DNA from: an uncultured bacterium | GTDB taxonomy: Bacteria > Patescibacteriota > Minisyncoccia > Phycocordibacterales > UBA9973 | Assembly: GCA_937903035.1 (NCBI GenBank) | Contig: CALCZP010000004.1 | Location: forward strand, 84,465-148,464 | Reading direction: 5' to 3' | Length of the DNA stretch: 64,000 nt | Part shown: positions 1 to 64,000 of the stretch, piece after piece | Numbering within the stretch: position 1 is the first letter of the stretch | Layout of the letters: every line of letters starts with the position of its first letter | Notes under the pieces: generated by a model | Told to the model about the DNA's origin: nothing | What the model saw: the letters and a program-made list of their open reading frames with translations, nothing else | Databases searched by the model: none | Made by a program: the position numbers and the translations under genes

Positions 1-707
1 TCGTCCATCACCTGACGCACATCAAAGCTCGACTTTGGCTGACCGATGATATTTCGGATGAGTGGGTTTGCCGTGAACTGACCGATCTTGTTTTGAATCG
101 CAGCACCTGCTTCTTGCATGTAGCGCTCACCGTACTTGGCAAACTCATCCACCCAGAATGCTTTTACACCTGGATCAGTCACGTTTGCAACCACCTTATC
201 ACGAAATGGCTTGTCCGCAAGCATACGGTTCACACCCAGCAGTGTTGCACCTGGGTACTCAAGGAGCGCAAGCAAGATGTTGTTGAGAATGTACTCCATA
301 CGAGCACTCCATGCATCCACCCAAATCTTCTTGAAGGTCGACATGAGACCGGATGCTACGAAATGGCGACGATCATGACCGACATCTTCGAGGACATTAA
401 ATGACATCGGATTGTCAGTATCAAACGGCGCGAAGTAAATCACATCCTTGATGCGATGATCAGGTACATAGTCGAGCATTTTCTCAGCAAATGAGCCGTG
501 CGGATCAAGCACTGCGAGACCTTCACCGTTTTGAATGTCCTGGATCGCCATGTTCTCAAGCATCGTCGATTTACCGACACCGGATTTACCGATCACATAC
601 ATGTGACGAGTACGATCGCGACTCTTGATGCCAAAGCGTGTGCGTTGATTGCGAAAATCCGTCTCAGCAAAATACGTGATCTTTTCTGGATCGTAGGGAG
701 CACTCAT
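1..707 (-). CDS. P-loop NTPase, HerA/TraD (DUF87-like) family, 3' part of gene lies outside window
   Basis: Minus-strand translation from ATG at 707-705 reads MSAPYDPEKITYFAETDF...RHMYVIGKSGVGKSTMLENMAIQDIQNGEGLAVLDPHG... The Walker A motif GKSGVGKST follows a conserved His, as in HerA/TraD/VirB4-like ATPases. The frame stays open to position 1. The ORF track misses it because the N-terminal Met is the only Met. Confidence 0.45.
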   Translation of the reverse strand, partial: MSAPYDPEKITYFAETDFRNQRTRFGIKSRDRTRHMYVIGKSGVGKSTMLENMAIQDIQNGEGLAVLDPHGSFAEKMLDYVPDHRIKDVIYFAPFDTDNPMSFNVLEDVGHDRRHFVASGLMSTFKKIWVDAWSARMEYILNNILLALLEYPGATLLGVNRMLADKPFRDKVVANVTDPGVKAFWVDEFAKYGERYMQEAGAAIQNKIGQFTANPLIRNIIGQPKSSFDVRQVMD

Positions 708-752
708 ATAGTGATAAGTATAACAGAAAGAACTTACGACTCCATCAAGACA

Positions 753-1271
753 CTACTTCTCCAAATACTTTTGCACCTTTTCTATCTTTGGATCAATGAC
801 AAGTTGGCAGTATGGTGCATCACGGTGATTTTCATAGTAGTTCTGATGATAGTCTTCTGCAGGATAAAATATCACCGCTTCAGCAACCTGTGTAACAACA
901 ACCTTACCTTCACCAAGATGTTCTTGCGCTCGCTGGACCGCGAGATGCGCTTCTATTCGCATTTCCTCGTCGGTATAAAAGATTACTGACCGGTACTGCG
1001 TACCTACATCATTTCCCTGCCTATTAAGTGTTGTCGGGTCATGCGTTGCAAAGAATGCATCAAGTATCATACCGAGAGGTATCACCGTTTCGTCATAGAG
1101 TACTTCAATAACTTCAGCGTGACCTGTGGTACCTGTACAGACAGCCTCGTAAGTTGGATTGGACACGGTGCCACCCATATAGCCAGGCACGACCTCAGCG
1201 ACTCCGCGCAGATTGCGAAAGACTGCCTCCGTACACCAAAAACATCCACCTCCAAGAAATATTTTCTTCAT
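753..1271 (-). CDS. msrA: peptide methionine sulfoxide reductase MsrA
   Basis: 172 aa with the GGGCFWC catalytic motif near the N-terminus and MsrA-like conservation throughout (GHAEVIEVLYD, YHQNYY). Confidence 0.9.
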   Translation of the reverse strand: MKKIFLGGGCFWCTEAVFRNLRGVAEVVPGYMGGTVSNPTYEAVCTGTTGHAEVIEVLYDETVIPLGMILDAFFATHDPTTLNRQGNDVGTQYRSVIFYTDEEMRIEAHLAVQRAQEHLGEGKVVVTQVAEAVIFYPAEDYHQNYYENHRDAPYCQLVIDPKIEKVQKYLEK

Positions 1272-1302
1272 ATATCAATTGTACTCCTCCACCCTAAAAT
1301 GC

Positions 1303-1329
1303 AAACATCCGCTCACTGAGCGGATGTTT
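1303..1329. terminator. inverted repeat AAACATCCGCTCA-ctg-AGCGGATGTTT between rplE stop and msrA start
   Basis: A 12-bp perfect stem read directly. It lies just downstream of the rplE stop on the transcribed (minus) strand. Confidence 0.4.
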
Positions 1330-1342
1330 GTTGTGTAAAAAA

Positions 1343-1879
1343 TTATTTCTTGAACGGGATGCCGAGATGTTCAAAGAATGCAGTTGCTTCTGCCTTGGTC
1401 TTTGCAGTCGTCACGATAGTGATTGCAAGACCAAAGACATCACGGAGATCTTCGTCAGATGTTTCTGGGAAGATCGTGTGCTCCTTGATACCAATCGTCA
1501 TGTTACCAATAGCATCCACCGCCTTTTTGTCAATACCACGGAAGTCCTTGGTACGAGGAAGTGCAACATGAATGAGCTTGTCGATGAAATGCTGCATGCG
1601 AGCACCACGGAGGGTCACTGCAACACCTACTGGATCTCCTTCACGGATTTTGAAGCTTGCAACTGACTGCTTTGCGGCACGAACAGTCGGACGCTGACCA
1701 GTGATACGAGCGAGACGATCAGCCACCATGTTGCTGGTCTCACGATCTTTCTTCATGCGAGTACCAGTACCAGACGCGATCACGATCTTCTGGAGACGAG
1801 GTGCAGCGAGCTTGCTCTTGTAGACAAATCCCTTGAGTGCAGCTACGGTTTCTTCTTGTTTTTTCTTCGTGAGTTCCAT
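1343..1879 (-). CDS. rplE: 50S ribosomal protein L5
   Basis: 178 aa with typical L5 conservation (RLQKIVIASGTG, VALPRTKDFRG). Confidence 0.95.
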   Translation of the reverse strand: MELTKKKQEETVAALKGFVYKSKLAAPRLQKIVIASGTGTRMKKDRETSNMVADRLARITGQRPTVRAAKQSVASFKIREGDPVGVAVTLRGARMQHFIDKLIHVALPRTKDFRGIDKKAVDAIGNMTIGIKEHTIFPETSDEDLRDVFGLAITIVTTAKTKAEATAFFEHLGIPFKK

Positions 1880-1880
1880 A

Positions 1881-2126
1881 TTATTTTACTCCTTTCTTAG
1901 TTTTCTTTTCATCAGCAAGCTTCACATTTGATGCATGAATTGATGCCTCGACTTCGACGATTGAGCCTTTTTCGCTCTTGTTGCGAGCTTTGACATGGTG
2001 CTTGACCTTGCCTACACCGCCGATGATCACACGCTCTTTTTCACGAAGCACTTTTACAAGCGCACCCTTCTCACCTTTGTGTTTACCAGCGATCACTATT
2101 ACGTTGTCTCCTTTTTTGAGTTTCAT
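1881..2126 (-). CDS. rplX: 50S ribosomal protein L24
   Basis: 81 aa, MKLKKGDNVIVIAGKHKGEKG, KOW-domain L24. Confidence 0.9.
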   Translation of the reverse strand: MKLKKGDNVIVIAGKHKGEKGALVKVLREKERVIIGGVGKVKHHVKARNKSEKGSIVEVEASIHASNVKLADEKKTKKGVK

Positions 2127-2134
2127 ATATGTAT

Positions 2135-2506
2135 TTAAATTACTTCAGGGGCAAGTGAGGTGATCTTCTGATAGCCAAGCTCACCGATTTCACGAGGGAT
2201 TGGACCGAATATACGACCAGCCTTTGGCTCTTTCTTACCTTTTTCAAGGATTACGACTGCATTGTCATCAAAGCGAATGTATGAACCATCCTTGCGGCGA
2301 AATGCCTTGGTCTGGCGTACTACTACTGCATAGCAAACATCTTTTTTCTTGATAGCCTTACGAGGTTCTGCAACCTGCACTGAGAGCACTACAGTGTCAC
2401 CGATAGCTGCATAGCGCTTGCGTGAACCGCCGAGCACTTTGAAGACTTTACCGATTTTACCGCCGGCATTGTCTGTGATTTTAACGATTGATCCTGGTTG
2501 CAACAT
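2135..2506 (-). CDS. rplN: 50S ribosomal protein L14
   Basis: 123 aa, MLQPGSIVKITDNAGGK..., the universal L14 start. Confidence 0.95.
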   Translation of the reverse strand: MLQPGSIVKITDNAGGKIGKVFKVLGGSRKRYAAIGDTVVLSVQVAEPRKAIKKKDVCYAVVVRQTKAFRRKDGSYIRFDDNAVVILEKGKKEPKAGRIFGPIPREIGELGYQKITSLAPEVI

Positions 2507-2510
2507 AGTA

Positions 2511-2753
2511 TTATTTTACGATGGTAAAGCGCTTGTCTTTTGACAATGGACGCACTTCCTTAATAGACACACTAGCGCCGACGACCGCAGCATTGTCCTC
2601 ATCATGAGCCTTGAACTTCTTGGTGATTTTCAAGAACTTCTTGTATTTTGGGTGCTTCACGAATCGGGTAACCGAAACAACCGCAGTCTTTTCCATTTTG
2701 TTGGAAGTGACGACGCCTTTGAGTATTTTGCTGTTGGTTGTTTCGGTTGTCAT
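2511..2753 (-). CDS. rpsQ: 30S ribosomal protein S17
   Basis: GVVTSNKMEKTAVVSV..RFVKHPKYKK, the S17 OB fold. The start is placed at the internal Met (MTTETT) to avoid a long overlap with rpmC. Confidence 0.85.
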   Translation of the reverse strand: MTTETTNSKILKGVVTSNKMEKTAVVSVTRFVKHPKYKKFLKITKKFKAHDEDNAAVVGASVSIKEVRPLSKDKRFTIVK

Positions 2754-2784
2754 AATAGTTGTAGGTTTCTTATAGTACTTATTT

Positions 2785-2976
2785 TTACGCATTTGTCGAG
2801 CGGGCTGCGTTTTGCGCAGTGAGTGCACGAGCGATGTTCTTGCGAGTCTCGCTGTATGCCTTGCCGATCTTGCCTGATACGCCTTTGACGGTCATCGCGT
2901 GAAGTGATGCACGAAGAGTTGCGATCTCGGTCGCGAGCTCAGCAGGAGTTTTGGTTGTGTAGGTAGTCTTTTTCAT
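2785..2976 (-). CDS. rpmC: 50S ribosomal protein L29
   Basis: ELATEIATLRASLHAMTVKGVSGKI, a typical L29 helix. The start is taken at MKKTTY. Confidence 0.8.
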   Translation of the reverse strand: MKKTTYTTKTPAELATEIATLRASLHAMTVKGVSGKIGKAYSETRKNIARALTAQNAARSTNA

Positions 2977-2980
2977 AGGA

Positions 2981-3397
2981 TTATACTCGTTCAACAAAGC
3001 GGGTCTTTACTGGGAGCTTGGTACCAGCCTTGCGAAGTGCTTCGCGCGCAACAGCAGCATCAACACCATCTACTTCAAAGAGAATGCGGCCTGGCAATAC
3101 TTCGATCGTGTAGCCCTGGAGCTCACCCTTACCCTTACCCATCGGCTGCTCTGCAGCTTTCTCGGTAAATGGACGATCAGGAAACACACGGATCCACATG
3201 CGGCCAACCTTGGTGAGGTGACGTGATGCTGCTTTACGAGCTGCTTCGAGCTGATTTGAAGTGAGACGACCAAGGCTTTCAACCTTGAGACCGTATGAGC
3301 CGAATGATACTTGGGTACCACGAGTCTCAACACGGTCACTCATGTCGGTACGCTTCTTCTGCCACTTTCTGAATTTTACTTTCTTTGGGAATAACAT
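2981..3397 (-). CDS. rplP: 50S ribosomal protein L16
   Basis: MLFPKKVKFRKWQK...; the start is placed at this internal Met. The longer ORF would overlap rpsC. Confidence 0.9.
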   Translation of the reverse strand: MLFPKKVKFRKWQKKRTDMSDRVETRGTQVSFGSYGLKVESLGRLTSNQLEAARKAASRHLTKVGRMWIRVFPDRPFTEKAAEQPMGKGKGELQGYTIEVLPGRILFEVDGVDAAVAREALRKAGTKLPVKTRFVERV

Positions 3398-3401
3398 AAG
3401 C

Positions 3402-4070
3402 CTATTTCTTTGCGTCCTTATTAAAGACCTGACCCTTGTAGATCCATACCTTGATACCGATATCACCGTATGGCATGTGTGCACGCTCACGAGCATAGTC
3501 GATGTCAGCACGGATAGTCTGAAGCGGGATTGAACCACGCTTGATCACTTCTGAACGAGAGATTTCAGCACCACCGAGACGGCCACCAACATAGAATTTT
3601 GCACCTTGGATACCACGAACAGTCATAACCTTTTCGACGAGCTGCTTCATGATACGACGGTATGGCATACGCTTTTCGAGACCTTCAGCAATCATGAACG
3701 CAACAATCTTTGCGTCAGCTTCTGGATTTGCAACTTCAACGATTTCGAGCTTGATATCATCGTTTACCGCAAGCTTTGCACGCTTGAGCTGCTTCATGAG
3801 ATCAGTCTTGAGCTTCGTGATACCTTCACCACTGCGACCAATGATCATACCTGGACGTGAGGTACGGATGATGATGCGAACAGCCTTCTGGCTGCGCTCG
3901 ATCTCAACACTTGATACATAGTATCCACGGAGACGCTTTTCGAGGTATTCACGTACGGTTACATCAACCTTGAGGTTGTCGACAAATGCATTGTCAGTAG
4001 CAAACCAGCGTGATTTCCAATCACGGAGGGTTACGAGGCGATGTGCGTATGGATGGACTACTTTAGACAT
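3402..4070 (-). CDS. rpsC: 30S ribosomal protein S3
   Basis: 222 aa with a KH domain and the S3 C-terminal domain (GIKVWIYKGQVF). Confidence 0.95.
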   Translation of the reverse strand: MSKVVHPYAHRLVTLRDWKSRWFATDNAFVDNLKVDVTVREYLEKRLRGYYVSSVEIERSQKAVRIIIRTSRPGMIIGRSGEGITKLKTDLMKQLKRAKLAVNDDIKLEIVEVANPEADAKIVAFMIAEGLEKRMPYRRIMKQLVEKVMTVRGIQGAKFYVGGRLGGAEISRSEVIKRGSIPLQTIRADIDYARERAHMPYGDIGIKVWIYKGQVFNKDAKK

Positions 4071-4073
4071 ACA

Positions 4074-4442
4074 TTATTTTGATACTTTTTTACTAACTGG
4101 CTTCTTTGCGGCCTTTGGTGCTGCTTCAGCAAGGGTGACCGTCACATGACTCGTACGCTTGTTGATTGGAGCTCCACGACCCATAGCACGAGGCATCATA
4201 CGCTTGAGCACGATTCCCTTGTTTACTTCGACATTCTTGACCACAAGCTTTGACGCATCAGCACCGAGCACAACAGCGTTTGCAGCTGCACTCTGAATGA
4301 GTTTTTGCATTGGCTCCGCACCACGCTTTGCCATGAATGAAAGCGCTGTATCAGCAGCCTGGAGTGACTTGCCCTTTACTGCACCTGCGATGAGGCGAAC
4401 TTTACGAGGACTCTGACGATAGTTGGTAAGTGATGCTTTCAT
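4074..4442 (-). CDS. rplV: 50S ribosomal protein L22
   Basis: 122 aa, MKASLTNYRQSPRKVRLIAGAVKGKS, L22. Confidence 0.9.
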   Translation of the reverse strand: MKASLTNYRQSPRKVRLIAGAVKGKSLQAADTALSFMAKRGAEPMQKLIQSAAANAVVLGADASKLVVKNVEVNKGIVLKRMMPRAMGRGAPINKRTSHVTVTLAEAAPKAAKKPVSKKVSK

Positions 4443-4460
4443 AAAATGAGGCTTAAGATA

Positions 4461-4805
4461 TTATTTCTTTTTGGTGTCACTAGTAGACTTTGCTGCTTTT
4501 GCTGCAGAAATTTCGGCTTCTTTTTTCTTCTGGTCGATGTCCTTTTGCATCTTACCACCATGGCGAGTGAATTTACGAGTTGGAGAGAATTCACCCAATC
4601 GATGACCTACCATGTCCTCGGTAACGAGCACTTCGATGTGCTGCTTGCCGTTGTGCACTCCAAAGGTAAATCCAACCATTTCTGGTGCGATTTGGCTGTC
4701 ACGTGACCATGTCTTGATAACCCCTGCTGAGAGAGGCTGTTTTCCTTCAATTTTCTTGAGGAGTTTTGGGTCAACGTATGGACCTTTAGAGAGTGATCGA
4801 GTCAT
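4461..4805 (-). CDS. rpsS: 30S ribosomal protein S19 with a Lys-rich C-terminal extension
   Basis: [20 protein letters not shown]...[18 protein letters not shown]19. Confidence 0.9.
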
Positions 4806-4885
4806 AACTAGAATAAAAAATGCCCGTTTTGAGCTCCGAGTATCTTAGCAAATTACAGCGCAATGTCAAATAAGATAATGACGAT

Positions 4886-4988
4886 TCGGAAATAGGGAGT
4901 AAAAAATGACTTACACAGGCCGACTGGGCCGAGTACAGCAATTTGCCAGCAGGCAAATATGCGTTCATTTTTTACTCCCTATTTCCGA
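4886..4988. repeat. perfect 24-bp inverted repeat (TCGGAAATAGGGAGTAAAAAATGA / TCATTTTTTACTCCCTATTTCCGA) enclosing a 55-nt spacer that contains two smaller hairpins
   Basis: Read directly: arms at 4886-4909 and 4965-4988. The spacer holds CGGCC-gactg-GGCCG and ATTTGCC-agca-GGCAAAT hairpins. Confidence 0.8.
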
Positions 4989-4997
4989 AAGGAATGA

Positions 4998-5396
4998 TTA
5001 TTTGCCAAGTAAAATAAGGATTTTTGGGAGAAAAATGACCAATCCCACTGCAACAGCTCCGATCACCGTCAGTAGTACCGCTCCAGCGGCCACATCCTTG
5101 GTGTCACGGGCATAAGGATGGAAGTCTGGACTCGTGAGGTCAATATCAATCTCAATCGCCGTATTGAAGCCCTCAGCGACGAGTACACTGGTAATAGCAA
5201 GAATGAGCAATCCCCACTCGGCCTCATTGATATTGAGGTAAAAGCCAAGCCCGATTGCAACGACTGTCGCAAGTCCATGCACCCATGCATTGTGCTGCGT
5301 TTTAAATATGACACTAATCCCCCGTATCGCATGTTTGAAACTTTGTGCTCGAGCAATGATTGAAAAGCGCTTTTTTTCTGAGAGTTTTGGTTGCAT
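4998..5396 (-). CDS. dgkA: diacylglycerol kinase (DgkA family) membrane protein
   Basis: 132 aa with three TM helices and the DgkA-like segment NAWVHGLATVVAIGLG...EGFNTAIE. Confidence 0.8.
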   Translation of the reverse strand: MQPKLSEKKRFSIIARAQSFKHAIRGISVIFKTQHNAWVHGLATVVAIGLGFYLNINEAEWGLLILAITSVLVAEGFNTAIEIDIDLTSPDFHPYARDTKDVAAGAVLLTVIGAVAVGLVIFLPKILILLGK

Positions 5397-5427
5397 AGAG
5401 AAAGTATAGCAAACAAAAATCCCGCCT

Positions 5428-5928
5428 TTATAAAAGACGGGGGCATGTTACTAACTGTTTGTACACTCTATCTTTCGTTCCATATGGCAGGTGCCATACA
5501 AAAGAAAATTGGAGTTGTCGTTTCATTTTGCGATGGTCAAGCATATAGAGCTCAACACTCCATTGTTTTTTCATATGATGATACCAACCATATCCATAGG
5601 TCATATAATTCTCATGAGTTGTACCGATTGCTTTGTAATATAAACCAACAGCAGGACCAGTGAACAATTCAGTATTATCGTTATCAGACCACCCTATCAG
5701 ATACTGAAAACCTGAATATGATGGAAAACCCCCATCAATACCAAACCGTTGATCAATAGAAGCCAAGTGGGTGAGATATTCACCCCACCGATACCCAATG
5801 CTTCCTGTTACGACACCACGAGCAGAGTCTTGTCTAAGATTTATTCCTCCACTTACTCGAATGACTATTTGCGAATGGGTACTAGTAGTACATACAAAAA
5901 AAGATATAAAGAACAATGACTTTTTCAT
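5428..5928 (-). CDS. hypothetical secreted beta-rich protein (signal peptide MKKSLFFISFFVCTTSTHS)
   Basis: N-terminal signal-like segment. The rest is Gly/Tyr/Trp-rich with alternating aromatics (YGYGWYHH). No family recognised. Start taken at the internal ATG. Confidence 0.45.
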   Translation of the reverse strand: MKKSLFFISFFVCTTSTHSQIVIRVSGGINLRQDSARGVVTGSIGYRWGEYLTHLASIDQRFGIDGGFPSYSGFQYLIGWSDNDNTELFTGPAVGLYYKAIGTTHENYMTYGYGWYHHMKKQWSVELYMLDHRKMKRQLQFSFVWHLPYGTKDRVYKQLVTCPRLL

Positions 5929-6047
5929 AGATTGTTTTTCTTTTACATTACATTTATTTTTTGTTTTGTCAATAGTATATACCTCCCTCTCATACAAACA
6001 AAAACCGCTCATCTGAGCGATTTTTGTAGAGTAAAAAAGTGAGGAGA

Positions 6048-6887
6048 TTATCTCTTGCCGGTCTTGCGTCGGGTGACAACAAGGTGGTTTGAGTATTTCT
6101 TTGGCGTACGAGTGCGCACACCGTATGCCTGCTTACCGTGACGGGTCTTTGGACCACGTCGGAGACCAATACCCTGCACACCTTCACCACCACCGTGTGG
6201 GTGGTCCACAGGGTTCATCGCAGTACCTCGGACGGTAGGACGAATACCTTTCCAACGTGAGCGACCAGCCTTACCGTATTTCACGAGCTTGTTCTCTTCG
6301 TTTGACACTTCACCGATCGAAGCCCATGCAGTATCGATCACCTTGCGGATCTCGGTTGAAGGAAGCTTGATCTGTGCATAACCATCGTTTTGCGCGATGA
6401 CCTGTGCAAAGCTTCCAGCTGAACGAACAATCTTTGCACCACTACCGAGCTTGAGCTCGATGTTGTAGATGTACGTACCTGCAGGAATGTTCTTGAGCGG
6501 GAGACGGTTACCAGTTTCGATCGGTGCGTTCTCAGACACGATGAATGAGTGGCCAACCTTCACTGACTTTGGCACGAGCACATAGCGCTTTTCACCATCA
6601 GCATAGACTGCAACACCCACGAAGCCTGAACGGTTTGGATCGTATTCGATCGTTGAAATAGTCGCTTTGATGTCTTTCTTGTCATAGAAAAAGTCCACAT
6701 CACGGTAGAGACGCTTGTTACCACCACCTTTGTGCGCAGTTGTAATGCGACCCATGTTGTTGCGGCCGACTGAACGCTTCTGACCCTTAGTGAGAGATTT
6801 GGTAGGCTTGTCACCAGAAAGGAGCTTGCGATAGTCAATCGTAATCGTGTTTCGGTTTGATTTGGTTGTCGGTTTGTAGGTCTTCAT
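6048..6887 (-). CDS. rplB: 50S ribosomal protein L2
   Basis: 279 aa with the HPHGGGEG motif. Confidence 0.95.
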   Translation of the reverse strand: MKTYKPTTKSNRNTITIDYRKLLSGDKPTKSLTKGQKRSVGRNNMGRITTAHKGGGNKRLYRDVDFFYDKKDIKATISTIEYDPNRSGFVGVAVYADGEKRYVLVPKSVKVGHSFIVSENAPIETGNRLPLKNIPAGTYIYNIELKLGSGAKIVRSAGSFAQVIAQNDGYAQIKLPSTEIRKVIDTAWASIGEVSNEENKLVKYGKAGRSRWKGIRPTVRGTAMNPVDHPHGGGEGVQGIGLRRGPKTRHGKQAYGVRTRTPKKYSNHLVVTRRKTGKR

Positions 6888-6891
6888 AGAT

Positions 6892-7203
6892 TTACATTAC
6901 TTGGATAGTAGTACCCTTTGGAAGGTATACGTACGCCTTCTTGGTCTTCTTGCCGAAGCCCAAACGTCCTCGACGAAAGAGTGCAGGAGCGATAACGTTG
7001 ACGGTGTTTACCTTGAGTGGACGTACCTTGTAGGTGAGTTCAAATGCCTTTGCGATCTCGTTCTTGGTAGCACCTGGCGTGACATCAAAGAGATACACAT
7101 TGTGCACACTTGCGTCAGCAGCCTTTTCGGTGATGCGAGGATTGCGAAGAACGGTGAGGTCAGCTTGTTTTGCAGTATTAGTTTTTGAAGTGTTGGTAGC
7201 CAT
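6892..7203 (-). CDS. rplW: 50S ribosomal protein L23
   Basis: 103 aa, LRNPRITEKA..., L23-like, in the conserved position between rplD and rplB. Confidence 0.85.
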   Translation of the reverse strand: MATNTSKTNTAKQADLTVLRNPRITEKAADASVHNVYLFDVTPGATKNEIAKAFELTYKVRPLKVNTVNVIAPALFRRGRLGFGKKTKKAYVYLPKGTTIQVM

Positions 7204-7208
7204 ATGAT

Positions 7209-7934
7209 TTATTTCATTTTCTGCTCAAGTGACGCAATGATTGCCTCAGGACTTACAATCACGAGATGTTTGAATGTTGCTGCTGAGAGCGTGTTCAACC
7301 CATCAAGCATTGATACCGTCACACCTGGAATATTGTTAAAGCTCTTTGCGGTAGCATCGTCAGTCTCAGGAACGATCACGAGTGTACCAGTAGCTTTCTT
7401 GGTAGTCATCTTTGCGAAGCCATCGATCTTTGCAAGGTTTGCAACAACTGCTGCAGCACCCTTGGTCTTGATTTCAGGAAGTGCAAGTGAGTCAACAAAG
7501 AGCATTTCACCGTCAGCAAATTTCTTTGAGAGAACAGTAAAGAGTGCCTTTGCGCGCTGCTTCTTGTTGATCTTCTTTGAGTAGTCCTTATCAGAACGTG
7601 GTCCAAAGGTAACACCTCCACCAACCCAGATTGGGCTACGAGATGAACCGTGACGAGCGCGACCAGTTCCCTTTTGCTTCCATGGCTTTTTACCACCACC
7701 AGAAACTTCAGATCGGTCCTTAGTGTGCGCAGTACCTGCACGCTTGTTGGCCATCATTGAGACAGCAACCTGGTGCACGAGGTCAGCATTCCATGCGAGA
7801 CCAAAGATCTTTTCTGGAAGGGTGATCGTAGACGCCTTGGTTCCCTTTTGTGAGTACACGATTGCATCAAGTGATACAGCCGCTGCAACTGCTTTCTTTG
7901 AAACCTTTTTTGTTGTAGGAGTTTTTGTAGTCAT
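7209..7934 (-). CDS. rplD: 50S ribosomal protein L4
   Basis: GGGKKPWKQKGTGRARHGS motif. Start placed at MTTKTP to avoid overlapping rplC. Confidence 0.9.
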   Translation of the reverse strand: MTTKTPTTKKVSKKAVAAAVSLDAIVYSQKGTKASTITLPEKIFGLAWNADLVHQVAVSMMANKRAGTAHTKDRSEVSGGGKKPWKQKGTGRARHGSSRSPIWVGGGVTFGPRSDKDYSKKINKKQRAKALFTVLSKKFADGEMLFVDSLALPEIKTKGAAAVVANLAKIDGFAKMTTKKATGTLVIVPETDDATAKSFNNIPGVTVSMLDGLNTLSAATFKHLVIVSPEAIIASLEQKMK

Positions 7935-7944
7935 AAAAATATTC

Positions 7945-8559
7945 TTAGCCAACGATGCTAATAAGGGTGCCGCGTCGACCTGGAACTGCGCCACTAATAT
8001 AGATCTTGTTCTCCACTTCGTCTACTGCAACGACTTTGAGACCGCGAGTAGTGACTGTGTCACCACCAGTGCGTCCCGCCATGCGCATACCTTTGACCAC
8101 GCGGCCACCGGCACGTCCTGGACCACCACCGATTGAACCTGCTTCACGCTCAGAGTGTTTCTGACCGTGTGAACGAGGACCACCGTGGAAGCCATGACGT
8201 TTGACCACACCCTGGAAGCCTTTTGACTTTGAGGTACCTGACACAATGACTTCGTCGCCTGCAGCAAATGAGCCAACAGTCACCACTTCGCCAACAGCTG
8301 GTGTAGAGTCATCAGTGAGCTTGAACTCACGGATTTCCTGGTATGCTACGCCGCCTGCTGCGCCGAGTTCAGCCTTGGTCACGCGAGATTCCTTTTGTGT
8401 ACCGAAGCCAACCTGTACCGCCTTGTAGCCGTCAGTAGCCATAGTCTTGATCTGAGTAATCGTATTTGGTGTCGCCTCTACAATAGTAACAGGCGTCACG
8501 CGACCGCTCTCGTCAAAGAGTTGGGTCATATGCACTTTTCTTCCGAGGATAAATTTCAT
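7945..8559 (-). CDS. rplC: 50S ribosomal protein L3
   Basis: 204 aa, MTQLFDESGRVTPVTIVEA, FKGVVKRHGFHGGP. Confidence 0.95.
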   Translation of the reverse strand: MKFILGRKVHMTQLFDESGRVTPVTIVEATPNTITQIKTMATDGYKAVQVGFGTQKESRVTKAELGAAGGVAYQEIREFKLTDDSTPAVGEVVTVGSFAAGDEVIVSGTSKSKGFQGVVKRHGFHGGPRSHGQKHSEREAGSIGGGPGRAGGRVVKGMRMAGRTGGDTVTTRGLKVVAVDEVENKIYISGAVPGRRGTLISIVG

Positions 8560-8745
8560 AGATGTTCTTGCCCTGTCCGCCTACTGCTAAATGAGGCTGG
8601 AGTTAACGGGTATTGGACCATTTAAAGGATTATTTAAATGTCCCGAGATTATACACGGGTTTGGAAAATGTGCAAGTGAGGTCTCATTTACAAAGATATA
8701 ACAGAGAATATACTTACGGCATATTAAATAATTGTAGATAAATAT

Positions 8746-9000
8746 ATGGGTTTTGAGAATTTTCCAAGTAATAATAGTGAAAAGATCGCGCAGATAACTT
8801 CAGAAGAAGTTTCTAAATATCTTAATATGCCAGTGGATAATGCTGAGCTTCAAGCATGGATGCAAGAAAAAGGAATAGATTTTGACAAGGGTGTTATTGA
8901 AATCGAAGTAGATGGAGAAAAAGCAGAAATGCAAACAGACAAAGAAGATTTTGGTACATTCAAATTAAAAAATAATAACGAGATAATTTCATCATCTTAG
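8746..9000 (+). CDS. hypothetical small acidic protein, opposite strand, inserted between rpsJ and rplC
   Basis: 84-aa ORF with an ATG start. It ends 7 bp before a strong bidirectional hairpin. No family recognised. Confidence 0.35.
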   Translation: MGFENFPSNNSEKIAQITSEEVSKYLNMPVDNAELQAWMQEKGIDFDKGVIEIEVDGEKAEMQTDKEDFGTFKLKNNNEIISSS

Positions 9001-9006
9001 TAAATC

Positions 9007-9048
9007 ACATACAGAAAAAGCCCCCGATCGGGGGCTTTTTCTGTATGT
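9007..9048. terminator. bidirectional rho-independent terminator ACATACAGAAAAAGCCCCCGATCGGGGGCTTTTTCTGTATGT (fully palindromic)
   Basis: Perfect 19-bp arms around a GATC centre with flanking A/T runs. It lies between the rpsJ stop (9052) and the 8746-9000 ORF stop. Confidence 0.75.
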
Positions 9049-9051
9049 GAT

Positions 9052-9390
9052 TTACATCATCTTAACGTCGATATCGACACCAGATGGCATTGAGAGGTTC
9101 GTGAGGGCCTCGATAACCTTTGGTGATGGATTCTCGATGTCGATGAGGCGCTTGTGCACTCTCATCTCAAACTGTTCACGTGAGTTCTTGTAGATGAACG
9201 GTGAACGGTTGACGGTGTATTTCTTGATCTCAGTTGGAAGTGGGATTGGACCACGGACAGCGGCATCATGTCTGATGGCGGTGTCGATGATCTGCTTCAC
9301 ACTCGCGTCCAAGATCTTGTTTTCGTAAGCGCGTACTCGAATGCGAAGCATTGATTGTACGTCGTCTTTCTTGGTTGTTTTTGTTGCCAT
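9052..9390 (-). CDS. rpsJ: 30S ribosomal protein S10
   Basis: RIRVRAYENKILDASVKQIIDTA...VRGPIPLPT...HKRLIDI, the classic S10. Confidence 0.9.
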   Translation of the reverse strand: MATKTTKKDDVQSMLRIRVRAYENKILDASVKQIIDTAIRHDAAVRGPIPLPTEIKKYTVNRSPFIYKNSREQFEMRVHKRLIDIENPSPKVIEALTNLSMPSGVDIDVKMM

Positions 9391-9477
9391 AGTTGTAAGG
9401 TGCTCGGTGCGGATCGTGATCTAGGTGATGAGTTCGAATGTTTTCATCTCGGAGACCCGGTGTCCAACACCATGAGA

Positions 9478-10671
9478 TTATTTGATAACTTTGGTAACAA
9501 CTCCTGCACCAACGGTCTTGCCACCTTCACGGATAGCGAAACGCATCTGGTCTTCAAGAGCAACTGGTACAACGAGCTTCACGGTGATTTTCACTGTGTC
9601 GCCAGGCATAACCATTTCTGTTCCTGTAGGAAGTGCAACATCACCGGTAACGTCAGTTGTACGAACGTAGAACTGAGGCTTGTAACCGTTGATGAATGGG
9701 GTGTGACGACCACCTTCTTCTTTCTTGAGCACGTAGATTTCAGCTTCGAATTCGGTGTGAGGAGTTACTGAGCCAGTCTTTGCGAGCACCTGACCACGAG
9801 TAAGGTCATCCTTTTTAACACCGCGGAGGAGAATACCTGCGTTGTCGCCGGCCATACCACTATCGAGCTGTTTGTTGAACATTTCGATACCAGTAACGGT
9901 AGTCTTCATGGTGTCTTTAATACCAACGATTTCTACTTCTTCACCAACTTTCACCTGACCACGTTCGATACGACCAGTTACCACAGTACCGCGACCTTCA
10001 ATTGTGAAGATGTCTTCGATTGGCATGAGGAATGGCTTGTCGAGATCACGAACAGGAACTGGGATATAGGTGTCGAGCGCGTTTGTGAGCTCAAGCACCT
10101 TCTGTGCCCATGGATCTTCCATTGAAGTAGCTTCAAGACCCTTAAGACCTGAACCACGGATAACCGGGCAGTCACGGTCAAAGCCTTGCTTCTCAAGGAT
10201 TTCACGGATTTCTTCTTCAACGAGTTCGATCATATCTGGATCATCCACCATGTCGCACTTGTTGAGGAACACAATGATCTTTGGCACACCAACCTGCTTT
10301 GCAAGGAGGATATGCTCACGAGTCTGAGGCATCGCACCATCAGTCGCTGCAACCACAATGATTGCACCGTCCATCTGGGCAGCACCGGTAATCATGTTCT
10401 TGATGTAGTCAGCGTGACCTGGGGCATCAATGTGCGCGTAGTGACGAGTCGCTGTTTCGTACTCATTGTGCGAAATGTTGATCGTAATACCACGTGCTTT
10501 TTCTTCAGGTGCACCGTCGATTTCGCCGATACCCTTGAGCTTTACTTGGTTTCCGTTCATGTTCAAGACATGAAGGATTGCCGCGGTAAGCGTAGTCTTA
10601 CCATGGTCAACGTGACCGATAGTACCTACGTTTACGTGTGGCTTTGAACGGTTAAATGCTTCTGCAGCCAT
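9478..10671 (-). CDS. tuf: elongation factor Tu
   Basis: 397 aa with [22 protein letters not shown]. Confidence 0.97.
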
Positions 10672-10808
10672 AAACTTTAATTAACTAATTTTCTCTAATA
10701 AACAAACAAAAACAACGCAAAAATATGCGTAGCGATTCATGATAGCCCCGAATACGGGGTATGTCAAATAAAAAAGCCCCGCGTATAGCGAAGCTTTTGG
10801 TCTTTTAC

Positions 10809-11207
10809 TTAATTAATTGGATCAAACAACACCTTTTGTACTTTGATAAAAACTTCAAACATTCTTTTTGATAGTTTTCCAAATAAAATACGATCAAGAC
10901 GTGAAGGATGTAATGCGAGCTTTTCTGGAGTATTATGCTTAACAGTAAATACAGCAACCGGTTCTATGTTTTTGTAATCCTCTTGGATCTCCTTGATCGA
11001 ACCCACAATAAGCATAATGTGAAGATACTTCCCTCTGAGGTGGGTAGCTATGGTGATCAATTCTTTCTTTTCAAATTCCAGTTGTGTAAGTCTAATTTGA
11101 CCGTGATAACTGATGATTTGAGCAACATATCCACTATCAATAACTTTGTATCCAGAAGTTATCTGTGCCAATAAATTGAGCATCCATTGTTCATGTACTT
11201 TTTCCAT
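10809..11207 (-). CDS. hypothetical protein inserted between fusA and tuf
   Basis: 132-aa ORF with no recognisable motifs. It has its own flanking hairpins. Confidence 0.45.
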   Translation of the reverse strand: MEKVHEQWMLNLLAQITSGYKVIDSGYVAQIISYHGQIRLTQLEFEKKELITIATHLRGKYLHIMLIVGSIKEIQEDYKNIEPVAVFTVKHNTPEKLALHPSRLDRILFGKLSKRMFEVFIKVQKVLFDPIN

Positions 11208-11257
11208 TGTTGTATATTTTTTCTACACATTACCACTATTCCCTATTTTGTCAAAAC

Positions 11258-11286
11258 AAAACCACCCATATAGCATGGGTGGTTTT
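11258..11286. terminator. hairpin AAAACCACCCAT-atagc-ATGGGTGGTTTT downstream of fusA
   Basis: 12-bp stem read directly, 14 nt past the fusA stop on the minus strand. Confidence 0.5.
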
Positions 11287-11299
11287 GAATGAGATCTAT

Positions 11300-13444
11300 T
11301 TATGCAGTGCGAGCTTTGATAATCGTATCTGCAACGTTCTGCGGCACGATATCGTAGCGAAGGAATTCCATGGTGAATCCAGCTCGTCCTTCGGTCATTG
11401 AACGGAGGTTGGTCATGTAGCCAAACATTTCCGAAAGTGGCACCACGGCGTTCACTACCTGGTTGAGTCCGCGAGTTTCCATCCCTTCAATGAGACCACG
11501 GCGTGATGAGAGTGAGCCAGTCACGTCACCCAAGAACTTGTCAGGGGTTACAACTTCGACTTTCATCATCGGCTCAAGAATCACCGGCTTTGCAGCCTTT
11601 GCAGCTTCCTGCAATGCCATTGAAGCAGCGATTTTGAAGGCCATTTCATTTGAGTCAACTTCATGGAAGCTACCATCATAGAGATCAACTGATACATTTT
11701 CCATCTTAAAGCCAGCAACAACACCACGATCAAGTCCTTCACGGATACCTTTTTCAATCGGTGCAATGTATTCGCCTGGAATCGCACCTCCTTTAATGTT
11801 ATTGATGAATTCAAAGAATCCATCACGCTTCACATTCTTTGGAAGATTATCCTTATCAACCGACATATCCATTGGCTTGATCTTGATCTTCACGTGACCA
11901 TAGTTACCCTTACCACCAGACTGTTTGATGTATTTTCCTTCAGCCTGCGCTTCAGTAGTAATAGTCTCACGGTACGCAACTTGTGGCTTACCAACATTTG
12001 CCTCAACGTTGAACTCACGCTTCATACGATCAACGATGATTTCAAGATGGAGCTCACCCATACCAGCGATCAATGTTTCTTCTGTTTCTGGATCGGTTGA
12101 TACCTTCAAAGTTGGATCTTCCTGTGCGAGACGGTTGAGGGCAAGACCCATTTTCTCCTGGTCAGCCTTGGTCTTTGGCTCGATGCGGAGGTTAATAACT
12201 GGCTCTGGGAATTTGATACGGTCAAGGAGGAGTGGGTGTGCTTCGTCACAGAGGGTATCTGAAGTATTAGTATCCTTGAGACCAACTGCAGCGGCGATTT
12301 CACCAGCAAAGACTTTCTTTACTTCTTCACGCTGATCAGCCTGCATACGAACAATACGACTCATACGCTCTTTGTTGCCAGTACGAGGGTTATAGATGTA
12401 TGACCCAGCCTCAAGCGTACCTGAGTACACACGGAAGAAGACAAGCTGTCCAACGAATGGATCACTCATGCTCTTGAAGGCAAGCGCAGCAAATGGAGCC
12501 TTGTCGTCAGCACGGCACTCGATCTCTTCTTCGGTATCAGGATCAGTTGCACGAGCAGGTTTGATATCGGTTGGCGCAGGAAGGTAGTCAACTACAGCAT
12601 CAAGCACGAGCTGTACACCTTTGTTTTTAAGGGCAGAACCAGCAAACACCGGGAAGATTTCATTCGCAATCACCGCTTTTCGAAGCATCTTTTTAAGATC
12701 TTCGAGTGCAGGTACGGTACCTTCGAGGTATGCATTCATCATCGCTTCGTCGTTTTCAACGATGCGCTCGATGAGCTCTGCACGGTATTTCTCCGCGTCA
12801 GCCTTCATGTTTTCAGGAATATCTTTTTCAACAACCTTATTACCCATGTCACCTTCGAAGTAATAGGCCTTCATCGTGAGGAGATCAACGACACCTTCGT
12901 GGTTTTCTTCAAGACCGATTGGGAGTTGGGCGCGAACGGCTTTCTTGGAAAGACGGTCGAGGATCGTCTTGTATGAGTGCTCAAAAGAAGCACCAGTACG
13001 ATCGAGTTTGTTTACAAAACAGATACGGGGAACACTTGCCTCGTCCGCATAGCGCCAGTTAGTTTCAGATTGCGGCTCTACGCCTGCGACACCGTCAAAC
13101 ACCACCACCGCACCATCGAGCACGCGAAGTGACCGCTTCACCTCAACGGTAAAGTCGATGTGACCTGGAGTGTCGATAATGTTAAAGCGAAAACGCTTGT
13201 TTTTGTCAGTACCAGCGTATGTTGGGATCCATGAACATGAAACTGCAGCAGCAGTAATGGTGATACCACGCTCTCGCTCCTGCTCCATCCAGTCGGTAGT
13301 GGTCTCACCTTCGTGTACCTCACCGATCTTGTGACTCATACCAGTGTAGAAGAGTACACGCTCTGAAGTCGTAGTCTTGCCGGCATCAATGTGAGCAATG
13401 ATACCGAAGTTTCGTGTTTTTTCTAATGAGAATTCTCGTTCCAT
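11300..13444 (-). CDS. fusA: elongation factor G
   Basis: 714 aa with AHIDAGKTTT, DTPGHIDF and EF-G domains IV/V. Confidence 0.97.
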   Translation of the reverse strand: MEREFSLEKTRNFGIIAHIDAGKTTTSERVLFYTGMSHKIGEVHEGETTTDWMEQERERGITITAAAVSCSWIPTYAGTDKNKRFRFNIIDTPGHIDFTVEVKRSLRVLDGAVVVFDGVAGVEPQSETNWRYADEASVPRICFVNKLDRTGASFEHSYKTILDRLSKKAVRAQLPIGLEENHEGVVDLLTMKAYYFEGDMGNKVVEKDIPENMKADAEKYRAELIERIVENDEAMMNAYLEGTVPALEDLKKMLRKAVIANEIFPVFAGSALKNKGVQLVLDAVVDYLPAPTDIKPARATDPDTEEEIECRADDKAPFAALAFKSMSDPFVGQLVFFRVYSGTLEAGSYIYNPRTGNKERMSRIVRMQADQREEVKKVFAGEIAAAVGLKDTNTSDTLCDEAHPLLLDRIKFPEPVINLRIEPKTKADQEKMGLALNRLAQEDPTLKVSTDPETEETLIAGMGELHLEIIVDRMKREFNVEANVGKPQVAYRETITTEAQAEGKYIKQSGGKGNYGHVKIKIKPMDMSVDKDNLPKNVKRDGFFEFINNIKGGAIPGEYIAPIEKGIREGLDRGVVAGFKMENVSVDLYDGSFHEVDSNEMAFKIAASMALQEAAKAAKPVILEPMMKVEVVTPDKFLGDVTGSLSSRRGLIEGMETRGLNQVVNAVVPLSEMFGYMTNLRSMTEGRAGFTMEFLRYDIVPQNVADTIIKARTA

Positions 13445-13595
13445 ATATATGTTTTGGGTGTTGTGTGATCTGTCTTGTAAATGGGGAATAAAAAAAGCGC
13501 CCGTACGCTTGCAAAACTATACTGTATATGTACCTTTTTCGCAATAAACTATTGTCTCTTGGTTTCCACCATGCTATGATACACACGTTTCACCT

Positions 13596-13814
13596 ATGGC
13601 AAACATTCTGCACAGCATTCAGGTTATCTCGGCAATCGCACTCATCGCGCTTGTACTGCTTCAACGCAGTCAAGGCGATATGGCGAGCTCTATCGGAGGC
13701 ACCAACGCTTCATTCCTTCAGACACGCCGCGGCGCCGAGCGTTTTTTGTTCACCTTTACAGTCGTTATTGCGATTGTATTTGTCGCAACCAGTCTTGCAG
13801 TAATCGTTCTCTAA
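13596..13814 (+). CDS. secG: preprotein translocase subunit SecG
   Basis: 72 aa with two TM helices and LLQRSQGDMASSIGG, resembling the SecG LLQ.GKG...G.. signature. Confidence 0.65.
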   Translation: MANILHSIQVISAIALIALVLLQRSQGDMASSIGGTNASFLQTRRGAERFLFTFTVVIAIVFVATSLAVIVL

Positions 13815-13840
13815 ATCCATCCTGGTGAGGCTCGTCATTC

Positions 13841-15379
13841 ATGGCGTCCTTTTCCTCATTCATCAAAACAAATAAATACCCGTCTCGTGACACCTTTATT
13901 AAACTCTTTGAGGGACCATTTTCTTGGTATACAGCTACACTTTCAGTTCTAATAGCAGTTACTATTGGATCAGCATATCTTCTACTTATCAACCTCAACG
14001 ACAAGCTACTTGTGACAGTCCCCGCCCGTGGTGGAAGTCTCACTGAAGGAGTGATTGGCGCACCTCATTTCATCAACCCAGTTCTTGCTGCAACACAAAC
14101 CGACGTCGGACTCACTCGTCTAGTTTACGCAGGACTTACCAAACATACTGATGACGGGACGATGGTTCCTGATATGGCAGAAGGCTATACAATCTCACCT
14201 GATGGCAAAAACTACGAAGTACGCCTCAAAAAGACCATTTATTTTCATAACAAAACAGCAATGACTGCGAGCGATGTTCTCTACACCTATGAAATGCTCA
14301 AAGATGAGACCCTTGATGTAAGTAATGCAACGTACTGGCAAAGTATTCAAATCGAAGAAATAGACCCGTACACAGTCCTTTTTCGCCTACCACAAGCAGA
14401 CCCTACATTTTTGTCAAAACTCACGATCGGCATACTGCCAAAGGCAGTATGGGAACCAATTGCTCCAGCAGATTTCCGAACAGCAGCAGCAAACCTTGCA
14501 CCAGTTGGTACAGGTGCATTCATGGTTGATGCTATTTCATACGAAAACAATATCCCTACAGAAATTATCCTCAAAGACAATCCGCATGTTGAAGAAAAAC
14601 CATATCTTGATGAGCTCCATATTGCTTTTTTTGCAAACCAGGAAGATCTCGCTCAAGCATTCAATGATGGTAGTATTGACTTCACGGCATCACTCCTTCC
14701 TGCTTATATAGAAAAAATTTCAGATACAAATCTGAGCACAAAACGTATCGAGACAACAACCACTATTGCACTCTTGCGTACCAGAAGCGAACCAAATCTT
14801 GATAATGCAAGCGTTGTTGGGATTCTTAATCATTTTATTGACAAAAATGATATAATTGCTACAGTTGAACACGGTTATGGAACAGCACTCAACGTTCCCC
14901 AGGGAGGACTTCCTCTATCGTCTGATGACGCTCTATCGCAACTAAAACCGCTTGGATATGTTCTCGAAAACGGGATTTTGAAAAAAAGAGGAGTACCTGT
15001 ACGACTCACGATTGCAATAGAAAACAGCGAATCAATGCTTGAGACCGCACACTTGTTGCAGCGAACACTCGGTACTATCGGTATCGGTGTATCGATTCAA
15101 GCATTCGATCAAGGCGCATTTCAGACAGGAGTACGGTCTGGTGAATACCAACTAATTATTACGAACTCATCAGATACAATAACTCCTCCAGGATACCAGT
15201 CAGTAATCCAACTCTATACCAAAACACTACCTTATGTTCTCAATGCTCGAGCAATCGGCATTGCGGAAACCATACCAATAGCTGCCGCAGAACGATACGA
15301 CCATAGCACAAAGTGGTACGTCTACACCGAGAAACTATGGACATGGTTCGCACCAAAAGAAACATCAAAAGAAAAATAA
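13841..15379 (+). CDS. ABC transporter substrate-binding protein, family 5 (oligo/dipeptide-binding-like), N-terminally membrane anchored
   Basis: 512 aa with an N-terminal TM segment and typical SBP_bac_5 architecture (GTGAFMVD..., LKDNPH). Confidence 0.6.
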   Translation: MASFSSFIKTNKYPSRDTFIKLFEGPFSWYTATLSVLIAVTIGSAYLLLINLNDKLLVTVPARGGSLTEGVIGAPHFINPVLAATQTDVGLTRLVYAGLTKHTDDGTMVPDMAEGYTISPDGKNYEVRLKKTIYFHNKTAMTASDVLYTYEMLKDETLDVSNATYWQSIQIEEIDPYTVLFRLPQADPTFLSKLTIGILPKAVWEPIAPADFRTAAANLAPVGTGAFMVDAISYENNIPTEIILKDNPHVEEKPYLDELHIAFFANQEDLAQAFNDGSIDFTASLLPAYIEKISDTNLSTKRIETTTTIALLRTRSEPNLDNASVVGILNHFIDKNDIIATVEHGYGTALNVPQGGLPLSSDDALSQLKPLGYVLENGILKKRGVPVRLTIAIENSESMLETAHLLQRTLGTIGIGVSIQAFDQGAFQTGVRSGEYQLIITNSSDTITPPGYQSVIQLYTKTLPYVLNARAIGIAETIPIAAAERYDHSTKWYVYTEKLWTWFAPKETSKEK

Positions 15380-15392
15380 TAATTTACATACT

Positions 15393-17324
15393 ATGGAACC
15401 AAACACAACAAACAACAATCCTCGTCCGCAGCACACACAACACCAGCAGCGTCCTCGTCCGAACAATCAGCAAAACCCTCAACACCCTGCACAACCTGGC
15501 GGCAAAAAGCCATTTGGCAAGCGTGGCAACTTTGGTGGTGGCAATCGTCGTCCGCAGCGCGCACCTCGTCGTCCAGCATGGCCAACAGCTGACGGTGTAG
15601 TTGAAACCGAGCGCAAGACCGCACATATTCCAAACATCGAAGCGGGTGTTGTTCGCATCATCCCACTCGGCGGCGTAGAAGAAATCGGTAAGAACATGAC
15701 CGCAATCGAAATCGGTGATGATATTATCGTTATTGATGCGGGTATGTTCTTCTCAAATGAGAACACTCCTGGTATCGACTACGTCATCCCGAACACTCGC
15801 TACCTCGAAGAGCGCAAGGACAAGATCCGTGCCCTCATCGTGACGCATGGTCACCTGGACCACATTGGTGGTGTACCACTCGTACTCTCACGTATTGGCA
15901 ATCCACCAGTCTACTCTCGAAACCTCACCGTTCTGATGCTTCAGAAACGTCAGAGTGAGTTCCCACATCTTCCACCACTGAACGCTATTGTTGTTGAAAA
16001 TAACGAGGCGATCACCATGGGTAACATTAAGGTCAGATTTTGGGGTGTAACCCATACGATTCCGGACTCAATGGGTATTATCATCGAAACACCGCACGGT
16101 GCAATCGTAAACCCTGGTGACTACAAGCTCGATCAGATTGATGGCGTCGTCAGTGAAGCCGAAGAAAAAGCATACAAGGTCTTTGATGGGATGAAGACAC
16201 TCCTTTTGATGACCGACTCAACCAACATTGAGAACGAAGGCTTTGCACTTCCTGAATCAAAAGTACACCAAGGCCTCGAGAACATTTTGCGTCGCGAGAA
16301 GAACAGTCGTATCTTTATGGCTGCATTTGCCTCTCATATCACTCGCCTCATCAAAGTCGTACAGATTGCGGAGGAAATGGGTAAAAAGATTGTACTTGAA
16401 GGCCGCTCAATGAAGACAAATATCGAGATTGCGATCCAAGCAGGACTGCTCAAGCCAAAACCTGGCACACTCATCTCTGTCGAAGAGATCGACAAATTCC
16501 CGCCTGACCGCCTTTTGATTCTCATCACCGGTGCGCAAGGTGAAGAATTTGGCGGACTCAACCGTCTCGCACAAAAGACGAACAAGAAGCTCGCACTTCA
16601 CAAGCACGACACCGTGATCCTCTCAGCATCGGTAGTACCAGGTAATGAACGCCAAGTACAGGCAATGAAAGACGGTCTTGCACGACAAGGTGTCAAAATA
16701 ATTTCATACCGTACTCCGGGTGAAGATTATGTACATGCAACCGGTCACGGCAACAAAGAGGATATTAAATGGCTTCACAACAAAGTGAATGAGAAGTTCT
16801 TTATCCCGATTCATGGCCACCACTACCACCTCCAGCTTCACAAGATCCTTGCGATGTCAGTTGGTATTCCAGAGCAGAACATTGTTGTACCTGACAACGG
16901 ATCTATTATTGAGATCTCTGCTGACGGTGAAAAAATCTCTGTTCGCAAAGAAAAAGCTCCTGCAAGCCCAATGATGGTTGATGGATTCTCGATCGGAGAC
17001 GAACAAAACGTTGTCATTCGCGATCGCCAACTCCTTGCCGAAGACGGTATGTTCGTTGTGGTTGCAGTACTTGATGCACGCAGTGGTGCACTCAAGAAAT
17101 CTCCTGACATTATTTCTCGTGGATTCGTTTATCTTAAGGAGAACCAAGAGCTTTTGCGCCAAGCACGCATGCTCGTCAAAAAGACCGTTGAATCAGCACC
17201 AAAAGGAAGTGATCAAAACAACTATGAAAATCTCAAAAATGTTGTTGCTGAAACCCTCGGCAAATACCTCTTCCAGAAAACCGCAAAGCGCCCACTCGTC
17301 ATTCCGGTCATTCTCAGCGTATAA
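15393..17324 (+). CDS. rnj: ribonuclease J (metallo-beta-lactamase / beta-CASP) with a 70-aa N-terminal Gln/Pro/Asn/Arg-rich low-complexity extension
   Basis: VTHGHLDHIGGV motif in a beta-lactamase fold, plus beta-CASP and RNase J C-terminal regions. Confidence 0.9.
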   Translation: MEPNTTNNNPRPQHTQHQQRPRPNNQQNPQHPAQPGGKKPFGKRGNFGGGNRRPQRAPRRPAWPTADGVVETERKTAHIPNIEAGVVRIIPLGGVEEIGKNMTAIEIGDDIIVIDAGMFFSNENTPGIDYVIPNTRYLEERKDKIRALIVTHGHLDHIGGVPLVLSRIGNPPVYSRNLTVLMLQKRQSEFPHLPPLNAIVVENNEAITMGNIKVRFWGVTHTIPDSMGIIIETPHGAIVNPGDYKLDQIDGVVSEAEEKAYKVFDGMKTLLLMTDSTNIENEGFALPESKVHQGLENILRREKNSRIFMAAFASHITRLIKVVQIAEEMGKKIVLEGRSMKTNIEIAIQAGLLKPKPGTLISVEEIDKFPPDRLLILITGAQGEEFGGLNRLAQKTNKKLALHKHDTVILSASVVPGNERQVQAMKDGLARQGVKIISYRTPGEDYVHATGHGNKEDIKWLHNKVNEKFFIPIHGHHYHLQLHKILAMSVGIPEQNIVVPDNGSIIEISADGEKISVRKEKAPASPMMVDGFSIGDEQNVVIRDRQLLAEDGMFVVVAVLDARSGALKKSPDIISRGFVYLKENQELLRQARMLVKKTVESAPKGSDQNNYENLKNVVAETLGKYLFQKTAKRPLVIPVILSV

Positions 17325-17332
17325 TAGGGTCA

Positions 17333-18490
17333 ATGACTCCACATCGAACGATCTTTCTTGCAACGTTTTTCTTTTCGCTGCATCTCGCACTTGTCTCATA
17401 TATAAACTCAAGCGCCCTTGCGACCTTCATATCGGGAGGTGCTATTAGTGCATGTTTTGCAATTGCATCATTACTCTCACTGTCTCTTGTGGAATATGCG
17501 CCACATATCTTGCGAAAAGTAGGACTCAGACGGTTTGCCGGCGCATCACTCATGCTGTCATCATGTGCACTGTTGGTACTTGGGTTTGCAACACATAAAC
17601 TCATCTTCGTACCATTGTTTATTCTCTATTTCACTTTAAACACGAGTATCATTTATGCATTTGATATCTTTATAGAGCATTATTCAAAAAAAGGCGCAAT
17701 TGCAACGGAGCGGGGACTCTATCTCACACTCAACAATGCGGCATGGGTAGTTGCACTTGCAACTGTCACAATCATCTCAACAAACTTTGGCTTTGATAGT
17801 GTCTACCTCCTTGCGGCCCTTGCAATGCTTCCAGCTGTCTTTCTCGTCACCTGGGGGCAAAAAGAATTCGTCGACAAAGCCTACACGATCATTCCGTTTA
17901 GAACAGGACTAAAAACAGTATGGGCACGACCACACATCAGACGTGCAATTGGACTTAATTTCATCATGCAATTTTTCTTTGCCTGGATGGTCATCTATGC
18001 ACCACTGTATCTCACTGAGTACATCGGCCTTTCGTGGAAAACAACAGCAACCATGTTCACCTGTATGCTTGTTCCATTTGTATTACTTCAGTATCCTGCA
18101 GGTAAAATTGCGGATCGAATTAGACATGGCGAACGAACACTACTCATCTTTGCCACCATGATTGGGGGTTGTGCAACCATTATTTTTGCAACACTTGGTA
18201 AAGCACCTGCCCTTTACCTTGGGATAGCACTGGTGTGCACCCGTGTTGGCGCAAGTATTATGGAAGTCATCTGTGATAGCTATTTTTTCAAACAAGTTAC
18301 CGAAGATGATGCGGAGAGTGTAAGCTTTTATCGGACAATGACACCACTTGCGTATCTTATCGCCCCACTTCTCGGTGTGATTACCCTTTCATTCACTACC
18401 CTGCAAGGACTCTTTATGATACTCGGCACCATCATGCTTTGTGGCACAATTCTCTCTATCAGACTCGATACTACGCCTTCGCAAGGGTAA
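17333..18490 (+). CDS. MFS-type membrane transporter
   Basis: 385 aa with about 12 predicted TM segments and MFS-like loop motifs. Confidence 0.65.
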   Translation: MTPHRTIFLATFFFSLHLALVSYINSSALATFISGGAISACFAIASLLSLSLVEYAPHILRKVGLRRFAGASLMLSSCALLVLGFATHKLIFVPLFILYFTLNTSIIYAFDIFIEHYSKKGAIATERGLYLTLNNAAWVVALATVTIISTNFGFDSVYLLAALAMLPAVFLVTWGQKEFVDKAYTIIPFRTGLKTVWARPHIRRAIGLNFIMQFFFAWMVIYAPLYLTEYIGLSWKTTATMFTCMLVPFVLLQYPAGKIADRIRHGERTLLIFATMIGGCATIIFATLGKAPALYLGIALVCTRVGASIMEVICDSYFFKQVTEDDAESVSFYRTMTPLAYLIAPLLGVITLSFTTLQGLFMILGTIMLCGTILSIRLDTTPSQG

Positions 18491-19664
18491 TTTTCACCGT
18501 TCGGAGTACTCCTTGATGGAGGACTTCAAGTGATATAGTTGATCCAACTGCTTTGGTTCGAACAATACTTGCAAAGTCATGTTTCTCATCAAGGAGTATA
18601 CCGTTCACCGATATAATAACATCGCCTTCTACAATACCTGCATTTGCTGCAGGTGAACCCGGCTGAACAGCAGGACTTCCATCAGGACCAGGTATCACTG
18701 CGACACCTGCTGTTGCTGTAATACTATACGCGCGCTTGATAGCAAGATTCAACGGCTGGTAGCGGATGCCGACAAACGGACGGACGATACTTCCTGTTTT
18801 TTTAATCGATGCGACAACTTCATTTGCACTTTTTGCAGGAACAGCAAAGCCAATTGATTGTGATCCTGATGCCATTGCAACATTCACACCAATAACTTCA
18901 CCTCGAAGATTTAATAGCGGCCCACCGGAGTTCCCCGGGTTAATGGCTGCATCAGTCTGAATCACCTTATCGAGAAATTCAACACTACCACCCCCACTTG
19001 CAGTGATTGAACGTGAAAGCCCAGATATAACACCAACTGAAATCGAGTTTTTAAATTCACCAAGCGCAAAACCAATCGCCACAACACTTTGTCCAAGATC
19101 AAGTTTCTCAGAGTCGCCAAATGGCAGCGCGACGAATCCTGAACCCTGCACCTTGAGCACTGCCAAGTCGTACACCGGATCACGATCAACAATAGTTGCT
19201 GGGTATCGTTTCCCATCCGTAGTAATAGCAACAAATGTCGCATTTGCACGATCAACAACATGGCGATTTGTCATAATAAGCCCATTTGATGATACAAAAA
19301 ATCCACTTCCTCCACCGGAGATGCGAGTCTTTTCACCAAGAAGCGCAGCAAGTCCCGTAGCGGGTACTGATACTTCAATAGAGACAACGCTCTCATTTAC
19401 TTTTGCAACAACTTCGGTCACGGTGAGGTCTTTTGGACCCTCAGGAACTACTGGCAACTCTTCAACAGTAGGAGCTATCACTTGATCAGCAATACTAGAC
19501 GTAGATATCGGAATATTCGAAAGGATGATTGCAACGATACGTGCCCGATAGTGCCAAACAGCTGCGCCCGCAATGGTAATCACCATTAGTGATGAGAACA
19601 TGCTAACACCAACTACTTTGAGCCAGTGTTTCATCTTTTTGTGCCGTTTCCAAAATTCTTTCAT
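18471..19664 (-). CDS. htrA: HtrA/DegP-family serine protease (trypsin-like plus PDZ), membrane anchored
   Basis: TNRHVV, DLAVLKV and GNSGGPL catalytic-triad contexts with a PDZ-like C-terminus. Start placed at the internal Met (MKEFWKRH) to avoid overlapping the upstream gene. Confidence 0.85.
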   Translation of the reverse strand: MKEFWKRHKKMKHWLKVVGVSMFSSLMVITIAGAAVWHYRARIVAIILSNIPISTSSIADQVIAPTVEELPVVPEGPKDLTVTEVVAKVNESVVSIEVSVPATGLAALLGEKTRISGGGSGFFVSSNGLIMTNRHVVDRANATFVAITTDGKRYPATIVDRDPVYDLAVLKVQGSGFVALPFGDSEKLDLGQSVVAIGFALGEFKNSISVGVISGLSRSITASGGGSVEFLDKVIQTDAAINPGNSGGPLLNLRGEVIGVNVAMASGSQSIGFAVPAKSANEVVASIKKTGSIVRPFVGIRYQPLNLAIKRAYSITATAGVAVIPGPDGSPAVQPGSPAANAGIVEGDVIISVNGILLDEKHDFASIVRTKAVGSTISLEVLHQGVLRTVKITLAKA

Positions 19665-19671
19665 GGGTAGA

Positions 19672-20478
19672 TTATAACAAATACCTCCCTTTTTCTTTTT
19701 GTATAAAATCTTCTTGTAGCAAATCTTCAAGTACTGATTCGATGGAATCTTTTTCTTTTTCCAAGATATTCACAAGCTGCACAACTGTCTTTGGGCCACT
19801 AATCAAAGCCTTCATAATACCTCCGCGAATCTGACGTCGAGATCCCTCAAATTTTGACTGCTTGATATACTGCTTGCTCTTGCGATGAACCTTACTACCC
19901 GTACTTTTGAGATAACTGCCGTAGTCCATAAGTGCCCAGTACCACGCTCGGGGATTTATCTTATCAACAGTTGCCTCAATACTAGGCATAAGCTCGGCAT
20001 CTGACACTGTTTCTCGAGTAGGAAAAAAATGGTGAATATACACCGTCCGAATATTAGTCTCAATTAACGCATCAGGTATATTATATGCAAATGCGGCGAC
20101 TGCGCGTGCAGTATACGGACCGATACCGGGAAGCGCGAGTAATCCCTCGATAGTTGTTGGAAATTTTCCTTTATGTTCACTGGTCACTACCTGTGCCATA
20201 TGGTGCAAAAATTTAGCACGGCGATTGTAGCCAAGTCCGCTCCATTCAATCAGTACATCACCAAGCGGCGCAGATGCGAGCTTTTGCACGGTTGGAAAAC
20301 GCTTCAAAAAAGACGTATACTTTTCAATCACGCGAGGCACTTGTGTCTGCTGGAGCATGATTTCTGAGACTACAATCCTGTATGGATCAGTCGTTTGACG
20401 CCATGGCAAGTCATGTCTTCCATATGACCTAAAGTAGGTGTATACGTCTTTAACGAATCTTTTTTGAGCGGCGTCCAT
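19672..20478 (-). CDS. HhH-GPD superfamily DNA glycosylase (endonuclease III / MutY-like, no Fe-S cysteine cluster seen)
   Basis: LPGIGPYTARAV helix-hairpin-helix followed by the conserved Asp region. The C-terminus lacks the CX6CX2CX5C motif. Confidence 0.7.
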   Translation of the reverse strand: MDAAQKRFVKDVYTYFRSYGRHDLPWRQTTDPYRIVVSEIMLQQTQVPRVIEKYTSFLKRFPTVQKLASAPLGDVLIEWSGLGYNRRAKFLHHMAQVVTSEHKGKFPTTIEGLLALPGIGPYTARAVAAFAYNIPDALIETNIRTVYIHHFFPTRETVSDAELMPSIEATVDKINPRAWYWALMDYGSYLKSTGSKVHRKSKQYIKQSKFEGSRRQIRGGIMKALISGPKTVVQLVNILEKEKDSIESVLEDLLQEDFIQKEKGRYLL

Positions 20479-21100
20479 ACTTGATGATCATACCCGTCAA
20501 AAGCGAAATCGCAAGGAGTACACCAAATAACACTCCAATTCTTGAGAGAAGACTGTGCTCAGAGCCACTATAAACATCACCGGTTGCCCACCCAATAGCT
20601 CCCAGATACAGTGCTCGTATAAAAATACCAATGAATGTTGAGACGATGTATTGCTTGGGTGGAATACGGAGCAATCCCGCTACAGCAGTAATGATCGTGT
20701 TTGGTAAGAGAGGGATAAATCGGAGCATAGTGATGAAATAGATCGTGGAAGAACGATGTACCATATCAACACGAGCTGCTTCGATTTTGCGCTCTGAAAG
20801 AAGAAAGTATTTGCCAAAGCGATGCAGTGCTGGACGTCCACCGTAGTATGCGAGGAAATAAATTACTAGTGAACCAATGGCGACACCAAGCGCTGATGGA
20901 ACCGCAACCCAAAATATGAGCTTAACTACTCCTTCCCATCCAAACGGTAGTTCAGAAAGGAGGAAAAATCCTGCACCCGCTTGTACTAGTACTGACGGTA
21001 TGACTACAATGATTTCTTCAATGATTGATCCCAGAAAAACACCAAGTATACCCCAAGCTATGATCGCATGTTCAATCCAAATGGTGAGTGCACTGAGCAT
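20450..21100 (-). CDS. DedA/SNARE-associated (TVP38/TMEM64) family membrane protein
   Basis: 216 aa with multiple TM segments and the DedA-like ...YFLAYYGGRP... motif. Confidence 0.75.
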   Translation of the reverse strand: MLSALTIWIEHAIIAWGILGVFLGSIIEEIIVVIPSVLVQAGAGFFLLSELPFGWEGVVKLIFWVAVPSALGVAIGSLVIYFLAYYGGRPALHRFGKYFLLSERKIEAARVDMVHRSSTIYFITMLRFIPLLPNTIITAVAGLLRIPPKQYIVSTFIGIFIRALYLGAIGWATGDVYSGSEHSLLSRIGVLFGVLLAISLLTGMIIKYGRRSKKIR

Positions 21101-21895
21101 TTAGTAACCACCTTTCTTGAGCCATTTACATGCATCCTCGTCACCTTTTTCACAACGTTCACGCATCATTTTGATCTGATCATCACCAGTGAACCCTTTA
21201 GATTCTTGCCATTCCTTACATTTATCTTCATCTTCGTATGGACACTTTTCGCTCGATGAATCACTTGAGACTGCAAATCCTACCCCAAAGCCAAACTGTG
21301 ATGGTCTGGTATCAAGTTTATTCGCATAGATTTGATATGACCCTGTGTCAGCACCTTCTGTAAGACCGCCTGGAGCAACATACACATACCCATAGCCATT
21401 TTTACCATCTGATTTCTTGTCTCGCGCAAGTGTTGCAATATATGGTTTGAGCTGTTGACTGAGTTTATCCCAGTTACCACCAGACAGTACTTCAACTTCA
21501 GTGATACCATCCTCTTCTTTTCGAGGATCTTCACTTACTACTTCATCCTGGAGTTTTTTCTGTGCGTATGCAGTCAACGGGATAAGTGACGCTAATCGCT
21601 TGTTCAAAAATGAGGTACCTACTTTCTTGTCTGATTGATAATCATACGCAACACAATCAGGATTACCGGCGTTTGGTTCAAGACATGCATCATTACCAAG
21701 ATCAGGTGCATGCCCATGATCATTTACATACAACTCAAGAGCGCTATGCATCTGCTGCACTGCCTGCATACGACTTGCATCATCACTTTTCTGACGGGCA
21801 CTATTGAGTGAAGCTACAACAACAGCGGCCAAAATACCGATAATAGCGATCACGACCAAAAGTTCAATAAGGGTGAAACCACGGTTTTTATTCAT
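21101..21895 (-). CDS. type IV pilin-like protein (prepilin-type N-terminal cleavage/methylation domain), Cys-rich C-terminus
   Basis: N-terminus KNRGFTLIELLVVIAIIGILAAVV is the canonical class III signal with G/FTLIE. Start placed at the internal ATG. Confidence 0.8.
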   Translation of the reverse strand: MNKNRGFTLIELLVVIAIIGILAAVVVASLNSARQKSDDASRMQAVQQMHSALELYVNDHGHAPDLGNDACLEPNAGNPDCVAYDYQSDKKVGTSFLNKRLASLIPLTAYAQKKLQDEVVSEDPRKEEDGITEVEVLSGGNWDKLSQQLKPYIATLARDKKSDGKNGYGYVYVAPGGLTEGADTGSYQIYANKLDTRPSQFGFGVGFAVSSDSSSEKCPYEDEDKCKEWQESKGFTGDDQIKMMRERCEKGDEDACKWLKKGGY

Positions 21896-21920
21896 ATGCC
21901 TATAGTGTATCAAATCAATA

Positions 21921-22421
21921 CTAATAAGGGTACTTGCGAAGCCCAAGCCGGAATGTCACAAGAGTCGCTATAGGATGAACAATATACGTAAACAGAATCC
22001 CTGCAAGTGCAAGCTGCCAAGAGATGATACCGATACCACCAAGTACAATACCTGTCATTACCATATAGTCCCCGTGGTCAATACCAATGACAAACTGGCC
22101 ATCACCTTTCCCCATTCGTCGTTTTATAAAACTACCCACCAAATGCCCGAGGTACACAAGGAGCGGTATTGCATACAGCATGGCATACGAGGTACAAGAA
22201 ATTGCATATGAACATACTAGTGCGACACCAAGACCTGGGAGTGTGGTTGAATCCCCGAGCAATCGACGACCGTCGCGCAGCAGTATTCCCCCATCAACTG
22301 GCACATCATAACGCGCGAGTGAAGACAAACGTGTCTTGAGCACATAGAGCAAGTTAAAGGCAATATTTGTCCCCCATGTAAATCCTATATAGAGCGCAAA
22401 ATGAAAAAAGGTTAGATTCAT
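21921..22421 (-). CDS. integral membrane protein, possibly DUF46/CDP-alcohol-transferase (CarS)-like; function uncertain
   Basis: 166 aa with about 5 TM segments and an Asp/Gly-rich loop (DVPVDGGILLRDGRR). The family assignment is weak. Confidence 0.35.
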   Translation of the reverse strand: MNLTFFHFALYIGFTWGTNIAFNLLYVLKTRLSSLARYDVPVDGGILLRDGRRLLGDSTTLPGLGVALVCSYAISCTSYAMLYAIPLLVYLGHLVGSFIKRRMGKGDGQFVIGIDHGDYMVMTGIVLGGIGIISWQLALAGILFTYIVHPIATLVTFRLGLRKYPY

Positions 22422-23710
22422 GGAAGAGTAATTTCAAGTGCAAAATGGTCTATACCACTGTTTCGGATTGCATCACCGATGACATTAATCGTCTGTGGTA
22501 AACAAGCATCAAGCACAACTATCACATCAGTGTGCCAGACACCATTCATCTGAACACTTTCTTGTATCTCGATACGATATCCTACTTCATCCACAACCTG
22601 GGCCTTAACTAGATCAGCAGTGATAAGTGTCCCTCGTATCACTAATGGCACTGCCTCAGGGAGACAGGTCTTCCATGGAACTTGCACGGGATGGTAAGTT
22701 GGATTAACACCTTTCGTAAGTGTTGCGAGTGTAGTGTTCGTACCAGCACGTTCAAGTACGACTTGTTTTTGTATTTTGTCATATCTGTAATAAGCTTCAC
22801 CTTGGGAGATCGGCGTATGAACATATGAGACAAGATCTCGGTCACTAGCTGATACGGTCCACCAGGCCGCAAGAAAAAGAATTGCAACTGCTGTACCCAT
22901 TCGACGATCCAGGTTACGTTCACTGAGGATAAACAGCATTAGGTAGAGTGACACAAGTGCAGCAATGCCAATATATCGGTTACCAGCACCTGTAGTATGC
23001 ATAGTAAAAAATAACCCAACCCCAAAGAAAGTAAGTACTATTGCCAATATAGTGGGATACCAACGAGTAGAAAGGCTATGCTTAAGTCGAGCACCGTAAC
23101 ATACTATCACACATACCGCTATTGCAACTGATGGTACAAACAGACCACCATCAATCGAAGATTTCACGAGTGAAAAAATAGCCACTGCATACAAAAGTGT
23201 ATGTGCAACAATCTGACGTCGTGTATATCCTGAAAGCAGCGGTCGAACACTAATAGCAAATTGATAAACGCTTTGAAATAGTACCCATACCAAAAGTACT
23301 CCACCTAGTACTGCGATAGAGGGTGGTACGAAATCAATATATGCAATTCCAGCATCAGTATTTACCACCGAGAGATGGAGCAGTTGCAAGAGTTTTCCAA
23401 TAAAAACTTTTGCAAGATGGATATGTGAAATCGTCGAACTCGACAATGCATCGCCTGAGAATGTAATAACAAATGCATCATGAGGAAGTCCAAGTGTTTG
23501 AATATACCAAATATGTAATAAAAGTCCGAGTAGGAATATGGCTCCAAGTGGGATATAAAACCATTTCCAAGACAGGCGAGTATTATTTTTTCGCGAAGGA
23601 ATAAGTAATGTGACAAAAAGTGCCACAACAAATAAAGCAAAAAGAATTGCCTTACTCGTACTCCTTCCCCCTGCAAAAAGATTTACGAATGAATGCAAAA
23701 TGAAAAACAT
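22418..23710 (-). CDS. large polytopic membrane protein with a C-terminal extracytoplasmic domain, between two pilin genes
   Basis: About 430 aa with 10 or more TM segments. No catalytic motif recognised. Context suggests a pilus or cell-surface assembly role. Confidence 0.5.
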   Translation of the reverse strand: MFFILHSFVNLFAGGRSTSKAILFALFVVALFVTLLIPSRKNNTRLSWKWFYIPLGAIFLLGLLLHIWYIQTLGLPHDAFVITFSGDALSSSTISHIHLAKVFIGKLLQLLHLSVVNTDAGIAYIDFVPPSIAVLGGVLLVWVLFQSVYQFAISVRPLLSGYTRRQIVAHTLLYAVAIFSLVKSSIDGGLFVPSVAIAVCVIVCYGARLKHSLSTRWYPTILAIVLTFFGVGLFFTMHTTGAGNRYIGIAALVSLYLMLFILSERNLDRRMGTAVAILFLAAWWTVSASDRDLVSYVHTPISQGEAYYRYDKIQKQVVLERAGTNTTLATLTKGVNPTYHPVQVPWKTCLPEAVPLVIRGTLITADLVKAQVVDEVGYRIEIQESVQMNGVWHTDVIVVLDACLPQTINVIGDAIRNSGIDHFALEITLP

Positions 23711-23727
23711 GAGCAAACGAAGTTGGA

Positions 23728-24378
23728 TTATTTTGATCCACCATCAAGACCGTAGCCGAACATACCATCCTTAGATTCAAATTTCTTTGCGTAGAGACGA
23801 TAACTTGAAGAAGTACCGGACGACTGTGCTCCTGGCGCTTCATAGATATAGCCATATTCACTACCATTTGCAGACTTTGCATCACGTGCAACGGCTGCGA
23901 TATACGGTTTGAGCTGCTGTCCAAAACGATCCCATTTACCCCCAGAGAGCGTGACCAGTTCAACCGGAGTATCACTATCTTCATTTACAGGAGTGAGCTG
24001 ACCAAAATCACCACCCTTTGTTTCCTCTCCTGCCATGGCAGGACCTCGCTGTGCATGCGCAGTCAGTGGTGTAAAGAGTGCGAGCGAAGAACGCTCTTGT
24101 GAGGTCAATGCGAGAACTGAGTCATAGTCATAGGCGATACAATCAGTATTTCCACTTGGTTCAAGACAACCATTGATACCTAAATCAGGAGCAACACCAT
24201 GATCATTGGTATACATCTCTAGGGCGGTATGAATCTGCTGAATCTCTTGCATGCGTTTGGCATCACGACTCTTTGCACGCGCACTGTTGAGGGACGCAAT
24301 GACGACACTTGAAAGGATACCGATAATAGCGATCACGACCAAAAGTTCGATAAGGGTGAAACCCTGTTGTTTTTTCAT
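23728..24378 (-). CDS. type IV pilin-like protein (second paralogue)
   Basis: N-terminus KKQQGFTLIELLVVIAIIGILSSVV. Start placed at the internal ATG at 24378. Confidence 0.8.
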   Translation of the reverse strand: MKKQQGFTLIELLVVIAIIGILSSVVIASLNSARAKSRDAKRMQEIQQIHTALEMYTNDHGVAPDLGINGCLEPSGNTDCIAYDYDSVLALTSQERSSLALFTPLTAHAQRGPAMAGEETKGGDFGQLTPVNEDSDTPVELVTLSGGKWDRFGQQLKPYIAAVARDAKSANGSEYGYIYEAPGAQSSGTSSSYRLYAKKFESKDGMFGYGLDGGSK

Positions 24379-24395
24379 ATGTTTCAAGTATAGCA

Positions 24396-24445
24396 GTCAA
24401 AAACACAAAATCCACCCTGGTTATAGGGTGGATTTTGTGTTTTTG
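24396..24445. terminator. perfect 22-bp inverted repeat TCAAAAACACAAAATCCACCCT-ggttat-AGGGTGGATTTTGTGTTTTTGA
   Basis: Read directly. It lies 10 bp downstream of the small membrane-protein gene and upstream of the pilin gene. Confidence 0.6.
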
Positions 24446-24454
24446 ACGAACGTA

Positions 24455-24607
24455 TTATTTGATTGGATTTTCTCCACGAATCAAACGAATAAGGATCATA
24501 ATGATCGCAACAACCAACAAGACGTGGATGAAGCTTCCAATAGTATATACCCCAACAACACCAAGAAGCCAAAGCACAAGAAGAATAACTGCGATAGTAG
24601 TAAGCAT
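24455..24607 (-). CDS. small two-helix membrane protein (50 aa), not in the ORF track
   Basis: Minus-strand ORF MLTTIAVILLVLWLLGVVGVYTIGSFIHVLLVVAIIMILIRLIRGENPIK, followed by the 22-bp palindrome. Confidence 0.4.
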   Translation of the reverse strand: MLTTIAVILLVLWLLGVVGVYTIGSFIHVLLVVAIIMILIRLIRGENPIK

Positions 24608-24634
24608 AAGATAAAAAGACTTATTGAATAATAA

Positions 24635-25282
24635 TTACTCGAGTGACAATGTATCCATTACAGCACCAAGTGTACGGTTCACGAGCCCACTATCGAACAC
24701 TTTGATTCCCTGATCAGGATCATAGTTTTCAATGTTGGTTGAGTGAACGATCTGCTCAACTGCAATACATGTCCCATTTTTGATCGCACGATAGCTGATT
24801 GTTTCGTAGTAATTGCCCGCACCAGCATCCCCAAGCATAAACCCAGTGAAGCCTTGTGGCGGTATCGGGAGTGGCGACTCGCCGTTTTGTGCCACCAAGC
24901 AATTGTTCACTGCAGTCTTGTCAGTACTTACACCGACAGTAATAATTGCATTTGAAAAATTGGTTGATGGCTGAAATGTGCGTGGAAGCAGTAGTGTGAA
25001 GAGCCGGACACCAGACTGGGACGAATTATTGCGCCACTGATCACCTTCTTTTACTTGCTGCACAACAAACTCACTGCCATAAGTAAAACTCACGCCATAC
25101 ATATCATCATGGTATGTATGAGAAGTTTCAGATAGAACAGGAGTCTCAACAATAGGTGCTTGCACTTCTTGCTTGATACGCGCTGTTTTTGATAGCGGAG
25201 CAACTACTGCGAGCAAACCACCGACAATAACAATCACTGCGATACTGAGTGCTCTATTCATTTGTTTTGTATGATGTTCCAT
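24635..25282 (-). CDS. hypothetical membrane-anchored protein
   Basis: 215 aa with an N-terminal TM segment. No family recognised. Confidence 0.5.
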   Translation of the reverse strand: MEHHTKQMNRALSIAVIVIVGGLLAVVAPLSKTARIKQEVQAPIVETPVLSETSHTYHDDMYGVSFTYGSEFVVQQVKEGDQWRNNSSQSGVRLFTLLLPRTFQPSTNFSNAIITVGVSTDKTAVNNCLVAQNGESPLPIPPQGFTGFMLGDAGAGNYYETISYRAIKNGTCIAVEQIVHSTNIENYDPDQGIKVFDSGLVNRTLGAVMDTLSLE

Positions 25283-25345
25283 GGAACAAGTAACGCTTTG
25301 TACTAAGCGCTCTCTATAGTGACGACCGAGCGGCCGAAACCTTTC

Positions 25346-25765
25346 TTATTTCTTTTTCGTAGGAGCTTTTTTAGTAGTAACCTTTGACGCTGCTTTAGTG
25401 ACTACCTTTTTAACCGTCTTTTTTGCACCCTTTTTGGCATCACCCATGATTCCCTTCCAATGCTTTTTGAGGGTTGCCGCAAATGCGACAACCTCATCTG
25501 CACTGATTTTGCCAGACTTCTGATATGCAGCAGATACCTTATCAACAATCATATTGTATGCAGACTCAGTCATATCCTGAGCATCCTCCATTTTTTCAAC
25601 GATTTCACCTTTCATTTTTACCATCCACCCCTTGAGCTTAGTACGGTTTTTCTTTCCTTCGGGACCGAAGAAATAGTATGAGATCGCTGCGGCAGCAGCA
25701 ACACTGGCACCAATGGCAACAACAGTACCGGTAGACACCCCTTTCTTTGATGATTCTTTTTTCAT
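25346..25765 (-). CDS. hypothetical Lys-rich protein with an N-terminal TM helix
   Basis: 139 aa. The C-terminus is a KKxxKK-type basic repeat. Confidence 0.5.
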   Translation of the reverse strand: MKKESSKKGVSTGTVVAIGASVAAAAAISYYFFGPEGKKNRTKLKGWMVKMKGEIVEKMEDAQDMTESAYNMIVDKVSAAYQKSGKISADEVVAFAATLKKHWKGIMGDAKKGAKKTVKKVVTKAASKVTTKKAPTKKK

Positions 25766-25814
25766 ATATGTATATTTCGTCTAACTGATAAACTGTACTC
25801 TTTATCTAAGTATA

Positions 25815-26054
25815 CTACTTTTTAGCTTTTCCGAAGAGAAAACGGAATGCACGACTATGACGCAAGTCGTGGATTAGATCCTTGGTATCACTACTGATTG
25901 CAGCGACATCTTTTTCAAGGATGGTGGTAATGCGAAGCACGCTTCGAAACAGACGTATCACATAGACAATTGCGATAGCAATAAGACCCCACAACAGCAC
26001 AAATCCAATCGTAGCAATAAAGAAGAACAGGTCTGCATGTATGAGTGTTTCCAT
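25815..26054 (-). CDS. small membrane protein
   Basis: 79 aa with one TM helix and a charged tail. Confidence 0.4.
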   Translation of the reverse strand: METLIHADLFFFIATIGFVLLWGLIAIAIVYVIRLFRSVLRITTILEKDVAAISSDTKDLIHDLRHSRAFRFLFGKAKK

Positions 26055-26060
26055 ATATAG

Positions 26061-26627
26061 CTAGTATACACGCTTTTTACCTATCGTACCCGGATCAATC
26101 AGTCGGAGCGCTCTGCGATACCTGCTCTTAATCGTATTAATAGAAAACCCTGTTTTAGCACTGATCTCCTCAAATGTCAGCTGTTGCTCCAGCCGAAAAT
26201 AGAGCACTTCTTTATATATGGGTGATAGTTTATCAATTGACTGCCTGAGGTGACCTATGCGCTCTGTAGTAATGAATTGTTCATCTGGAAGCGGTGCCGG
26301 ATCAGCTATGGTATCAATAAGTACATTTCCTGTTGAGCTATCAAAGTCTGATATAGTAGGAATTTTCTTTTTGCGCAGATGATCAAGTGCGGTGTGGTGC
26401 GCGATTTTGTATATCCACGGCTTCAGTGATATATGCCCACCAACACGCCCGATACTTCGCCATACCTTAATAAGTGTTTCTTGTACGATGTCATGAAGCT
26501 CGATTGAGCCTCGAGCAAACCTCCGACAAAAATAGTACAAGGGCTTGGTATAGCGTTTAACAAGCGTTTCAAACGCCTCCTCATCACCAGACCGGTACGC
26601 CACAACAAGTTGCTCATCGGTTTCCAT
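26061..26627 (-). CDS. ECF-type RNA polymerase sigma-70 factor
   Basis: Sigma-70 region 2 (HDIVQETLIKVWR) and region 4 (LTFEEISAKTGFSINTIKSRYRRAL). Confidence 0.85.
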   Translation of the reverse strand: METDEQLVVAYRSGDEEAFETLVKRYTKPLYYFCRRFARGSIELHDIVQETLIKVWRSIGRVGGHISLKPWIYKIAHHTALDHLRKKKIPTISDFDSSTGNVLIDTIADPAPLPDEQFITTERIGHLRQSIDKLSPIYKEVLYFRLEQQLTFEEISAKTGFSINTIKSRYRRALRLIDPGTIGKKRVY

Positions 26628-26664
26628 ATACACAGTATACGCGAGAAAGATCTAGTGTACTGCT

Positions 26665-27366
26665 TTATTGCATAATGCGATGTGCAATAATGACTGCGTC
26701 GATCGCAAGGGTGTCATCAACACTTGCGATGAATGGCAAGTTTGGAACAGCGAGACTAAAATCACTGCGCTTGATCATGCCATGTGCAGTACCGCGCACT
26801 GTGTCGTCAGTGATGGTCGCATCAACAGCGAGTGCAACTGGTTTGGTTACTCCTGCGATAGTCATGTCCCCGTTTACGGTAAATGTTGCCTTGCCATTTG
26901 TTCCTTCTTTGAAGTTTGAAATACCTGTTGAAGCAAACGTGATGAATTCATTACCTGCTGTTTCTGATTTGAGGATAAATCGCGCAATTGCACCGTCGCG
27001 CTTTGCGTCATCTGTTTTAAAGGTCTTAGCATTGACCTTGATCTCTCCAAATGAATAGCTTGGCGCAGCCTTGGCATTATCAGGATCAGTCTTTACCAAA
27101 ATATCACCCCCGACTTCTGACGTCGTACCAACAGCAGTGAATGGCTTGTCGCGGAGTATTTCCTTGATACTAAATGATACCTTTGATTCATCTTGTGAAA
27201 TACGGTAAATATGCGTGTTTGGATCAGCGATCGTACCTGCTGGCATTTTCTGAGAGACAGTTGCAATGCCCTCAGTTGGCACTGTTGCAGGACGAGTTGC
27301 ATAGAGGAATCCTGCCGTACAAAGAATAACGATTATCCCGATAATAGTAATAGTTTTTTGACTCAT
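26665..27366 (-). CDS. YceI-like family protein, membrane anchored
   Basis: FTVNGDMTIAGVTKPVAL, a typical YceI beta-barrel motif. Confidence 0.75.
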   Translation of the reverse strand: MSQKTITIIGIIVILCTAGFLYATRPATVPTEGIATVSQKMPAGTIADPNTHIYRISQDESKVSFSIKEILRDKPFTAVGTTSEVGGDILVKTDPDNAKAAPSYSFGEIKVNAKTFKTDDAKRDGAIARFILKSETAGNEFITFASTGISNFKEGTNGKATFTVNGDMTIAGVTKPVALAVDATITDDTVRGTAHGMIKRSDFSLAVPNLPFIASVDDTLAIDAVIIAHRIMQ

Positions 27367-27420
27367 GGTAGTGAAATATTATGCTTGTAATGCGATACTG
27401 CTCAGTATACTATATCGACT

Positions 27421-28053
27421 ATGAAGAAACTTATCTTTTTTGATTTGGATGGCACCCTTATTCCTGGTAACAGCTGGTATCAGTTCAACCTGTATTTCGG
27501 CATGTCTGAGACCGAGGACAAGGTACTTCTGGATTGGTATACACGAGGACTCATCACCTATGATGAATGGGACAATTTGATCGTAAAGATATTGGGTGAA
27601 AAAAATCAAATCACCAAAGACAAAGTGAGTGAATTTGTACAAACCATTGAACCCCGTACTGACGCCAAAGATGTCATCACGAAATGCAAAGAACTCGGAT
27701 ACACGACGATCATTCTCTCAGGTACGATGGAACAGATTGCCGAAAGTGTCCGCGAGCGACTTGAGGCAGATCATTCATACACGACCTCAACAATTGTCTT
27801 TCACGAAGACGGCACATTTAAAGATATTGCAAACGACAAGGACGAAGCTCCTGCAAAGCTCCGTATCTTTGAACGTATTTGTACTGAACATGGCGTGACA
27901 CCAGAAGATACGATATGTATTGGCGATAGTGGCAACGACATCGCAATGTTTCAGAAAAGTAAAAAAGCTGTTCTCATCGGCAATTATGAAAAACTCAAAC
28001 CATTTGCCTGGAACCAAATCACCGAACTTTCTGAGATAATCCCGCTTCTATAA
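27421..28053 (+). CDS. HAD-superfamily hydrolase (phosphoserine-phosphatase-like, subfamily IB)
   Basis: FFDLDGTL motif I and GDSGNDIAM motif IV. Confidence 0.8.
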   Translation: MKKLIFFDLDGTLIPGNSWYQFNLYFGMSETEDKVLLDWYTRGLITYDEWDNLIVKILGEKNQITKDKVSEFVQTIEPRTDAKDVITKCKELGYTTIILSGTMEQIAESVRERLEADHSYTTSTIVFHEDGTFKDIANDKDEAPAKLRIFERICTEHGVTPEDTICIGDSGNDIAMFQKSKKAVLIGNYEKLKPFAWNQITELSEIIPLL

Positions 28054-28279
28054 TTTCTGCTTTTTCTTCCCTTTTCAGACGCTTAAGTTCTGCTTCACGA
28101 GCGCGGGCTTCGGCAAGCGTTGCGACTTCTTCATGATACTTGAGCACGACAGGACGACGAATTTTGGTGTAATGGGCACCTGACTTTGCATGATTGTGCT
28201 GATGCACGCGACGCTCAAGATTATTGGTGGAGCCGACGTAATAGGTCTTGTCAGCACACTCTAGAATATAGACAAACAT
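28019..28279 (-). CDS. GIY-YIG nuclease family protein (UPF0213-like)
   Basis: YILECADKTYYVGSTNNLERRVHQH is the canonical GIY-YIG. Start placed at the internal Met. Confidence 0.8.
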   Translation of the reverse strand: MFVYILECADKTYYVGSTNNLERRVHQHNHAKSGAHYTKIRRPVVLKYHEEVATLAEARAREAELKRLKREEKAEIIEAGLSQKVR

Positions 28280-28352
28280 GAATAGTGCGAGTGTACACTT
28301 TATTATGTATTGAAACAAACCGTTTCAAATATTTTTTAATGTTCCGGGCAAA

Positions 28353-28655
28353 TTATTCAGTAGCAAATGGTACATCTCCACACTTACTAGTGTGTTTCCA
28401 CAAAGTACTGTATATCGCATCGATTCCAGGCTCTTTTACTGTGAACTCTCTTCCATCAATAAGTTTGATGGATACATCTAAGCTATGCGCTTGTGCTCCA
28501 GAAGCAATTTCACAATTTTCTGCAAACCGCTCTACATCCTGCCATGTGTAATTATTACTTTTGATTAAAGACCTGCTTTCCTGGTATTGAATAATATTTA
28601 AAAAGATTGAGCCAGTAAGTAAAAGGAGGGGTATTATTAAGATTTTTTTATTCAT
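28353..28655 (-). CDS. hypothetical secreted protein
   Basis: 100 aa with a signal-peptide-like N-terminus. Confidence 0.4.
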   Translation of the reverse strand: MNKKILIIPLLLLTGSIFLNIIQYQESRSLIKSNNYTWQDVERFAENCEIASGAQAHSLDVSIKLIDGREFTVKEPGIDAIYSTLWKHTSKCGDVPFATE

Positions 28656-28709
28656 ATTTTTATTTTATCATTATTAATTTAATTCTAACATTCGTAAGAT
28701 GCTAGAGAC

Positions 28710-29966
28710 CTAAACATTTGAACCTGCGACGTAGCCGGTTGTCCAACAAAGCTGGAGTGAGTAGCCACCTGATGGTCGGTTTACATGGAGCAAGTCTCCG
28801 GTGACATAGAGATTGCCGATTTTCTTAGATTGCATGGTGCGTGTATCAATCTCGGTGAGTGGTACACCACCATCAGCAACGACTGCTCGGTCGTACCCCA
28901 TGAGTCCGATAATATTTATTGGGAGTGCCTTGAGTGTATCAACGAGGATTTTGCGCTCGCCTTTGGTGACGCTGTGTACCTTGCCATCAAAATTAATCTC
29001 TCGATCAAGGAGAAGCTTGATACCTGGCGCCATACCTTCAGGTACGACTTCACGCAAAATGTTTTTGAGTAATTTGTTTTTGTTCGCATCAAAGACACTG
29101 ATGATCCGTGACTCAAGTGCGCCACTATCAGTATCAGGGTACGCATCAATGCGCGCAGTGACTTGGCCGCTTTCGAGCAGTCCGCCAACTTCACCAGCAG
29201 CGTTCAGTATGAGCGGTCCCGACAGACCAAAATGGGTAAAGAGCACCTTGCCGACTTTAGTGATCTTTTTCTTGCCATCAAGGTAGATATTAATACGCAT
29301 GAACGAAAGCGAAATACCTGACAGTATATGTATCCATGTGTCAGACACCGCAAGTGGCACAATAGTTGGTGTTGGGTCTTTGACCGTATGCCCGAGATCT
29401 CGAAGCCACCCAAAGCCATCTCCTGTTGATCCTGTTTCAGGATGCGACACGCCACCAGTCGCAAGAATAATATTATCAGCAGTAAATGTGCCCGCTGTAG
29501 TGATCACCTCAGTGATGCGACCAGCCTTGGTATTCATCTGCTTGACCATCGTTCCTGTCTGAAGCACAACCTTTCCATCCTGCATATGACGACGCAGTAC
29601 CTCAACTACATCTGATGCTTTTTCGGTATGTGGAAATGCACGATTGCGTGCTTGTACGACAAGTGGCAAATTAAGAGATTCAAAATACGTGAACGTATCC
29701 TTGACCCCAAATTGTGAAAACGGTGAATGCAAAAAGTCAGCAGCACTTCCGTAGTGCGACAAGAGCTTGCGCATGTCGTACTCAGCGTTCGTGATATTGC
29801 AGCGCCCTCCGCCACTGATGGAGAGTTTTGCACCGAGCTTTTTATTTTTCTCGATGAGCAAAACTTTCTTGCCGCGATGTGCTGCAGTCGCAGCTGCCAT
29901 CATCCCCGATGCACCACCACCGATCACGATGACATCATATGAAGTTGTGGATGGTTTGGTCGACAT
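28710..29966 (-). CDS. HI0933-like FAD-dependent flavoprotein (BaiN / aminoacetone oxidase family)
   Basis: YDVIVIGGGASGMMAA dinucleotide-binding motif and GGGRCNITN, characteristic of the HI0933 family. Confidence 0.85.
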   Translation of the reverse strand: MSTKPSTTSYDVIVIGGGASGMMAAATAAHRGKKVLLIEKNKKLGAKLSISGGGRCNITNAEYDMRKLLSHYGSAADFLHSPFSQFGVKDTFTYFESLNLPLVVQARNRAFPHTEKASDVVEVLRRHMQDGKVVLQTGTMVKQMNTKAGRITEVITTAGTFTADNIILATGGVSHPETGSTGDGFGWLRDLGHTVKDPTPTIVPLAVSDTWIHILSGISLSFMRINIYLDGKKKITKVGKVLFTHFGLSGPLILNAAGEVGGLLESGQVTARIDAYPDTDSGALESRIISVFDANKNKLLKNILREVVPEGMAPGIKLLLDREINFDGKVHSVTKGERKILVDTLKALPINIIGLMGYDRAVVADGGVPLTEIDTRTMQSKKIGNLYVTGDLLHVNRPSGGYSLQLCWTTGYVAGSNV

Positions 29967-30015
29967 GGTGAGGATTGCAAAAAGTCCACGATCGTGGACT
30001 TTTTGTTTTTTGAAA

Positions 30016-30597
30016 TTATTTCTTTTTCGCCGCAGCTTTCTTTGGAGCTACTTTTTTCGGAGAAGCTTTCGTAGCTACCTTTTTTGCAGCAGGCTTTGCT
30101 TTTTCTTTTGGAGCTTCTACTTTCGCAGGAGCAACTTTCGGAGCTTCAGCCTTTGGAGTCTGTTTGCCAGATTCCATTGCACTCATGAGCTTGTCGAGCT
30201 TGGTGTTTACCACTTCAAGCTGACGCTTGAGTTCATCAATCCGAGTATCAGGTGCAGCTGGTGCACTATATGCAGGCTTTGAGTACGCAGGCTTCTCGTA
30301 TGATGAGTTACCGTAGTCGCGCTTTGCGAATCCTGAAGTTGGAGCATCTGTCTTGTGACCACCGAAACAGTCATTACAGTACACAGGCTTTTCACCAGTT
30401 GGGCGAAATGGCACTTCGCACATCTTGCCACAGTCATCACACTTTGCCTTGTGCATTGGACGATCAAAGTCACGTCCGCCGCCAAAGCCTCCGCGACCAC
30501 CACCAAATGATGGACGTCCGCCAAAACTTTTCTTTTCAAAGCGACCACCTCCGCGACGTTCGTCGCCAAATCCATTGTTTTTCTTAAAATCTTTCAT
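30016..30597 (-). CDS. Gly/Arg-rich protein with a CxxC...CxxC zinc-ribbon and a Lys/Ala/Pro-rich basic tail
   Basis: RGG/FGGG repeats, CDDCGKMCEVPFRPTGEKPVYCNDCF, and a histone-like KKAAAKKK tail. Confidence 0.5.
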   Translation of the reverse strand: MKDFKKNNGFGDERRGGGRFEKKSFGGRPSFGGGRGGFGGGRDFDRPMHKAKCDDCGKMCEVPFRPTGEKPVYCNDCFGGHKTDAPTSGFAKRDYGNSSYEKPAYSKPAYSAPAAPDTRIDELKRQLEVVNTKLDKLMSAMESGKQTPKAEAPKVAPAKVEAPKEKAKPAAKKVATKASPKKVAPKKAAAKKK

Positions 30598-30733
30598 TTG
30601 TTTAAATAGTGTTAGTTATTATATATATGATACTGAGCCTGTCGGGCTATTGCCATAATCCCGAAAGTATAGTCTATTATGCATTATTTTGCAAGGACCC
30701 CGAGCAGTTGGTGTGCTATACTCGCCCCATTAT

Positions 30734-31447
30734 ATGAAAACGACGACCAGTACACTCCCTGACGGCTATGAACGCCTCGAGCGTGCCCTTGCACATGCTG
30801 GGCTTGCTTCTCGTCGCGAAGCCAAGGATCTCATTGTCCGTGGCAAAGTCTCTGTCAATGGCAAAGTCATCCGTGAGACGGGCTATGGCATCAAGCTTGG
30901 TGAAGACAAAGTTGAAGTCGTAGGTAATCCTATTGCGACCAAAGAGTCGGTCCTCATCTACAAACCTCGCGGCATTGAGACGACCAAAACACTTCCGACC
31001 TCAAAGGATATTCATGACGAATTTCCGCAGTACGCGCACCTCTCACCCATCGGTCGCCTCGACAAAGAGTCAGAAGGTCTCATCATCCTCTCAAACGATG
31101 GTACACTCACCAAAGCTATCACCGGTCTCGACTCAAATGTCTCCAAGACCTACCTCGTCACGACACGCGAAGCAGTATCTGATAGCGCACTCAAACGTAT
31201 GACGAACGGTATCGCCATTGATGGTGTCATGACCAAGCATGCACAGACCGAACGCCGATCGCCCTCAAGCTTCATGATCACCCTTCATGAAGGACGTAAA
31301 CATCAGATCCGCCGTATGTGTGATGCACTCCACCTCACCATCGAATCCCTCATCCGCGTCAGCATCGGCCACCTCCAAAAAGGCTCAATGAAAGCAGGTT
31401 CAAGTAAGAAACTTGCTGCCGCAGATATCAGCAAGTTGAAGCAATAA
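30734..31447 (+). CDS. pseudouridine synthase, RsuA/RluB family (S4 domain plus PseudoU_synth_2)
   Basis: S4 domain (LERALAHAGLASRREAK) and catalytic-Asp context HLSPIGRLDKESEGLIIL. Confidence 0.85.
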   Translation: MKTTTSTLPDGYERLERALAHAGLASRREAKDLIVRGKVSVNGKVIRETGYGIKLGEDKVEVVGNPIATKESVLIYKPRGIETTKTLPTSKDIHDEFPQYAHLSPIGRLDKESEGLIILSNDGTLTKAITGLDSNVSKTYLVTTREAVSDSALKRMTNGIAIDGVMTKHAQTERRSPSSFMITLHEGRKHQIRRMCDALHLTIESLIRVSIGHLQKGSMKAGSSKKLAAADISKLKQ

Positions 31448-31476
31448 AAAAGCCCTACTCTTGTAGGGCTTTTATT
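31446..31476. terminator. hairpin AGCCCTAC-tctt-GTAGGGCT plus T-run
   Basis: Immediately after the pseudouridine synthase stop. Confidence 0.6.
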
Positions 31477-32444
31477 GCTGTAAGGTCAGTAATTTTTGCT
31501 TTTTCAGATTCTTCAACAATCGTAAGAACTTCTTCTATACCAAAAAAGCTCAACATTTCTGCACGAACAGGAACAAAAGGTATTGAAACTTCGGTATATG
31601 ACAAGTCAGGAAACGAAATGGCTTCGAACCATGGTCCTATACTCAAGAAGTCCTTATCGGGAGAATATTTTGTCGTATCAACTAAACCATTACCCCTTTT
31701 TGCCTCCTTGTTGATCCAACCAAGAAAATCTTGATTGAGTTTATCAACGTCATTGGTAACCAAAGAATAGATTTTTTTCTTACCCTGTTCTGCAACAAAC
31801 CTTGTCCTTTCAAAAAAATCATCCGATTCAAACATCATGAATGATGATGGAATTTTACCAAATACCTCCATCTCACTTTCAAGTCCAATCTTAATGATTC
31901 CTTCAATTTTCCAAAGAATACGAAGTAGTTCTGATTGCACCTTTGCCGCTTCAACCCGATTTTCGATGAAAACTTCCAACATAGTCTGTATCGATTTTTC
32001 AGGAGAAAGACTATTCGTCTCACCATGCCGTTTCCAATCAATACAAAGCAGGAGTTTGAAATCATCTCTCTTTTTTCTAAGTTGAACAATTAAGTCTCGT
32101 GCCATTTTGCATTTAGACATAGTACTTTCATGGTCACTGATCGAAGAGCGTATCTTTCGATCTCTCCGCTTTTCTTCTAAGTCTTCCATGGTTGATGGAC
32201 TTTTTCGTCCCCTTCTTTTAACCATGGTAAGCAAGTCTGTTTTTTCTTCTTTGGTGAGGTTGTAATGAGCATCAAGGCGTTCGATATTTTCTATTGAAAT
32301 ACCGGCATCTTCCTTGAGCAGAACAACCCACAAATAAGTAAGACTCATTGCTTTGCCATAGAGTGTTTGAAGTAGTCCAGCTTCCTGAACTTCCGTAGCA
32401 GAAACGTTACGTTTTTTAAGGAATCTATTCAAGGCGTTTGCCAT
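31455..32444 (-). CDS. hypothetical protein (AT-rich gene)
   Basis: 329 aa with no recognisable motif. It is visibly AT-richer than its neighbours. Confidence 0.45.
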   Translation of the reverse strand: MANALNRFLKKRNVSATEVQEAGLLQTLYGKAMSLTYLWVVLLKEDAGISIENIERLDAHYNLTKEEKTDLLTMVKRRGRKSPSTMEDLEEKRRDRKIRSSISDHESTMSKCKMARDLIVQLRKKRDDFKLLLCIDWKRHGETNSLSPEKSIQTMLEVFIENRVEAAKVQSELLRILWKIEGIIKIGLESEMEVFGKIPSSFMMFESDDFFERTRFVAEQGKKKIYSLVTNDVDKLNQDFLGWINKEAKRGNGLVDTTKYSPDKDFLSIGPWFEAISFPDLSYTEVSIPFVPVRAEMLSFFGIEEVLTIVEESEKAKITDLTAIKALQE

Positions 32445-32529
32445 AAAATTATATTTTAGTTTAGCTTACTCTACCCTATTTATTGACAAAGTCAAGTTTA
32501 GATTGTAAGGTATTAAAAACGTAAAAACA

Positions 32530-33078
32530 ATGATCTATCCATTAAAAGACTACCCGTCGGTAGCAACAGATGTTTTGGCATTTCAAAAGGAGTTTACTAT
32601 AGGATTATTCAACACCGTATATTATCCATGCTCAGCACATGATGCATCTCTCTTTTTTACCCTAAAAGAAAGCCGGGTCATACATGTCGACACTGACAAA
32701 AACGTTATTGAAACGTTGCATTCGATTGGAGCAGAAGCTTATGAACATTCTGTACTTGATTTTGAACTTTTTACAGAGACTGGTAAAAAGGCAGACTTTC
32801 TCCATATATTGAATCCACAAGTGGTGATTGATGAACATTTTATTGAAAACTGCTTAAACATTGGAGGGTACTGTATGTGTAATAACTATCACAAGACAGC
32901 AGAGCAGGTTGGTACAGTTAGTACCATGAAATCTTTAGGTGTAATGAAAGATGGTGTGTTACTGCAAGAAACAATGCCTGAGATTTTTAAAAAGATTGCT
33001 AAGTACAGAATAGATACTCCAGTTTCGATGTTTACACCGTACATGGATCACCGATTTCTATTCCAAAAAACATCTTAG
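32530..33078 (+). CDS. hypothetical protein (divergent partner, AT-rich)
   Basis: 182 aa with no recognisable motif. A strong terminator follows. Confidence 0.45.
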   Translation: MIYPLKDYPSVATDVLAFQKEFTIGLFNTVYYPCSAHDASLFFTLKESRVIHVDTDKNVIETLHSIGAEAYEHSVLDFELFTETGKKADFLHILNPQVVIDEHFIENCLNIGGYCMCNNYHKTAEQVGTVSTMKSLGVMKDGVLLQETMPEIFKKIAKYRIDTPVSMFTPYMDHRFLFQKTS

Positions 33079-33086
33079 TTCTATCT

Positions 33087-33119
33087 ATGACCCACTGAGA
33101 AAAGGTGGGTCATTTTTTA
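33087..33119. terminator. bidirectional hairpin ATGACCCAC-tgagaaaag-GTGGGTCAT plus T6
   Basis: 9-bp stem. Shared by the convergent genes at 32530-33078 and 33117-34589. Confidence 0.7.
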
Positions 33120-34589
33120 TTTCTCTAAATCAAGGATTTCGTCGATGCGGATTTGTGAGACGAATTCTGGCACGTGCGAGACGAGGATCATACCTCCCGC
33201 AAATCCACTGAGTGCCTTGGCAATCACCGGCAAGTGACGGAAGTTGATGTGATTGGTCGGCTCATCGAGAATGAGGAGTCCTGGCTCCAGAAACACGAGC
33301 GCAGCAAATGCCACGAGCCCCTTCTGCCCTTCTGAGAGTGCGCCGACTTTCACATGCATGTACTCTGCAGTGATAAGGAAGCTTGATGCAACACTTCGCA
33401 TGCGCTCTTCGTTAAATCTCGCACCGGAAGCTTCCATGGCGCGCTTGAGTGCCTGATGCACACTGTCTTCAAAGTTGAGTGTTGAGAAATCCTGTCGATA
33501 ATAGCCGACACGGATACCCTTAGCAATCTTTGCCCCCGGTGCCTTGCCAGTGGCGAGCGACTCGAGCAGTGTTGACTTGCCAATGCCGTTGGGACCACGA
33601 AGTAAAAGATGCTGATTGCGTTTGAGCGAGATGGCAGTCTTGCGCTCGACAATCTTGTGATCACGCATGATGGTGAAGCTTTTGATATCCATGATCTCTC
33701 CGATCATGTCGGTCTGAGTCGGGATGGTGAATGGACGGATAGTCTTGTCTTCTTTGCGAACATCCACGATATCTTCCTCAAGCTCTTCTGCTTTTTCACG
33801 CATACGCTTTGCCACAAGTCGCATCTGACCACCTTTGTAGGCGAACTGGTTAGCCTTTGCTTTTTTCGCCTGAATCTCTTTTGCGAGCTGCGCGTTTTTC
33901 ATGTTTTCCTTTTCGATACGTACCGTGATATCGCGAAGCACGTCGTGATAGTTACCAACATACTGTTCGATCTTGCGGCTATAGACGTCGAGATAGAGGA
34001 CACCCTCGGTAAAGGCATTGAGAAACTCTGCATCATGGGAAATCACAATAACGGTCTTTTTGTAGTCGATGAGAAATTTTGTGAGATGTTCAATTCCTGC
34101 TTTGTCGAGATTGTTGGTCGGCTCATCGAGCAAGAGCAAGTCAGGATTTTGGATGAGTGCTGATGCAAGGAGGAGTCGTGCCTGCTGCCCACCAGAAAAT
34201 GAATTAATGATACGATCGTGGACATTTTTGTGCCCCGTGAGGTTCACGACCTCCAGAACTTCATCAATCCGTGGATCGATATCGTAGATTTTGTCTTTGA
34301 AAAATGACTGGAAAAATTCTCGTACCGTCTGCGTCATTTGGTCACGCGGAATCACCTGCTTTGCGATTGCCACACTCGTCCCGCGTACGATATTGATGGT
34401 GCCACTCTCAGGTTTGAGTACGCCAGTGAGGAGTCCAAAGATCGTACTTTTGCCAGCACCGTTTTGTCCCATAAGCGTGATCTTGGCACCCTTTCTGATC
34501 GACAAATCTACCGCATCGAGGATGGGCTTGGTGGCACTATATTCAAATGTGAGTCCTTCAAATCGGACAATGGTCTCGGCCTTTGACAT
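33117..34589 (-). CDS. ABC-F family ATPase (two ABC cassettes, no TM domain; EttA/Uup-like)
   Basis: Two Walker A motifs (GQNGAGKST, GPNGIGKST) and two LSGGQ-like signatures. Start placed at ATG 34589. Confidence 0.85.
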   Translation of the reverse strand: MSKAETIVRFEGLTFEYSATKPILDAVDLSIRKGAKITLMGQNGAGKSTIFGLLTGVLKPESGTINIVRGTSVAIAKQVIPRDQMTQTVREFFQSFFKDKIYDIDPRIDEVLEVVNLTGHKNVHDRIINSFSGGQQARLLLASALIQNPDLLLLDEPTNNLDKAGIEHLTKFLIDYKKTVIVISHDAEFLNAFTEGVLYLDVYSRKIEQYVGNYHDVLRDITVRIEKENMKNAQLAKEIQAKKAKANQFAYKGGQMRLVAKRMREKAEELEEDIVDVRKEDKTIRPFTIPTQTDMIGEIMDIKSFTIMRDHKIVERKTAISLKRNQHLLLRGPNGIGKSTLLESLATGKAPGAKIAKGIRVGYYRQDFSTLNFEDSVHQALKRAMEASGARFNEERMRSVASSFLITAEYMHVKVGALSEGQKGLVAFAALVFLEPGLLILDEPTNHINFRHLPVIAKALSGFAGGMILVSHVPEFVSQIRIDEILDLEK

Positions 34590-34597
34590 GTCCCACA

Positions 34598-35743
34598 CTA
34601 TAGCGGGTTTTGGGCATTTGGCCTAGTCTTTGCACCGATTGCTTCAGCGATATTACTATAGCCGTCACGTGTGAGCATATGCGCAATACCCTCGTTGATG
34701 ACACCTATTTGTTGCGGGCCCTCATAGACCATACCGGTGATGAGCTGGACAAGGGATGCTCCTGCACAGATTCTGTCGTATGCATCCTCTGCACTAAATA
34801 CTCCACCGACGCCGACAAAGACAAACCGTGCATGATATCGCTCATACGCATGACGAAGAAGTTCAGTGGACTGTGCAGCGAGCGGTTTACCACTGAAGTT
34901 ACCCACACCCGCAGCAGCTATCTCGCACGTATCAAATGCTGGATTACTGCGATCCTTGGCAAGGTTGGCAAAAACAAAACCTCGAACAAACTCATACCGT
35001 ACTGCAACAGCAATCAGTGCGTCCATCTCATCAACCGTACGTTCAAGCGGCATTTTAATAAACACTGGACGACTAATACCAAGCGGTGCGAGCATTTCGA
35101 GTGTCTGTCGAAGTCCATCAACACTTGCAAGACTTCCGTTGAGGTTTCTAGTATTGAGTAAGTTTGGACAGCTAATATTGAGCTCAAAATAATCAAACGT
35201 ATGGTAGGTATTCGCAAGACGAAATCCTTCGACAAGGTTTGCAACCATCGATGCAAAGTCAGCATAGGGTTTGTTGGTCGCACCAATACTCACACCGCGC
35301 ATGGATGCACCTGATCGTGGAGGTACCTGGTCGAGCACTGATACAACGCCGTCATTCTTAAATCCTTTGTTCACCAGAAGTGACTTTGATTTGGGGAGAC
35401 GACCAAGCATCGGTGGCGGGTTTCCTTCATATGACTCTGCAGTAAGTGTTCCGATAGTATGAAATCCAAAGCCGACACTCGGAAGTATCTGTACAAGATC
35501 TGCATTGTAATCAAACCCGGCCGAAAGACCGATAGGGTTTTGCATGTGCATACCGGCAACATCCTGCACAAGCATCGGGCTGTCATATCGCCACAATACA
35601 CTGACAATCCTACGCATCAACGGATATGCCCCCAGTATCCGCCCCGTCCTGAGAAACAAATGATGAACAGTATCAGCAGGAAACAAAAAAAGGATTGGCT
35701 TGACGAGATGTCGATAGATAATGCCGGTGCCAATCTTTTTCAT
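34598..35743 (-). CDS. pyrD: dihydroorotate dehydrogenase (quinone-type, family 2)
   Basis: GLSAGFDYN, NISCPN and GVGGV motifs. Confidence 0.85.
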   Translation of the reverse strand: MKKIGTGIIYRHLVKPILFLFPADTVHHLFLRTGRILGAYPLMRRIVSVLWRYDSPMLVQDVAGMHMQNPIGLSAGFDYNADLVQILPSVGFGFHTIGTLTAESYEGNPPPMLGRLPKSKSLLVNKGFKNDGVVSVLDQVPPRSGASMRGVSIGATNKPYADFASMVANLVEGFRLANTYHTFDYFELNISCPNLLNTRNLNGSLASVDGLRQTLEMLAPLGISRPVFIKMPLERTVDEMDALIAVAVRYEFVRGFVFANLAKDRSNPAFDTCEIAAAGVGNFSGKPLAAQSTELLRHAYERYHARFVFVGVGGVFSAEDAYDRICAGASLVQLITGMVYEGPQQIGVINEGIAHMLTRDGYSNIAEAIGAKTRPNAQNPL

Positions 35744-35752
35744 ACTAGATAG

Positions 35753-36565
35753 CTAGTTTGTAAGCACTTCTTCATGAACACGAGTGAGTCCATGCATATG
35801 TGCAGTAGTGACAATCCGTCGCATCATACGAACGGCTTCAACAGGATACTTGCCGGACGCACTTTCTTCGGAAAGCATGACTGCAAACGCACCTTCAAGC
35901 ACCGCTGTTGCAACATCAGTAACCTCTGCACGGGTCGGCACCGGATGTTCTGCCATTGAGAGCATCATTTGTGTCGCAACAATAACTGGCGTTTCTGAAG
36001 CCTGCGCCATAGTAATAATATCTGCTTGTACAAACGGAATTTCCTCAAGCGGAACCTCGTTCCCGAGATCCCCACGCGCAACCATCACCATATCACTCGC
36101 ACTGATAATTTCCTGCATATGATCCACTGCAATCGATCGTTCGATCTTGGCAACGACACGCTGGGTGCCACCACAGGTATCAACATAGGCACGACATGCG
36201 ATAACATCCGCAGCAGATCCAACAAATGACAATGCGAAATAATCAACACCAAGCTCAACACCAACAGCAATGAGCTCTTTGTCATGATCGGTTAGACATG
36301 ACACTTCATCCTTGTGATAGGTATGAGTGGCACCCTCCTGAATGCGGGGGCCAGGCAAATCAGCTAGTACCTTTACCGTTCGATTGGCACGTACGATTGC
36401 TGAGTGGATCAATCCGACAGTGACACGAAATTCGGGTGCTTTTTCCCAGGAGAGATTGATACGAAAGATATCAACCCCAGCCTCAATCAATGCAACCAGC
36501 AAATCTTCGGTATGTGACGACGGGCCGATTGTTGCGATAATCTGTGTATTTGGAAGTGTTTTCAT
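35753..36565 (-). CDS. pyk: pyruvate-kinase-like protein, catalytic barrel only (no C-terminal regulatory domain)
   Basis: IIATIGPSS, DIFRINLS, LPGPRIQ, DYFALSFV, KIER and MVARGDLG motifs. The protein ends right after the A-domain. Confidence 0.75.
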   Translation of the reverse strand: MKTLPNTQIIATIGPSSHTEDLLVALIEAGVDIFRINLSWEKAPEFRVTVGLIHSAIVRANRTVKVLADLPGPRIQEGATHTYHKDEVSCLTDHDKELIAVGVELGVDYFALSFVGSAADVIACRAYVDTCGGTQRVVAKIERSIAVDHMQEIISASDMVMVARGDLGNEVPLEEIPFVQADIITMAQASETPVIVATQMMLSMAEHPVPTRAEVTDVATAVLEGAFAVMLSEESASGKYPVEAVRMMRRIVTTAHMHGLTRVHEEVLTN

Positions 36566-36572
36566 GTAGAAT

Positions 36573-40262
<3,690 letters not shown>

Positions 40263-40352
40263 ACCGCCACTATAGCATCATACGAAGAAAAGTGGATTAT
40301 TTGAGACTTTTGGCATATACTTGACCTATCTTATTAGCAAATAACTAGTCAT

Positions 40353-40490
40353 ATGGGAAAAAGAGATACGTCACTCGGCGCAAAAGTTAAATCAAAAGGA
40401 TCACACAAGACTGCAAAAAGACTTGCTGTAAAAAAAGAAATGCTCGCCAAGAAAGCAGCAAAAAAGATTCCTGCAAAGAAAAAGAAATAA
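40353..40490 (+). CDS. small Lys-rich basic protein (45 aa), not in the ORF track
   Basis: ATG at 40353, MGKRDTSLGAKVKSKGSHKTAKRLAVKKEMLAKKAAKKIPAKKKK, stop 2 nt before a strong terminator. Confidence 0.3.
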   Translation: MGKRDTSLGAKVKSKGSHKTAKRLAVKKEMLAKKAAKKIPAKKKK

Positions 40491-40491
40491 C

Positions 40492-40518
40492 AAAAAGCCC
40501 TCGATCGAGGGCTTTTTG
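40492..40518. terminator. hairpin AAAAAGCCCTCGATCGAGGGCTTTTT
   Basis: Palindrome with a GATC centre. It is a near-copy of the 9007-9048 hairpin core. Confidence 0.7.
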
Positions 40519-40522
40519 TTAT

Positions 40523-40939
40523 AACATTCTCTTCTTATGTTTCTATCGAAACATCCGCGAGGCAAATTCTTTTGCATGTGGAGTATTAAATTCGTCTTCT
40601 TGGTTGCCTTTTAAAGGGCAATCCGCGAAGCGAATTCGAGCTCTGTAAAGAGTAAGCTTCGCTTCCTTTTACAGACTCTAATTCGGCTGACTGTCACGGT
40701 TGTGAACTTGTAGGGTGAGACCGTTCAACACCTTTTGGAGTCCCTTCTACTCCTTATATGAGGCGTCTCGGTCTCAAGGCTTTTTTTACAAATGAAGCAA
40801 ACAAAGCGTTTTCTAACTGTCTCGGTCACTGTCTCATTTAGATTTTAATGCCTATTCTCCGCTTATTGTAGAATATGGATATTTTAGCGAAATGAGACAA
40901 AACGAGACACTTTGGAGCTTATTGAAATCATGTCTCGTT
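40523..40939. other. 417-bp noncoding region rich in direct and inverted repeats (candidate ncRNA, regulatory, or junction region)
   Basis: Direct repeats ATCCGCGA(G/A)GC(A/G)AATTC at 40552-69 and 40621-37, nested hairpins at 40603-20 and 40641-78, several GTCTC(G)-containing repeats, and IR pairs 40831-40/40891-900 and 40897-908/40931-42. Confidence 0.3.
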
Positions 40940-41374
40940 TTAAGACTGAAACTCTACCTCAAACGGATACATTCCCATTCCGCACGATCCCTTAAGGGTA
41001 CCGATTTTCCCACTGCCGATATCAATATCTGTTGACCCTGATTGAGGCAATGATTTTGTTATATCCAAACTAGGAATACGGATTGAAGATGAGCAATCAA
41101 AAGTCCCTTTTGTATTGAATCGAATGATAGTCGGAATACCTGCCTTGGCAATGCTCTTACGAGGTTGATATCCGCCTCTAGCGGTTATCTCAATAATCTG
41201 TTTTCCGTCTACAACACTGACATTATTTGCATTTATAACTTGCCCAGTATCACCACCGTCTCGCGTGAATATGAAAGCTCCCCCGATGAGAACTACTGCC
41301 ACGATAATTGAAATAATAGTTGCTTTCATAATTGAAATTATACTAGAAATTAAAGACTGGTGGTATAACCCCAA
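40940..41374 (-). CDS. cupredoxin-like copper-binding protein, membrane anchored
   Basis: 144 aa with an N-terminal TM segment and a C-terminal GSCGMGMYPFEV-type motif. It sits in the copper locus. Confidence 0.45.
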   Translation of the reverse strand: MGLYHQSLISSIISIMKATIISIIVAVVLIGGAFIFTRDGGDTGQVINANNVSVVDGKQIIEITARGGYQPRKSIAKAGIPTIIRFNTKGTFDCSSSIRIPSLDITKSLPQSGSTDIDIGSGKIGTLKGSCGMGMYPFEVEFQS

Positions 41375-42374
41375 TCACGACCAAGCTATTAATGAGATTG
41401 AATACTGCAAACATAATGACTATCAATCCAGCGGTTTTGAAAAAAATTCCTGCTTTCGAACTTTTTTGGATACTGAACGAGCTGAAACTAATGAGTGCCA
41501 GAACTGGCAACGTACCAAGTGCGAACGCAAGCATGGTTAGTCCTCCAGTGACGAAACTTCCTGTGGTAAGCGTGTAGAGTTGCATGGATTGCGTAAAGCC
41601 ACACGGTAAGAAGAATGTCGCCACACCAACAAGAAGCGGAGTAAGAGTGTGGTTGAATTTCGACACACCGTGAGCATGCTTAGCAATAAACTTCGGCATC
41701 GACGGCTGAAGTTTTTTTGCCCAATGAAAAGTATCAAGGAGATTGATACCTAGAATGAGCATGACGATGCCGATGATTAGACTCAAAATAAATGTTGCCG
41801 AGGTGTTGAGCGTAAATGCTGATCCGATAACACCTATTACTCCACCAAGTATAAAGAATGATGCAATACGGCCACCATGGAACATGAGTTGAGGTTTTAT
41901 CTTGTCACCTTCTTTAGCAAACGTAGCAGACATCGAGAGAACCAGCCCACCAACAACCGCCATACAGGTTGAGAGTGAAGCGACAATACCAATGACAAAC
42001 GCCGTCCCATAGGTTACGTTTCCAGCACTCACAAGATTTACTATGCCCATTTTTTGCAACACCACAAAGAGCACTGCGAAGCCCAGAGCTATCGGGATTG
42101 CAATTTTGAAGTCCTTCCATTGGGCACTACGCTGTTGTTTTTCAACAGAAATTGTATAGCCGTGAGGCTTGAGAGGTATGGTAAGTTCTTGAGCGATTTG
42201 TTCTGGAGTTTTGTGTCCAAAATTACCAGTAACTTCTACCGAATGATTGCTGAGAATCGATTTAACATGAGTGATATTTGGCATGTCGCCAAGCTCACTT
42301 TCTATCATGAGTACACACGCATTACAGTGCATACCGTGTACATGAAAATTGTATTTTTGTGTTTGTGTAGTCAT
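41343..42374 (-). CDS. heavy-metal-associated (HMA) domain fused to a DsbD_2/CcdA-like polytopic membrane domain
   Basis: N-terminal HMA with GMHCNAC. The membrane domain carries conserved Cys in TM helices (LSTCMAV, FFLPCGFTQ). Confidence 0.55.
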   Translation of the reverse strand: MTTQTQKYNFHVHGMHCNACVLMIESELGDMPNITHVKSILSNHSVEVTGNFGHKTPEQIAQELTIPLKPHGYTISVEKQQRSAQWKDFKIAIPIALGFAVLFVVLQKMGIVNLVSAGNVTYGTAFVIGIVASLSTCMAVVGGLVLSMSATFAKEGDKIKPQLMFHGGRIASFFILGGVIGVIGSAFTLNTSATFILSLIIGIVMLILGINLLDTFHWAKKLQPSMPKFIAKHAHGVSKFNHTLTPLLVGVATFFLPCGFTQSMQLYTLTTGSFVTGGLTMLAFALGTLPVLALISFSSFSIQKSSKAGIFFKTAGLIVIMFAVFNLINSLVVIGVIPPVFNF

Positions 42375-42379
42375 GGTAA

Positions 42380-44638
42380 TTATAATTTTTTAGCTTTAAT
42401 ACGAAGTGAATTTGATACAACCGACACCGACGACATGGCCATAGCAAAGCCTGCGAAAATTGGGTTTAATAACCAACCAAAGATTGGATAGAACAAACCA
42501 GCGGCAAGTGGAATACCAATAATGTTGTAGATAAAAGCCCAGAAGAGATTTTGTTTAATTCCTCGCATAGTTATTTTCGAAAGCTTAATAGCTTTTACAA
42601 GTTTTGAGATATCACCATGGAGAAGTGTTATACCGGCTGATTCTATTGCCACATCAGTTCCAGTGCCCATGGCGATACCAACATTAGCTTGAGCAAGTGC
42701 AGGTGCATCGTTCACACCGTCACCAGCCATGGCCACGATTTTACCTTGCGCTTGCAACGCCTTGATTTTGTCCATCTTATCCTGTGGCAAAACATGAGCA
42801 ATCACTTCATCTATACCAACCTGCGAAGCTATGTATTTTGCAGCTTTCTCATCATCGCCAGTAAGCATAACCACTTTTATACCGAGCTTGTGCAAACTCG
42901 CTACTGCATCTTTTGACTCTTTCTTCACTTCATCTGCGACCATAACAAATCCGAGAAAGTTGTCTTCGGTACTTATAAGAACAGGTGTCTTACCTTCCGA
43001 GGTATACTGTTCTAATTGATTTCGGTCAAAAGAAATCTTAAGTTCACCCATTAATTGAGCATTGCCAATAAAATATTCTGTGCCATCAACAATACCCTTG
43101 AGACCTTTACCTTGAATGATTGAGAAGCTTGATGTATTTGATAGAGATATATTTTTACTCTGAGCATATTGTGTGACAGCGTGTGCAATCGGGTGCTCAG
43201 ACTTACTTTCAAGTGTTGCAATAATGCGAATGAAATCATCGTCACTCAACTTCGATTTATTATGAATATTAACAACTGTTGGTTTGCCGATCGTAATGGT
43301 ACCTGTCTTGTCTACCACCACAGTATCTACCTTATGCAAGTGTTCCAGAGATGCCGCGTCCTTAATAAGGATTCCGTTGCGGGCGCCCTTGCCTACACCA
43401 ACAATAATGGCGGTAGGAGTTGCAAGACCAAGAGCACAGGGACAAGCAATGACGAGGATGCTCACAAAGGACAAAATACCCAGAGACATTGATTGTGAAA
43501 AACCGATGAATTGAGATCCGATTGTAAGCCAAATGATGAGGGAGACAAAAGCAATTATGAGTACGATTGGCACAAATATACCCGATATTTTATCTGCAAG
43601 AGCCTCAATCGGTGCTTTACTACCCTGTGCATCTTCAACCATTTTTATAATTTGAGACAACAGAGTTTCTTTACCAACCTTTTTAGCTTCAAATATAAAT
43701 GAGCCACTGGTATTGATCGTTCCAGCAACAACACTATCACCAATCTTTTTTTCAACGGCAATCGGTTCACCGGTGACCATTGATTCATCGACAAATGAAC
43801 TGCCTTCGAGAACTAGTCCATCAACTGGTATTTTACTACCTGGCTTTATAATAATTCTGTCACCATGAACAACTTCATCAATTTTTACTTCCACCTCCTT
43901 GCCATTACGAATAACTAAAGCTGTTTTTGCTTGAAGATTTAGTAATTTTTCAATAGCATCTCCAGTTTTCTTCTTTGACCGTGCCTCTAGATATTTCCCT
44001 AATGTTATAAAACCGATAACAACAATTGTTACATCGAAATAGGTATACTCAGGAACGCGCAATAAAGTCCCTAAGGAAGGCAAAAGTGTTATAAGAATAC
44101 TGTAAGTGTATGCAACAAGCGTACCGAGACCGATGAGGGTGTCCATATTCGCAACACGATGTCTTATGAATCTTGTTACGCCGAGCAAATACGGCTTGCC
44201 AACCCAGAATAAAGCTACGGTCGCCACAACCATTGAAATAGTATTGAAAAGTGCCATCGGAATTGGCAAATTTGGCATCCATGCAGTTGTTCGAGCAAGA
44301 ATGTCCCACATCATAAGAGCAAACACCGTGATTGTGACTGGAATAATAAACGAAGTCTTATTTCTAAGTTCATCCAGTTCATCTGCTTTCATGAGAGCAT
44401 GATCATGACCACTCTTTGCCTGATTATTTTCCGAGACAAAAGAGTATCCAAGCTTACTTATCTCATCATTCATTGAGTCAATTGATGTATGAGCATCATC
44501 ATAGTCGATCTTAGCTTTTTCATTTCCATAATTTACCGAGACCGATTTAACATGAGGCATTGCACTGAGCTTCTTGGTAATGATTGAAGCACAACTAGCA
44601 CAATGCATCCCTTTAACTTTTAAAATTTGTGTAGTCAT
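42380..44638 (-). CDS. copA: copper-translocating P1B-type ATPase
   Basis: HMA GMHCASC, a CPC motif ([11 protein letters not shown]), DKTGTIT, and [10 protein letters not shown]. Confidence 0.95.
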
Positions 44639-44643
44639 GGTTA

Positions 44644-45204
44644 TTAAATGTTATACCAAGTAGTTCTTAGACCTTTAAGTGTTTCCAGGCCATTTGAAAG
44701 GAACGTCTCAACTGCATTTGCATTATCCAATACCTGTGCCCGACTAGATTTTAGTCGTGTCTCTTTTGTCATAACAATACCAGCCTCATGATGAGCTATA
44801 ATCGCATTAAGGAAACGTAAATCAAATGTGTCTCCTGTAGGACCAAGATTTGCCACAATTGGATCTCTCACACCTTTTGTATCTCCATACCAATCCTTTT
44901 TCCATGAATACAGTTCAGCGATAGCTTTTGGCTCATCTGCAAGAATATTCTGTGCTAAGGTCTTCATCTCCGGACGAGTAGTATTTTTAGCCAACTGTTC
45001 CGCAAGAAGCATTGCACCCCTATGATGAGAAATCATGGCGTTTACATATCGAAGATCAAAAGTTCTGTCCGCTTGGCCAAGACTCATGGTATTTTTATCA
45101 TACATCGATACTTTATAGTCAGGAGTTATATAATATCCAAAAGCAGCGCCCAATATTACACCAACAACTACTAAACCTAATGTTAAATATATTGATATCT
45201 TCAT
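44644..45204 (-). CDS. DUF305-family protein (copper-resistance-associated), membrane anchored
   Basis: Two repeats of the F.DLRY.NAMI.HH..A DUF305 signature. Confidence 0.65.
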
Positions 45205-45205
45205 A

Positions 45206-45481
45206 TTATTTTCTTTTTAATTTATAAACCTTGAGAACTTCACCTTTGGCTTTATCTACTTGACCAGAAGACATTTGATGATGAACACAATGACCTAAAT
45301 GATTCTCCATTAATATATCCTCGACAGAAGACAAGCTTTGTTTAACCGCAGATGTTTGTGTGATTACATCAATGCAGTAAGTGTCATTCTCGACTAATTT
45401 TTGTAAACCGCGAACCTGCCCCTCAATACGTTTGAGTTGCTTAATAATTTTCTCTTTTCCTTTTTCATCTATATACTTCAT
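45206..45481 (-). CDS. csoR: CsoR/RcnR-family metal-sensing transcriptional repressor
   Basis: IEGQVRGLQKLVENDTYCIDVITQTSAV with metal ligands C..H..C. The ORF track's first codon is TTG; ATG at 45481 is used here. Confidence 0.85.
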   Translation of the reverse strand: MKYIDEKGKEKIIKQLKRIEGQVRGLQKLVENDTYCIDVITQTSAVKQSLSSVEDILMENHLGHCVHHQMSSGQVDKAKGEVLKVYKLKRK

Positions 45482-45492
45482 ATACAAAGAGT

Positions 45493-45513
45493 ATATACCC
45501 CCTAGGGGTATAT
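45493..45513. promoter_or_regulatory. candidate CsoR operator: near-perfect palindrome ATATACCCC-CTAG-GGGGTATAT
   Basis: GC-core inverted repeat 12 bp upstream of the csoR start. It resembles known CsoR operators (TACCC...GGGTA). Confidence 0.55.
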
Positions 45514-45560
45514 GTCAAATACATCAGTTAAATCAGGGGGGTGATATTGATAGTGTGAAT

Positions 45561-46925
45561 TTATATTCCGAAACTTTGAAGTTTGTTTTCTGGAGGTTTG
45601 TGCGTTCCATTCTTTATTGCTTCGGAAACTTTTCTGTATTCATCACCAAATTTCTTTCCAATCTTTTCAAACTCCGAAGGCTTCAGTTCTTTTGGACGAT
45701 TATATCGATACCAGCATCTGTATCGTATTGGCAGATCAGGATAATCTTTCATATTCACATAGGCGATATTCTCTATCTTTTCTGGTGGCTTATATTTATT
45801 CGCATTTGCAGGATTTTTTAGAATCATCATTTCTTTGAATGCCTCCTCGACATGCTTCCATGGTTGAGAGTTGTATCCATCTTCATCATCCAAGCTCATA
45901 CTGAAATCGCAATGACCATCATCTTGCCCAGGTATATACCAAATCTGTCCGTGTGCCCACATTGGAGCTGATATCTCAAAATCCGAAGCCTTGTCTCCTC
46001 CAGGATGTATTGACTCATCGTGTTTTTCTTCCATGTAGTAGTCGACGGATACAGTCGACATATCGAGCAAGTATTCGCGAGAAAAAATTGTATATAAACC
46101 GAATCTATCTGTGCCCGGAACACTCTTTTCCAAATCCTTGATTGATTTTGCGTCAGGATACCTTTGAGGCCAAAGTATTCGGTTACGATCGTCCAGAAGT
46201 GGATACGCTTTGAATAAGCCTGGCATTTCCCCATGCTTTATTCCTTTGTACAAAGTGATCATTATTGAACTTGGATGAAGCAGGTTTCCTAGAACAACAA
46301 TGTTTGTCTTCTCACTTCCGATAGACCAAATCTCTCCCATAAACCAATCATGAAAGAGACGTATCTGTTTGCCATCTTGGAATGATGTCATATCTTCCAT
46401 GTCATCACAGATGATGAGATCGGGACGATGATTGCGATACTTTAGTCCACGAATATTCTGTAACGCTCCGATGCACATGATTTTTGCTCCGTATTTCGGT
46501 ATCTCAATTGTAAACGCACCCCAATCTTCCTTGCTCGCTTGGAATGGACCAAGATCGTTTTTCAATAGCTCGTTCTCTTCAAGTTCTTGTTTGATGCTGT
46601 TGAAATGAGACTGTGACTGAACTCTGGTTTTAGACATGATTACTATAAACTTTTTCTGATGTTTTCCAAGAATACTCCACAGAGCATTAGAGAGGTTCAG
46701 AATGGTCGATTTTCCTGAACCTCGAAATGCCATGAACACGTTGAGCTTGTGTTGGTATTCTTCTGTAATGCGGAACATCTCCTTATGGAACCATGCGAAC
46801 TCGTACGTGATATGTCTCTGAAGATAGATACGGCAAAATGCCTCGTGATTTTCATATACGAGTGCTTTTCGTACGGCAACATCATTGATGATTGCCTGTT
46901 TAAGTTCAGGAGACAATTCTTTCAT
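45561..46925 (-). CDS. phage terminase large subunit-like ATPase/nuclease
   Basis: Walker A FRGSGKST, Walker B DLIICDDMED, and a C-terminal nuclease-like acidic region. Confidence 0.75.
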   Translation of the reverse strand: MKELSPELKQAIINDVAVRKALVYENHEAFCRIYLQRHITYEFAWFHKEMFRITEEYQHKLNVFMAFRGSGKSTILNLSNALWSILGKHQKKFIVIMSKTRVQSQSHFNSIKQELEENELLKNDLGPFQASKEDWGAFTIEIPKYGAKIMCIGALQNIRGLKYRNHRPDLIICDDMEDMTSFQDGKQIRLFHDWFMGEIWSIGSEKTNIVVLGNLLHPSSIMITLYKGIKHGEMPGLFKAYPLLDDRNRILWPQRYPDAKSIKDLEKSVPGTDRFGLYTIFSREYLLDMSTVSVDYYMEEKHDESIHPGGDKASDFEISAPMWAHGQIWYIPGQDDGHCDFSMSLDDEDGYNSQPWKHVEEAFKEMMILKNPANANKYKPPEKIENIAYVNMKDYPDLPIRYRCWYRYNRPKELKPSEFEKIGKKFGDEYRKVSEAIKNGTHKPPENKLQSFGI

Positions 46926-46927
46926 GG

Positions 46928-47314
46928 CTACTTAAAGTGAGATAGGGCCTCTTCGAGGAGTTCCTTTTGGTGCTGGTTAAGTTCGACTTTTTTCTGAGCA
47001 CGAATAAACATATCTTTCTTCTCCTCAGACATGTATGCTTTATGTCTGTTTCTGAGCCAGAATGCCACTGCTTGAAATTTCTTCTCTTTCAAGAGGGCGA
47101 CGAGCTGACTTTCAGATAGATCGTTTATATACTCCACACCATCGATCCTTGCGTTTTCAACATCGGTCTTGAAGTCATCGCTTTCTTCACACCAGCGGTA
47201 GAAAGTAGCTCTTGATATCCCGACTTTGGCACAAGCATGACTTGTGATTGGGACGGCACGTAGTTGTTCAAGCAGAAGTTCTTTCTGCTTCTTTATTGTT
47301 TTTACAGTAGCCAT
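46928..47314 (-). CDS. terminase small-subunit-like HTH protein
   Basis: HTH ACAKVGISRATFYRWCE. It is adjacent to and co-oriented with the large terminase. Start placed at the internal Met. Confidence 0.5.
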   Translation of the reverse strand: MATVKTIKKQKELLLEQLRAVPITSHACAKVGISRATFYRWCEESDDFKTDVENARIDGVEYINDLSESQLVALLKEKKFQAVAFWLRNRHKAYMSEEKKDMFIRAQKKVELNQHQKELLEEALSHFK

Positions 47315-47315
47315 A

Positions 47316-48638
47316 TTAGTTGATCTTCTTACGCTTTTTACCAGTCTCTTTCTCCCAGCGACGCATAATGACTTCGGCATAAACGTGTGATTTCTCCATA
47401 ACAAAGCATCTTCGACCCATCTTTATCGAAGCGATGAGAGTTGAACCAGAACCACCGAATGGCTCAAGGATGAGATTGTCTCTTTTGGTCAAAACTTTGA
47501 TGTATGGAATGAGAAGCTCAATCGGTTTTGTCCCGAAGATTATCTCTTGCCCTGATGATTTCTTATCTGCGGCTGGATGAGCAATGAAATCGGTAGGACA
47601 AATTTTCTTTCCTTTCTCATACTGCTCCCAGTGAGGTTTTCCTGCTGTGGCAAAGAGAGCATTCTCATACTCATTCTGAAAAATCGCATCTTCTTCTACT
47701 AGATTAAGAGGTGTGCTACCAGAGTTTCCAACCAAAGCGATATCTGTCTTGTTGAAGAATTTGTACTTAGACGAAAATCCCTGCATACGATTCGACACAT
47801 GCCACGTGATGGTGTTTCTATACTTCCAATGCTTCTCAAGAGCAGTCCAAATCGTCTTTAGATTTTTTGGATTCTCAAAGATGATGATTGAGAAGTCGGG
47901 CTTTTGCACTTTAGCAACATTTGCCATCCATAGATCCGAGAAGTTGTCCGGCAATACATCAGTCTCAAGATAGCGACGATTCTTCTTTGCTCCGAATCCA
48001 ACAGTTGGACCATCTTTACCTCGACCTTTTCCTTTGAGGTAATTAAGAATATATGGCGGGTCAGTGAGAACCATATCAGCTTTGTTTTCACCCATGAGTT
48101 TAATCATGTCAGCCTCAACAGTAGAGTCACCAATCATGATTCGAGAACCATCGAGGTCGTACACATCTCCTTTCTTTGCTTTGACTGTGATATCTAGCTT
48201 GTCGAGTTCCTTTTGGAGATCAAACTGTTCCTCATTTATTTCCGCAGGAAAAATATCGTCGATTTCCTCTGAGCTAAAACCGATATCTGTGAGAAGTGAC
48301 TCATCGAATTCAGCGAGGAGATCAAGATCAAACTCTCCTTGGTTTTTATTGAGTCGCAGGTTGAGTTCAGACTCCTTTTCAGGTGTGAGATTAACAAATA
48401 CGACAGGCATATTCTTGTACCCAAGCTCTTTGCAGACTTCAAGTCTGAAGTGACCGCCAACCACAACGTTCTTTCGGTCGGGATGGGAATTAACGATAAT
48501 GGGATCGACGTTGCCAAACCTCTTGATGCTCTCCGTGAGACTCTTCTTTTGTTCATCGCTCCACTTGCGTGGGTTCTTGTCGTTTGCGACAAGGCTGTCG
48601 ATTGAGATGTACTCAATCTTTAGATTTTCTTTATGCAT
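47316..48638 (-). CDS. ParB-like nuclease domain fused to an N6-adenine/N4-cytosine DNA methyltransferase
   Basis: N-terminal ParB/Srx motif (NPRKWSDEQKKSLTESIKRFGNVDPIIV) and an MTase with DPPY and EPFGGSGST. Confidence 0.85.
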   Translation of the reverse strand: MHKENLKIEYISIDSLVANDKNPRKWSDEQKKSLTESIKRFGNVDPIIVNSHPDRKNVVVGGHFRLEVCKELGYKNMPVVFVNLTPEKESELNLRLNKNQGEFDLDLLAEFDESLLTDIGFSSEEIDDIFPAEINEEQFDLQKELDKLDITVKAKKGDVYDLDGSRIMIGDSTVEADMIKLMGENKADMVLTDPPYILNYLKGKGRGKDGPTVGFGAKKNRRYLETDVLPDNFSDLWMANVAKVQKPDFSIIIFENPKNLKTIWTALEKHWKYRNTITWHVSNRMQGFSSKYKFFNKTDIALVGNSGSTPLNLVEEDAIFQNEYENALFATAGKPHWEQYEKGKKICPTDFIAHPAADKKSSGQEIIFGTKPIELLIPYIKVLTKRDNLILEPFGGSGSTLIASIKMGRRCFVMEKSHVYAEVIMRRWEKETGKKRKKIN

Positions 48639-49020
48639 ATACTTTGCTTTTTAATTAATTTCTAAAAAGCAAAAGACCATCTTTATCGTTAAGTTTCCTT
48701 AACTGCAAAGATGGTCTTTCGAGAAGCGGTGCACGACTCAAAAAACACTCTTAACTTTACAGTTAAAAGAAATTTCTTTGAGCAGTGTAGGAATATAACC
48801 TTCAGCATTTCCTACCTTAGTAGGGGTCTGCGAATCTATATCCAGCCGCTGTGAAGAATGATTGAAAGTGTAGAGAGTTCCTCCTAGTAGGAGGGTTTTC
48901 CCAGCCGTCAATCCGATATGAGGATGTCAATTGCTCTGAAAGTATTATCTACCTAACTAAACAAAAATACAAGACGATGTTTAGTTAAAGAATACATGAA
49001 AACCCTTTTTTAATTTGTCC

Positions 49021-49959
49021 TTATACTAAAAGGCTTTTCTTAAGTTCGGTCATTACAAAATCCTTAAATATAAGACAGTTATCCACAACTTGCTTAAGTA
49101 TGTATTCTTGTTCCTCAAACTCTTTTTCGAAAGAAACAGGTTCTACCTCCAATCTAAAACTTACTGATTTACCAGTCATGACCAATTCCATATTTGGAGG
49201 TAGCTTATTATAGTCTTGAAGTAATTCTTCATATTGAGAAGCCATGCCACTTAACTCAAGATCAACATATCCTTTCTCCATCTTATGAATAAGGCGTGTA
49301 TTTTTTAAAAGCCAGAAGGGACTGAAATACACAAAAGAAGATGCTGTCGGCTTTACTTTAGGTTGAGGCATATTTAATTCCTGTAATGTGCCTGATATAT
49401 ACAAATAATATTTCTTCCAAAACTCTGTAACAACCTCATCCTTTATAGCTTGATATCCTCTTCGTTCTTGTTCAATCGCAAGACGAAGAATTTCTGATTT
49501 GTACCATGATCGTAAAGAGGCGTCTTTAGAAAACCAAGTAAGTATTTCCTCATAAGAAACAGAGTACTCAAACTCACTTTTATTATCAATATAAGCCTTA
49601 GGAGCAACAAGAATGACCGCGGTCTCAATATTAGGTCCAGCAAGAAGTTCTGCACGCTTCATGTATCGATCATACTGAGCATCTTGAAACATAGCGTCAA
49701 CTTTGTTTTCAATTAGAAGAAACAATTTCTTTTGATTAAAAACAAATTCAGCTTGAATGTCAGTCTCTCCGAGCCCTGCGGTTGTCACACTTCGATATGC
49801 TTTTGAGAATATAAACTCTGGCTTACCAACAACTTTTAAAAATAACTTTTCTAAGCCTGTATTTGCATATAGTTCTTCTAATATCAATAAATCAATATCT
49901 CGTTCACGCACGGATTCGACTATCGGGAATGTTGCACCATTATTTTGAATTGCCTCCAT
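49021..49959 (-). CDS. protein with an N-terminal RecB/Cas4-like PD-(D/E)xK nuclease domain and a C-terminal domain of unknown function
   Basis: ERDIDLLILEE (motif I/II), ETDIQAEF, LLIENKVDA (ExK) and FQDAQY (QxxxY). Confidence 0.5.
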   Translation of the reverse strand: MEAIQNNGATFPIVESVRERDIDLLILEELYANTGLEKLFLKVVGKPEFIFSKAYRSVTTAGLGETDIQAEFVFNQKKLFLLIENKVDAMFQDAQYDRYMKRAELLAGPNIETAVILVAPKAYIDNKSEFEYSVSYEEILTWFSKDASLRSWYKSEILRLAIEQERRGYQAIKDEVVTEFWKKYYLYISGTLQELNMPQPKVKPTASSFVYFSPFWLLKNTRLIHKMEKGYVDLELSGMASQYEELLQDYNKLPPNMELVMTGKSVSFRLEVEPVSFEKEFEEQEYILKQVVDNCLIFKDFVMTELKKSLLV

Positions 49960-49964
49960 AATAG

Positions 49965-50867
49965 TTATTTCCTCCAGAAGATTAGCGACTTAAAGAACCC
50001 TGTGACTCGCTCTGTAAATGTTGGCTTTGGAGCTTCTCCCACTTTCGCAGGCGTAACTGGCTCTTCAACCTCGGTAGTTGTTGAGACCACAGGCTCAATC
50101 ACTTTTAGTGTCTCGACCTTTGGTTTCTGTTCAGCTTTTGGAGTAGGTTTAATTTCAGAAGCAGGAGTATTAACAACAACCTCTTTTACCTCCTCAATGA
50201 CTGGAGGGGTTGTTGTAGCTTTCTGTGATTTTTTAGCAAAGAAGTCAGGATACTTAGCTCGATAGAGTTGCTCAACTTTGTAAGCGTTCACTGGATTCAT
50301 TTTCTGAAGCAGTTTGAACTGAGCCACCTCTTGATCATCGGGGAGCGATTCAAGCCAATCGAAATATTCTCCGATGGTTATCTGCTTTTGTGGAGGCTGG
50401 ATTGCTTGCTCGTATACTTTGGTGTACTTGTCGTATTCGAGTTGCTGAATCTTGAGCTTGAGTTCGGCGATTTCAGCCTCTTTTGCTTTCATATCAATTT
50501 GAGATTGATATGAAGACCTTTGAGATTCTAGGTCAGCAATCTGTTTGGAGTACTTGGTATCAATTTCAGAAAGCTCCGCCTTGATTTGCTCCGTCAGACC
50601 ATAGGTGCCAGTGAGATAGTTTTTCTTGGCATCTCGTTCGTTCTTTAATTCAAGAATTCTGTTATCAATGTTTCCAATTGATGATGCAGAATTATTTTGC
50701 AATTGTGCCTCAAGTGATTTGAGACGATATTCTAAAGCTGACTTTTCCTCCTGCTGTTTGATGGATACATCTGCGGGCAGATAGTTATAGTCGGTTGCGT
50801 GTGCGATGGTTGCTTGGAATACAAATATTCCTAGCACGAACACGCATGTTCGTATGATTTTGTTCAT
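49965..50867 (-). CDS. secreted coiled-coil protein with a Pro/Thr/Lys-rich C-terminal region
   Basis: Signal peptide MNKIIRTCVFVLGIFVFQATIAHA, long heptad-like segments, and a PTPKAEQKPK tail. Confidence 0.5.
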   Translation of the reverse strand: MNKIIRTCVFVLGIFVFQATIAHATDYNYLPADVSIKQQEEKSALEYRLKSLEAQLQNNSASSIGNIDNRILELKNERDAKKNYLTGTYGLTEQIKAELSEIDTKYSKQIADLESQRSSYQSQIDMKAKEAEIAELKLKIQQLEYDKYTKVYEQAIQPPQKQITIGEYFDWLESLPDDQEVAQFKLLQKMNPVNAYKVEQLYRAKYPDFFAKKSQKATTTPPVIEEVKEVVVNTPASEIKPTPKAEQKPKVETLKVIEPVVSTTTEVEEPVTPAKVGEAPKPTFTERVTGFFKSLIFWRK

Positions 50868-50871
50868 AAGC

Positions 50872-51042
50872 CACTGTAGCGGTTTTAGCCTATTAACTGA
50901 TAATAGGCGGAGAATCTTGAGTCTTGCGACTGAAGACTCCTCGCCATTGTGATCCAACCTTTCGGTCAGACCCATATATCCTTTCGGATACACGACCGCT
51001 ACAGTGACTCTGACGAGGAGTCTTCAATACTGTAGCGGTTTT
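50872..51042. repeat. interleaved repeat system A1-B-A'-B'-A2 in the leader of the 49965-50867 gene
   Basis: A1 CACTGTAGCGGTTTT at 50872-86. B TGAAGACTCCTCG at 50931-43. A' ACCGCTACAGTG at 50995-51006. B' CGAGGAGTCTTCA at 51014-26. A2 ACTGTAGCGGTTTT at 51029-42. Confidence 0.75.
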
Positions 51043-51185
51043 GCTATTCCGACCATATCCTAGGAAACTAAGGGTTTTCTAGGGGTTAGGTCTTTGTTGT
51101 ACAAGAACATGATAGCAAATTTTTGGCTATCTTTCTAGACTTTAGCTTACATTTAGGGAGTTGCGAAGCCTGAGTTGTCGACAGT

Positions 51186-51731
51186 CTATTTTGTCTTCTT
51201 TTGCGAACCAAGACCTTTCATTAGATATTCCTTTTCATGACCATGGACCTTGTCCATAACAGCAAGTAAATCCTCAAAAATATTAAAAGCTTCTCGAAGG
51301 TGTTCACTGGCTTTGGTTTGAACTTTACTGTCATAACTTGCCTGATCTTTAATATCTTTCATTTCAGAGTAATCAACTAATTTATATTCTGCTTCAACAT
51401 TGTGCAAAACAAGATTCCTGCTCTTCTTGAATTTACTTATCCTCGAATAAAGTTTTTCATCTAGCACATCCTTGTTTTTCAAAACCAAAAAGATTGCCAT
51501 ACCATCGAAACCAACACGCCCTTTTATATTATGAAGATGGTTAATAAGAGATTGCGCTTCAAAAGAGTTGAAAATCTGTCTCAAGATTGATTCACCAGTA
51601 TTATCAATAATTGAATCAGCACCTGCGAATGCTTGAGCAAAATAACCCTTATTTGCTGGATCAAGCACGAACTTACCCCAATCTATTGAGATACCAGAAT
51701 ATTTACCATCCCATGTGACTCTCGATTCCAT
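51186..51731 (-). CDS. hypothetical protein, last gene of the CHAT operon
   Basis: 181 aa. Its start lies 2 nt from the stop of the 984-aa gene. Confidence 0.5.
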   Translation of the reverse strand: MESRVTWDGKYSGISIDWGKFVLDPANKGYFAQAFAGADSIIDNTGESILRQIFNSFEAQSLINHLHNIKGRVGFDGMAIFLVLKNKDVLDEKLYSRISKFKKSRNLVLHNVEAEYKLVDYSEMKDIKDQASYDSKVQTKASEHLREAFNIFEDLLAVMDKVHGHEKEYLMKGLGSQKKTK

Positions 51732-51733
51732 AA

Positions 51734-54676
51734 TTATTTGAGTACATCTTTTAGCCCCCAGAACATACTGCTTCCTTTCTCAATCAGGACGTTAATGAGA
51801 TCTTCGACCTTAGCCTTAAACGAAGGATTTTTGTAGATAATTTCTAGAGCTTCTTTAATTTCTCCATCAATACTGAATAAAGGTGCACGTCGATTCGTGT
51901 TCAACTCGTCTTCATTCAACAAATACTGCTTAATGACACCTAAGGTACTTTCAGGATCAATAGTTGCGAATATTTTCAAACGTCGAGTAAGCCCATAATC
52001 CCAATCAATATCACCTTTTGATTTCTCAAGAGTTATTGCAAGATTCTTGATGATGATTTTCTCATCAATTATCTCCTTATCAGGATTCACCCAAAATCCA
52101 AAACCAGAGAAGGCTTTCGGCTCAATCGGAATACCTGTTGAAATAATCCAATTCCAAAACTCTACAAGTTTATCCTTGCTTACATTGTTTTCCTTAAACC
52201 AATCATCGCCAGCCTGACTTCGAGTGATACAACTTCGACCAATAAAGGATACGAATTCGTAATGACGAGCTTCGTTTGGTGTCTTCCAAAATAGTTCAAA
52301 GAGTGGATCAGTAATTTTGAAATCAAAATGAGCATAAGCCAGTGCCAAATGGACAGCCAGTGTCTCATCAAGACCTTTCAAATATTTCCTATCTGGATAA
52401 ATATTTGGATTTAGCTTTATCGCATACTCGTAATAGCCACGAAGTTCATCAAATAACTCCTTGTACAGAGAACTTGCCAGGTATCCTTCCCAAGTAGCAA
52501 AATACAGTTTTTCTTTTCCTGATTCTTTAGGGAATATCTTCGATAGGAGTCCTTTAACAAAAGTAATGTCACGGAAGTAGAATGACGCAAGGAACTGACC
52601 AAGGGTGAATCGAACCGCATTCGATGTTTCTGTATCAAGAACCTGCTCAAACAAAACCTTAACTTCATTTGAAAGTGTCTTGTTGCTTTCGTTGTAAGCA
52701 AATTGGACAAAAGCTCGATACGCCTGTCCTCGAACGGAATTTATCGCAACATGAGCAGGTTCATTGGACTCACGCTTATCATCTTCAACATCAGGACTGC
52801 TCTTAATGGTAAAGAGATATTTGATGATGCTGAATATTTTTGCCTGATTATCTTTGAATGTATTTGAGTCCTTGATGGTTGCAAGTATCTCAAGAAGAAC
52901 ATCCGCTATAGATTTATGGACGGTTATCCAATCAGCAAGATAAACCCGCTCTTCCATTGGCTTAAACTCTTCTTTCTCACCCGATTGTCGAATGAGATCA
53001 AAGAAATTAATAACCTGTATGAATTGCTCATCTGTGAACGATTCCTTTGCCCTCAAACTGTCTTCAACTTGTCGCAGTATTGAGTAAACATAGTTTGGAG
53101 AAATAACACCCCTGTCAAAAAACTTATTAAGGTTTGATAGATAATCAGCCTTTCGAGCTTTAAAGTCTTCCTTAATGGCATCACCTAAGCCTTCGGGACC
53201 ACGAGGACTTAAGAAATCATCATTCTTATACTTTTCCTTCAACACCGCTGGAGATGCGTCAGTTTTCAAATGATCAATGAGAGCATCAATGGTCATTTCT
53301 GATGGATTAAATGGTGTTTTGTGATTCACAATACCTCCCATTCCGCCCATGACAGTAGGATGAGGAGTAATCTGACCATCTTCTAACAACTTTCCGAAGA
53401 TGGACTCAGCCTTTGTAATTTCTTCAGGAGTTAGGTACTTTTTTATATAAGTAAGTATCTCTAAACCGTCACGTTTCCTCCATTTTTCTTTATCAGCATC
53501 GTCTAGTTTTGCTCCGTAGTATTTAATAACATTTTCAACATATTCTCGTTGCTCGGTATCCTTATCTAGAGCGTTAAACCCAGCAATCAACCCCTGGTGA
53601 TATTCAGCTCCTGTATCAATCTCAAAGTAGCGTTCACCAACATTAAACACACGGAACAAGAATTCCTTTATCTCCGACTTAAACGCATCAGGACATCGTG
53701 TAATTGCATATAACTTAAGCCTCCAAGAGGTAAGAGCGTCGGGTAATGTGGCAATATTTTCTAAATAGATGCGACGAACCTCTGCGACATCATCACACTT
53801 ACCGCCAAGAATTATCTCAATGAGAGTTTTTATTGTTGCTATGAAATTCTGAATATCTTCTCGGAAATGAGACCTCTTGTCCGTATCTAATTGTAGTGTG
53901 AATACACTCACATCGAGTAGATAGAATGGCTCTGACTTGTCAAAGACGGTTCCGTCTTTTTCTACACCAATGTCAGTAATTTTTGTAAGGATTTCAGACA
54001 ACAACTTCAAAAACTTTTCCTTATCGGGATTGTTTTGATCAAGAATAAGTTCAAATATTCCAGTCTCGCTTACATCACCGAGATAGAATAACTTATCTGT
54101 TATTGAGAAACGCTCAATGTTGGCAAACTCTTCTTTATCCCTAACCGTAAGTACTACTCTAGCGAGATCGTAGATTGCCTCATAATCCTTTTCTTGAGCA
54201 AACTTCTCAGTCATCTTCTTGTATTCATATCCGGAACGACCAAAACGAGACATGAGTTTCAACCAGTTATCTGAATACATTTTTGGAAGAATCTTCTTTA
54301 TCTGAGCAACTGGCAAAAGACCAGTGATCCAGAAGAACCTGTCGATGACCTCAGGGTTGAAGGTATCTTTTGAAATTGGTGTTGAAAGAATTATCTCAGC
54401 GACTAATTCAGGTAGTTTTTCTGCCATTCGAGTAAGATACTCAAGTTCAGAAAGACGATATCCATATTTACTAGGATCTTCCGACTTCTTTTTTAATTCA
54501 TCAAAAAGACCGTTATCAAAAAACCACTTAAGCCAAGCTTCGTTTGCCTTCGAAAATAGATAGCGCTTTGAGTCTTCATTGCTTTCGATAAAATTTTTTG
54601 CAACTTCAATAGATGCAACTGATGGGCCAGCTGTTACGAATTCGTCTATTTTTTTGTGTATTTGAAGTTGGTTCAT
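51734..54676 (-). CDS. large (about 980 aa) predicted alpha-helical protein of unknown function, translationally coupled to the CHAT protease
   Basis: ATG (MNQLQIHKK) 4 nt after the CHAT stop. The protein is Leu/Lys/Glu-rich and helical. No NTPase motifs seen. Confidence 0.55.
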   Translation of the reverse strand: MNQLQIHKKIDEFVTAGPSVASIEVAKNFIESNEDSKRYLFSKANEAWLKWFFDNGLFDELKKKSEDPSKYGYRLSELEYLTRMAEKLPELVAEIILSTPISKDTFNPEVIDRFFWITGLLPVAQIKKILPKMYSDNWLKLMSRFGRSGYEYKKMTEKFAQEKDYEAIYDLARVVLTVRDKEEFANIERFSITDKLFYLGDVSETGIFELILDQNNPDKEKFLKLLSEILTKITDIGVEKDGTVFDKSEPFYLLDVSVFTLQLDTDKRSHFREDIQNFIATIKTLIEIILGGKCDDVAEVRRIYLENIATLPDALTSWRLKLYAITRCPDAFKSEIKEFLFRVFNVGERYFEIDTGAEYHQGLIAGFNALDKDTEQREYVENVIKYYGAKLDDADKEKWRKRDGLEILTYIKKYLTPEEITKAESIFGKLLEDGQITPHPTVMGGMGGIVNHKTPFNPSEMTIDALIDHLKTDASPAVLKEKYKNDDFLSPRGPEGLGDAIKEDFKARKADYLSNLNKFFDRGVISPNYVYSILRQVEDSLRAKESFTDEQFIQVINFFDLIRQSGEKEEFKPMEERVYLADWITVHKSIADVLLEILATIKDSNTFKDNQAKIFSIIKYLFTIKSSPDVEDDKRESNEPAHVAINSVRGQAYRAFVQFAYNESNKTLSNEVKVLFEQVLDTETSNAVRFTLGQFLASFYFRDITFVKGLLSKIFPKESGKEKLYFATWEGYLASSLYKELFDELRGYYEYAIKLNPNIYPDRKYLKGLDETLAVHLALAYAHFDFKITDPLFELFWKTPNEARHYEFVSFIGRSCITRSQAGDDWFKENNVSKDKLVEFWNWIISTGIPIEPKAFSGFGFWVNPDKEIIDEKIIIKNLAITLEKSKGDIDWDYGLTRRLKIFATIDPESTLGVIKQYLLNEDELNTNRRAPLFSIDGEIKEALEIIYKNPSFKAKVEDLINVLIEKGSSMFWGLKDVLK

Positions 54677-54680
54677 AATT

Positions 54681-55718
54681 TTATACACATGAATATAGAA
54701 GTGGAATATACTCTCTCTTCTTCGGGCCTGAATAATATGATCCTAAAGATGTTTTATATACCTCCTCAATTTCTTTCCCAGTCGTAAGATTTTTATAGAA
54801 TAGTTCTGTAAATTCTTTTGCAGAAAGTTCACCAACAGGATCTCGATACGCGATTACATAACGCGAACAACCAGATTTGATTATTTTAAAAGCAAGACTC
54901 TCTTTGTTTAAAATTCCACCCCCAGAATAGCAAAGTGACAGAAAAATTAATTTTTGATTACTATCCTTTATAAGTTCAACAAAATCATCTGGGGAAAATT
55001 TTTTTGTCTCTTTATATTTTGTATGGTCGTCATCTTCCAAACAAAGATTTCCATCCTGATCACCGTGCATAACAATATGAACCAGCGAATAATCCTTCCA
55101 AGAAACACCCTTAATCGACTCAGTAGTTGTGTGTTTTAATAGTAAAATACTATCAACTCGAAAATATTGCTGATTATTTTCAATAAGAAAATGTAAAGAG
55201 TTGTATATAGATTTAATCTCATCATCCATGACTGCCTTCAAGTCAGATCCCACACCTTCATGGGCATGAGACATAAGCATTACAAGATTATTGTCTTCTT
55301 TTACTTGGGGCTCTCTAACTGGGGTAGAAACTTTTCTTACTATATATAAATTATTATCTTTGAGATTTTCCCATGGAAGCTCGAGAAATACAGAAAAATC
55401 AGATCTGATTGTTAGCTGATCATCTTCTAAATTTTCAGCAATTTTAATTTCCTTATTTACGAATTCTAAAACCTTCTGAAGGTCTGGTCCTTGTTTCGAG
55501 AAAACAGGATTAATATCTGAACTTTTACCTATACCAATTTCTGGTGTTACAACTGTTGTTACGTCTTTGTTTCTTAAATACTCACTATGAAAATCATCGA
55601 ACGATATTAATACAAACTGACCGTTAGATTTATTGGTTTTAACACTTAAATACAAACCTCCTTTTATTGATTCTTTTTCGCCATCTTTAACTTGTTTAAG
55701 TTCGCAATAGATTTCCAT
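54681..55718 (-). CDS. caspase-like (CHAT / peptidase C14 fold) protease with an N-terminal domain of unknown function
   Basis: His-Cys dyad in caspase order: SLVHIVMHGDQDG ... about 40 aa ... KLIFLSLCYSGGG. Confidence 0.6.
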   Translation of the reverse strand: MEIYCELKQVKDGEKESIKGGLYLSVKTNKSNGQFVLISFDDFHSEYLRNKDVTTVVTPEIGIGKSSDINPVFSKQGPDLQKVLEFVNKEIKIAENLEDDQLTIRSDFSVFLELPWENLKDNNLYIVRKVSTPVREPQVKEDNNLVMLMSHAHEGVGSDLKAVMDDEIKSIYNSLHFLIENNQQYFRVDSILLLKHTTTESIKGVSWKDYSLVHIVMHGDQDGNLCLEDDDHTKYKETKKFSPDDFVELIKDSNQKLIFLSLCYSGGGILNKESLAFKIIKSGCSRYVIAYRDPVGELSAKEFTELFYKNLTTGKEIEEVYKTSLGSYYSGPKKREYIPLLYSCV

Positions 55719-55739
55719 AATTTACTAATAATTCAACGC

Positions 55740-56264
55740 CTAAGAAACAGAGGGTAATCCTAGTCGGTTCAGAGTTATTGCCTCGAAGAAATAATCACAA
55801 TCCACCTCTTTAATATAAGCGAGCACATCTTTATACGCTGGTGCCTGAAACCACTCACTTAGAATATAGATATATTCAACTTTAACGCCTAGAGAATTGA
55901 GAAGTTTTTCATACTGTCGTTTTTTGAAATGACATGTCTGTAATTTTTCATCAACAGACCCTGCAACATTTTGAAATTTGATTTCAATTACATAAAAAGA
56001 ATTGGTTGCCAATACAAAAATAGCATCATCGGGAAGGAGTTTTTTGGAAAGTATTTCCTTATGATTTACACCTTTCTCCTCTAAAAATTTATATAGACGA
56101 TTTTTCCGAAGATTAAGAGCGACTTTTTCTCCTTTAAAAAGAATCGAGCCATCTTCATGCACCTCATAACCAGGCACAGTTTTAAGCACTTCAAGAAAAT
56201 CCACTTTGCCCTCAAAGTGAAGTCCTGATTTTGTATTTGCTCCTCCTACGCCACCAATTTTCAT
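55740..56264 (-). CDS. small PD-(D/E)xK nuclease: either the restriction endonuclease of the adjacent DpnII-like R-M system or the first gene of the CHAT operon
   Basis: LPDDAIFVLATNSFYVIEIKF gives a PD...ExK motif. It lies 21 bp upstream of the CHAT gene on the same strand and is divergent from the Dam-like MTase. Confidence 0.55.
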   Translation of the reverse strand: MKIGGVGGANTKSGLHFEGKVDFLEVLKTVPGYEVHEDGSILFKGEKVALNLRKNRLYKFLEEKGVNHKEILSKKLLPDDAIFVLATNSFYVIEIKFQNVAGSVDEKLQTCHFKKRQYEKLLNSLGVKVEYIYILSEWFQAPAYKDVLAYIKEVDCDYFFEAITLNRLGLPSVS

Positions 56265-56334
56265 ATAACGTGATTATCTCACAAAAACGCCCTTAAATCT
56301 AGGATATAAAGGTAAAAAATGATAAAATGAAATT

Positions 56335-57252
56335 GTGAAGACAGATAACGTAAAAAAAGCAAAACCATTTCTAAAATGGGTCGGTGGCAAGGGTCAATTA
56401 TTGACTCAATTTCAGAGTCTCTTTCCTAAAAAATACAACTCGTATTTCGAACCATTTATTGGTGGAGGTGCTGTCTTTTTTTCTATCAACCCACAAAAAG
56501 CACACATAAACGATATAAACAAAACACTAGTTCAGACCTACACGCATATTAAGAATGATGTAGAGAAATTAATAAAATCTCTTGCAAAACTTGAAAAAGA
56601 ATTCCTTGCAAAAGACACTGAGGCACGAAAAGAATTCTATTACTCGATACGAGAAAAATACAACTCTTTATCTCACGAGGATTTCAAGAAAAGTCTCTAC
56701 TTCTTATTCTTTAACAAGACTGCGTTTAATGGTGTCTACCGAGAAAATTCAAAAGGTGGATTCAATGTGCCGATGGGTAGCTATAAAAATCCTAAAATCG
56801 TAGATGAGGAAAATCTTAGAGAGGTTTCCAAAATGCTTTCAAACACCAAAATAACAAGTGGTTCATTTGTTGATGCTGTAAAGAATGCAAAGGCTGGTGA
56901 TTTTGTTTACTTCGACCCTCCATACCACCCACTTTCCGAGACATCTAGTTTTACAAGTTATAGCAAGGATTCTTTTTCTAAAGATGATCAGATAAAGCTC
57001 CGAGATTTATTTGTAGAACTCGACAAGAGAGGTGTATACGTAATGCTCAGTAACTCAAGTGCGCCTTTTATTCAAGAAATATACTCTGGATACAAACAGA
57101 TTCCTGTTTATGCTAGTCGAATGATCAACTCAAAAGCAGATAAGCGCGGAAAGATATCAGAAGTCGTAATAATTAATTACGATCCGCAATCAAATCTTCA
57201 AAGCGTTTTTGAGAAAGATTTAAGTATTTCTTCTCAGTATCAATACCTATAA
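56335..57252 (+). CDS. Dam-family (alpha-class, D12) N6-adenine DNA methyltransferase
   Basis: KPFLKWVGGKGQLL and DPPY motifs. The start is GTG at 56335. A C-terminal extension overlaps the convergent MTase gene. Confidence 0.85.
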   Translation: MKTDNVKKAKPFLKWVGGKGQLLTQFQSLFPKKYNSYFEPFIGGGAVFFSINPQKAHINDINKTLVQTYTHIKNDVEKLIKSLAKLEKEFLAKDTEARKEFYYSIREKYNSLSHEDFKKSLYFLFFNKTAFNGVYRENSKGGFNVPMGSYKNPKIVDEENLREVSKMLSNTKITSGSFVDAVKNAKAGDFVYFDPPYHPLSETSSFTSYSKDSFSKDDQIKLRDLFVELDKRGVYVMLSNSSAPFIQEIYSGYKQIPVYASRMINSKADKRGKISEVVIINYDPQSNLQSVFEKDLSISSQYQYL

Positions 57253-57994
57253 ATCTTCGTCCGTGTTTCTTCGCGGCGATTCCTGTAGTTGAGCTTCCTG
57301 TAAAAGGGTCGAGAACTATGTCTCCCTTATTTGTACTAGCGAGTACGATTCGCTCAAGAAGTGAAAGTGGTTTTTGCGTTGGATGTTTGGTGAACTTCTT
57401 CTCTTCTTTCTTTGGTGGGTTAACTGCCCAAACCGAACGCATTTGTAAGTTCGGCTTCTTTATAAAATCTTCTGGCCACTCGCCATTTTTCATTAGTTCA
57501 TAATTGAAAGTGTGTTTTGCTTTCTTATGTTTTCTAGCCCAAAGAATTGTTTCGTGACTTGCTGTAAAAAATCGACAACTTAGATTTGGAGATGCGTTCG
57601 GTTTGAACCAAGTAATATCATTCAAAACATGGAAACCAATTGACTGAATAGCATGGCCACATTGATAGATAGAATGATAGGTACCACTAACCCAAATGGT
57701 GCCATGGGGTTTTAAAACACGATAACAAGCTTCTAGCCATCTTTTATGAAAGGCATAGTCAGCATCGAAGCCTTTGCTTTTATCCCAATCACCTTTGTTA
57801 ACGCTTACCATTTTCCCTGCGTGCACAGTAAAACCTCCATTTGAGAGCATATATGGAGGATCTGCAAAAATCATATCGATTGAGTTTTCTGGGAGAGTAT
57901 TTAAAAGCTCTATTGAATCAGCCAAATAGAGCACAAAATCCTTGTGCATAAAATACGGTTTTTGTTTTATTGAAGCTAAAATCTTTTTTGCCAT
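57173..57994 (-). CDS. beta-class N6-adenine DNA methyltransferase, DpnA / M.MboIC-like
   Basis: DMIFADPPY...VSVNKGDWDK...HPTQKP...DPFTGSSTTG, collinear with DpnA-type methylases. Confidence 0.85.
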   Translation of the reverse strand: MAKKILASIKQKPYFMHKDFVLYLADSIELLNTLPENSIDMIFADPPYMLSNGGFTVHAGKMVSVNKGDWDKSKGFDADYAFHKRWLEACYRVLKPHGTIWVSGTYHSIYQCGHAIQSIGFHVLNDITWFKPNASPNLSCRFFTASHETILWARKHKKAKHTFNYELMKNGEWPEDFIKKPNLQMRSVWAVNPPKKEEKKFTKHPTQKPLSLLERIVLASTNKGDIVLDPFTGSSTTGIAAKKHGRRFIGIDTEKKYLNLSQKRFEDLIADRN

Positions 57995-58117
57995 TTATAA
58001 GTACATTTTAGCTTAAAAGACATAAAACCTGAATAAAATTTACCTAAACTTACCTACAGTTTATCTACTTCGGACGCTCTAGACTCCTAAGAGGTTCAGC
58101 GTCATCAATGTGTTTGT

Positions 58118-59443
58118 ATGAAAATACAAAATCCGCTACAAGTGACGCCTGACGAGGTTGAGGCAAAACAACCGATTAAGTACTGCTTATATGCTCGTAA
58201 ATCAACCGAACAAGAAGATAAGCAGGCATTATCAATTGAATCGCAAGTCAGAGAGATGCAGGCTCTGGCTGAGCGAGAGAAACTGAACGTGGTCGAAATT
58301 AAGCGAGAAGCACACTCCTCTAAAGAAGTCGGACAGAGGCCTGTATACAATGAACTTCTCGCTGAAATCAAACAAGGAAAGTTTAATGGGATACTAACAT
58401 GGGCACCAGACCGCTTATCGAGAAATGCCGGTGACTTGGGAGCGGTAGTAGACCTGATGGATCAGAAGCTTCTTCTAGAGATCCGCACCTATGGACAGAA
58501 ATTTACAAACAATCCAAATGAAAAGTTCCTCCTCATGATTCTCGGATCACAGGCAAAGCTTGAGAATGACAACAAGATGGTGAATGTGAAGCGAGGACTC
58601 AGAGCAAGGTGTGAGATGGGCTTATGGCCATCAGTACCTCCAACAGGATACTTGAGCAATCCTGATAGAAATAGAAAATGTGAAGTAATAACCGATCCAG
58701 CAAGAGGTCACATTATCAGGCAAATGTTCGAGAAAGTGGCATATGATGGCTGGTCAGGACGAAAGCTGTATAAATGGATGGCACATGACCTCAAATTTAA
58801 AACAAAGAATGGCAAACCATTAACATTGAGCAATATTTACATAATTCTCAAAAACACTTTCTACTACGGAGAATTTGAATACCCAAAAGCAAGTGGACAA
58901 TGGTATGTCGGAAAGCATGAACCTGTGATAACCAAAGACTTGTACCTACAGGTTCAAGATAAAATTACATCGGATTCAGTAATACATGCACAAGACAAGG
59001 AGTTTGCATTCACAAAGATGATGACATGTGGATTGTGTGGATCGGGAGTGACGGCAGACGAGAAATTTAAGAAACTCAAAGATGGTACAACGGCACGATA
59101 CGTGTACTACGGATGCACGAGATTTAGGGATAAAGATTGTCCGTGCGGATACATACGAGAAGAAGACCTGATTGAACAACTCGCAAATATACTGGATACC
59201 GTGTCACTGAACGAGATTGGGATGAAAGACAAGATCAAATCAGAGATTGAAGCACATACAGAATTTCAAGAATCAGTACTTGGAAAAGCAGTTAAAGAGA
59301 AGATAAAGATTAAGGAGGTCGATATACGAAACTTCGCCAAGCATATCTTAAGAAAGAGACCGATCTACGAAAAGAGAGAGCTATTAAGCAATCTGAGAAG
59401 CAAGTTGGTGTTAAAAGACAAACAGATAAGCATGATGAATTAG
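58118..59443 (+). CDS. large serine recombinase (resolvase catalytic domain, recombinase domain, zinc ribbon)
   Basis: Catalytic CLYARKSTEQ Ser motif, LSRN, recombinase domain, and CGLCGS...C zinc ribbon. Confidence 0.85.
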   Translation: MKIQNPLQVTPDEVEAKQPIKYCLYARKSTEQEDKQALSIESQVREMQALAEREKLNVVEIKREAHSSKEVGQRPVYNELLAEIKQGKFNGILTWAPDRLSRNAGDLGAVVDLMDQKLLLEIRTYGQKFTNNPNEKFLLMILGSQAKLENDNKMVNVKRGLRARCEMGLWPSVPPTGYLSNPDRNRKCEVITDPARGHIIRQMFEKVAYDGWSGRKLYKWMAHDLKFKTKNGKPLTLSNIYIILKNTFYYGEFEYPKASGQWYVGKHEPVITKDLYLQVQDKITSDSVIHAQDKEFAFTKMMTCGLCGSGVTADEKFKKLKDGTTARYVYYGCTRFRDKDCPCGYIREEDLIEQLANILDTVSLNEIGMKDKIKSEIEAHTEFQESVLGKAVKEKIKIKEVDIRNFAKHILRKRPIYEKRELLSNLRSKLVLKDKQISMMN

Positions 59444-59454
59444 GCAAACAAAAA

Positions 59455-59478
59455 ACCACCCGAAGGGGTGATTTTTTG
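59455..59478. terminator. short hairpin CACCC-gaag-GGGTG plus T6 after the recombinase gene
   Basis: Read directly. Weak stem. Confidence 0.4.
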
Positions 59479-59618
59479 TTCTGGATACTGCGCTCAGCAG
59501 GTATGCAATTTACGGAATAGTATCGTGTGTTTTACCTTAGTTCGAGCCCATGACTGGTGCTCAGAACTTTTATTCCTAAACGGCGATTTTAGCCGTCTAG
59601 GTAGGTCTCACATGACTG

Positions 59619-59689
59619 CTGCCGAACCTGGACTCGAACCAAGATAAACGGTACCAGAAACCGTTGTCCTACCATTAGACGATTCGGCA
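59619..59689 (-). tRNA. tRNA-Gln (anticodon CTG)
   Basis: Minus strand TGCCGAATCGTCTAATGGTAGGACAACGGTTTCTGGTACCGTTTATCTTGGTTCGAGTCCAGGTTCGGCAG folds as a cloverleaf: 7-bp acceptor with U1-A72, D-loop with GG, anticodon loop TTCTGGT, T-loop TTCGAGT, discriminator G. Confidence 0.8.
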
Positions 59690-59720
59690 ATATTGATCGT
59701 CTTGCGCCTCACTATACCTA

Positions 59721-59748
59721 AAAACCACCTTTTTTTCAAGGTGGTTTT
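59721..59748. terminator. hairpin AAAACCACC-(10 nt)-GGTGGTTTT downstream of ftsX
   Basis: 9-bp stem immediately after the ftsX stop. Confidence 0.55.
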
Positions 59749-59750
59749 AT

Positions 59751-60674
59751 CTAGACTTTGAGATATCGACGAACTGCAAGGAAGCTTGAGATCACCCCAA
59801 GGAGCATACCCGCAAAGAGTACCCCAAATCCAACAGTCAAAAAATGTGTCAGGTAATAGCTATAAATATTGATACCGAGCGCATCAGTGGCACGATGCCC
59901 TAGGAAGTAGGTTACCGGCAGGAATATGATGAGCATCACAATCCATGCAAAGAATCCATAGAGCATTCCCTCCACCAAAAACGGCGAACGAATATAAGTA
60001 CCTGACGCACCCACAAGTCGCATAATACCGATCTCCTCTCGTGCCATATAGATCGTCAGACGAATGGTCGTGTACATAATGATGATTGCAACAATAGAGA
60101 GTACCATTGTTACAAAAAATCCAACTTTCTGTGCATCATCAATGAGGCGATTGAGGCGGTCAATCACTGCTTTGTTTTGTGAGTAGTTGATACGCTCAAT
60201 GATCTGCGCATTCTCCCGAGCAATCTTACTGTCGCCCTCGAGTACCTGCGAGATTGCTTCGTACTGCGTTGAATCTTTTGCCTTGATACGAAGTGACCCA
60301 CCGAATGGATTGTCGCCCAGCTCATCGAGTGCTTGAAGTGTCAAATAGTCATCAGCATGACGCTGACGAAATGCGAGCACTTCATTGTCTGCAGAGCTAT
60401 ACTCCACGGTCGCAACCTCAGGAAGACTCTCAAGGGTAGTTTCAAGTGCAAGAATGCGCTCCTCAGATGCATCAACACTAAAGTATACTGCGATGTCGAC
60501 TTGGTTTTTGAGGCGAACAATCGATGAGTCAAGTACTGCCTGAAAAAGGAAGAGCGCAGTGAGTACTGAAAGAACAATTGTGGTGACCAAAATAGACGCA
60601 GATGATACCAATCCGTTACGACGAAAATTGATCCACCCACTCTTGACTACTCGTTTTACTCTAACCCAAAACAT
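59751..60674 (-). CDS. ftsX: cell-division ABC transporter permease FtsX
   Basis: 307 aa with 4 TM segments and a large extracytoplasmic loop, adjacent to ftsE. Confidence 0.8.
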   Translation of the reverse strand: MFWVRVKRVVKSGWINFRRNGLVSSASILVTTIVLSVLTALFLFQAVLDSSIVRLKNQVDIAVYFSVDASEERILALETTLESLPEVATVEYSSADNEVLAFRQRHADDYLTLQALDELGDNPFGGSLRIKAKDSTQYEAISQVLEGDSKIARENAQIIERINYSQNKAVIDRLNRLIDDAQKVGFFVTMVLSIVAIIIMYTTIRLTIYMAREEIGIMRLVGASGTYIRSPFLVEGMLYGFFAWIVMLIIFLPVTYFLGHRATDALGINIYSYYLTHFLTVGFGVLFAGMLLGVISSFLAVRRYLKV

Positions 60675-60684
60675 ATACTATATA

Positions 60685-61362
60685 TTATACTGTCTTTCGC
60701 TTTGTTTCGTCACTCACCACACGACCGTTCTCCATGGTGATAATACGACGACCTACTGCCTTGATCAGTGCAGGATCATGTGTAGTCAGGATCACCGTAG
60801 TACCAAGGTCATTGATCTTTTTTAAGATATGTATCACTTCTTTTGTATTTGCTTCATCAAGGTTTCCTGTCGGCTCATCCGCAATGAGGACTTCTGGCTG
60901 GTTAATGATGGCACGAGCAATTGCAAGTCGCTGTTTCTCACCTCCTGAGAGTTGGCTTGGAAAATGAAACATGCGGTTCTGGAGATCTACCAGCTGTAGC
61001 ACGTGTGGCACATCAGATACAATTTCCTCGTCACTTTTGCCTGCCGCCTCCATCGCAAATGCAATATTTTCATAGGCAGTCTTGGTGCCGAGCAAACGAA
61101 ATTCTTGAAAGACGGTACCAATACGACGACGAAGATTCATGAGCTGTGCAGTAGAGAGACTATGAATATCTACGTTTTCAAAAAGGACTGTACCTTCAGT
61201 TGTCTCTTCTTCTTGCATGAGAAGCTTGGTGAGTGTTGTCTTCCCAGCACCAGACGGACCAACAATAGTTACAAATTCACCTGTTTGAATCTCAAGATTA
61301 ACGTTCTCAAGAGCGATAGCACCGTTTGGATAGGCTTTTGAAGCGTTGACGAATTTGATCAT
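60685..61362 (-). CDS. ftsE: cell-division ABC transporter ATPase FtsE
   Basis: GPSGAGKTTL, LSGGEKQR and ILIADEPTGNLD. Confidence 0.9.
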   Translation of the reverse strand: MIKFVNASKAYPNGAIALENVNLEIQTGEFVTIVGPSGAGKTTLTKLLMQEEETTEGTVLFENVDIHSLSTAQLMNLRRRIGTVFQEFRLLGTKTAYENIAFAMEAAGKSDEEIVSDVPHVLQLVDLQNRMFHFPSQLSGGEKQRLAIARAIINQPEVLIADEPTGNLDEANTKEVIHILKKINDLGTTVILTTHDPALIKAVGRRIITMENGRVVSDETKRKTV

Positions 61363-61370
61363 AGGAGCCT

Positions 61371-62255
61371 CTAGTATAGCATGAGCTCTGCATCAAGAAA
61401 TGCATCAATATCCCCATCATTGAGGACTTTGTCCGTATTACTTGTCTCTACCTCAGTGCGATGATCCTTCACCAGTTTATACGGATGCAAGACATAGGAA
61501 CGGATTTGGTTGCCCCATTCGATATCAGTAGACTTTGAGATAGCCATACCGCGCGCAAGTGCCCGTTCTTCTTCTTCGCGACGTTTATAGAGCTTGGCCT
61601 TTATCATCGATAGTGCCTGCTCTCTGTTTTGCTCTTGTGAGCGCTCGGTCGTCACATGTACTGCGATACCGGTTGGTTTATGTGTCATGCGCACCGCTGT
61701 CTCACGCTTGTTTACATTCTGCCCACCAGGACCACCAGCACGAGCAAACGTAACCTCAAGTTCACTATCAGGAATCTCGATATCGGTATCACTTTTTGAG
61801 AACTCAGGCATGACCTCAACCATGACAAATGACGTCTGACGTTTTGCATTCGCATTAAATGGTGAGATGCGCACGAGTCGATGCACCCCACTTTCATACT
61901 TGAGACGACCATAGACACCTTTCCCGCTGATTTGAAACGTCACGTTTCGATACCCTCCCTGGTCGTTTTTTGATTCACTAATAAAGCTACTACTCCACCC
62001 ACGACGCTCCACATATTTTATATACATACGCAAAAGCATGGCGACAAAATCTTCCGCATCATCCCCTCCTGCACCAGCAAAGATCGTAATAAGGGCATTA
62101 CCCTTGTCGAATTTACCAAGACCTTCGAGACTGTCTTTGAGCTCGGAAAGCTCCTTAATCATCGCCTGCGCCTTGGGTACATCAGACCAAAAATCTCCCC
62201 CACTCATGCGTGTTTCGATTTCGCTAATTCGTGCAGCAATTACATCCTTGTCCAT
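61371..62255 (-). CDS. prfB: peptide chain release factor 2 (class I RF with SPF and GGQ), N-terminally short and lacking the frameshift leader
   Basis: [15 protein letters not shown] (SPF) and [10 protein letters not shown] (GGQ), 294 aa. A terminator hairpin lies 30 bp upstream, leaving no room for the about 25-codon leader ORF. Confidence 0.85.
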
Positions 62256-62285
62256 GACACAGACTGTACCAAGAAATAGGCAAAC

Positions 62286-62316
62286 AAAAAAGCCCGAGTC
62301 ATGCTCGAGCTTTTTT
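62286..62316. terminator. hairpin AAAAAGCCCGAG-tcatg-CTCGAGCTTTTTT
   Basis: 7-bp stem with one mismatch plus a T-run, after the 62320-62850 gene. Confidence 0.5.
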
Positions 62317-62319
62317 ATA

Positions 62320-62850
62320 TTAAAACGTTATTGGAATGCGGTGTGTGATCGGCTTGTCGCTTGTGCCTTGCGGCGAAATAAGTATCAAATAGCCAGTTCC
62401 TTTTTTTGGCTTGCCAGTGACCGCTATGGTTGTAGCAAATGTTGCACGACCATCAGAGAGTCCTGTAGTAGGAACAATCATTTCATTTGGAACAGTCGTA
62501 TATGCAGCCATCGGCTTGCCTGTACTATCTACAAGTTGTGCGTAGAGCGCGATTGAACCCTCAGGTCGCCAATCACAGCCAGTCTTTTCTCCTTTGAGAG
62601 AAACACTTGTCGTGATAGTTGTCGATGGTAGAGGACTCACAATCAAAAGGCCACAATTAGAGTCAGTATTAGAGGACACAAGAGTCGTCGACGGAGATGT
62701 TTTTTGAATAACAGGCGCAGTCGTCACAGGAGCTGTTCCAGACATATTACGACCAAAATGGTTTAGAACGCCAAGTACAAGAATAATAACAACGATAATT
62801 TCAATAGCCTCCCATCCGCCGCCACTTGGTGCTTTTGGTGCATCTGCCAT
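62320..62850 (-). CDS. hypothetical membrane-anchored Ser/Thr-rich extracytoplasmic protein
   Basis: 176 aa with an N-terminal TM segment, a Thr/Ser/Pro-rich linker, and a beta-rich C-terminus. Confidence 0.45.
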
Positions 62851-62853
62851 GGA

Positions 62854-63885
62854 TTACTTCTTGACCGTATAGCGGCCATCTTCAAGCTTGGTAAAGAATT
62901 TTGCGTTCTGAAGATTCACGAGAATAGTGTTCTTTTTAAGAAAGCGCTCTTTGAGTACACGATCGACGACATCTTCTTTAGTGAGCGGTCCTTCCTTTAC
63001 AAGGATTTCTTTGATGACATCTTTTACCACACCAGCCTTGTAGCCCCATTCAGCAAGTGCGTAGTAGCCACGACCAACGAGTACAAACCGTGAGTCTTTA
63101 ATAAGTTCATTGTGAGTAGTTGCAACATGTGTTTTTCGACCAAACGTATCAACGATTGCTTTTGCGACTTCACGGAAGTGCATTGGTGAACCGTGCTTTT
63201 TCATCATGAGATATGCGTAGTCTTTAATACCACGAGTTTTCACATTTTGTGAGTCAGCAGGACCCCATTCACCAAGTGGATTCTTGGCAATCTTTTTTGA
63301 AATCTTGAGCCAACGACGAGCAATTTCTTCGTTTTTATATTGCTCTGACACATCTTTGAGCTCCTTGATAAAGCGAGTTACTAGATCATCCTCTGAGAGC
63401 AGTTCCTTATCATCAAGATTGCGATACACATCGTGAAGTGCAGTATGTACCACTTCAGCAAGACCAGTATCAGTTGTCCATCGAGCTTCAAAGTGATCGT
63501 CTTCTTTGATCTTGTTAAACGCATCACCGAGTACGAGATAGAACCTCACATGATTTTGAATTGACTTGTCTTTTGAGATTGCAGTGAGAAAGTCGTCTTC
63601 ATGAACCATGGCACCCATAGCTTCAACAAGGGTTTTGAGTTCGCTGAATGTCTTGTGTTCAGCTTTAAAAGTCTCACTCTTACGGATAGCCGCAAGCGCC
63701 GCGTTTTCGATCTGGCGAACACGCTCACGAGTGATATTGTATTTCTTTCCAATTGCCTCAAGTGTCTTGGCGTCGGCATTATCAGCCAATCCATAACGGT
63801 TGACAATAATATCGTATGAACGATCTTGAAGACCTGAAAGCAGGTGTTTGGTGACTTGTTTCGGTTTGAAGCTAATAACTGGCAT
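62854..63885 (-). CDS. sigma-70 region-4-like HTH protein with a C-terminal HARE-HTH-like domain
   Basis: ITRERVRQIENAALAAIRK is a sigma-70 r4 / LuxR-type HTH. C-terminal MHFREVAKAI...VGRGYYALAEW resembles HARE-HTH. Confidence 0.5.
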   Translation of the reverse strand: MPVISFKPKQVTKHLLSGLQDRSYDIIVNRYGLADNADAKTLEAIGKKYNITRERVRQIENAALAAIRKSETFKAEHKTFSELKTLVEAMGAMVHEDDFLTAISKDKSIQNHVRFYLVLGDAFNKIKEDDHFEARWTTDTGLAEVVHTALHDVYRNLDDKELLSEDDLVTRFIKELKDVSEQYKNEEIARRWLKISKKIAKNPLGEWGPADSQNVKTRGIKDYAYLMMKKHGSPMHFREVAKAIVDTFGRKTHVATTHNELIKDSRFVLVGRGYYALAEWGYKAGVVKDVIKEILVKEGPLTKEDVVDRVLKERFLKKNTILVNLQNAKFFTKLEDGRYTVKK

Positions 63886-64000
63886 ATATGTGGTTCAATA
63901 TAAATTTAGTATTACTACACTTTATCATGGATATTAAAAAAGTCAAACCCTCGTCAAGTCTTGACCTAGAACAGTCGATGAACATCCACGACCGTAAGGA

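Follow-up and report, generated by a model that had tools for sequence, protein, structure and literature searches.

A conserved, orientation-tolerant T-shaped hairpin between dgkA and rpsS in Paceibacteria/Minisyncoccia (CPR)

The palindrome located between dgkA and rpsS in the window, as the whole 64 kb stretch of DNA analysed here is called, is a previously undescribed, lineage-specific and conserved T-shaped (three-way-junction) hairpin of the Paceibacteria/Minisyncoccia (CPR), of which literature searches returned no description. Comparison of the homologous sequences indicates that it is a single-copy, structural element that is under selection and tolerates either orientation. Its function we infer only: the likeliest role, with a tentative probability of about 0.4, would be that of a hairpin held at a fixed slot and separating dgkA, in either orientation, from the rpsS promoter as a boundary that works by termination, processing or insulation.

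All the genes in this region are carried by the minus strand, in the order rplB, orf194, dgkA, the element (4989-4885), the promoter and rpsS. The features concerned are as follows.

6887-6048, minus strand: rplB, placed from the gene order
6012-5428, minus strand: orf194, placed from the gene order
4998..5396, minus strand: dgkA (DAGK_prokar, 132 aa), from Pfam PF01219 on an identical protein
5004..5018, minus strand: left copy of a 15-nt direct repeat, CTTATTTTACTTGGC, which codes for the DgkA tail LILLG
4965..4989, minus strand: 5' arm of the outer stem P1, TTCGGAAATAGGGAGTAAAAAATGA as read in gene sense; the arm sequence is species-specific and its pairing is kept in all homologues
4910..4964, minus strand: conserved 55-nt core, ACGCATATTTGCCTGCTGGCAAATTGCTGTACTCGGCCCAGTCGGCCTGTGTAAG, with homologous cores in the species L029, L022, L035 and L036/L037
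4938..4962, minus strand: P2 hairpin, 7-bp stem (4941-4947 with 4952-4958) and invariant loop UGCU
4913..4936, minus strand: P3 hairpin, 4-bp stem GGCC/GGCC (4918-4921 with 4927-4930) and loop CAGUC
4885..4909, minus strand: 3' arm of P1, TCATTTTTTACTCCCTATTTCCGAA, ending 15 nt upstream of the -35 box
4860..4874, minus strand: right copy of the 15-nt direct repeat, CTTATTTGACATTGC, which includes the -35 box
4842..4869, minus strand: predicted sigma70-type rpsS promoter, TTGACA, 16 nt and a TG-extended TAAGAT (TTGACA-16-TGcTAAGAT)
4811..4834, minus strand: rpsS leader, a hairpin GCUC-AAAAC-GGGC (4822-4834) followed by AUUUUUUAUUC (4811-4821) and then the SD-less start codon
4461..4805, minus strand: rpsS (ribosomal protein S19, 114 aa), from the ORF call and annotation

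The initial annotation had described a perfect 24-bp inverted repeat enclosing two hairpins. The repeat search bears this out with one base more on each side, the arms at 4885-4909 and 4965-4989 forming a perfect 25-nt inverted repeat (100% complementary) with 55 nt between them. The arm 24-mer occurs in the 64 kb window at these two sites only, for an expectation of 0.00 from shuffled sequences. The palindrome folds at about -57 kcal/mol on either strand, compared with -24 +/- 3.3 for the shuffles (z = -9.7 and -10.3 for the two strands), and none of 200 shuffles folds as well. Both inner hairpins are present. P2, which reads ATTTGCC-AGCA-GGCAAAT on the plus strand (4941-4958), can also be drawn with a 2-3 bp extension containing a bulged U, and P3, GGCC-GACTG-GGCC on the plus strand (4918-4930), is extendable to 4913-4936, where a lower stem GUAC/GUGU forms across a small internal loop. 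The cloverleaf-like fold of roughly 100 nt that had been suggested takes the form of a three-way structure, with covariation in five species. The motif GGGAG-N8-ATG, confirmed in the arms, opens the ORFs 4786-4968 (minus strand) and 4906-5115 (plus strand), which are absent from the homologous elements; because the arms, and with them the SD-ATG combination, are entirely different there, these small ORFs are regarded as artefacts of the palindrome, as had been supposed. Other inverted repeats with long spacers in the window (18502-18603 and 20296-20464) lie within coding regions and are unrelated.

The stop codon of dgkA (TAA, 5000-4998) lies 8 nt before P1. In all the relatives compared, dgkA is located between rplB and rpsS, and judging from these comparisons its position at the rplB-rpsS site is ancestral in this Paceibacteria (CPR) clade and no recent insertion; the dgkA unit is probably leaderless. 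In the species L033 the dgkA reading frame continues into the rpsS promoter region, an overlap that suggests a compact ancestral arrangement. The boxes of the predicted rpsS promoter (-35 at 4869-4864, -10 at 4847-4842) match the consensus at 10 of 12 positions, in addition to the extended TG, and the pattern TTGAC-N17-TGCTAAGAT is kept in all ten related species examined, whether or not the element is present. Since the element is located between the 3' end of dgkA and this promoter, it does not belong to the rpsS leader, and the normal rpsS transcript is expected to begin downstream of it. An autoregulatory leader of the rpsS-rplV-rpsC transcript, one of the roles initially proposed, is therefore set aside: the element is upstream of a promoter conserved in ten species and not in the 5' UTR, and no Rfam leader family was matched. 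The rpsS leader has a hairpin of its own, which is kept across the relatives with a stem that varies between U-G and U-A.

The two copies of the 15-nt direct repeat are identical at 12 of 15 positions and bracket the element together with 14 and 10 nt of flank. No direct repeat abuts the arms, this one, 14 and 10 nt outside them, being the nearest. It may be a duplication dating from the origin of the segment; similar short repeats also arise by chance in an AT-rich region.

Homologous elements occupy the same dgkA-rpsS slot in five species, namely the window species, L029, L022, L035 and L036/L037, at 0-15 nt past the dgkA stop codon and 14-18 nt ahead of the rpsS -35 box. P1 measures 20-32 bp and is near-perfect in each, with unrelated sequences and a pairing that is always kept, and at least five consecutive A on the 5' side stand opposite a run of T on the 3' side. 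L029 has A7 and T7 on either side of P1, just as the canonical terminators of these genomes do; it is the only species with a U tract directly after the full stem, the others having a T5-6 run inside the 3' arm. The sister species L036 has the inner segment of P1, AAAAAATGA, unchanged, together with an unrelated outer part. The core comprises two hairpins in 55-59 nt throughout. A sixth species, L013, which is the closest relative, carries a decayed and reversed copy that has lost P2, and four related species (L016, L023, L030 and L033) have neither the element nor another terminator at the slot. Any boundary function would thus be dispensable, as these four species and the decay in L013 indicate. 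Absence from all relatives had been named at the outset as the outcome that would speak against a functional element; it is found in four other species and, decayed, in a further one.

The core is inverted between sister species in two independent pairs, the window species with L036 and L022 with L035, which means at least two inversions, and its conservation has outlasted them. It is in the forward orientation in the window species, L029 and L022, and reversed in the L036 group, L035 and the decayed copy of L013. Among assembled contigs, the 11 of the window species all share one sequence and the forward orientation, and all 9 of the L036 species are reversed. Because the orientation is fixed within species, the flips are considered rare events and not phase variation. 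A possible inversion at the population level was followed in the sample ERZ650292, in which contigs break at the element; one of the ends is Illumina adapter, and the break is an assembly artefact. The reversed copies of L035 and L036 retain all P2 and P3 pairs intact.

Covariation was scored in a 6-sequence alignment representing five lineages, over 192 pair cells that comprise the inner 18 bp of P1, P2 and the upper part of P3. Paired cells amount to 95.8%, versus 39-48% in slid controls, and double-sided changes occur in 23 of the 32 pairs, a number reached by none of 500 shuffles; these values come from five lineages only and could be mimicked by quasi-palindrome correction. The pairing is Watson-Crick in 183 of the 192 cells and G-U in only one, and a strand test based on G-U versus A-C mismatches gives no preference for either the sense or the core-forward strand. 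The T shape is also obtained independently by RNAalifold, in whose model 25 of 35 pairs show compensatory changes. Both sides have changed in 5 of the 10 pairs of P2, whose stem appears as AUUUGCC, AUCCGCC, AAAAAUC, AAAUCUC or AUUCGCC with a matching 3' strand each time, and all four upper pairs of P3 covary, the lower stem being added by RNAalifold with compensatory changes. Invariant columns are more frequent among the unpaired (15 of 21) than among the paired (11 of 34) positions of the core (Fisher p = 0.006). The cores of the window species and L036 differ at 4 of 73 positions, compared with pS values of 0.29-0.50 (P <= 5e-7), and those of L022 and L035 at 9 of 59 (pS 0.45), so that change in the core is 5-10 times slower than at synonymous sites. 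The element thus shows both features expected of a conserved structured nucleic-acid motif, compensatory changes beyond those of the controls and a rate lower than that of neutral sites.

No second copy was detected in about 290 kb (the window and related loci), where the covariance model R1 finds the dgkA-rpsS copy only; this extent is a sample for the genome-wide number. The arm 20-mer was searched against GTDB representative genomes, JGI metagenomes and IMG/VR, and the core pattern against IMG/VR. As an inverted repeat, the 20-mer was not found in any of the three collections. Two single-arm matches in the GTDB representatives, both inside one Aliifodinibius coding sequence, and three in the JGI metagenomes, one of them in the 5' UTR of a ybaB-like gene, are chance matches, and neither arms nor core pattern had a match in IMG/VR. 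Rfam 15, which it had been suggested should be scanned, gave no match at the locus for the whole window at the gathering threshold, and scans at E <= 10 with the elements of the window, L029 and L022 returned only unrelated chance hairpins of the microRNA-precursor type. A tRNA/tmRNA scan gave nothing at the locus. Among the approximately 60 ORFs of the 64 kb window, none codes for a transposase, a RAYT or a small invertase of the serine or tyrosine type; the sole recombinase is a large serine integrase (58118-59443) lying 53 kb away beside a tRNA-Gln. Without a second copy in about 290 kb, recurring arms, an Rfam match or a transposase in the window, the element is not considered a MITE. The suggestion that a MITE had arrived along with the non-ribosomal genes likewise finds no support, dgkA being ancestral and the interior conserved with variable arms. 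MITEs are recognised by conserved termini and a variable interior; the opposite is seen here, where it is the core that is kept from species to species and the arms that bear no relation.

We consider a boundary the most probable role of the element. It would act as a nucleic-acid structure in either orientation, separating the dgkA unit from the strong rpsS promoter, and would most likely fold in the transcripts leaving dgkA. There, a duplex of 20-plus bp with A/U tracts may halt RNA polymerase or make it pause, be cleaved as double-stranded RNA, or both, by which the 3' end of dgkA would be fixed and protected and read-through kept off the rpsS promoter; the bases conserved in loops and junctions would imply a putative specific partner. 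Template switching within the molecule, or recombination of one arm with the other, could keep the arms perfectly complementary and flip the core, as is known from the loop inversions of plastid 3' hairpins. The canonical terminators of these genomes are long palindromes of A tract, stem and T tract as well, the comparison set from the same genome being 9000-9055, 24396-24447, 40476-40533 and 5999-6027 (after rplB). The terminator or insulator after dgkA that the initial annotation had listed is still a live reading of function. A consensus terminator scan did not call the element; in place of the GC-rich stem, short loop and adjoining U tract of an intrinsic terminator, it has an AT-rich stem with a branched top of 55 nt (the U tract comes directly after the stem only in L029). 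The near-absence of G-U pairs, which is unusual for RNA under structural selection, counts against a boundary acting as RNA.

The invariant loops are not required by a terminator or processing hairpin, and the sense RNA of the reversed copies shows the complementary loops; on these points a role at the level of DNA fits better. Such a role, which is the main rival though we hold it to be unlikely, would have the arms and loops bound by protein as a cruciform or folded single-stranded DNA that modulates the very active rpsS promoter, for instance by serving as a sink for negative supercoils upstream of it or by offering a docking site near -50. It would account for a conservation indifferent to orientation, since an inverted core gives the same cruciform turned by 180 degrees, and is consistent with the almost pure Watson-Crick pairing, which allows both strands to fold, and with the invariance of loops and junctions. 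The distance from the end of P1 to the -35 box is near-constant (14-18 nt, against 0-15 nt to the stop codon), and the AT-rich tracts at the junction of core and arms would favour extrusion. However, a cruciform centred on 55 nt extrudes with unfavourable kinetics in vivo, no candidate for the binding protein turned up in the window, relatives lacking the element have retained the promoter unchanged, and we know of no precedent for a cruciform in ribosomal-protein operons. A more specific proposal, which we think improbable, is a T-shaped hairpin of chromosomal DNA, ITR-like in architecture and in its flip/flop, which purifying selection would maintain in CPR bacteria and whose conserved loops would be read by a structure-specific protein (an HUH nuclease, recombinase, primase-like protein or cruciform binder), controlling the promoter of the main ribosomal-protein operon by supercoil-driven extrusion or marking the rplB-dgkA-rpsS slot as a hot spot of site-specific recombination.

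Equally improbable in our judgement is a selfish, non-autonomous palindrome, either MITE- or REPIN-like or a hairpin of an HUH or structure-specific enzyme, that inserts site-specifically and in either orientation into the 3' end of dgkA or an existing terminator palindrome, the arms belonging to the host and the core being the mobile unit. The patchy occurrence among close relatives, the two orientations, the decayed copy and a core far more alike between species than its flanks could be explained in this way, as could arms that differ by species and have a terminator-like A...T polarity. The direct repeat (12/15) around the segment in the window and the location in a rplB-dgkA-rpsS region that is a hot spot of variable cargo genes point in the same direction, but the variability of the cargo is not correlated with the presence of the element. 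The slot is always the same and each locus has a single copy, no other having turned up in about 290 kb; arms and core are absent from IMG/VR, and the arms as an inverted repeat from the GTDB representatives and JGI; the window lacks a small invertase, a RAYT and a transposase. Relatives devoid of the element show no empty terminator palindrome, and the many compensatory changes in the stems argue for a long residence under constraint.

We give still less credence to a strand-specific RNA, which would be a small RNA from the dgkA 3' UTR cut in P1, or a ribosomal-protein site feeding back on rpsS-rplV-rpsC upon read-through, with the reversed copies as recent loss-of-function flips. Covarying stems with conserved loops and junctions are the classical signature of an RNA motif, a P1 of 20-plus bp is a typical substrate of double-strand-specific RNases, the three most divergent intact copies (window, L029 and L022) are all forward, and the reversed copy of L013, devoid of P2, is decaying. 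The intact reversed copies of the L036 group and L035 are, however, conserved as well as the forward ones, the conserved promoter leaves the element outside the normal rpsS transcript, G-U pairing is hardly present, and Rfam holds no relative even at E <= 10. That the palindrome is a functionless by-product of inverted duplication or template switching near the rpsS promoter, kept by quasi-palindrome correction, is very improbable: such correction can yield perfect arms and "compensatory" double changes without selection, several relatives do without the element and the core weakly resembles local promoter/leader sequence (TTGCT...TACTCGG), but mutational correction cannot conserve unpaired bases, and the loops and junctions are invariant in a core that changes 5-10 times slower than synonymous sites near saturation.

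CPR/Patescibacteria have tiny genomes with very little non-coding DNA, and to our knowledge almost no regulatory elements have been characterised in them. An intergenic element of about 105 nt that adjoins the operon of highest expression, has no entry in Rfam and is clearly marked by selection is therefore of interest, and a conservation that survives inversion is unexpected for a strand-specific RNA motif. If it is indeed a boundary or terminator, it would show the ancient S10 operon split into independently controlled units with a lipid-kinase gene embedded; a role as DNA would make it a rare selected cruciform or T-hairpin in a bacterial chromosome. Whichever reading holds, the covariance model provides a handle for searches of metagenomes and metatranscriptomes.

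Comparison with known systems sets aside several candidates. The arms lack the R''/R' motifs (RYYYAAC ... GTTRRRY) of integron attC sites, the stem is perfect and without bulges, and no integron integrase is present in the window. The junction sequences do not fit the cores of hammerhead, twister or other ribozymes, for which Rfam likewise gave no match. By eye, no more than partial string resemblances to a dif/Xer site, a DnaA box, attC and rrn-type boxA/boxB/boxC were noted.

Like the Correia/NEMIS (Neisseria) MITEs and the REP/BIME/REPIN families, the element is intergenic, in a size range of about 100-150 nt and with long arms, would be co-transcribed with its neighbouring genes and could be a substrate of RNase III or a terminator. 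The members of those families exist in many copies and have conserved termini and target-site duplications, whereas the element is found at one orthologous site with variable arms and a conserved interior. With invertons (fimS, the invertible promoters of Bacteroides) it shares a segment bracketed by inverted repeats, present in both orientations near a gene start; unlike them, it has an interior of only 55 nt, an orientation fixed per species (9-11 independent assemblies), no invertase nearby and no credible promoter. The -10-like TGCTnTnCT (TGCTnnnnCT) of the core was rejected as a promoter, position -11 being G, G or C and not A in three of five species and the bases being paired in P3a.

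The parvovirus/AAV ITR (A-B-B'-C-C'-A') has a similar architecture, a long outer palindrome around two small ones in about 105-125 nt with flip/flop of the interior. The likeness is architectural only, as the element is internal to the chromosome, has no sequence similarity to the ITR, and is associated with no identified Rep/HUH protein or nicking site. Bidirectional intrinsic terminators resemble it in being palindromic, folding on both strands and lying directly past a stop codon, the 5' arm carrying an A tract and the 3' arm a T tract, and in L029 the stem is followed by U7. The differences are that intrinsic terminators have a loop of 3-8 nt, whereas this stem, AT-rich and of 20-32 bp, tops in a conserved 55-nt two-hairpin junction, that four of the five species have their U tract within the stem, and that the unpaired bases are conserved. 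The hairpins of plastid 3' UTRs, thought to serve the formation and stability of RNA 3' ends more than efficient termination, are likewise stem-loops right 3' of a gene, and in them too close relatives differ by inversion of the segment that the arms enclose, the arms themselves remaining in place; the present element differs in being bacterial (CPR) and in that its inverted segment is a structured core under purifying selection and not a free loop.

The genes around the element are all encoded on the minus strand, and the locus is organised in gene order as follows.

6887-6048, minus strand: rplB, first in gene order
6012-5428, minus strand: orf194, between rplB and dgkA
5396-4998, minus strand: dgkA, just before the element
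4989-4885, minus strand: the element, between dgkA and rpsS
4941-4958: an inner hairpin of the element
4913-4936: an inner hairpin of the element
4869-4864, minus strand: -35 box of the rpsS promoter, with the -10 box at 4847-4842
4805-4461, minus strand: rpsS, after the element, followed by rplV, rpsC and onward

The arms (4885-4909 and 4965-4989) are 25 nt long, 100% complementary and 55 nt apart; the perfect inverted repeat with two hairpins described in the initial annotation is present, its arms being one base longer on each side. The arm is unique to this locus within the 64 kb window, with 0 occurrences expected, and the folding energy of either strand is about -57 kcal/mol, compared with -24 +/- 3.3 in dinucleotide shuffles (z about -10). 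The Shine-Dalgarno sequence is missing from most genes, and the GGGAG-N8-ATG of the arms is therefore not the local norm.

RplB homologues place the host in the Paceibacteria/Minisyncoccia (Patescibacteria or CPR), and the orthologous region was retrieved via RplB proteins from ten further species. In every one of these dgkA lies between rplB and rpsS, and is therefore ancestral at this site rather than a recent passenger. The dgkA-rpsS spacer varies between species from about 20 to 660 nt, and TTGAC(A/T)-N16-17-TG(C/A)TA(A/C)(G/T)AT directly upstream of rpsS is common to all, with 10/12 consensus matches and an extended TG in the window. Since the element lies upstream of this conserved promoter it is not the rpsS leader, and the autoregulatory leader of rpsS-rplV-rpsC suggested earlier is not borne out.

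The rpsS 5' leader carries a hairpin of its own, GCUC-AAAAC-GRGC (4-5 bp; window 4811-4834, minus strand), conserved in all relatives with U-G/U-A variation in the stem and followed by a run of six to seven U that stops a few nucleotides before the start codon, which lacks a Shine-Dalgarno sequence; in their own right, hairpin and U run may serve as an attenuator or as a site of ribosomal-protein regulation. The window has six copies of TTTTTTAYTC where 0.76 would be expected, one of them upstream of fusA (13486-13495). Upstream of dgkA (window 5397-5445; about 5900-5920 and 5145-5165 in L016 and L033, loci of related species), a terminator-like hairpin precedes TGCTATACT, which in several species stands exactly 6 nt ahead of the dgkA ATG and suggests an extended -10 promoter and a leaderless dgkA mRNA.

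The stretch from the rplB terminator to dgkA (window 5397-6047; L013 2767-6144; L022 4841-5374; L023 4847-6136; L029 4841-5539; L030 4841-6728) is a site of hypervariable cargo among species whose RplB identity is 77-99%. It holds orf194 in the window and, in other species, an SNF2-type helicase with a 172-aa ORF, a pilin-like gene, a PorV-like gene or GDSL lipases, and is empty in some; its content shows no correlation with whether the hairpin element is there. For orf194 (5428-6012), the annotated ATG (6012) lies in the loop of the palindrome that terminates rplB (in the region 5999-6047; CAAAAATCGCTC-AGAT-GAGCGGTTTTTG, conserved in L013), and the true start is probably the second Met, giving a signal-peptide-like MKKSLFFISFF...; Pfam gives no match for the protein. 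The genes of the classical S10-spc operon are split up (window 753-1271 and 8746-9000; L001 10099-12345): rpsJ and rplC are separated by a plus-strand ORF of 84 aa with unassigned function and rplE is trailed by msrA in place of rpsN/rpsH, followed by a TraG/VirD4-like coupling protein (716 aa) and an LTD-domain protein.

Comparison with relatives identified a homologous element in the same dgkA-rpsS slot of four other species:

L022: arms 32 nt, 88% complementary; interior 59 nt; core forward
L029: arms 22 nt, perfect (35 nt at 83%); interior 55 nt; core forward
L035: arms about 20 nt; interior 59 nt; core reversed
L036-L045, a third species of the window's genus: arms 22 nt, perfect; interior 55 nt; core reversed

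The element is absent from L016, L023, L030 and L033, where the spacers are short, and a 137-aa ORF takes its place in L014 and L015. Arm sequences are unrelated from genus to genus while the interiors are clearly homologous, and CATA-N5-CTGCTG-N5-TTGCT-N3-CTC-N4-CAGNC matches exactly the element-bearing loci; the long outer stem is free in sequence yet kept perfectly paired. In the small core hairpin P2 the variants AUUUGCC, AUCCGCC, AAAAAUC, AAAUCUC and AUUCGCC are each matched by the 3' strand, as are GGCC, GCGC, GUCU and ACCU by the partner strand of P3. Among six distinct sequences, 95.8% of cells are paired and 23 of the 32 pairs carry changes on both sides, a result that 500 column shuffles never attained; pairing falls to 39-48% when the partner is slid by 1-3 columns. 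RNAalifold, run without our structure, recovered the same T shape and a lower P3 stem, with 25/35 pairs compensatory, in support of the cloverleaf-like fold proposed initially.

The core of L035 is the reverse complement of that of its sister species L022, and the core of the L036 group stands in the same relation to that of its own sister species, the window, while the inner arms keep their place, AAAAAATGA and TCATTTTTT being identical between the window and L036. The 73-nt core with inner arms of the window matches L036 in reverse at 94.5% by blastn, the flanking genes being 91% identical. Only 4/73 core positions differ in this pair (P ≤ 5e-7), while the synonymous sites of its ribosomal-protein genes differ at 29% and those of dgkA at 50%; in L022 and L035 the values are 9/59 and 45%, and nearly all core differences in both pairs are compensated stem changes. 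The constraints on the core outlast its inversion, which occurred independently at least twice. Orientation is uniform within species (11 contigs from many samples of the window species, all forward; nine contigs of the L036 species, all reversed), so that the flips are rare in evolution and not phase variation. L013, another member of the window's genus, has at the same place a weaker hairpin with 17-nt arms. With the core inverted, this hairpin aligns to its P3 half; P2 is missing, and the hairpin is hence a decayed copy. The assembly of sample ERZ650292 is interrupted at the element (L012 1259-1308; L008 1-30), but this is not biological variation: at the end of one contig the Illumina adapter AGATCGGAAGAGCGTCGTGTAGGGAAAGAGTGT runs straight into the start of the arm, so that the public assembly is contaminated with adapter here.

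A covariance model built from four species found a single copy per locus, at dgkA-rpsS only, on both strands of about 290 kb (the window and the relatives' loci); within that span the element is single-copy, and it is a structure under selection at a fixed boundary. All matches to the arm 20-mer in GTDB representatives and JGI metagenomes were to a single arm and due to chance, neither the 20-mer nor the core pattern matched IMG/VR, and the proposed Rfam check returned no match to the element in Rfam 15. One arm match, TCGGAAATAGGGAGTAAAAA in an unrelated metagenomic contig (L020 980-1002, SDBS01000039.1), lies without an inverted partner in a 5' UTR, where it includes the Shine-Dalgarno sequence of a ybaB/ebfC-like gene; in a collection of such size a match of this kind is to be expected by chance. 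The MITE reading does not hold, given the copy number and the pattern of conserved interior and variable arms, and a MITE-like insertion brought by the non-ribosomal genes, as envisaged initially, is countered by the ancestral dgkA. A 15-nt direct repeat (12/15 identical) brackets the element with short flanks, the left one of the two copies encoding the DgkA tail, the right one including the -35 box; together with L033, where the dgkA frame continues into the promoter, it hints that the segment was born by insertion or duplication at a once-compact junction of dgkA and promoter, but direct repeats of this quality are common in the same AT-rich stretch.

Pfam annotation of about 60 window ORFs revealed no transposase or small invertase; the large serine recombinase, 53 kb away, is part of a separate, probable integrated mobile element (about 45500-59700) beside tRNA-Gln (59618-59689):

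47316-48638: N6/N4 DNA methylase with ParB-N domain
54681-55718: CHAT-domain protein
57173-57994: second N6/N4 DNA methylase
58118-59443, plus strand: large serine recombinase

It also holds a 980-aa protein without Pfam match and a LOOT RNA match (RF03000; 50951-51092, minus strand; 47.4 bits, just above the gathering score of 46.4), which overlaps an inverted repeat (50931-50946/51011-51026) among ORFs without Pfam match.

We infer that the element works as folded nucleic acid in either orientation. The preferred, still tentative reading (probability about 0.4) is an RNA-level boundary between dgkA and the rpsS promoter, which would set the dgkA 3' end, protect it, and keep read-through away from the promoter; the duplex of at least 20 bp would be long enough as substrate for a double-strand-specific RNase, and template switching or recombination between the arms would account for the core flips and for the arms being perfect. 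A gap of 0-15 nt separates the dgkA stop codon from the element, which shares its A-tract/T-tract polarity with the palindromic bidirectional terminators of the same genome, the L029 copy being flanked by A7/U7 exactly as these are. The terminator or insulator after dgkA proposed initially survives in this boundary role, not as a canonical terminator. Palindromes at 9000-9055, 24396-24447 and 40476-40533, with perfect or near-perfect arms of 23-29 nt, have the A-tract/GC-stem/T-tract layout of bidirectional intrinsic terminators, and the genome seems to maintain such palindromes unusually long and exact.

A cruciform or protein-binding role at the DNA level beside the promoter is rather unlikely, but suits better than an RNA boundary the invariant loops (15/21 unpaired columns invariant vs 11/34 paired core columns, p = 0.006), the almost complete lack of G-U pairs (1/192 pair cells of the scored structure) and the constant spacing of 14-18 nt to the -35 box. 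A site-specific selfish element is doubtful, and a strand-specific small RNA or protein-binding RNA, with the reversed copies as recent knock-outs, is more doubtful still. A purely mutational palindrome is very improbable, since quasi-palindrome correction cannot maintain unpaired bases.

Among known systems, the element fails the defining tests of MITE/REP elements, invertons, attC sites, canonical terminators and ribosomal-protein leaders. From sequence comparison of the five lineages sampled, it is rated as a conserved intergenic hairpin with an unusual, orientation-tolerant conserved T-shaped core. In its inferred working it would be nearest to a 3' hairpin or bidirectional terminator; its loop inversions resemble those of plastid 3' inverted repeats, and its shape is that of the AAV ITR, with the A-B-B'-C-C'-A' layout and flip/flop forms.

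What the first reader, a model, noticed from the sequence alone, without database searches (positions are those of the whole stretch)
45561..59689. Accessory island bounded by tRNA-Gln and a large serine recombinase, with terminase L/S and ParB-MTase but no virion structural genes
Every gene from the terminase to the recombinase is accessory:

- terminase small and large subunits;
- a ParB-methylase fusion;
- a RecB-like nuclease protein;
- a secreted coiled-coil protein;
- the CHAT operon;
- two GATC-type methylases.

The recombinase gene abuts the 3' end of tRNA-Gln. The block looks AT-richer than the ribosomal region. Terminase genes without capsid, portal or tail genes suggest a phage satellite or a decayed prophage that now serves as a defence island. 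The copper-resistance genes at 40.9-45.5 kb, and the repeat-rich noncoding stretch at 40.5-40.9 kb, could belong to the same acquired segment.
Basis: partly seen in the sequence, partly recalled or inferred. Interest (0 to 1): 0.6.

Follow-up and report, generated by a model that had tools for sequence, protein, structure and literature searches.

The report
Mobile island with capsid-less terminase module
A 19-kb mobile DNA island sits next to a tRNA-Gln gene in a candidate-phyla-radiation bacterium; it carries defence and copper-resistance genes on a fixed backbone (serine recombinase, an orphan RNA, and a phage DNA-packaging module with no capsid genes and no nuclease) and belongs to a widespread family that I could not find described.

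Summary
All the listed genes are present, and the block is AT-richer than its flanks (GC 0.387 against 0.45).

The island is larger than reported. It runs from the 3' end of tRNA-Gln(CTG) at 59,617 to about 40,68x, or 18.9 kb. It includes the copper-resistance operon and a GAGAC-repeat "tail".

The same element, at 90-100% nt identity outside a divergent patch (72-74%) at the TerL 3' end, lies in another genome. There it sits beside a different tRNA-Gln (TTG), between different host genes, and carries different defence cargo.

It is not a decayed prophage. At least 15 related elements in Patescibacteria share one backbone:
- a large serine recombinase (LSR);
- cargo slot 1;
- LOOT RNA (Rfam RF03000, an orphan family);
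- ParB-methylase, TerS and TerL;
- cargo slot 2;
- the GAGAC tail.

None of them has portal, capsid or tail genes. In this lineage TerL keeps its ATPase domain but has lost its nuclease domain. The three-gene module is under strong purifying selection (dN/dS 0.03-0.11).

No direct repeat of the tRNA 3' end bounds the element, as expected for a serine recombinase.

How it moves between cells is untested. A satellite-like ride in a helper phage's capsids is my leading inference. Novelty: new variant of a known kind. Interest: 0.66.

The parts
59618..59689 (-). tRNA-Gln(CTG). This is host DNA, and its 3' end is the integration site (attL side).
   Evidence: ARAGORN and Rfam tRNA, 55.9 bits. Identity to the L061 copy drops from 96-97% to 75% exactly at the tRNA 3' end.
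59444..59617 (-). Element-borne 174-bp end region. It holds a 93-bp post-tRNA segment starting CAGTCATGTGAGACC, an invariant 33-nt motif (core GCATACCTGCTGAGCGCAGTA at 59486-59506), and a terminator hairpin at about 59450-59477.
   Evidence: It is 96-97% identical to L061 and 87-88% to L062, although the tRNA and host flanks differ. The motif is found unchanged in L012, L050, L052, L053, L061 and L062. It is absent after tRNA-Gln in island-free relatives.
58118..59443 (+). Large serine recombinase (441 aa). The catalytic-serine motif is YARKST. A Recombinase domain and a Cys-rich zinc ribbon follow.
   Evidence: Pfam PF00239, PF07508 and PF13408. PHROG 95 integrase, E 1e-64. Sequence. At least 8000 homologues at E<1e-60, with more than 100 clusters at 80% identity or above.
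51177..58071 (.). Cargo slot 1 (variable). It holds a restriction-modification-like triad and a CHAT operon. The triad is a beta-class N6/N4 methylase at 57173-57994(-), a Dam methylase at 56335-57252(+), and a 174-aa PD-(D/E)XK protein at 55740-56264(-). The operon is a CHAT protease at 54681-55718(-), a 984-aa alpha-solenoid at 51734-54688(-), and a 181-aa protein at 51186-51731(-).
   Evidence: Sharp homology breaks at 58,046-58,072 and 51,176-51,191 against L061 and L062. Those loci carry KAP-NTPase + ResIII + MTase, or one 932-aa gene, in this slot. Families. Solenoid model pLDDT 87.8.
50951..51092 (-). LOOT RNA (Rfam RF03000), a backbone component of the element family.
   Evidence: 47.4 bits against a gathering score of 46.4. 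Rfam hits of 48-81 bits in L046, L049, L050, L052, L053, L056 and L058. My own covariance model finds it in 13 independent element loci and in none of about 38 island-free loci.
49965..50870 (-). Secreted coiled-coil protein. It is 301 aa counted from MNKIIRT; the longer ORF runs to 50993.
   Evidence: Translation shows a signal peptide ending AHA|TD. It is 92% identical to L049 and 38% to L053. No family match.
48641..49964 (-). Small extra cargo insertion: the PD-(D/E)XK_4 nuclease-family gene at 49021-49959 plus an intergenic hairpin at 48672-48719.
   Evidence: PF14281, E 4e-5. This segment is missing from the otherwise colinear L049 and L062. Inverted repeat I7.
47316..48638 (-). ParB N-terminal domain fused to an N6/N4 DNA methylase. 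It is the first gene of the conserved three-gene operon.
   Evidence: PF02195 and PF01555. PHROG 498, E 2.5e-80. 62-97% aa identity across elements; dN/dS 0.03 against L049.
46928..47314 (-). TerS-like small HTH protein. It is exactly 128 aa in all six close (type B) elements compared.
   Evidence: PHROGs 4044, 4102, 24579 and 1482, all terminase small subunit. Length and dN/dS 0.04. Sequence.
45561..46925 (-). TerL-like packaging ATPase without a nuclease domain (454 aa). The Walker A motif (FRGSGKST) and Walker B motif (LIICDDMED) are intact. The C-terminal ~160 aa form a variable, poorly structured tail.
   Evidence: PHROG 38 matches residues 17-275 only, and there is no Pfam hit. In alignment A2 the three nuclease motifs of full-length relatives are absent. 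In the AlphaFold model the ATPase domain has pLDDT ~90 and the tail is low. Foldseek top hits are TerL ATPase domains of T4, PhiV-1, HK97, T7 and P74-26. dN/dS 0.11.
40940..45515 (-). Cargo slot 2, the copper-resistance operon. It comprises a CsoR box/promoter (45493-45519), csoR (45206-45487), DUF305 (44644-45204), a CopA-type P1B ATPase (42380-44638), HMA-DsbD_2 (41343-42374) and a cupredoxin (40940-41374).
   Evidence: Pfam. 90-100% nt identity to L049. The same TerL-then-csoR order occurs in L049, L052, L062/63, L065 and L066. A Cu operon also lies next to the element in L059 and L068.
40686..40939 (-). Terminal noncoding 'tail' with 8 GAGAC/GTCTC repeats. It ends ...CCGTGACAGTCAGCC at the far junction (attR side, about 40,676-40,685).
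   Evidence: Eight sites in 260 bp against 0.54 expected (P~1e-7), the densest in the window. It is 254/254 identical to L049. Homology to L049 and L052 ends at 40,676 and 40,685. Equivalent clusters lie at the TerL-distal end of L049, L052, L053, L064 and L066, and also occur in L012 and L060.
40263..40675 (.). Host side of the far junction, not part of the element. It holds a structured noncoding stretch, a bidirectional hairpin at 40496-40515, and a small lysine-rich ORF at 40354-40491(+).
   Evidence: No homology to any related element. Sequence. Housekeeping genes follow: enolase at 38270-39556 and others.

Best explanation
The feature is an 18.9-kb integrative mobile element spanning about 40,68x-59,617. 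It is inserted immediately after the 3' end of tRNA-Gln(CTG), and its own large serine recombinase (LSR) most likely catalysed the insertion.

It belongs to a family that is common in Patescibacteria and has a fixed backbone. From the tRNA side this is: a conserved end region with an invariant 33-nt motif and a hairpin; the LSR; cargo slot 1; LOOT RNA; a variable ORF; the operon ParB-methylase, TerS, TerL; cargo slot 2; and a GAGAC-repeat tail next to the far junction.

In this copy slot 1 holds a Dam/beta-methylase/PD-(D/E)XK triad and a CHAT-protease/alpha-solenoid operon, which are probable defence systems. Slot 2 holds a CsoR-CopA copper-resistance operon.

The packaging-type operon is phage-derived but capsid-less. 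In this lineage TerL is reduced to its ATPase domain.

**Shown**
- The boundaries of the element.
- Its mobility as a unit between two different tRNA-Gln loci.
- The family-wide backbone.
- Cargo turnover at fixed slots.
- Purifying selection on the three-gene operon.
- The loss of the TerL nuclease domain.

**Inferred**
- The LSR recombines an attP formed by joining the tail end to the conserved end region (core CAGTCA). Its partner is an attB made of the tRNA-Gln 3' end plus about 12 nt downstream (GCCRAAYTNGAG).
- After excision the circle spreads like a phage satellite. TerS recognises a site on the element, possibly the GAGAC repeats. The TerL ATPase then drives or diverts packaging into the capsids of an unidentified helper phage, which would also have to supply the DNA cut.

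My confidence is about 0.85 for 'LSR-borne mobile element of this extent and family' and about 0.35 for the satellite-type transfer step.
For: **Boundaries and mobility**
- Against the contig carrying L049 and L061, nucleotide identity is 92-96% in the LSR, 96% in the motif and hairpin, and 97% in the post-tRNA segment.
- It then falls to 75% in the tRNA (anticodon TTG there, CTG here) and 59% beyond it.
- On the other side identity is 90% in ParB-MT, 86% in TerS, 90% in the TerL 5' part, 90-95% in the Cu genes, and 100% in the cupredoxin and tail. All homology is lost at 40,676.
- The flanks there are YkuD/DnaX and Abi_alpha/Eco57I-like genes. Here they are ftsX and enolase.
- A third copy (L062/63, LSR 99% aa) sits beside tRNA-Gln(TTG) and the ATP synthase operon.
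- Island-free tRNA-Gln loci occur in relatives.
- The whole 40.7-59.6 kb segment is compositionally deviant.

**Family**
- The same order occurs in L049/61, L050, L052, L053, L056, L062, L064, L067 and L068.
- A permuted form with full-length TerL next to the LSR occurs in L046-48, L058 and L059.
- Cargo includes KAP NTPase, Bub, CBASS, Shedu, RM systems and AAA_15 ATPases.
- No capsid genes are present in any of them.
- In L050 the element proteins are more similar to the window's than the host's FtsX is (63-73% against 49%).

**Backbone under selection**
- dN/dS is 0.11 for TerL, 0.04 for TerS and 0.03 for ParB-MT, at dS 0.6-0.9.
- TerS is 128 aa in all six close (type B) elements compared.

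**TerL**
- It has the ATPase fold only.
- In a true Mu-like phage the nearest TerL is followed by portal and head genes.

**Other backbone parts**
- LOOT RNA occurs only in element loci.
- GAGAC clusters lie at the TerL-distal end in several of them.
- The host half-sites after the junction are similar at independent loci: GCCGAATTAGAG, GCCAATTCGAG and GCCAACTTGAG.
Against: - No isogenic empty site was found. All seven contigs with the identical FtsX carry the island or end too early to show it.
- No excised (attP) junction was found. The single IMG/VR match to the predicted junction is unrelated.
- attL and attR share only 6 bp, which is not significant on its own.
- For the satellite step:
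  - no helper phage was identified;
  - no replication module or repressor is present in this copy;
  - TerL lacks the nuclease needed to cut DNA for packaging;
  - a scan of viral contigs for close relatives of this TerL found none.
- LSR-less 'motif-hairpin-csoR' cassettes exist in L012 and L052. The LSR-to-TerL block and the copper cassette may therefore have joined secondarily.
Confidence: 0.6

Rival explanations
1. The element is a mobile LSR island of the same extent but is not packaged into capsids. The ParB-methylase/TerS/TerL-ATPase operon, perhaps with LOOT RNA, would instead be a domesticated module serving the island or its host. One option is interference with an infecting phage's packaging: a nuclease-less TerL and a TerS decoy could poison the phage terminase, much as satellite interference proteins do. 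The other is self-protection or maintenance, through methylation and ParB-like DNA binding. Transfer between cells would then occur by other means, such as natural transformation through type IV pili.
For: - TerL has lost the nuclease that every autonomous headful or cos packaging system needs.
- The rest of the element is defence-rich.
- No helper phage or capsid gene was found in any of at least 15 elements.
- This copy has no replication module.
- The host window encodes a pilin-like N_methyl protein.
Against: - Relatives with a full-length, nuclease-bearing TerL have the same capsid-less architecture (L046-48, L058, L059). The module was therefore a complete terminase in the same kind of element, which a pure decoy does not need.
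- TerS and the repeat-rich tail next to the recombination site look like a recognition protein with its own site on the element.
- Element proteins are much more similar between distant hosts than host proteins are, which indicates efficient horizontal spread.
Confidence: 0.28
2. Only the 13.9-kb LSR-to-TerL block (about 45,517-59,445) is the unit that the recombinase moves. On this view it inserted between a terminator hairpin and the csoR promoter of a copper cassette that already lay downstream of tRNA-Gln.
For: - In L012 and L052 the same motif and hairpin are joined directly to the csoR promoter (...TTTTTGTTTGACTTGC..ATACCCCCTAGGGGGTAT). The two window junctions each match one half of that sequence.
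- Joining the two inner ends gives a 23-nt imperfect palindrome, TGATGTATTTGCCTAATTCATCA (9 of 11 positions). This is my reading.
- tRNA-Gln is followed directly by a Cu operon in L008 and L028, with no LSR.
- TerL and Cu-gene identities are uncoupled between copies. In L049 TerL is 84% and the Cu proteins 96-100%; in L063 TerL is 97% and csoR 79%.
Against: - Identity to L061 does not drop at the LSR stop codon. It stays at 96-97% through the 174-bp end region and falls only at the tRNA.
- Identity to L049 runs through the Cu operon and is 100% in the last 690 bp, up to 40,676.
- That copy lies at a different tRNA-Gln gene with different flanks, so the whole 18.9 kb moved together.
- The shared 'TTTG(A)C' is simply the csoR -35 box overlapping a terminator T-run.
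- The palindrome has roughly a 1-in-150 chance expectation once offsets are allowed (my estimate).
Confidence: 0.1
3. The feature is a decayed prophage whose structural genes have been deleted. The terminase genes would be leftovers with no present function.
For: - TerS, TerL and ParB-methylase are typical phage genes.
- TerL is truncated relative to phage TerL.
- IMG/VR classifies related contigs as viral.
Against: - The same subset of genes, in the same order, recurs in at least 15 elements from different hosts, with no structural-gene remnants.
- dN/dS of 0.03-0.11 shows the genes are maintained.
- The ORFs are intact and translationally coupled, and TerS has a constant length across the close elements.
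- There is no room for lost genes: TerL ends 73 bp before csoR.
Confidence: 0.03

Closest known systems
Phage-inducible chromosomal islands and other phage satellites (SaPI/PICI, cf-PICI, PICMI, P4-like)
   Same: - Size of about 5-20 kb.
- Site-specific integration next to a conserved gene.
- No full virion gene set.
- Own packaging-specificity gene(s), such as TerS.
- Accessory cargo that includes defence genes.

The features of the known satellites are from my own knowledge of the literature.
   Different: - The integrase is a large serine recombinase, not a tyrosine one.
- No repressor, primase-replicase or capsid-remodelling genes in this copy.
- It carries a TerL, which only the capsid-forming cf-PICIs do, yet has no capsid genes, and that TerL lacks its nuclease.
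- A conserved structured RNA (LOOT) and a ParB-methylase are part of the backbone.
- The hosts are Patescibacteria.
- Induction by a helper phage is untested.
Temperate phages and islands that integrate with large serine recombinases (phiC31, Bxb1, TP901-1, SPbeta; SCCmec with ccr genes)
   Same: - An LSR with resolvase, recombinase and zinc-ribbon domains lies at one end of the integrated element.
- The junctions have no long direct repeats.
- As with SCCmec, this is a non-phage island that carries resistance cargo and targets one conserved chromosomal site.
   Different: - The target is the 3' flank of tRNA-Gln.
- The backbone contains a terminase-type operon and an RNA gene.
- No recombination directionality factor was recognised.
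- No phage structural genes (unlike phiC31-type phages), and no ccrAB pair or cch-type helicase (unlike SCCmec).
Large terminase subunits of Mu-like phages (PHROG 38; e.g. Bacillus phage BalMu-1, Faecalibacterium phage FP_Mushu)
   Same: - Best sequence matches over the ATPase domain: 26-32% identity to phage records and PHROG 38.
- Same ATPase fold as solved TerL structures.
   Different: - The C-terminal RNase-H-like nuclease domain is missing.
- The gene is not followed by portal and head genes, as it is in BalMu-1.
phi29-type packaging motor (gp16 ATPase plus pRNA)
   Same: - A packaging ATPase with no functional nuclease, encoded together with a structured RNA of about 120-140 nt.
- The phi29 and phi28 ATPases appear among the fold matches (ranks 13 and 40).
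   Different: - This is purely an analogy.
- LOOT has no detected similarity to pRNA.
- The element encodes no portal, capsid or terminal protein.
- Relatives with a full-length TerL also carry LOOT (L046, L058).
Tandem island arrays at tRNA genes (e.g. tycheposons, Islander-type tDNA islands)
   Same: - A tRNA 3' end is used repeatedly by different elements.
- Relatives show tandem or degraded copies: L052 has a second copper cassette and a second LSR, L012 has remnants, and L053 has a second LSR+Rep element.
- Cargo sits in fixed slots.
   Different: - Those systems mostly use tyrosine integrases, and their islands are bounded by tRNA-fragment direct repeats.
- Here no significant repeat exists and the recombinase is a serine enzyme.

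Membership tests
Large serine recombinase (integrase type) | N-terminal resolvase catalytic domain with the nucleophile serine in a YxRxS motif | tested here: met
   PF00239, E 3.6e-20. The sequence reads YARKSTEQ at residues 25-32.
Large serine recombinase (integrase type) | C-terminal Recombinase domain plus a zinc-ribbon domain | tested here: met
   PF07508, E 3.7e-13, and PF13408, E 2.2e-8. Cysteine cluster CGLCG...YYGCTRFRDKDCPCG.
Large serine recombinase (integrase type) | Catalyses attP x attB recombination with a 2-bp crossover and no long repeats at the junctions | tested here: inconclusive
   The junctions share only CAGTCA, with no significant repeat, which fits. Catalysis itself cannot be tested with these tools.
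Terminase large subunit (TerL) | N-terminal ASCE packaging ATPase with Walker A and Walker B motifs | tested here: met
   FRGSGKST and LIICDDMED are conserved. PHROG 38, E 7e-35. Foldseek top hits are TerL ATPase domains, E about 1e-7.
Terminase large subunit (TerL) | C-terminal RNase-H-like nuclease domain with three acidic catalytic motifs | tested here: not met
   There is no PF17289 hit, whereas full-length relatives have one. The motifs IDLA..ADxTA, VEDVGYQ and HDDLADA are absent from the alignment. The C-terminal 160 aa have low pLDDT and no beta-sheet fold.
Terminase large subunit (TerL) | Encoded next to portal and head genes of the same genome | tested here: not met
   csoR follows 73 bp after the stop codon. 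No structural genes occur in any related element. Phage BalMu-1 provides the contrast.
Terminase small subunit (TerS) | Small protein with an N-terminal HTH, encoded directly upstream of TerL | tested here: met
   128 aa. PHROGs 4044 (E 1.6e-9), 4102, 24579 and 1482. Weak HTH_28 hit. A 2-nt gap separates it from the TerL start. Oligomeric state and DNA binding are not testable here.
Phage satellite (PICI-like) | Integrated element that lacks the virion genes but has its own integrase and packaging-specificity gene | tested here: met
   The element is 18.9 kb.
Phage satellite (PICI-like) | Repressor/antirepressor control and its own replication module (primase/replicase plus ori) | tested here: not met
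   No such genes were recognised in 40.7-59.6 kb. Some relatives have ImmA/HTH (L050), a LexA-like protein (L058) or an AEP primase-helicase (L073).
Phage satellite (PICI-like) | Induced by, and packaged in particles of, a helper phage | not testable with these tools
   No helper phage was identified. No close relative of this TerL was found in IMG/VR.
Prophage (intact or decayed) | Portal, major capsid, tail or lysis genes, or their remnants | tested here: not met
   No match in Pfam, PHROGs or NCBIfam. Intergenic space is too small to hide remnants.
LOOT RNA (Rfam RF03000) | Covariance-model score at or above the curated gathering score | tested here: met
   47.4 bits against 46.4 for the window. 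This is marginal, but the full-length model is matched, including conserved CCUAA..AUGG and GNRA loops. Homologous copies in sister elements score up to 81 bits.
DpnII/MboI-type GATC restriction-modification cassette (two methylases plus an endonuclease) | A Dam-class methylase, a second N6-adenine methylase and a cognate endonuclease | tested here: inconclusive
   The Dam family call is secure (TIGR00571, 307 bits). The second methylase is beta-class with unknown specificity. The 174-aa protein has only sub-threshold PD-(D/E)XK and REase_II hits and no PDB relative. The triad is conserved as a unit in L052.
CsoR-regulated copper efflux operon | A CsoR repressor with an operator palindrome, plus a P1B-type ATPase with an HMA domain | tested here: met
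   PF02583, E 1e-24. PF00122, PF00702 and PF00403. Palindrome ATACCCCTAGGGGGTAT upstream of csoR.

The most novel reading that the evidence does not exclude
LOOT RNA is a functional partner of the capsid-less packaging module. It could be an RNA subunit or guide of the nuclease-less TerL ATPase, analogous to phi29 pRNA with gp16. Alternatively it could be the element's own recognition or regulatory RNA. Either way these Patescibacteria elements would be a new class of phage satellite: one that brings an RNA-dependent motor to a helper's capsids and relies on the helper, or on the ParB-like domain, for DNA cutting.
Probability: 0.07. Interest if true: 0.88.

Novelty: new variant of a known kind. 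Interest (0 to 1): 0.66.

Why it matters
**Mobile DNA in Patescibacteria.** These bacteria (the candidate phyla radiation) are a large, mostly uncultured part of bacterial diversity with tiny genomes, and little is known about how they exchange DNA. This locus gives a precisely delimited example of a family that appears very common there. The recombinase alone has at least 8000 close homologues. The family moves defence systems (RM, CHAT, KAP, Bub, CBASS, Shedu) and copper resistance between distant hosts.

**Three points a specialist would not expect.**
- A conserved terminase operon occurs in elements that never carry capsid genes.
- TerL has been reduced to its ATPase domain yet remains under strong purifying selection.
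- The orphan Rfam family LOOT, previously without a known context, is a hallmark of these elements.

**Practical use.** The highly conserved LSR and its reconstructed att sites are candidates for genetic tools in organisms that currently have none. IMG/VR lists such elements as viral contigs, which matters for virome statistics.

Tried and rejected
1. **Direct repeats bounding the island.** The repeat finder gave nothing beyond chance. Aligning the tRNA 3' half against the far junction gave only CAGTCA, with a score below the shuffle mean. My idea that the tail ends in a pseudo-tRNA 3' fragment is therefore not supported.
2. **An inner junction as the true att site** (hairpin | LSR block | csoR promoter). 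I first favoured this. I demoted it when the segment-wise identities showed that the 174-bp end region and the copper operon travel with the element.
3. **An isogenic empty site.** All contigs with the identical FtsX carry the island or end too early to show it. A metagenome scan with the left-flank 223-aa protein found no relative.
4. **An excised circle.** The predicted attP junction has one IMG/VR match, which is unrelated sequence.
5. **Close relatives of this TerL in IMG/VR.** None were found.
6. **The rest of the 25.5-kb viral contig behind L046.** It could not be retrieved; the stored data start at 11.8 kb.
7. **The 181-aa protein fused to the 984-aa protein in the longer (~1150 aa) homologues.** No similarity.
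8. **The CHAT protein related to the 213-aa partner in L071.** No similarity.
9. **The 984-aa protein as a known fold.** It gives only generic alpha-solenoid matches. The best TM-score is 0.30, to the Avs4 sensor region.
10. **The conserved motif-hairpin region as a structured RNA.** There is no covariation apart from the terminator stem. The 33-nt motif is invariant, which points to a protein-binding DNA site.
11. **Literature.** Searches for a description of this family or of LOOT's function found nothing relevant in the held library.

Full report
**1. Organism and observation**

The nearest loci in the genome collection are Patescibacteria (Paceibacteria/Nomurabacteria-type) MAGs. Their best FtsX identity to the window is 73%. 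Homologues of the island's proteins carry the same labels.

- tRNA-Gln(CTG) at 59618-59689(-);
- a large serine recombinase (LSR) at 58118-59443(+), converging on the tRNA across 174 bp;
- a beta-class N6/N4 methylase, a Dam-family methylase and a 174-aa PD-(D/E)XK-like protein;
- a CHAT-domain protein followed by a 984-aa and a 181-aa protein;
- a signal-peptide coiled-coil protein;
- a PD-(D/E)XK_4 protein;
- a ParB_N-methylase fusion, a TerS-like protein and a TerL-like protein.

No portal, capsid, tail or lysis gene is detectable. GC is 0.387 in 40,686-59,617, against 0.451 and 0.444 in the flanks. The tetranucleotide distance to the flank profile doubles inside the segment.

**2. Boundaries**

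No direct or inverted repeat brackets the block. The boundaries come from comparison with other copies.

*Other copies at other loci.* Two other assemblies carry LSRs that are 99% identical in protein (L061, which is on the same contig as L049, and L062/L063). There the LSR lies beside a different tRNA gene, tRNA-Gln(TTG), with different host neighbours. These are YkuD/DnaX in one case and the ATP synthase operon in the other, against ftsX-ftsE-prfB here.

*Segment-wise nucleotide identity of the window to these copies.* On the tRNA side, against L061:

| Segment | Identity |
|---|---|
| LSR | 92-96% |
| motif + hairpin | 96% |
| post-tRNA segment | 97% |
| tRNA | 75% |
| beyond the tRNA | 59% |

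On the far side, against L049:

| Segment | Identity |
|---|---|
| ParB-MT | 90% |
| TerS | 86% |
| TerL 5' part | 90% |
| TerL 3' part | 72% |
| csoR | 90% |
| other Cu genes | 94-95% |
| cupredoxin | 100% |
| 254-bp tail | 100% |

Homology then ends at 40,676. The more distant L052 breaks at 40,685.

*Conclusion.* The unit that moved is therefore about 40,68x-59,617, or 18.9 kb. In the other contig it is 18.7 kb. The 174 bp between the LSR and the tRNA is element DNA, and so are the copper operon and the GAGAC-rich tail. Left of the junction lie a host noncoding stretch and then housekeeping genes such as enolase.

*Relatives without the island.* tRNA-Gln follows ftsX with unrelated downstream sequence in L005, L008, L015, L022 and L028.

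*The junctions.* They read GGCAG|CAGTCA|TGTGAGACC on the tRNA side and CCGTGA|CAGTCA|GCCGAATTAGAG on the far side. The shared 6-mer is not significant on its own. The host half-sites are nevertheless alike at three independent loci: GCCGAATTAGAG, GCCAATTCGAG and GCCAACTTGAG. That is what a site-specific serine integrase with a short crossover would leave.

**3. An alternative inner junction**

In L012 and L052 the invariant motif and hairpin are joined directly to a csoR promoter, with no LSR block between them. The window's two inner junctions each match one half of that arrangement. Joining the inner ends also gives a 23-nt imperfect palindrome.

I first read this as the empty site. The identity profile shows that the present element moves with its copper operon and end region. 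The shared TTTGAC is the csoR -35 box. I keep this reading as a minor rival. It may record how the LSR-to-TerL block and a copper cassette first joined.

**4. A family with a fixed backbone**

*Shared order.* Contexts of TerL homologues at 54-97% identity, of LSR homologues and of the 984-aa protein give at least 15 elements with the same order:
- end region and LSR;
- variable cargo;
- LOOT RNA followed by a non-conserved ORF;
- ParB-methylase, TerS, TerL;
- optional second cargo;
- GAGAC-repeat tail.

*Permuted form.* In L046-48, L058 and L059 the order is ParB-MT, (MT), TerS, full-length TerL, 0-2 further genes, then the LSR, all on one strand.

*Cargo.* Cargo changes at sharp breakpoints. 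Slot 1 in the window is 51,177-58,071. A small extra insertion lies at 48,641-49,964. Across the family the cargo includes:
- KAP NTPase + ResIII + MTase;
- Bub;
- CBASS;
- Shedu;
- AAA_15/21 ATPase;
- BglII RM;
- the same Dam/MTase/174-aa triad (L052).

Copper operons lie next to TerL in the window, L049, L052, L062/63, L065 and L066, and beside the element in L059 and L068.

*What is absent, and evidence of horizontal spread.* No element has capsid genes. By contrast, the closest phage TerL (BalMu-1) is followed by portal and head genes. In L050 the element proteins are 63-73% identical to the window's while the host's FtsX is only 49% identical. This indicates horizontal spread.

**5. The packaging-type operon**

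*Coupling and selection.* The three genes are translationally coupled. TerS is 128 aa in all six close (type B) elements compared. dN/dS against L049 is 0.11 for TerL, 0.04 for TerS and 0.03 for ParB-MT, at unsaturated dS of 0.6-0.9.

*TerL.* The TerL-like protein matches TerL families over residues 17-275 only. Full-length relatives have the nuclease motifs IDLA..ADxTA, VEDVGYQ and HDDLADA and match PF17289. The window protein and its many Patescibacteria relatives (340-454 aa) lack all three motifs and end in a variable tail. The AlphaFold model has a confident ATPase domain and a poorly ordered C-terminus. Its best PDB matches are TerL ATPase domains of T4, PhiV-1, HK97, T7, D6E and P74-26.

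This is a maintained, nuclease-less packaging ATPase, not a pseudogene.

**6. LOOT RNA, tail and motif**

*LOOT.* Rfam hits for LOOT occur in seven sister elements at 48-81 bits. A covariance model built from eight copies finds it in 13 independent element loci, including five not used for training. It finds none in about 38 island-free loci. The ORF downstream of LOOT is not conserved. LOOT is therefore unlikely to be a leader for one gene family. I found no published function for it.

*Tail.* The tail has 8 GAGAC/GTCTC sites in 260 bp, against 0.54 expected (P~1e-7). Equivalent clusters lie at the TerL-distal end of several sister elements.

*Motif.* The 33-nt motif beside the hairpin is invariant across elements whose LSRs are 62-99% identical, and it shows no covariation. 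I read it as a protein-binding site of unknown role.

**7. Cargo notes**

- The Dam call is secure. The specificity of the second methylase and the nuclease role of the 174-aa protein are not established.
- The CHAT protein has the His/Cys dyad context (HIVMHGD...LSLCYSGG).
- The 984-aa protein belongs to a family found only in Patescibacteria-type sources, with 139 clusters and no annotation.
- It is predicted to be an all-alpha solenoid (pLDDT 87.8) and has only generic solenoid matches.
- Its small partner genes differ between elements.
- I regard CHAT + solenoid + 181 aa as a candidate defence system. That is an inference.

**8. Mechanism**

*Shown:* the extent of the element, its mobility as a unit, the family architecture, cargo turnover, selection on the operon, and the loss of the nuclease.

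*Inferred:* the LSR integrates the element at the tRNA-Gln 3' flank. After excision, the tail and the end region flank attP. The TerS/TerL-ATPase operon, perhaps with the GAGAC repeats and LOOT, serves transfer in a helper phage's capsids.

The main rival is that the operon is a domesticated anti-phage or maintenance module and the island spreads by other routes. A decayed prophage is effectively excluded.

**9. Verdict**

The element is a new variant of known kinds (serine-integrase islands and phage satellites). It has three unexpected traits: a capsid-less terminase operon, a nuclease-less TerL, and an orphan RNA as a hallmark.

Noticed in passing
window 13,841-21,100, compared with L005, L014 and L018: In three relatives the genes that directly follow tRNA-Gln are homologues of window genes at 13.8-21.1 kb, in the same relative orientation. 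In this genome the housekeeping stretch at 21-40 kb (enolase, DHODH, ABC-F, pilin-like protein) therefore lies between them and the hotspot. This points to a large rearrangement next to the integration site.
   Followed up: partly
window 40,354-40,515: A small lysine-rich ORF (45 aa, MGKRDTSLGAKVKSK...AKKKK) ends in a perfect bidirectional hairpin at 40,496-40,515. The flanks of that hairpin (AACAAAAAG...CTTTTTGTT) resemble those of the element's own hairpin.
   Followed up: no
window 59,446-59,515; L012 14,530-14,600; L052 16,267-16,340; L053 17,845-17,915: An invariant 33-nt motif, ATTGCATACCTGCTGAGNGCAGTANCCAGAAC, followed by a terminator hairpin. It also occurs without an adjacent recombinase, directly upstream of csoR (L012, L052) or of a DUF347/ApbE/NQR operon (L053). 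It may mark cassette boundaries.
   Followed up: partly
L018 13,595-13,782; L061 11,570-11,800; L062 9,635-10,010: Partial tRNA-Gln copies lie beside the intact gene. L018 has a second truncated tRNA-Gln 48 bp downstream. L061 and L062 have several repeated fragments of the tRNA 5' part on the host side. These look like footprints of repeated recombination at these tRNA genes.
   Followed up: no
L010, L015, L021, L031 (just downstream of tRNA-Gln): Other large serine recombinases, 33-40% identical to the window's, sit directly after tRNA-Gln(CTG) in the same orientation. No ParB-MT/TerS/TerL match was found in those loci, and none has LOOT. Several unrelated LSR islands therefore use this tRNA.
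   Followed up: partly
L053 11,053-17,650: A second element lies directly behind the first. It carries TfoX_N, a 474-aa serine recombinase, a rolling-circle Rep (PF23343) and small ORFs, and it ends at a copy of the conserved motif-hairpin unit.
   Followed up: no
L050 11,320-15,320: In this element TerL is followed by sigma-70, HSP20, GroES and GroEL, and then by a 44-bp fragment resembling the tail. This may be a heat-shock cassette in the second cargo slot, or it may be host DNA.
   Followed up: no
window 51,734-54,688; L046 422-3,463; L071 10,001-12,949: The 984-aa alpha-solenoid protein family recurs as cargo next to the LSR in three different elements. Its small neighbours are unrelated in each case: CHAT here, 242 aa in L046, 213 aa in L071. 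This resembles a conserved sensor with swappable partners.
   Followed up: partly
L073 and L074: This relative has an AEP primase-helicase upstream of ParB-MT, MT, TerS and a full-length TerL. Two independent assemblies both break immediately after TerL. That pattern suggests a repeat or a variable junction at this point.
   Followed up: no
L046, L047, L048 (IMG/VR contigs): Capsid-less elements of this family are catalogued as viral contigs, presumably because of their terminase genes. L047 and L048 have two tandem full-length TerL genes. To judge from their dense overlapping ORFs in all frames, they probably come from a higher-GC, non-Patescibacteria host.
   Followed up: partly

Follow-up and report, generated by a model that had tools for sequence, protein, structure and literature searches.

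The E. coli thiM TPP riboswitch is a translational platform built from sequestor and anti-sequestor strands, and hok-type toxin mRNAs combine metastable folding, inhibition by 5'-3' fold-back, and refolding after processing. For the tertiary structure of the RNA described here, the relevant comparison is the internal loop of its hairpin P1, which resembles what we take to be the 11-nt receptor of GAAA tetraloops, with the motif CCUAAG/UAUGG. The properties of that receptor motif have been reported elsewhere (PMC2275092). The family to which the RNA itself belongs, the LOOT motif (Rfam RF03000), comes from the Weinberg/Breaker comparative-genomics series and has been called a 'metagenomic-based RNA' (PMC7779021). 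In the literature on the LOOT motif and RF03000, we found no function assigned, only a remark on covariation and the Rfam release notes, and the main text of the LOOT-defining paper has no mention of LOOT.

A LOOT RNA ahead of a secreted-protein gene

The core of the region is a LOOT RNA, a structured RNA known from metagenomes. The covariance model matches the minus strand of the window (the whole 64-kb stretch of DNA that was analyzed) over its full length, model positions 1-121 of 121, at 47.4 bits, a thin margin over the gathering score of 46.4, and with E = 7.9e-6 for the window; LOOT scores in the leaders of orthologous genes range from 49.5 to 82.4 bits. The original prediction had proposed a search of Rfam, and the known family that it had missed was found in this way. 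The same four helices (Table 1) are given by cmscan alignment and by independent MFE folding in the window and in 17 of 20 relatives. The P1 internal loop reads CCUAA[CA]/[UC]AUGG in 19 of 20 leaders, and the twentieth (L031) has the compensatory form UCUAAC/AUAUGA. The loop of P3 is GAAA in all 20, and that of P4 is GAAA in the window and variable in relatives. A probable tertiary contact is the docking of the invariant P3 loop into the P1 internal loop that resembles a receptor.

The region had been singled out for five repeat units, namely three copies of one element (A1, A2, and the inverted A') and an inverted pair (B and B'), and all five were confirmed when read as minus-strand RNA. The direct repeat ACTGTAGCGGTTTT occurs in exact copies at 50873-50886 and 51029-51042. 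The inverted copy A' (50995-51005) is complementary to A2 at 11 of 11 positions and matches A1 over 15 nt (50995-51009 with 50869-50883, 93% at the DNA level), where the sole DNA mismatch, read from the sequence, is a G.U pair on the minus-strand RNA. The 13-nt B/B' inverted pair lengthens to 16 nt (50931-50946 with 51011-51026, 94% at the DNA level), and as minus-strand RNA, 20 of 22 positions are paired in one ungapped register. The 11-mer core of the A repeat has only three copies in 64 kb against a chance expectation of 0.61 (three were reached in 2 of 100 shuffles), and the B core has only two copies in the window, with 0.19 expected. The 241-nt minus-strand RNA has a predicted fold of -95.6 kcal/mol, compared with -57.3 +/- 4.6 kcal/mol for shuffles (z = -8.3). 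B' had been described as part of a separate element, and this did not hold up: it is the apex of hairpin P2 of the LOOT RNA. The feature also exceeds the span first reported, extending from the promoter-like site (51137-51109) through the start codon at 50867.

The predicted transcription start, a consensus match, lies about 10 nt before P1. Of 24 related leaders, 21 have a -10 of the TGnTAnnnT type at 15-24 nt upstream of P1, and the upstream box, with conservation judged by eye, is present in most long-form leaders, including those on viral contigs. At the other end of the leader, the 14-nt A1 copy lies 5 nt from the ATG at 50867, as had been predicted, and we take this ATG as the true start because all 33 homologues (93-33% identity) align from this Met, with a signal peptide. 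The protein family is conserved in Parcubacteria. A Pfam search with the 300-aa protein returned no family, and its predicted structure is all-helical (pLDDT 69, pTM 0.41). An exact-sequence look-up of the 300-aa protein gave no match, the gene having been called from upstream starts at 336 or 342 aa; 5' ends in this gene family are often misannotated because gene callers extend the ORF into the RNA. Only 6 of the 43 window genes have a Shine-Dalgarno (SD)-like motif, -10-like hexamers stand directly before many ATGs in this genome, and its mRNAs seem to have short leaders or none at all.

The locus lies within an integrated element that carries a serine recombinase and adjoins tRNA-Gln. In Parcubacteria genomes and viral contigs, LOOT adjoins a ParB-methylase/terminase module, and the genes that come after it encode the secreted helical protein, a 138-aa membrane protein, a PADLOC PDC-S11-like protein, a VRR-NUC nuclease, or a 150-aa protein.

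Table 1. Features of the LOOT leader and its gene, in window coordinates.
Feature	Coordinates	Strand	Description or basis
Upstream box	51138..51150	-	GUAAGCUAAAGUC, consensus CUAAGCUAAGGUAC in relatives; just 5' of promoter-like site
Promoter-like site	51109..51137	-	-35 TAGAAA, 17-nt spacer, TG-extended -10 TATCAT (51114-51109); consensus scan
LOOT core, hairpins P1-P4	50951..51092	-	Covariance-model match; MFE of core alone gives the same four hairpins
P1 hairpin	51051..51092	-	Internal loop CCUAAC / AUAUGG; Rfam model alignment
A2	51029..51042	-	A-run and P2 5' arm (AAAACCGCUACAGU), arm proper 51039-51029; repeat and Rfam alignment
P2 apex (B')	51006..51028	-	Forms hairpin H1 (GACUC...GAGUC, 51022-51006) or pairs with B
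A'	50995..51009	-	P2 3' arm (50995-51005); four extra bases to 51009 pair with A1
P3 hairpin	50973..50994	-	GAAA tetraloop 50985-50982; alignment and MFE
P4 hairpin	50951..50972	-	GAAA tetraloop 50963-50960; alignment and MFE
B	50929..50950	-	Complementary to P2 apex (core 50946-50931); directly 3' of P4, beyond Rfam model
Tail hairpin B:B''	50909..50940	-	GGAGUCUU...AAGAUUCUCC, inner GUC/GAC stem; local alternative to B':B
Linker hairpin	50888..50908	-	GCCUAUUA-UCAGU-UAAUAGGC; compensatory changes at 3 pairs
A1	50869..50886	-	Second A-run and P2 5' arm; 14-nt repeat 50886-50873; A' pairing reaches 50869
Downstream gene	49965..50867	-	300-aa secreted, largely helical protein; start codon 50867-50865

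Alternative pairings in related leaders

The comparison covered 25 LOOT leaders, taken from genomes of Parcubacteria, from metagenomes, and from viral contigs; 20 of them are orthologous and five are on viral contigs. In 9 of 11 species-representative genomes the orthologous gene is immediately preceded by LOOT, which also occurs in this place at further metagenome and assembly loci, and in the 20 orthologous leaders it is on the same strand as the gene, 31-85 nt upstream of the start codon. Seven same-species assemblies (contigs L001-L007) are identical and contribute no comparative signal. A second scan of viral contigs with a looser 16-base pattern returned at least 120 stretches, and among the matches listed there was one real LOOT (L076). 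A MAFFT alignment of the LOOT cores was too poorly structured for building a custom covariance model, and the analysis rested on Rfam scans and register-anchored blocks.

In 19 of the 25 leaders the P2 5' arm is repeated as an 8-12 nt copy that ends 0-5 nt short of the start codon; the sequence of this copy varies by lineage, always matching that lineage's own P2. Among the orthologous leaders, 14 of 20 have an exact copy of 9-12 nt located 2-5 nt before the AUG, in 7 sequence versions; the five viral-contig leaders have copies of 8-10 nt located 0-5 nt before the AUG of unrelated genes. Within-locus A':A1 duplexes have predicted energies of -16.7 to -22.3 kcal/mol, compared with a cross-locus mean of about -5 kcal/mol. 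The percentages of paired cells are inflated because the blocks were picked by maximal complementarity or identity, which the cross-locus and slide controls correct only partly, and with that bias they stand as follows: across 19 distinct leaders, the A2:A' helix (outer P2, the part of the LOOT core covered by the compensatory-change count) is 100% paired, 9 of its 10 positions having changed on both sides, and B':B is 91% paired with double-sided changes in 13 of 17 columns; A':A1 is 97.1% paired, compared with 32-47% when one partner is slid by 1-3 columns; and in the distinct (A2, A', A1) triples, 69 of 70 cells are canonical, with double-sided changes in 9 of 10 columns. None of 1000 shuffles reached the observed A2/A'/A1 pairing. 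The comparison supports a role for the repeats as RNA of the minus strand, and the proposal that A' can pair with either A1 or A2, that the two pairings are mutually exclusive, and that one of them covers the region 5' of the start codon. Conservation of pairing potential in related loci had been named in advance as the test of the original prediction, and for both A2/A'/A1 and B/B' the potential is kept despite sequence change.

The segment that follows P4 is complementary to the P2 apex in the 24 leaders checked numerically (20 orthologous and four viral-contig, 13-22 predicted pairs) and, by eye, in the viral-contig leader L076. In the 20 orthologous leaders, B':B consists of 16-22 pairs in one ungapped register, with predicted energies of -21 to -33 kcal/mol (-31.5 kcal/mol for the window duplex), compared with -2 to -7 kcal/mol for hairpin H1 alone, which draws on the same bases. 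G.U pairs make up 54 of 320 B':B pairs (17%), and the complementarity is strand-specific because these pairs would mismatch on the other strand. B pairs with 16-22 nt of a P2 loop that is 18-27 nt long. A pseudoknot involving B/B' had been suggested; the pairing itself is well founded, but its coexistence with a closed P2 is not, and we rejected a simple pseudoknot of this kind since the loop would be almost wholly consumed. On these geometric grounds, B:B' more likely competes with P2 than coexists with it. B also has a local partner in the tail hairpin, which is kept in eight window-type leaders with some compensatory changes.

Taken together, sequence comparison and folding models show three alternative helices, P2, B':B, and A':A1, that are conserved with compensatory changes and near equal in predicted energy. 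Folds constrained to each of the three are usually 1-8 kcal/mol apart (up to 13) among leaders, and in the window are predicted at -91.7 kcal/mol for P2, -88.1 for B':B, and -95.9 for A':A1, gaps of a few kcal/mol being within the error of the nearest-neighbor model. In a series of MFE folds of growing prefixes of the window leader, P2 is predicted first, followed by B':B (160-180 nt), P2 with the tail hairpin (184-220 nt), and finally A':A1 (from 224 nt). B':B and A':A1 formed together would be a pseudoknot whose steric feasibility is an estimate. A different structured leader, for which a search of Rfam gave no match, stands ahead of the same gene family in L009, L015, and L021, and it has the same logic of 5' arm, 3' arm, and start-codon copy together with B'/B. 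This parallel hints that the switch design, not the sensor, is the conserved thing.

A proposed leader switch and competing explanations

We think it probable that these pairings make the leader a cis-acting switch that would leave the start region free in the LOOT fold and occlude it on refolding; this reading draws on sequence comparison and modeled folds. The region would be the 5' leader of the downstream gene, composed of the LOOT RNA and a 3' extension that makes a conformational switch, with transcription starting about 10 nt before P1 and continuing into the gene. In state 1, P1, P2 (A2:A' together with H1), P3, and P4 would fold first, B would be locked in the tail hairpin, and A1 and the start region would be single-stranded; an open start region should permit initiation because this organism rarely uses SD sequences. 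In state 2, B would invade the P2 apex (20 pairs in the window), P2 would no longer be closed, and A1 would capture the freed A' (15 pairs, ending 2 nt from the AUG), so that initiation would be blocked. We infer that both states arise in vivo with on and off assigned in this way, and that B':B sterically excludes P2. The trigger may be a ligand or ion, a protein, a trans RNA, or slow refolding after transcription.

The output may differ between loci. In 13 of the 20 orthologous leaders, B ends in a U-run, GCUUUUU(G); the B':B helix of these relatives ends directly at the U-run and may serve as a long-range terminator, and the output of the one sensor would then be transcriptional, translational, or both. 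The terminators could instead be the local H2 hairpins of the short forms, not B':B, which would invert the logic at those loci. Of the mechanisms named in the original prediction, an attenuator of the intrinsic-terminator type would need a stable stem with a U-run right after it, which relatives have but which was not found between LOOT and the ATG in the window. A riboswitch fits in the structured 5' leader after a promoter-like site and in the platform of exclusive pairings, but not in a shared theme of the downstream genes. LOOT has few conserved unpaired positions beyond the tetraloop and the receptor, which is untypical of metabolite riboswitches; the functionally unrelated genes downstream are likewise untypical of that class. 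An RNA thermometer does not suit an occluding helix of 10-15 bp that is largely perfect and, at -17 to -22 kcal/mol, too stable, at a start without an SD.

Rfam types LOOT as 'Gene; sRNA', and the leading alternative, which we consider rather unlikely, is that LOOT is a separate sRNA ending near B, that the neighboring gene has its own promoter in the linker, and that A' is an antisense seed that pairs in trans with A1, with B':B opening P2 and exposing the seed. The U-run that closes B in the 13 leaders would suit such an RNA, but the hairpins before it, as read from the tails, are just 3-5 bp in most loci, and in the window and its closest relatives UCUUC stands at the end of B instead of a U-run. 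A scan of the LOOT-to-ATG interval on the minus strand of the window found no terminator-like site and, with the U-run also replaced, read-through into the gene is the default. A linker promoter would be consistent with the A/T-rich, -10-like hexamers that can be read ahead of A1 in many tails: because the genome is SD-poor and many of its ATGs have a -10-like hexamer nearby, short or leaderless mRNAs are plausible, and an internal promoter could lie immediately 5' of A1, in which case A':A1 would be intermolecular. The frequent position of such hexamers directly before ATGs also weakens an argument that we had considered, that the short forms are too tight for a promoter. However, the hairpins of the linker are conserved with compensatory changes, and the linker therefore appears to be selected as RNA. 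A1 is missing in 6 of the 25 leaders, namely four short forms and two others; each of the short forms has a terminal U-run 11-25 nt ahead of the gene and may be an sRNA that terminates there and stands alone. Against a separate sRNA, LOOT in the 20 orthologous leaders is invariably on the strand of the gene and a short distance before its start codon. This same-strand position and the lack of a terminator-like site found in the window argue, at the level of sequence, for a leader over a trans-acting sRNA.

It is improbable that the region is instead a single stable architectural RNA that does not switch, with B:B' and A':A1 as tertiary, pseudoknot, or multimer contacts and a role in mRNA stability, localization, or protein recruitment. 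Its fold is strong (z = -8.3), the tetraloop and receptor-like pair suggests a compact tertiary structure, and other ornate bacterial RNAs of the same discovery series are reported to form RNA-only multimers (10.1101/2024.12.08.627333). However, a closed hairpin loop should not, from its geometry, hold a continuous duplex of 16-22 nt, H1 and B':B share bases while A2 and A1 compete for one arm, and two exact arm copies for one partner are what alternative pairing predicts. Repeats acting at the DNA level, whether as recombination sites, as the target-site duplication of a miniature element, or as operator sites of a regulator, are very improbable despite the exact 14-nt direct repeats and the setting in an integrated element with a serine recombinase adjoining tRNA-Gln, and the first two, which had been offered as an alternative in the original prediction, are rejected, along with the operators: the seven identical assemblies include neither empty (excised) nor inverted variants; the 64 kb contain no additional copy, nor does one follow the gene; one repeat sits inside P2, so that a conserved RNA would be interrupted by the 'insert'; across 7 sequence versions the flanking copies change in step with the internal inverted copy; G.U pairs restrict the complementarity to one strand; and operators for a DNA-binding protein do not accord with sequences that differ between close relatives and tolerate G.U.

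Going beyond the leader switch at this locus, we tentatively suggest that LOOT could be the sensor module of a new class of cis-acting switch and not a free-standing sRNA: a portable promoter-plus-leader cassette on phage-like elements of the candidate phyla radiation (CPR), with two coupled strand exchanges (P2 apex with 3' invader, and P2 3' arm with start-codon copy), a terminator-type or initiation-blocking output, and diverse accessory or defence-like genes. The trigger of such a cassette could be a ligand, a factor from the element or from an infecting phage, or timed refolding.

LOOT leaders and known regulatory RNAs

The comparison gives LOOT a home, in Parcubacteria genomes and viral contigs beside a ParB-methylase/terminase module, and fixes its position as a leader that follows a promoter-like site and precedes variable cargo genes; to this we add the proposal of three conserved, mutually exclusive helices, one of them over the start region. 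If correct, LOOT would represent a class of regulatory RNA known to date from bacteria that are little studied and mostly uncultured, and from the mobile elements of those bacteria, and would be a form of translational control in organisms largely without SD sequences. The RNA in the window shares with the described LOOT motif the four hairpins, the CCUAA/AUGG loop of P1, the two-part P2, and GNRA loops on P3 and P4. The Rfam model stops at P4, whereas the leader in the window and 24 related ones continue into a conserved segment that is complementary to the P2 apex, and in 19 of the 25 the P2 5' arm recurs at the start codon; the placement after a promoter-like site is likewise beyond the Rfam description. 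The comparison was made against the Rfam model, beyond which this 3' extension (B and A1) lies. The hosts also differ, being Parcubacteria (candidate phyla radiation) genomes and viral contigs here and unassigned metagenome reads in the earlier description.

LOOT resembles the GAAA tetraloop and its 11-nt receptor in the invariant GAAA of P3 and a CCUAA[C/A] / [U/C]AUGG loop in P1 with C:G flanks; compared with the canonical CCUAAG/UAUGG, the LOOT loop CCUAAC / (A)UAUGG differs in its last position and in loop size, and docking is a prediction. Hok-type mRNAs are unrelated in RNA family, size, and genes, and no antisense partner or processing step is known for LOOT. Like them, the LOOT leader has early local structures that would yield to stabler long-range pairings governing access to the start, and its prefix-MFE series is similar. 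Unlike thiM-type platforms, LOOT has no evident pocket-like conserved unpaired bases, no candidate ligand, and unrelated downstream genes, and the leader would occlude the 10-15 nt directly 5' of the AUG, there being no SD to sequester. It would also use two coupled three-strand exchanges (A2/A'/A1 and B'/B/B'') instead of one. As in thiM-type platforms, however, a strand of a sensor helix can pair either inside the sensor or with the initiation region, and, as in riboswitch platforms, LOOT relatives appear to couple the same sensor to terminator-like or initiation-blocking outputs.

Identity of the leader RNA

The interleaved repeats reported next to the secreted-protein gene, two direct copies of a 14/15-nt element (A1 and A2), an inverted copy (A') and a separate inverted pair (B/B'), are all present in the window (see table). 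In line with the RNA structure envisaged in the original prediction, the minus-strand RNA of the repeat region folds far more stably than shuffled sequences (-95.6 versus -57.3 +/- 4.6 kcal/mol, z = -8.3), and an Rfam scan of the window matched minus-strand positions 51092-50951 to LOOT RNA (RF03000) over its full length, at 47.4 bits where the gathering score is 46.4. The score is marginal, yet the assignment is secured by synteny, since LOOT lies directly upstream of orthologous genes elsewhere: a protein-family scan of species-representative genomes gave 11 orthologous loci, all in Parcubacteria/Patescibacteria MAGs; in nine, LOOT immediately precedes the gene in the same orientation (49.5-82.1 bits). 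Ten further LOOT RNAs, one of which (L027, 41.1 bits) scores under the gathering score, and one 5'-truncated copy came from metagenome loci and contigs retrieved through protein identity.

LOOT cores folded alone give the four Rfam hairpins. GAAA forms the P3 loop of 20/20 leaders, and the P1 loop motif is kept in 19, the remaining leader having a compensatory variant. The P1 internal loop presumably resembles the 11-nt GAAA-tetraloop receptor motif, and this conservation fits docking of the GAAA tetraloop in an 11-nt-receptor-like loop. (For properties of the tetraloop and receptor motif, see PMC2275092.) By every feature open to testing, the window element is a member of LOOT.

Alignment of homologues places the true start of the downstream gene at ATG 50867, as originally proposed: 33/33 homologues of this secreted, helical protein align from that Met. 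Open reading frames of 336 or 342 aa called in public assemblies, which start inside LOOT at GTG 50993 or similar (window 49965-50993; same-species loci L001-L004), are over-extended artefacts, because the conserved start is ATG 50867 (300 aa).

Features of the LOOT locus and its surroundings in the window
Feature	Position	Strand	Remark
A1/A2 direct repeat ACTGTAGCGGTTTT, 14 nt	50873-86 and 51029-42	minus-strand RNA	
A2, 5' arm of outer P2	51039-51029	minus	Rfam alignment
A', 3' arm of outer P2	51005-50995	minus	Rfam alignment
A' inverted copy	50995-51005		reaches 15 nt against start-proximal A1
B', P2 apex	51028-51006	minus	Rfam alignment
B/B' inverted pair	50931-46 and 51011-26		
P3, P4		minus	both GAAA-capped hairpins, 3' of P2; Rfam alignment
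P1 internal loop CCUAAC/AUAUGG		minus	Rfam alignment
Starts with TATAAT-like hexamer (examples)	60674; 28053 (+ strand start 27421); 18490 (+ strand start 17333); 42374		
tRNA-Gln	59618-59689		edge of putative mobile element
Large serine recombinase	58118-59443		putative mobile element
Two DNA methyltransferases; PD-(D/E)XK protein; CHAT-domain protein; 984-aa and 181-aa unknown proteins			follow in this order
LOOT and secreted protein; PDDEXK_4 protein; ParB-N6/N4 methyltransferase fusion; small and large terminase-like genes			next, in this order
Copper-ATPase and DUF305 genes			beyond terminase-like genes

Alternative helices in the leader

Directly 3' of P4, all 20 orthologous leaders carry a segment, B, complementary to essentially the whole P2 apex (B'). 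The B':B helix has 13-22 predicted pairs (RNAduplex), or 16-22 canonical pairs in one ungapped register, and a predicted energy of -21 to -33 kcal/mol, whereas the small hairpin at the P2 apex reaches -2 to -7. In a register-anchored block alignment of 19 distinct leaders, 91% of B':B cells are paired, with double-sided changes in 13/17 columns, compared with 35-50% paired when the partner is slid. Since this helix uses up nearly all of the P2 loop, we infer that B':B and closed P2 are mutually exclusive, which makes B':B an alternative helix rather than part of the pseudoknot suggested earlier.

In 14/20 orthologous leaders the 5' arm of P2 recurs as an exact copy of 9-12 nt, A1, which ends 2-5 nt before the AUG and usually comes with the A-run that precedes the arm. 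A1 occurs in seven sequence versions, each matching its own leader's P2, and the A':A1 duplex reaches -16.7 to -22.3 kcal/mol within a locus against a cross-locus mean of about -5. With 69/70 aligned cells canonical, double-sided changes in 9/10 columns, and a tool count of 97.1% paired versus 32-47% with the partner slid, the expectation that A' can pair with either A1 or A2 holds across the leaders that carry A1. The tails are of three types: in the short type, a U-run ends B, A1 is absent and the gene follows 11-25 nt beyond; another has a U-run and a linker, with or without A1; in the window type, UCUUC is what is left of a decayed U-run, a tail hairpin between B and its local downstream partner (B:B'') is conserved, and A1 is present.

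The states with P2, B':B or A':A1 forced are similar in predicted stability in the window (-91.7, -88.1 and -95.9 kcal/mol). In minimum-free-energy folds of successive prefixes of the window leader, P2 is present until 156 nt and gives way to B':B from 160 to 180 nt; P2 returns alongside the B:B'' tail hairpin between 184 and 220 nt, and from 224 nt the fold has A':A1. We consider it probable that the LOOT leader is a cis-acting switch. While the LOOT fold is intact, B would be parked in B:B'', leaving the A1/start region open for initiation. Invasion of the P2 apex by B would open P2 and free A' for capture by A1, and the resulting helix would cover 15 nt, stopping 2 nt short of the AUG and blocking initiation. 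The analysis establishes the helices, their covariation and their balance; that both states exist in vivo, and that regulation runs in this direction, is inferred. In U-run relatives the same sensor may have a transcriptional output, with B':B acting as a long-range terminator, because in two of them (L014 and L018) the prefix fold changes to B':B at the very point where the U-run is synthesised.

Leader, separate RNA or DNA element

In the window, P1 is preceded at ~16 nt by a TG-extended -10 (TGCTATCAT), whose last base is 51109, together with a -35-like hexamer, and a similar TG-extended -10 is found 15-24 nt upstream of P1 in 21/24 leaders. This promoter-like site, the lack of any terminator-like site found on the minus strand between LOOT and the ATG in the window, and linker hairpins conserved with compensatory changes make a single transcript from ~51102 into the gene the simplest reading of the sequence. 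About 30 nt upstream of the -10 there is a conserved CUAAGCUAAGGUAC-like box (51138-51150), present at equivalent positions in L010-L013, L020, L030, L032, L033, L036, L037 and L047 and retained despite different upstream genes; it may serve as an operator or belong to the -35/UP region.

Rfam lists LOOT as an sRNA gene, and a trans-acting sRNA with A' as seed, targeting the 5' end of the neighbouring gene, would agree with that type and with the U-run forms; the window type does not fit, and we regard this reading as unlikely. SD-like motifs occur in 6/43 window genes and -10-like hexamers lie 5-10 nt before the ATG in many of the 43, which suggests that short or leaderless mRNAs may be common in this organism. 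An internal promoter near A1, and hence A':A1 pairing in trans, is possible, especially in U-run forms. That the leader adopts a single static fold, or forms a multimer, is improbable, being in conflict with the strands shared between helices. The proposal that the repeats are recombination sites or a target duplication can be set aside with little hesitation: seven assemblies are identical, the repeat cores have no copies beyond these in the 64-kb window, changes in the repeats are matched in the internal arm, and G.U pairs (54/320 in B':B) make the complementarity specific to the minus strand. An RNA thermometer, also suggested earlier, is not supported, as the helix is too stable.

Other leaders, putative mobile setting and known switches

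No LOOT was found in the orthologous loci L009, L015 and L021 at E <= 1 or again at E <= 5. The same secreted-protein gene is there preceded by a different conserved structured leader of ~200 nt (L009:2225-2455, L015:2313-2512, L021:972-1200), with no Rfam match at either threshold. A long helix (GUUCAACUA.../...UAGUUGAAC) closes it; inside lies a segment with complementarity to the sequence directly after the 3' arm, and a 5'-arm copy (GUGUUCAACUAUG) includes the start codon itself. The layout is that of the LOOT leader but the RNA is different; this may be an undescribed motif with the same switching logic, and it supports the regulatory reading of the LOOT leader. Another orthologue (L024:139-468) has neither leader, and upstream of it lie a different inverted repeat (CAACAAAUCAA ... 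UUGAUUUGUUG) and then a terminator-like hairpin with a U-run.

Pattern scans found at least five further LOOT RNAs on viral contigs, four confirmed by Rfam (51.9-82.4 bits) and one by inspection. None of the five is followed by the coiled-coil gene; they head genes for a 150-aa unknown protein, a 138-aa membrane protein, two PADLOC PDC-S11-like proteins and a VRR-NUC nuclease. B is present in all five, as is an A1 copy of 8-10 nt that lies 0-5 nt before the AUG of the headed gene, and the leader cassette thus appears portable. In one of them (L048) part of the P2 5' arm is repeated once more, as AAAUCCGUCCAA, at 3398-3380 (minus), immediately after the AUG, placing copies on both sides of the start codon.

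In every locus whose neighbouring genes could be read, a module of ParB-methyltransferase, small terminase and large terminase is at most one or two genes away from LOOT, and three different orientations occur. In the window this module falls within a ~14-kb stretch (45561-59689), with tRNA-Gln and a large serine recombinase at one boundary and copper-ATPase genes at the opposite one. The stretch resembles an integrated mobile element holding the LOOT locus; its scanned ORFs yielded no capsid or portal gene. On the viral contig L047 (oriented 8517-11558), a homologue of the window's 984-aa protein (51734-54688), alike as judged from N-terminal sequences only (QLEIHKRIDEF...), is encoded two genes downstream of a LOOT-led PDC-S11-like gene, and this large protein therefore probably travels with the same element family as LOOT.

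LOOT was described as a 'metagenomic-based' family (PMC7779021), and we found no papers giving it a function or describing the 3' extension, the original supplementary description lying outside the search. On the reading proposed here, an RNA family of unknown function would become a regulatory device that can be put to the test, carried by mobile elements of candidate-phyla-radiation bacteria. As to the attenuator or riboswitch proposed to control initiation, the alternative pairings would work like a riboswitch-type expression platform, but the features that define a riboswitch are another matter: there is no known ligand and the downstream genes share no theme. We therefore call the LOOT leader a leader switch rather than a riboswitch.
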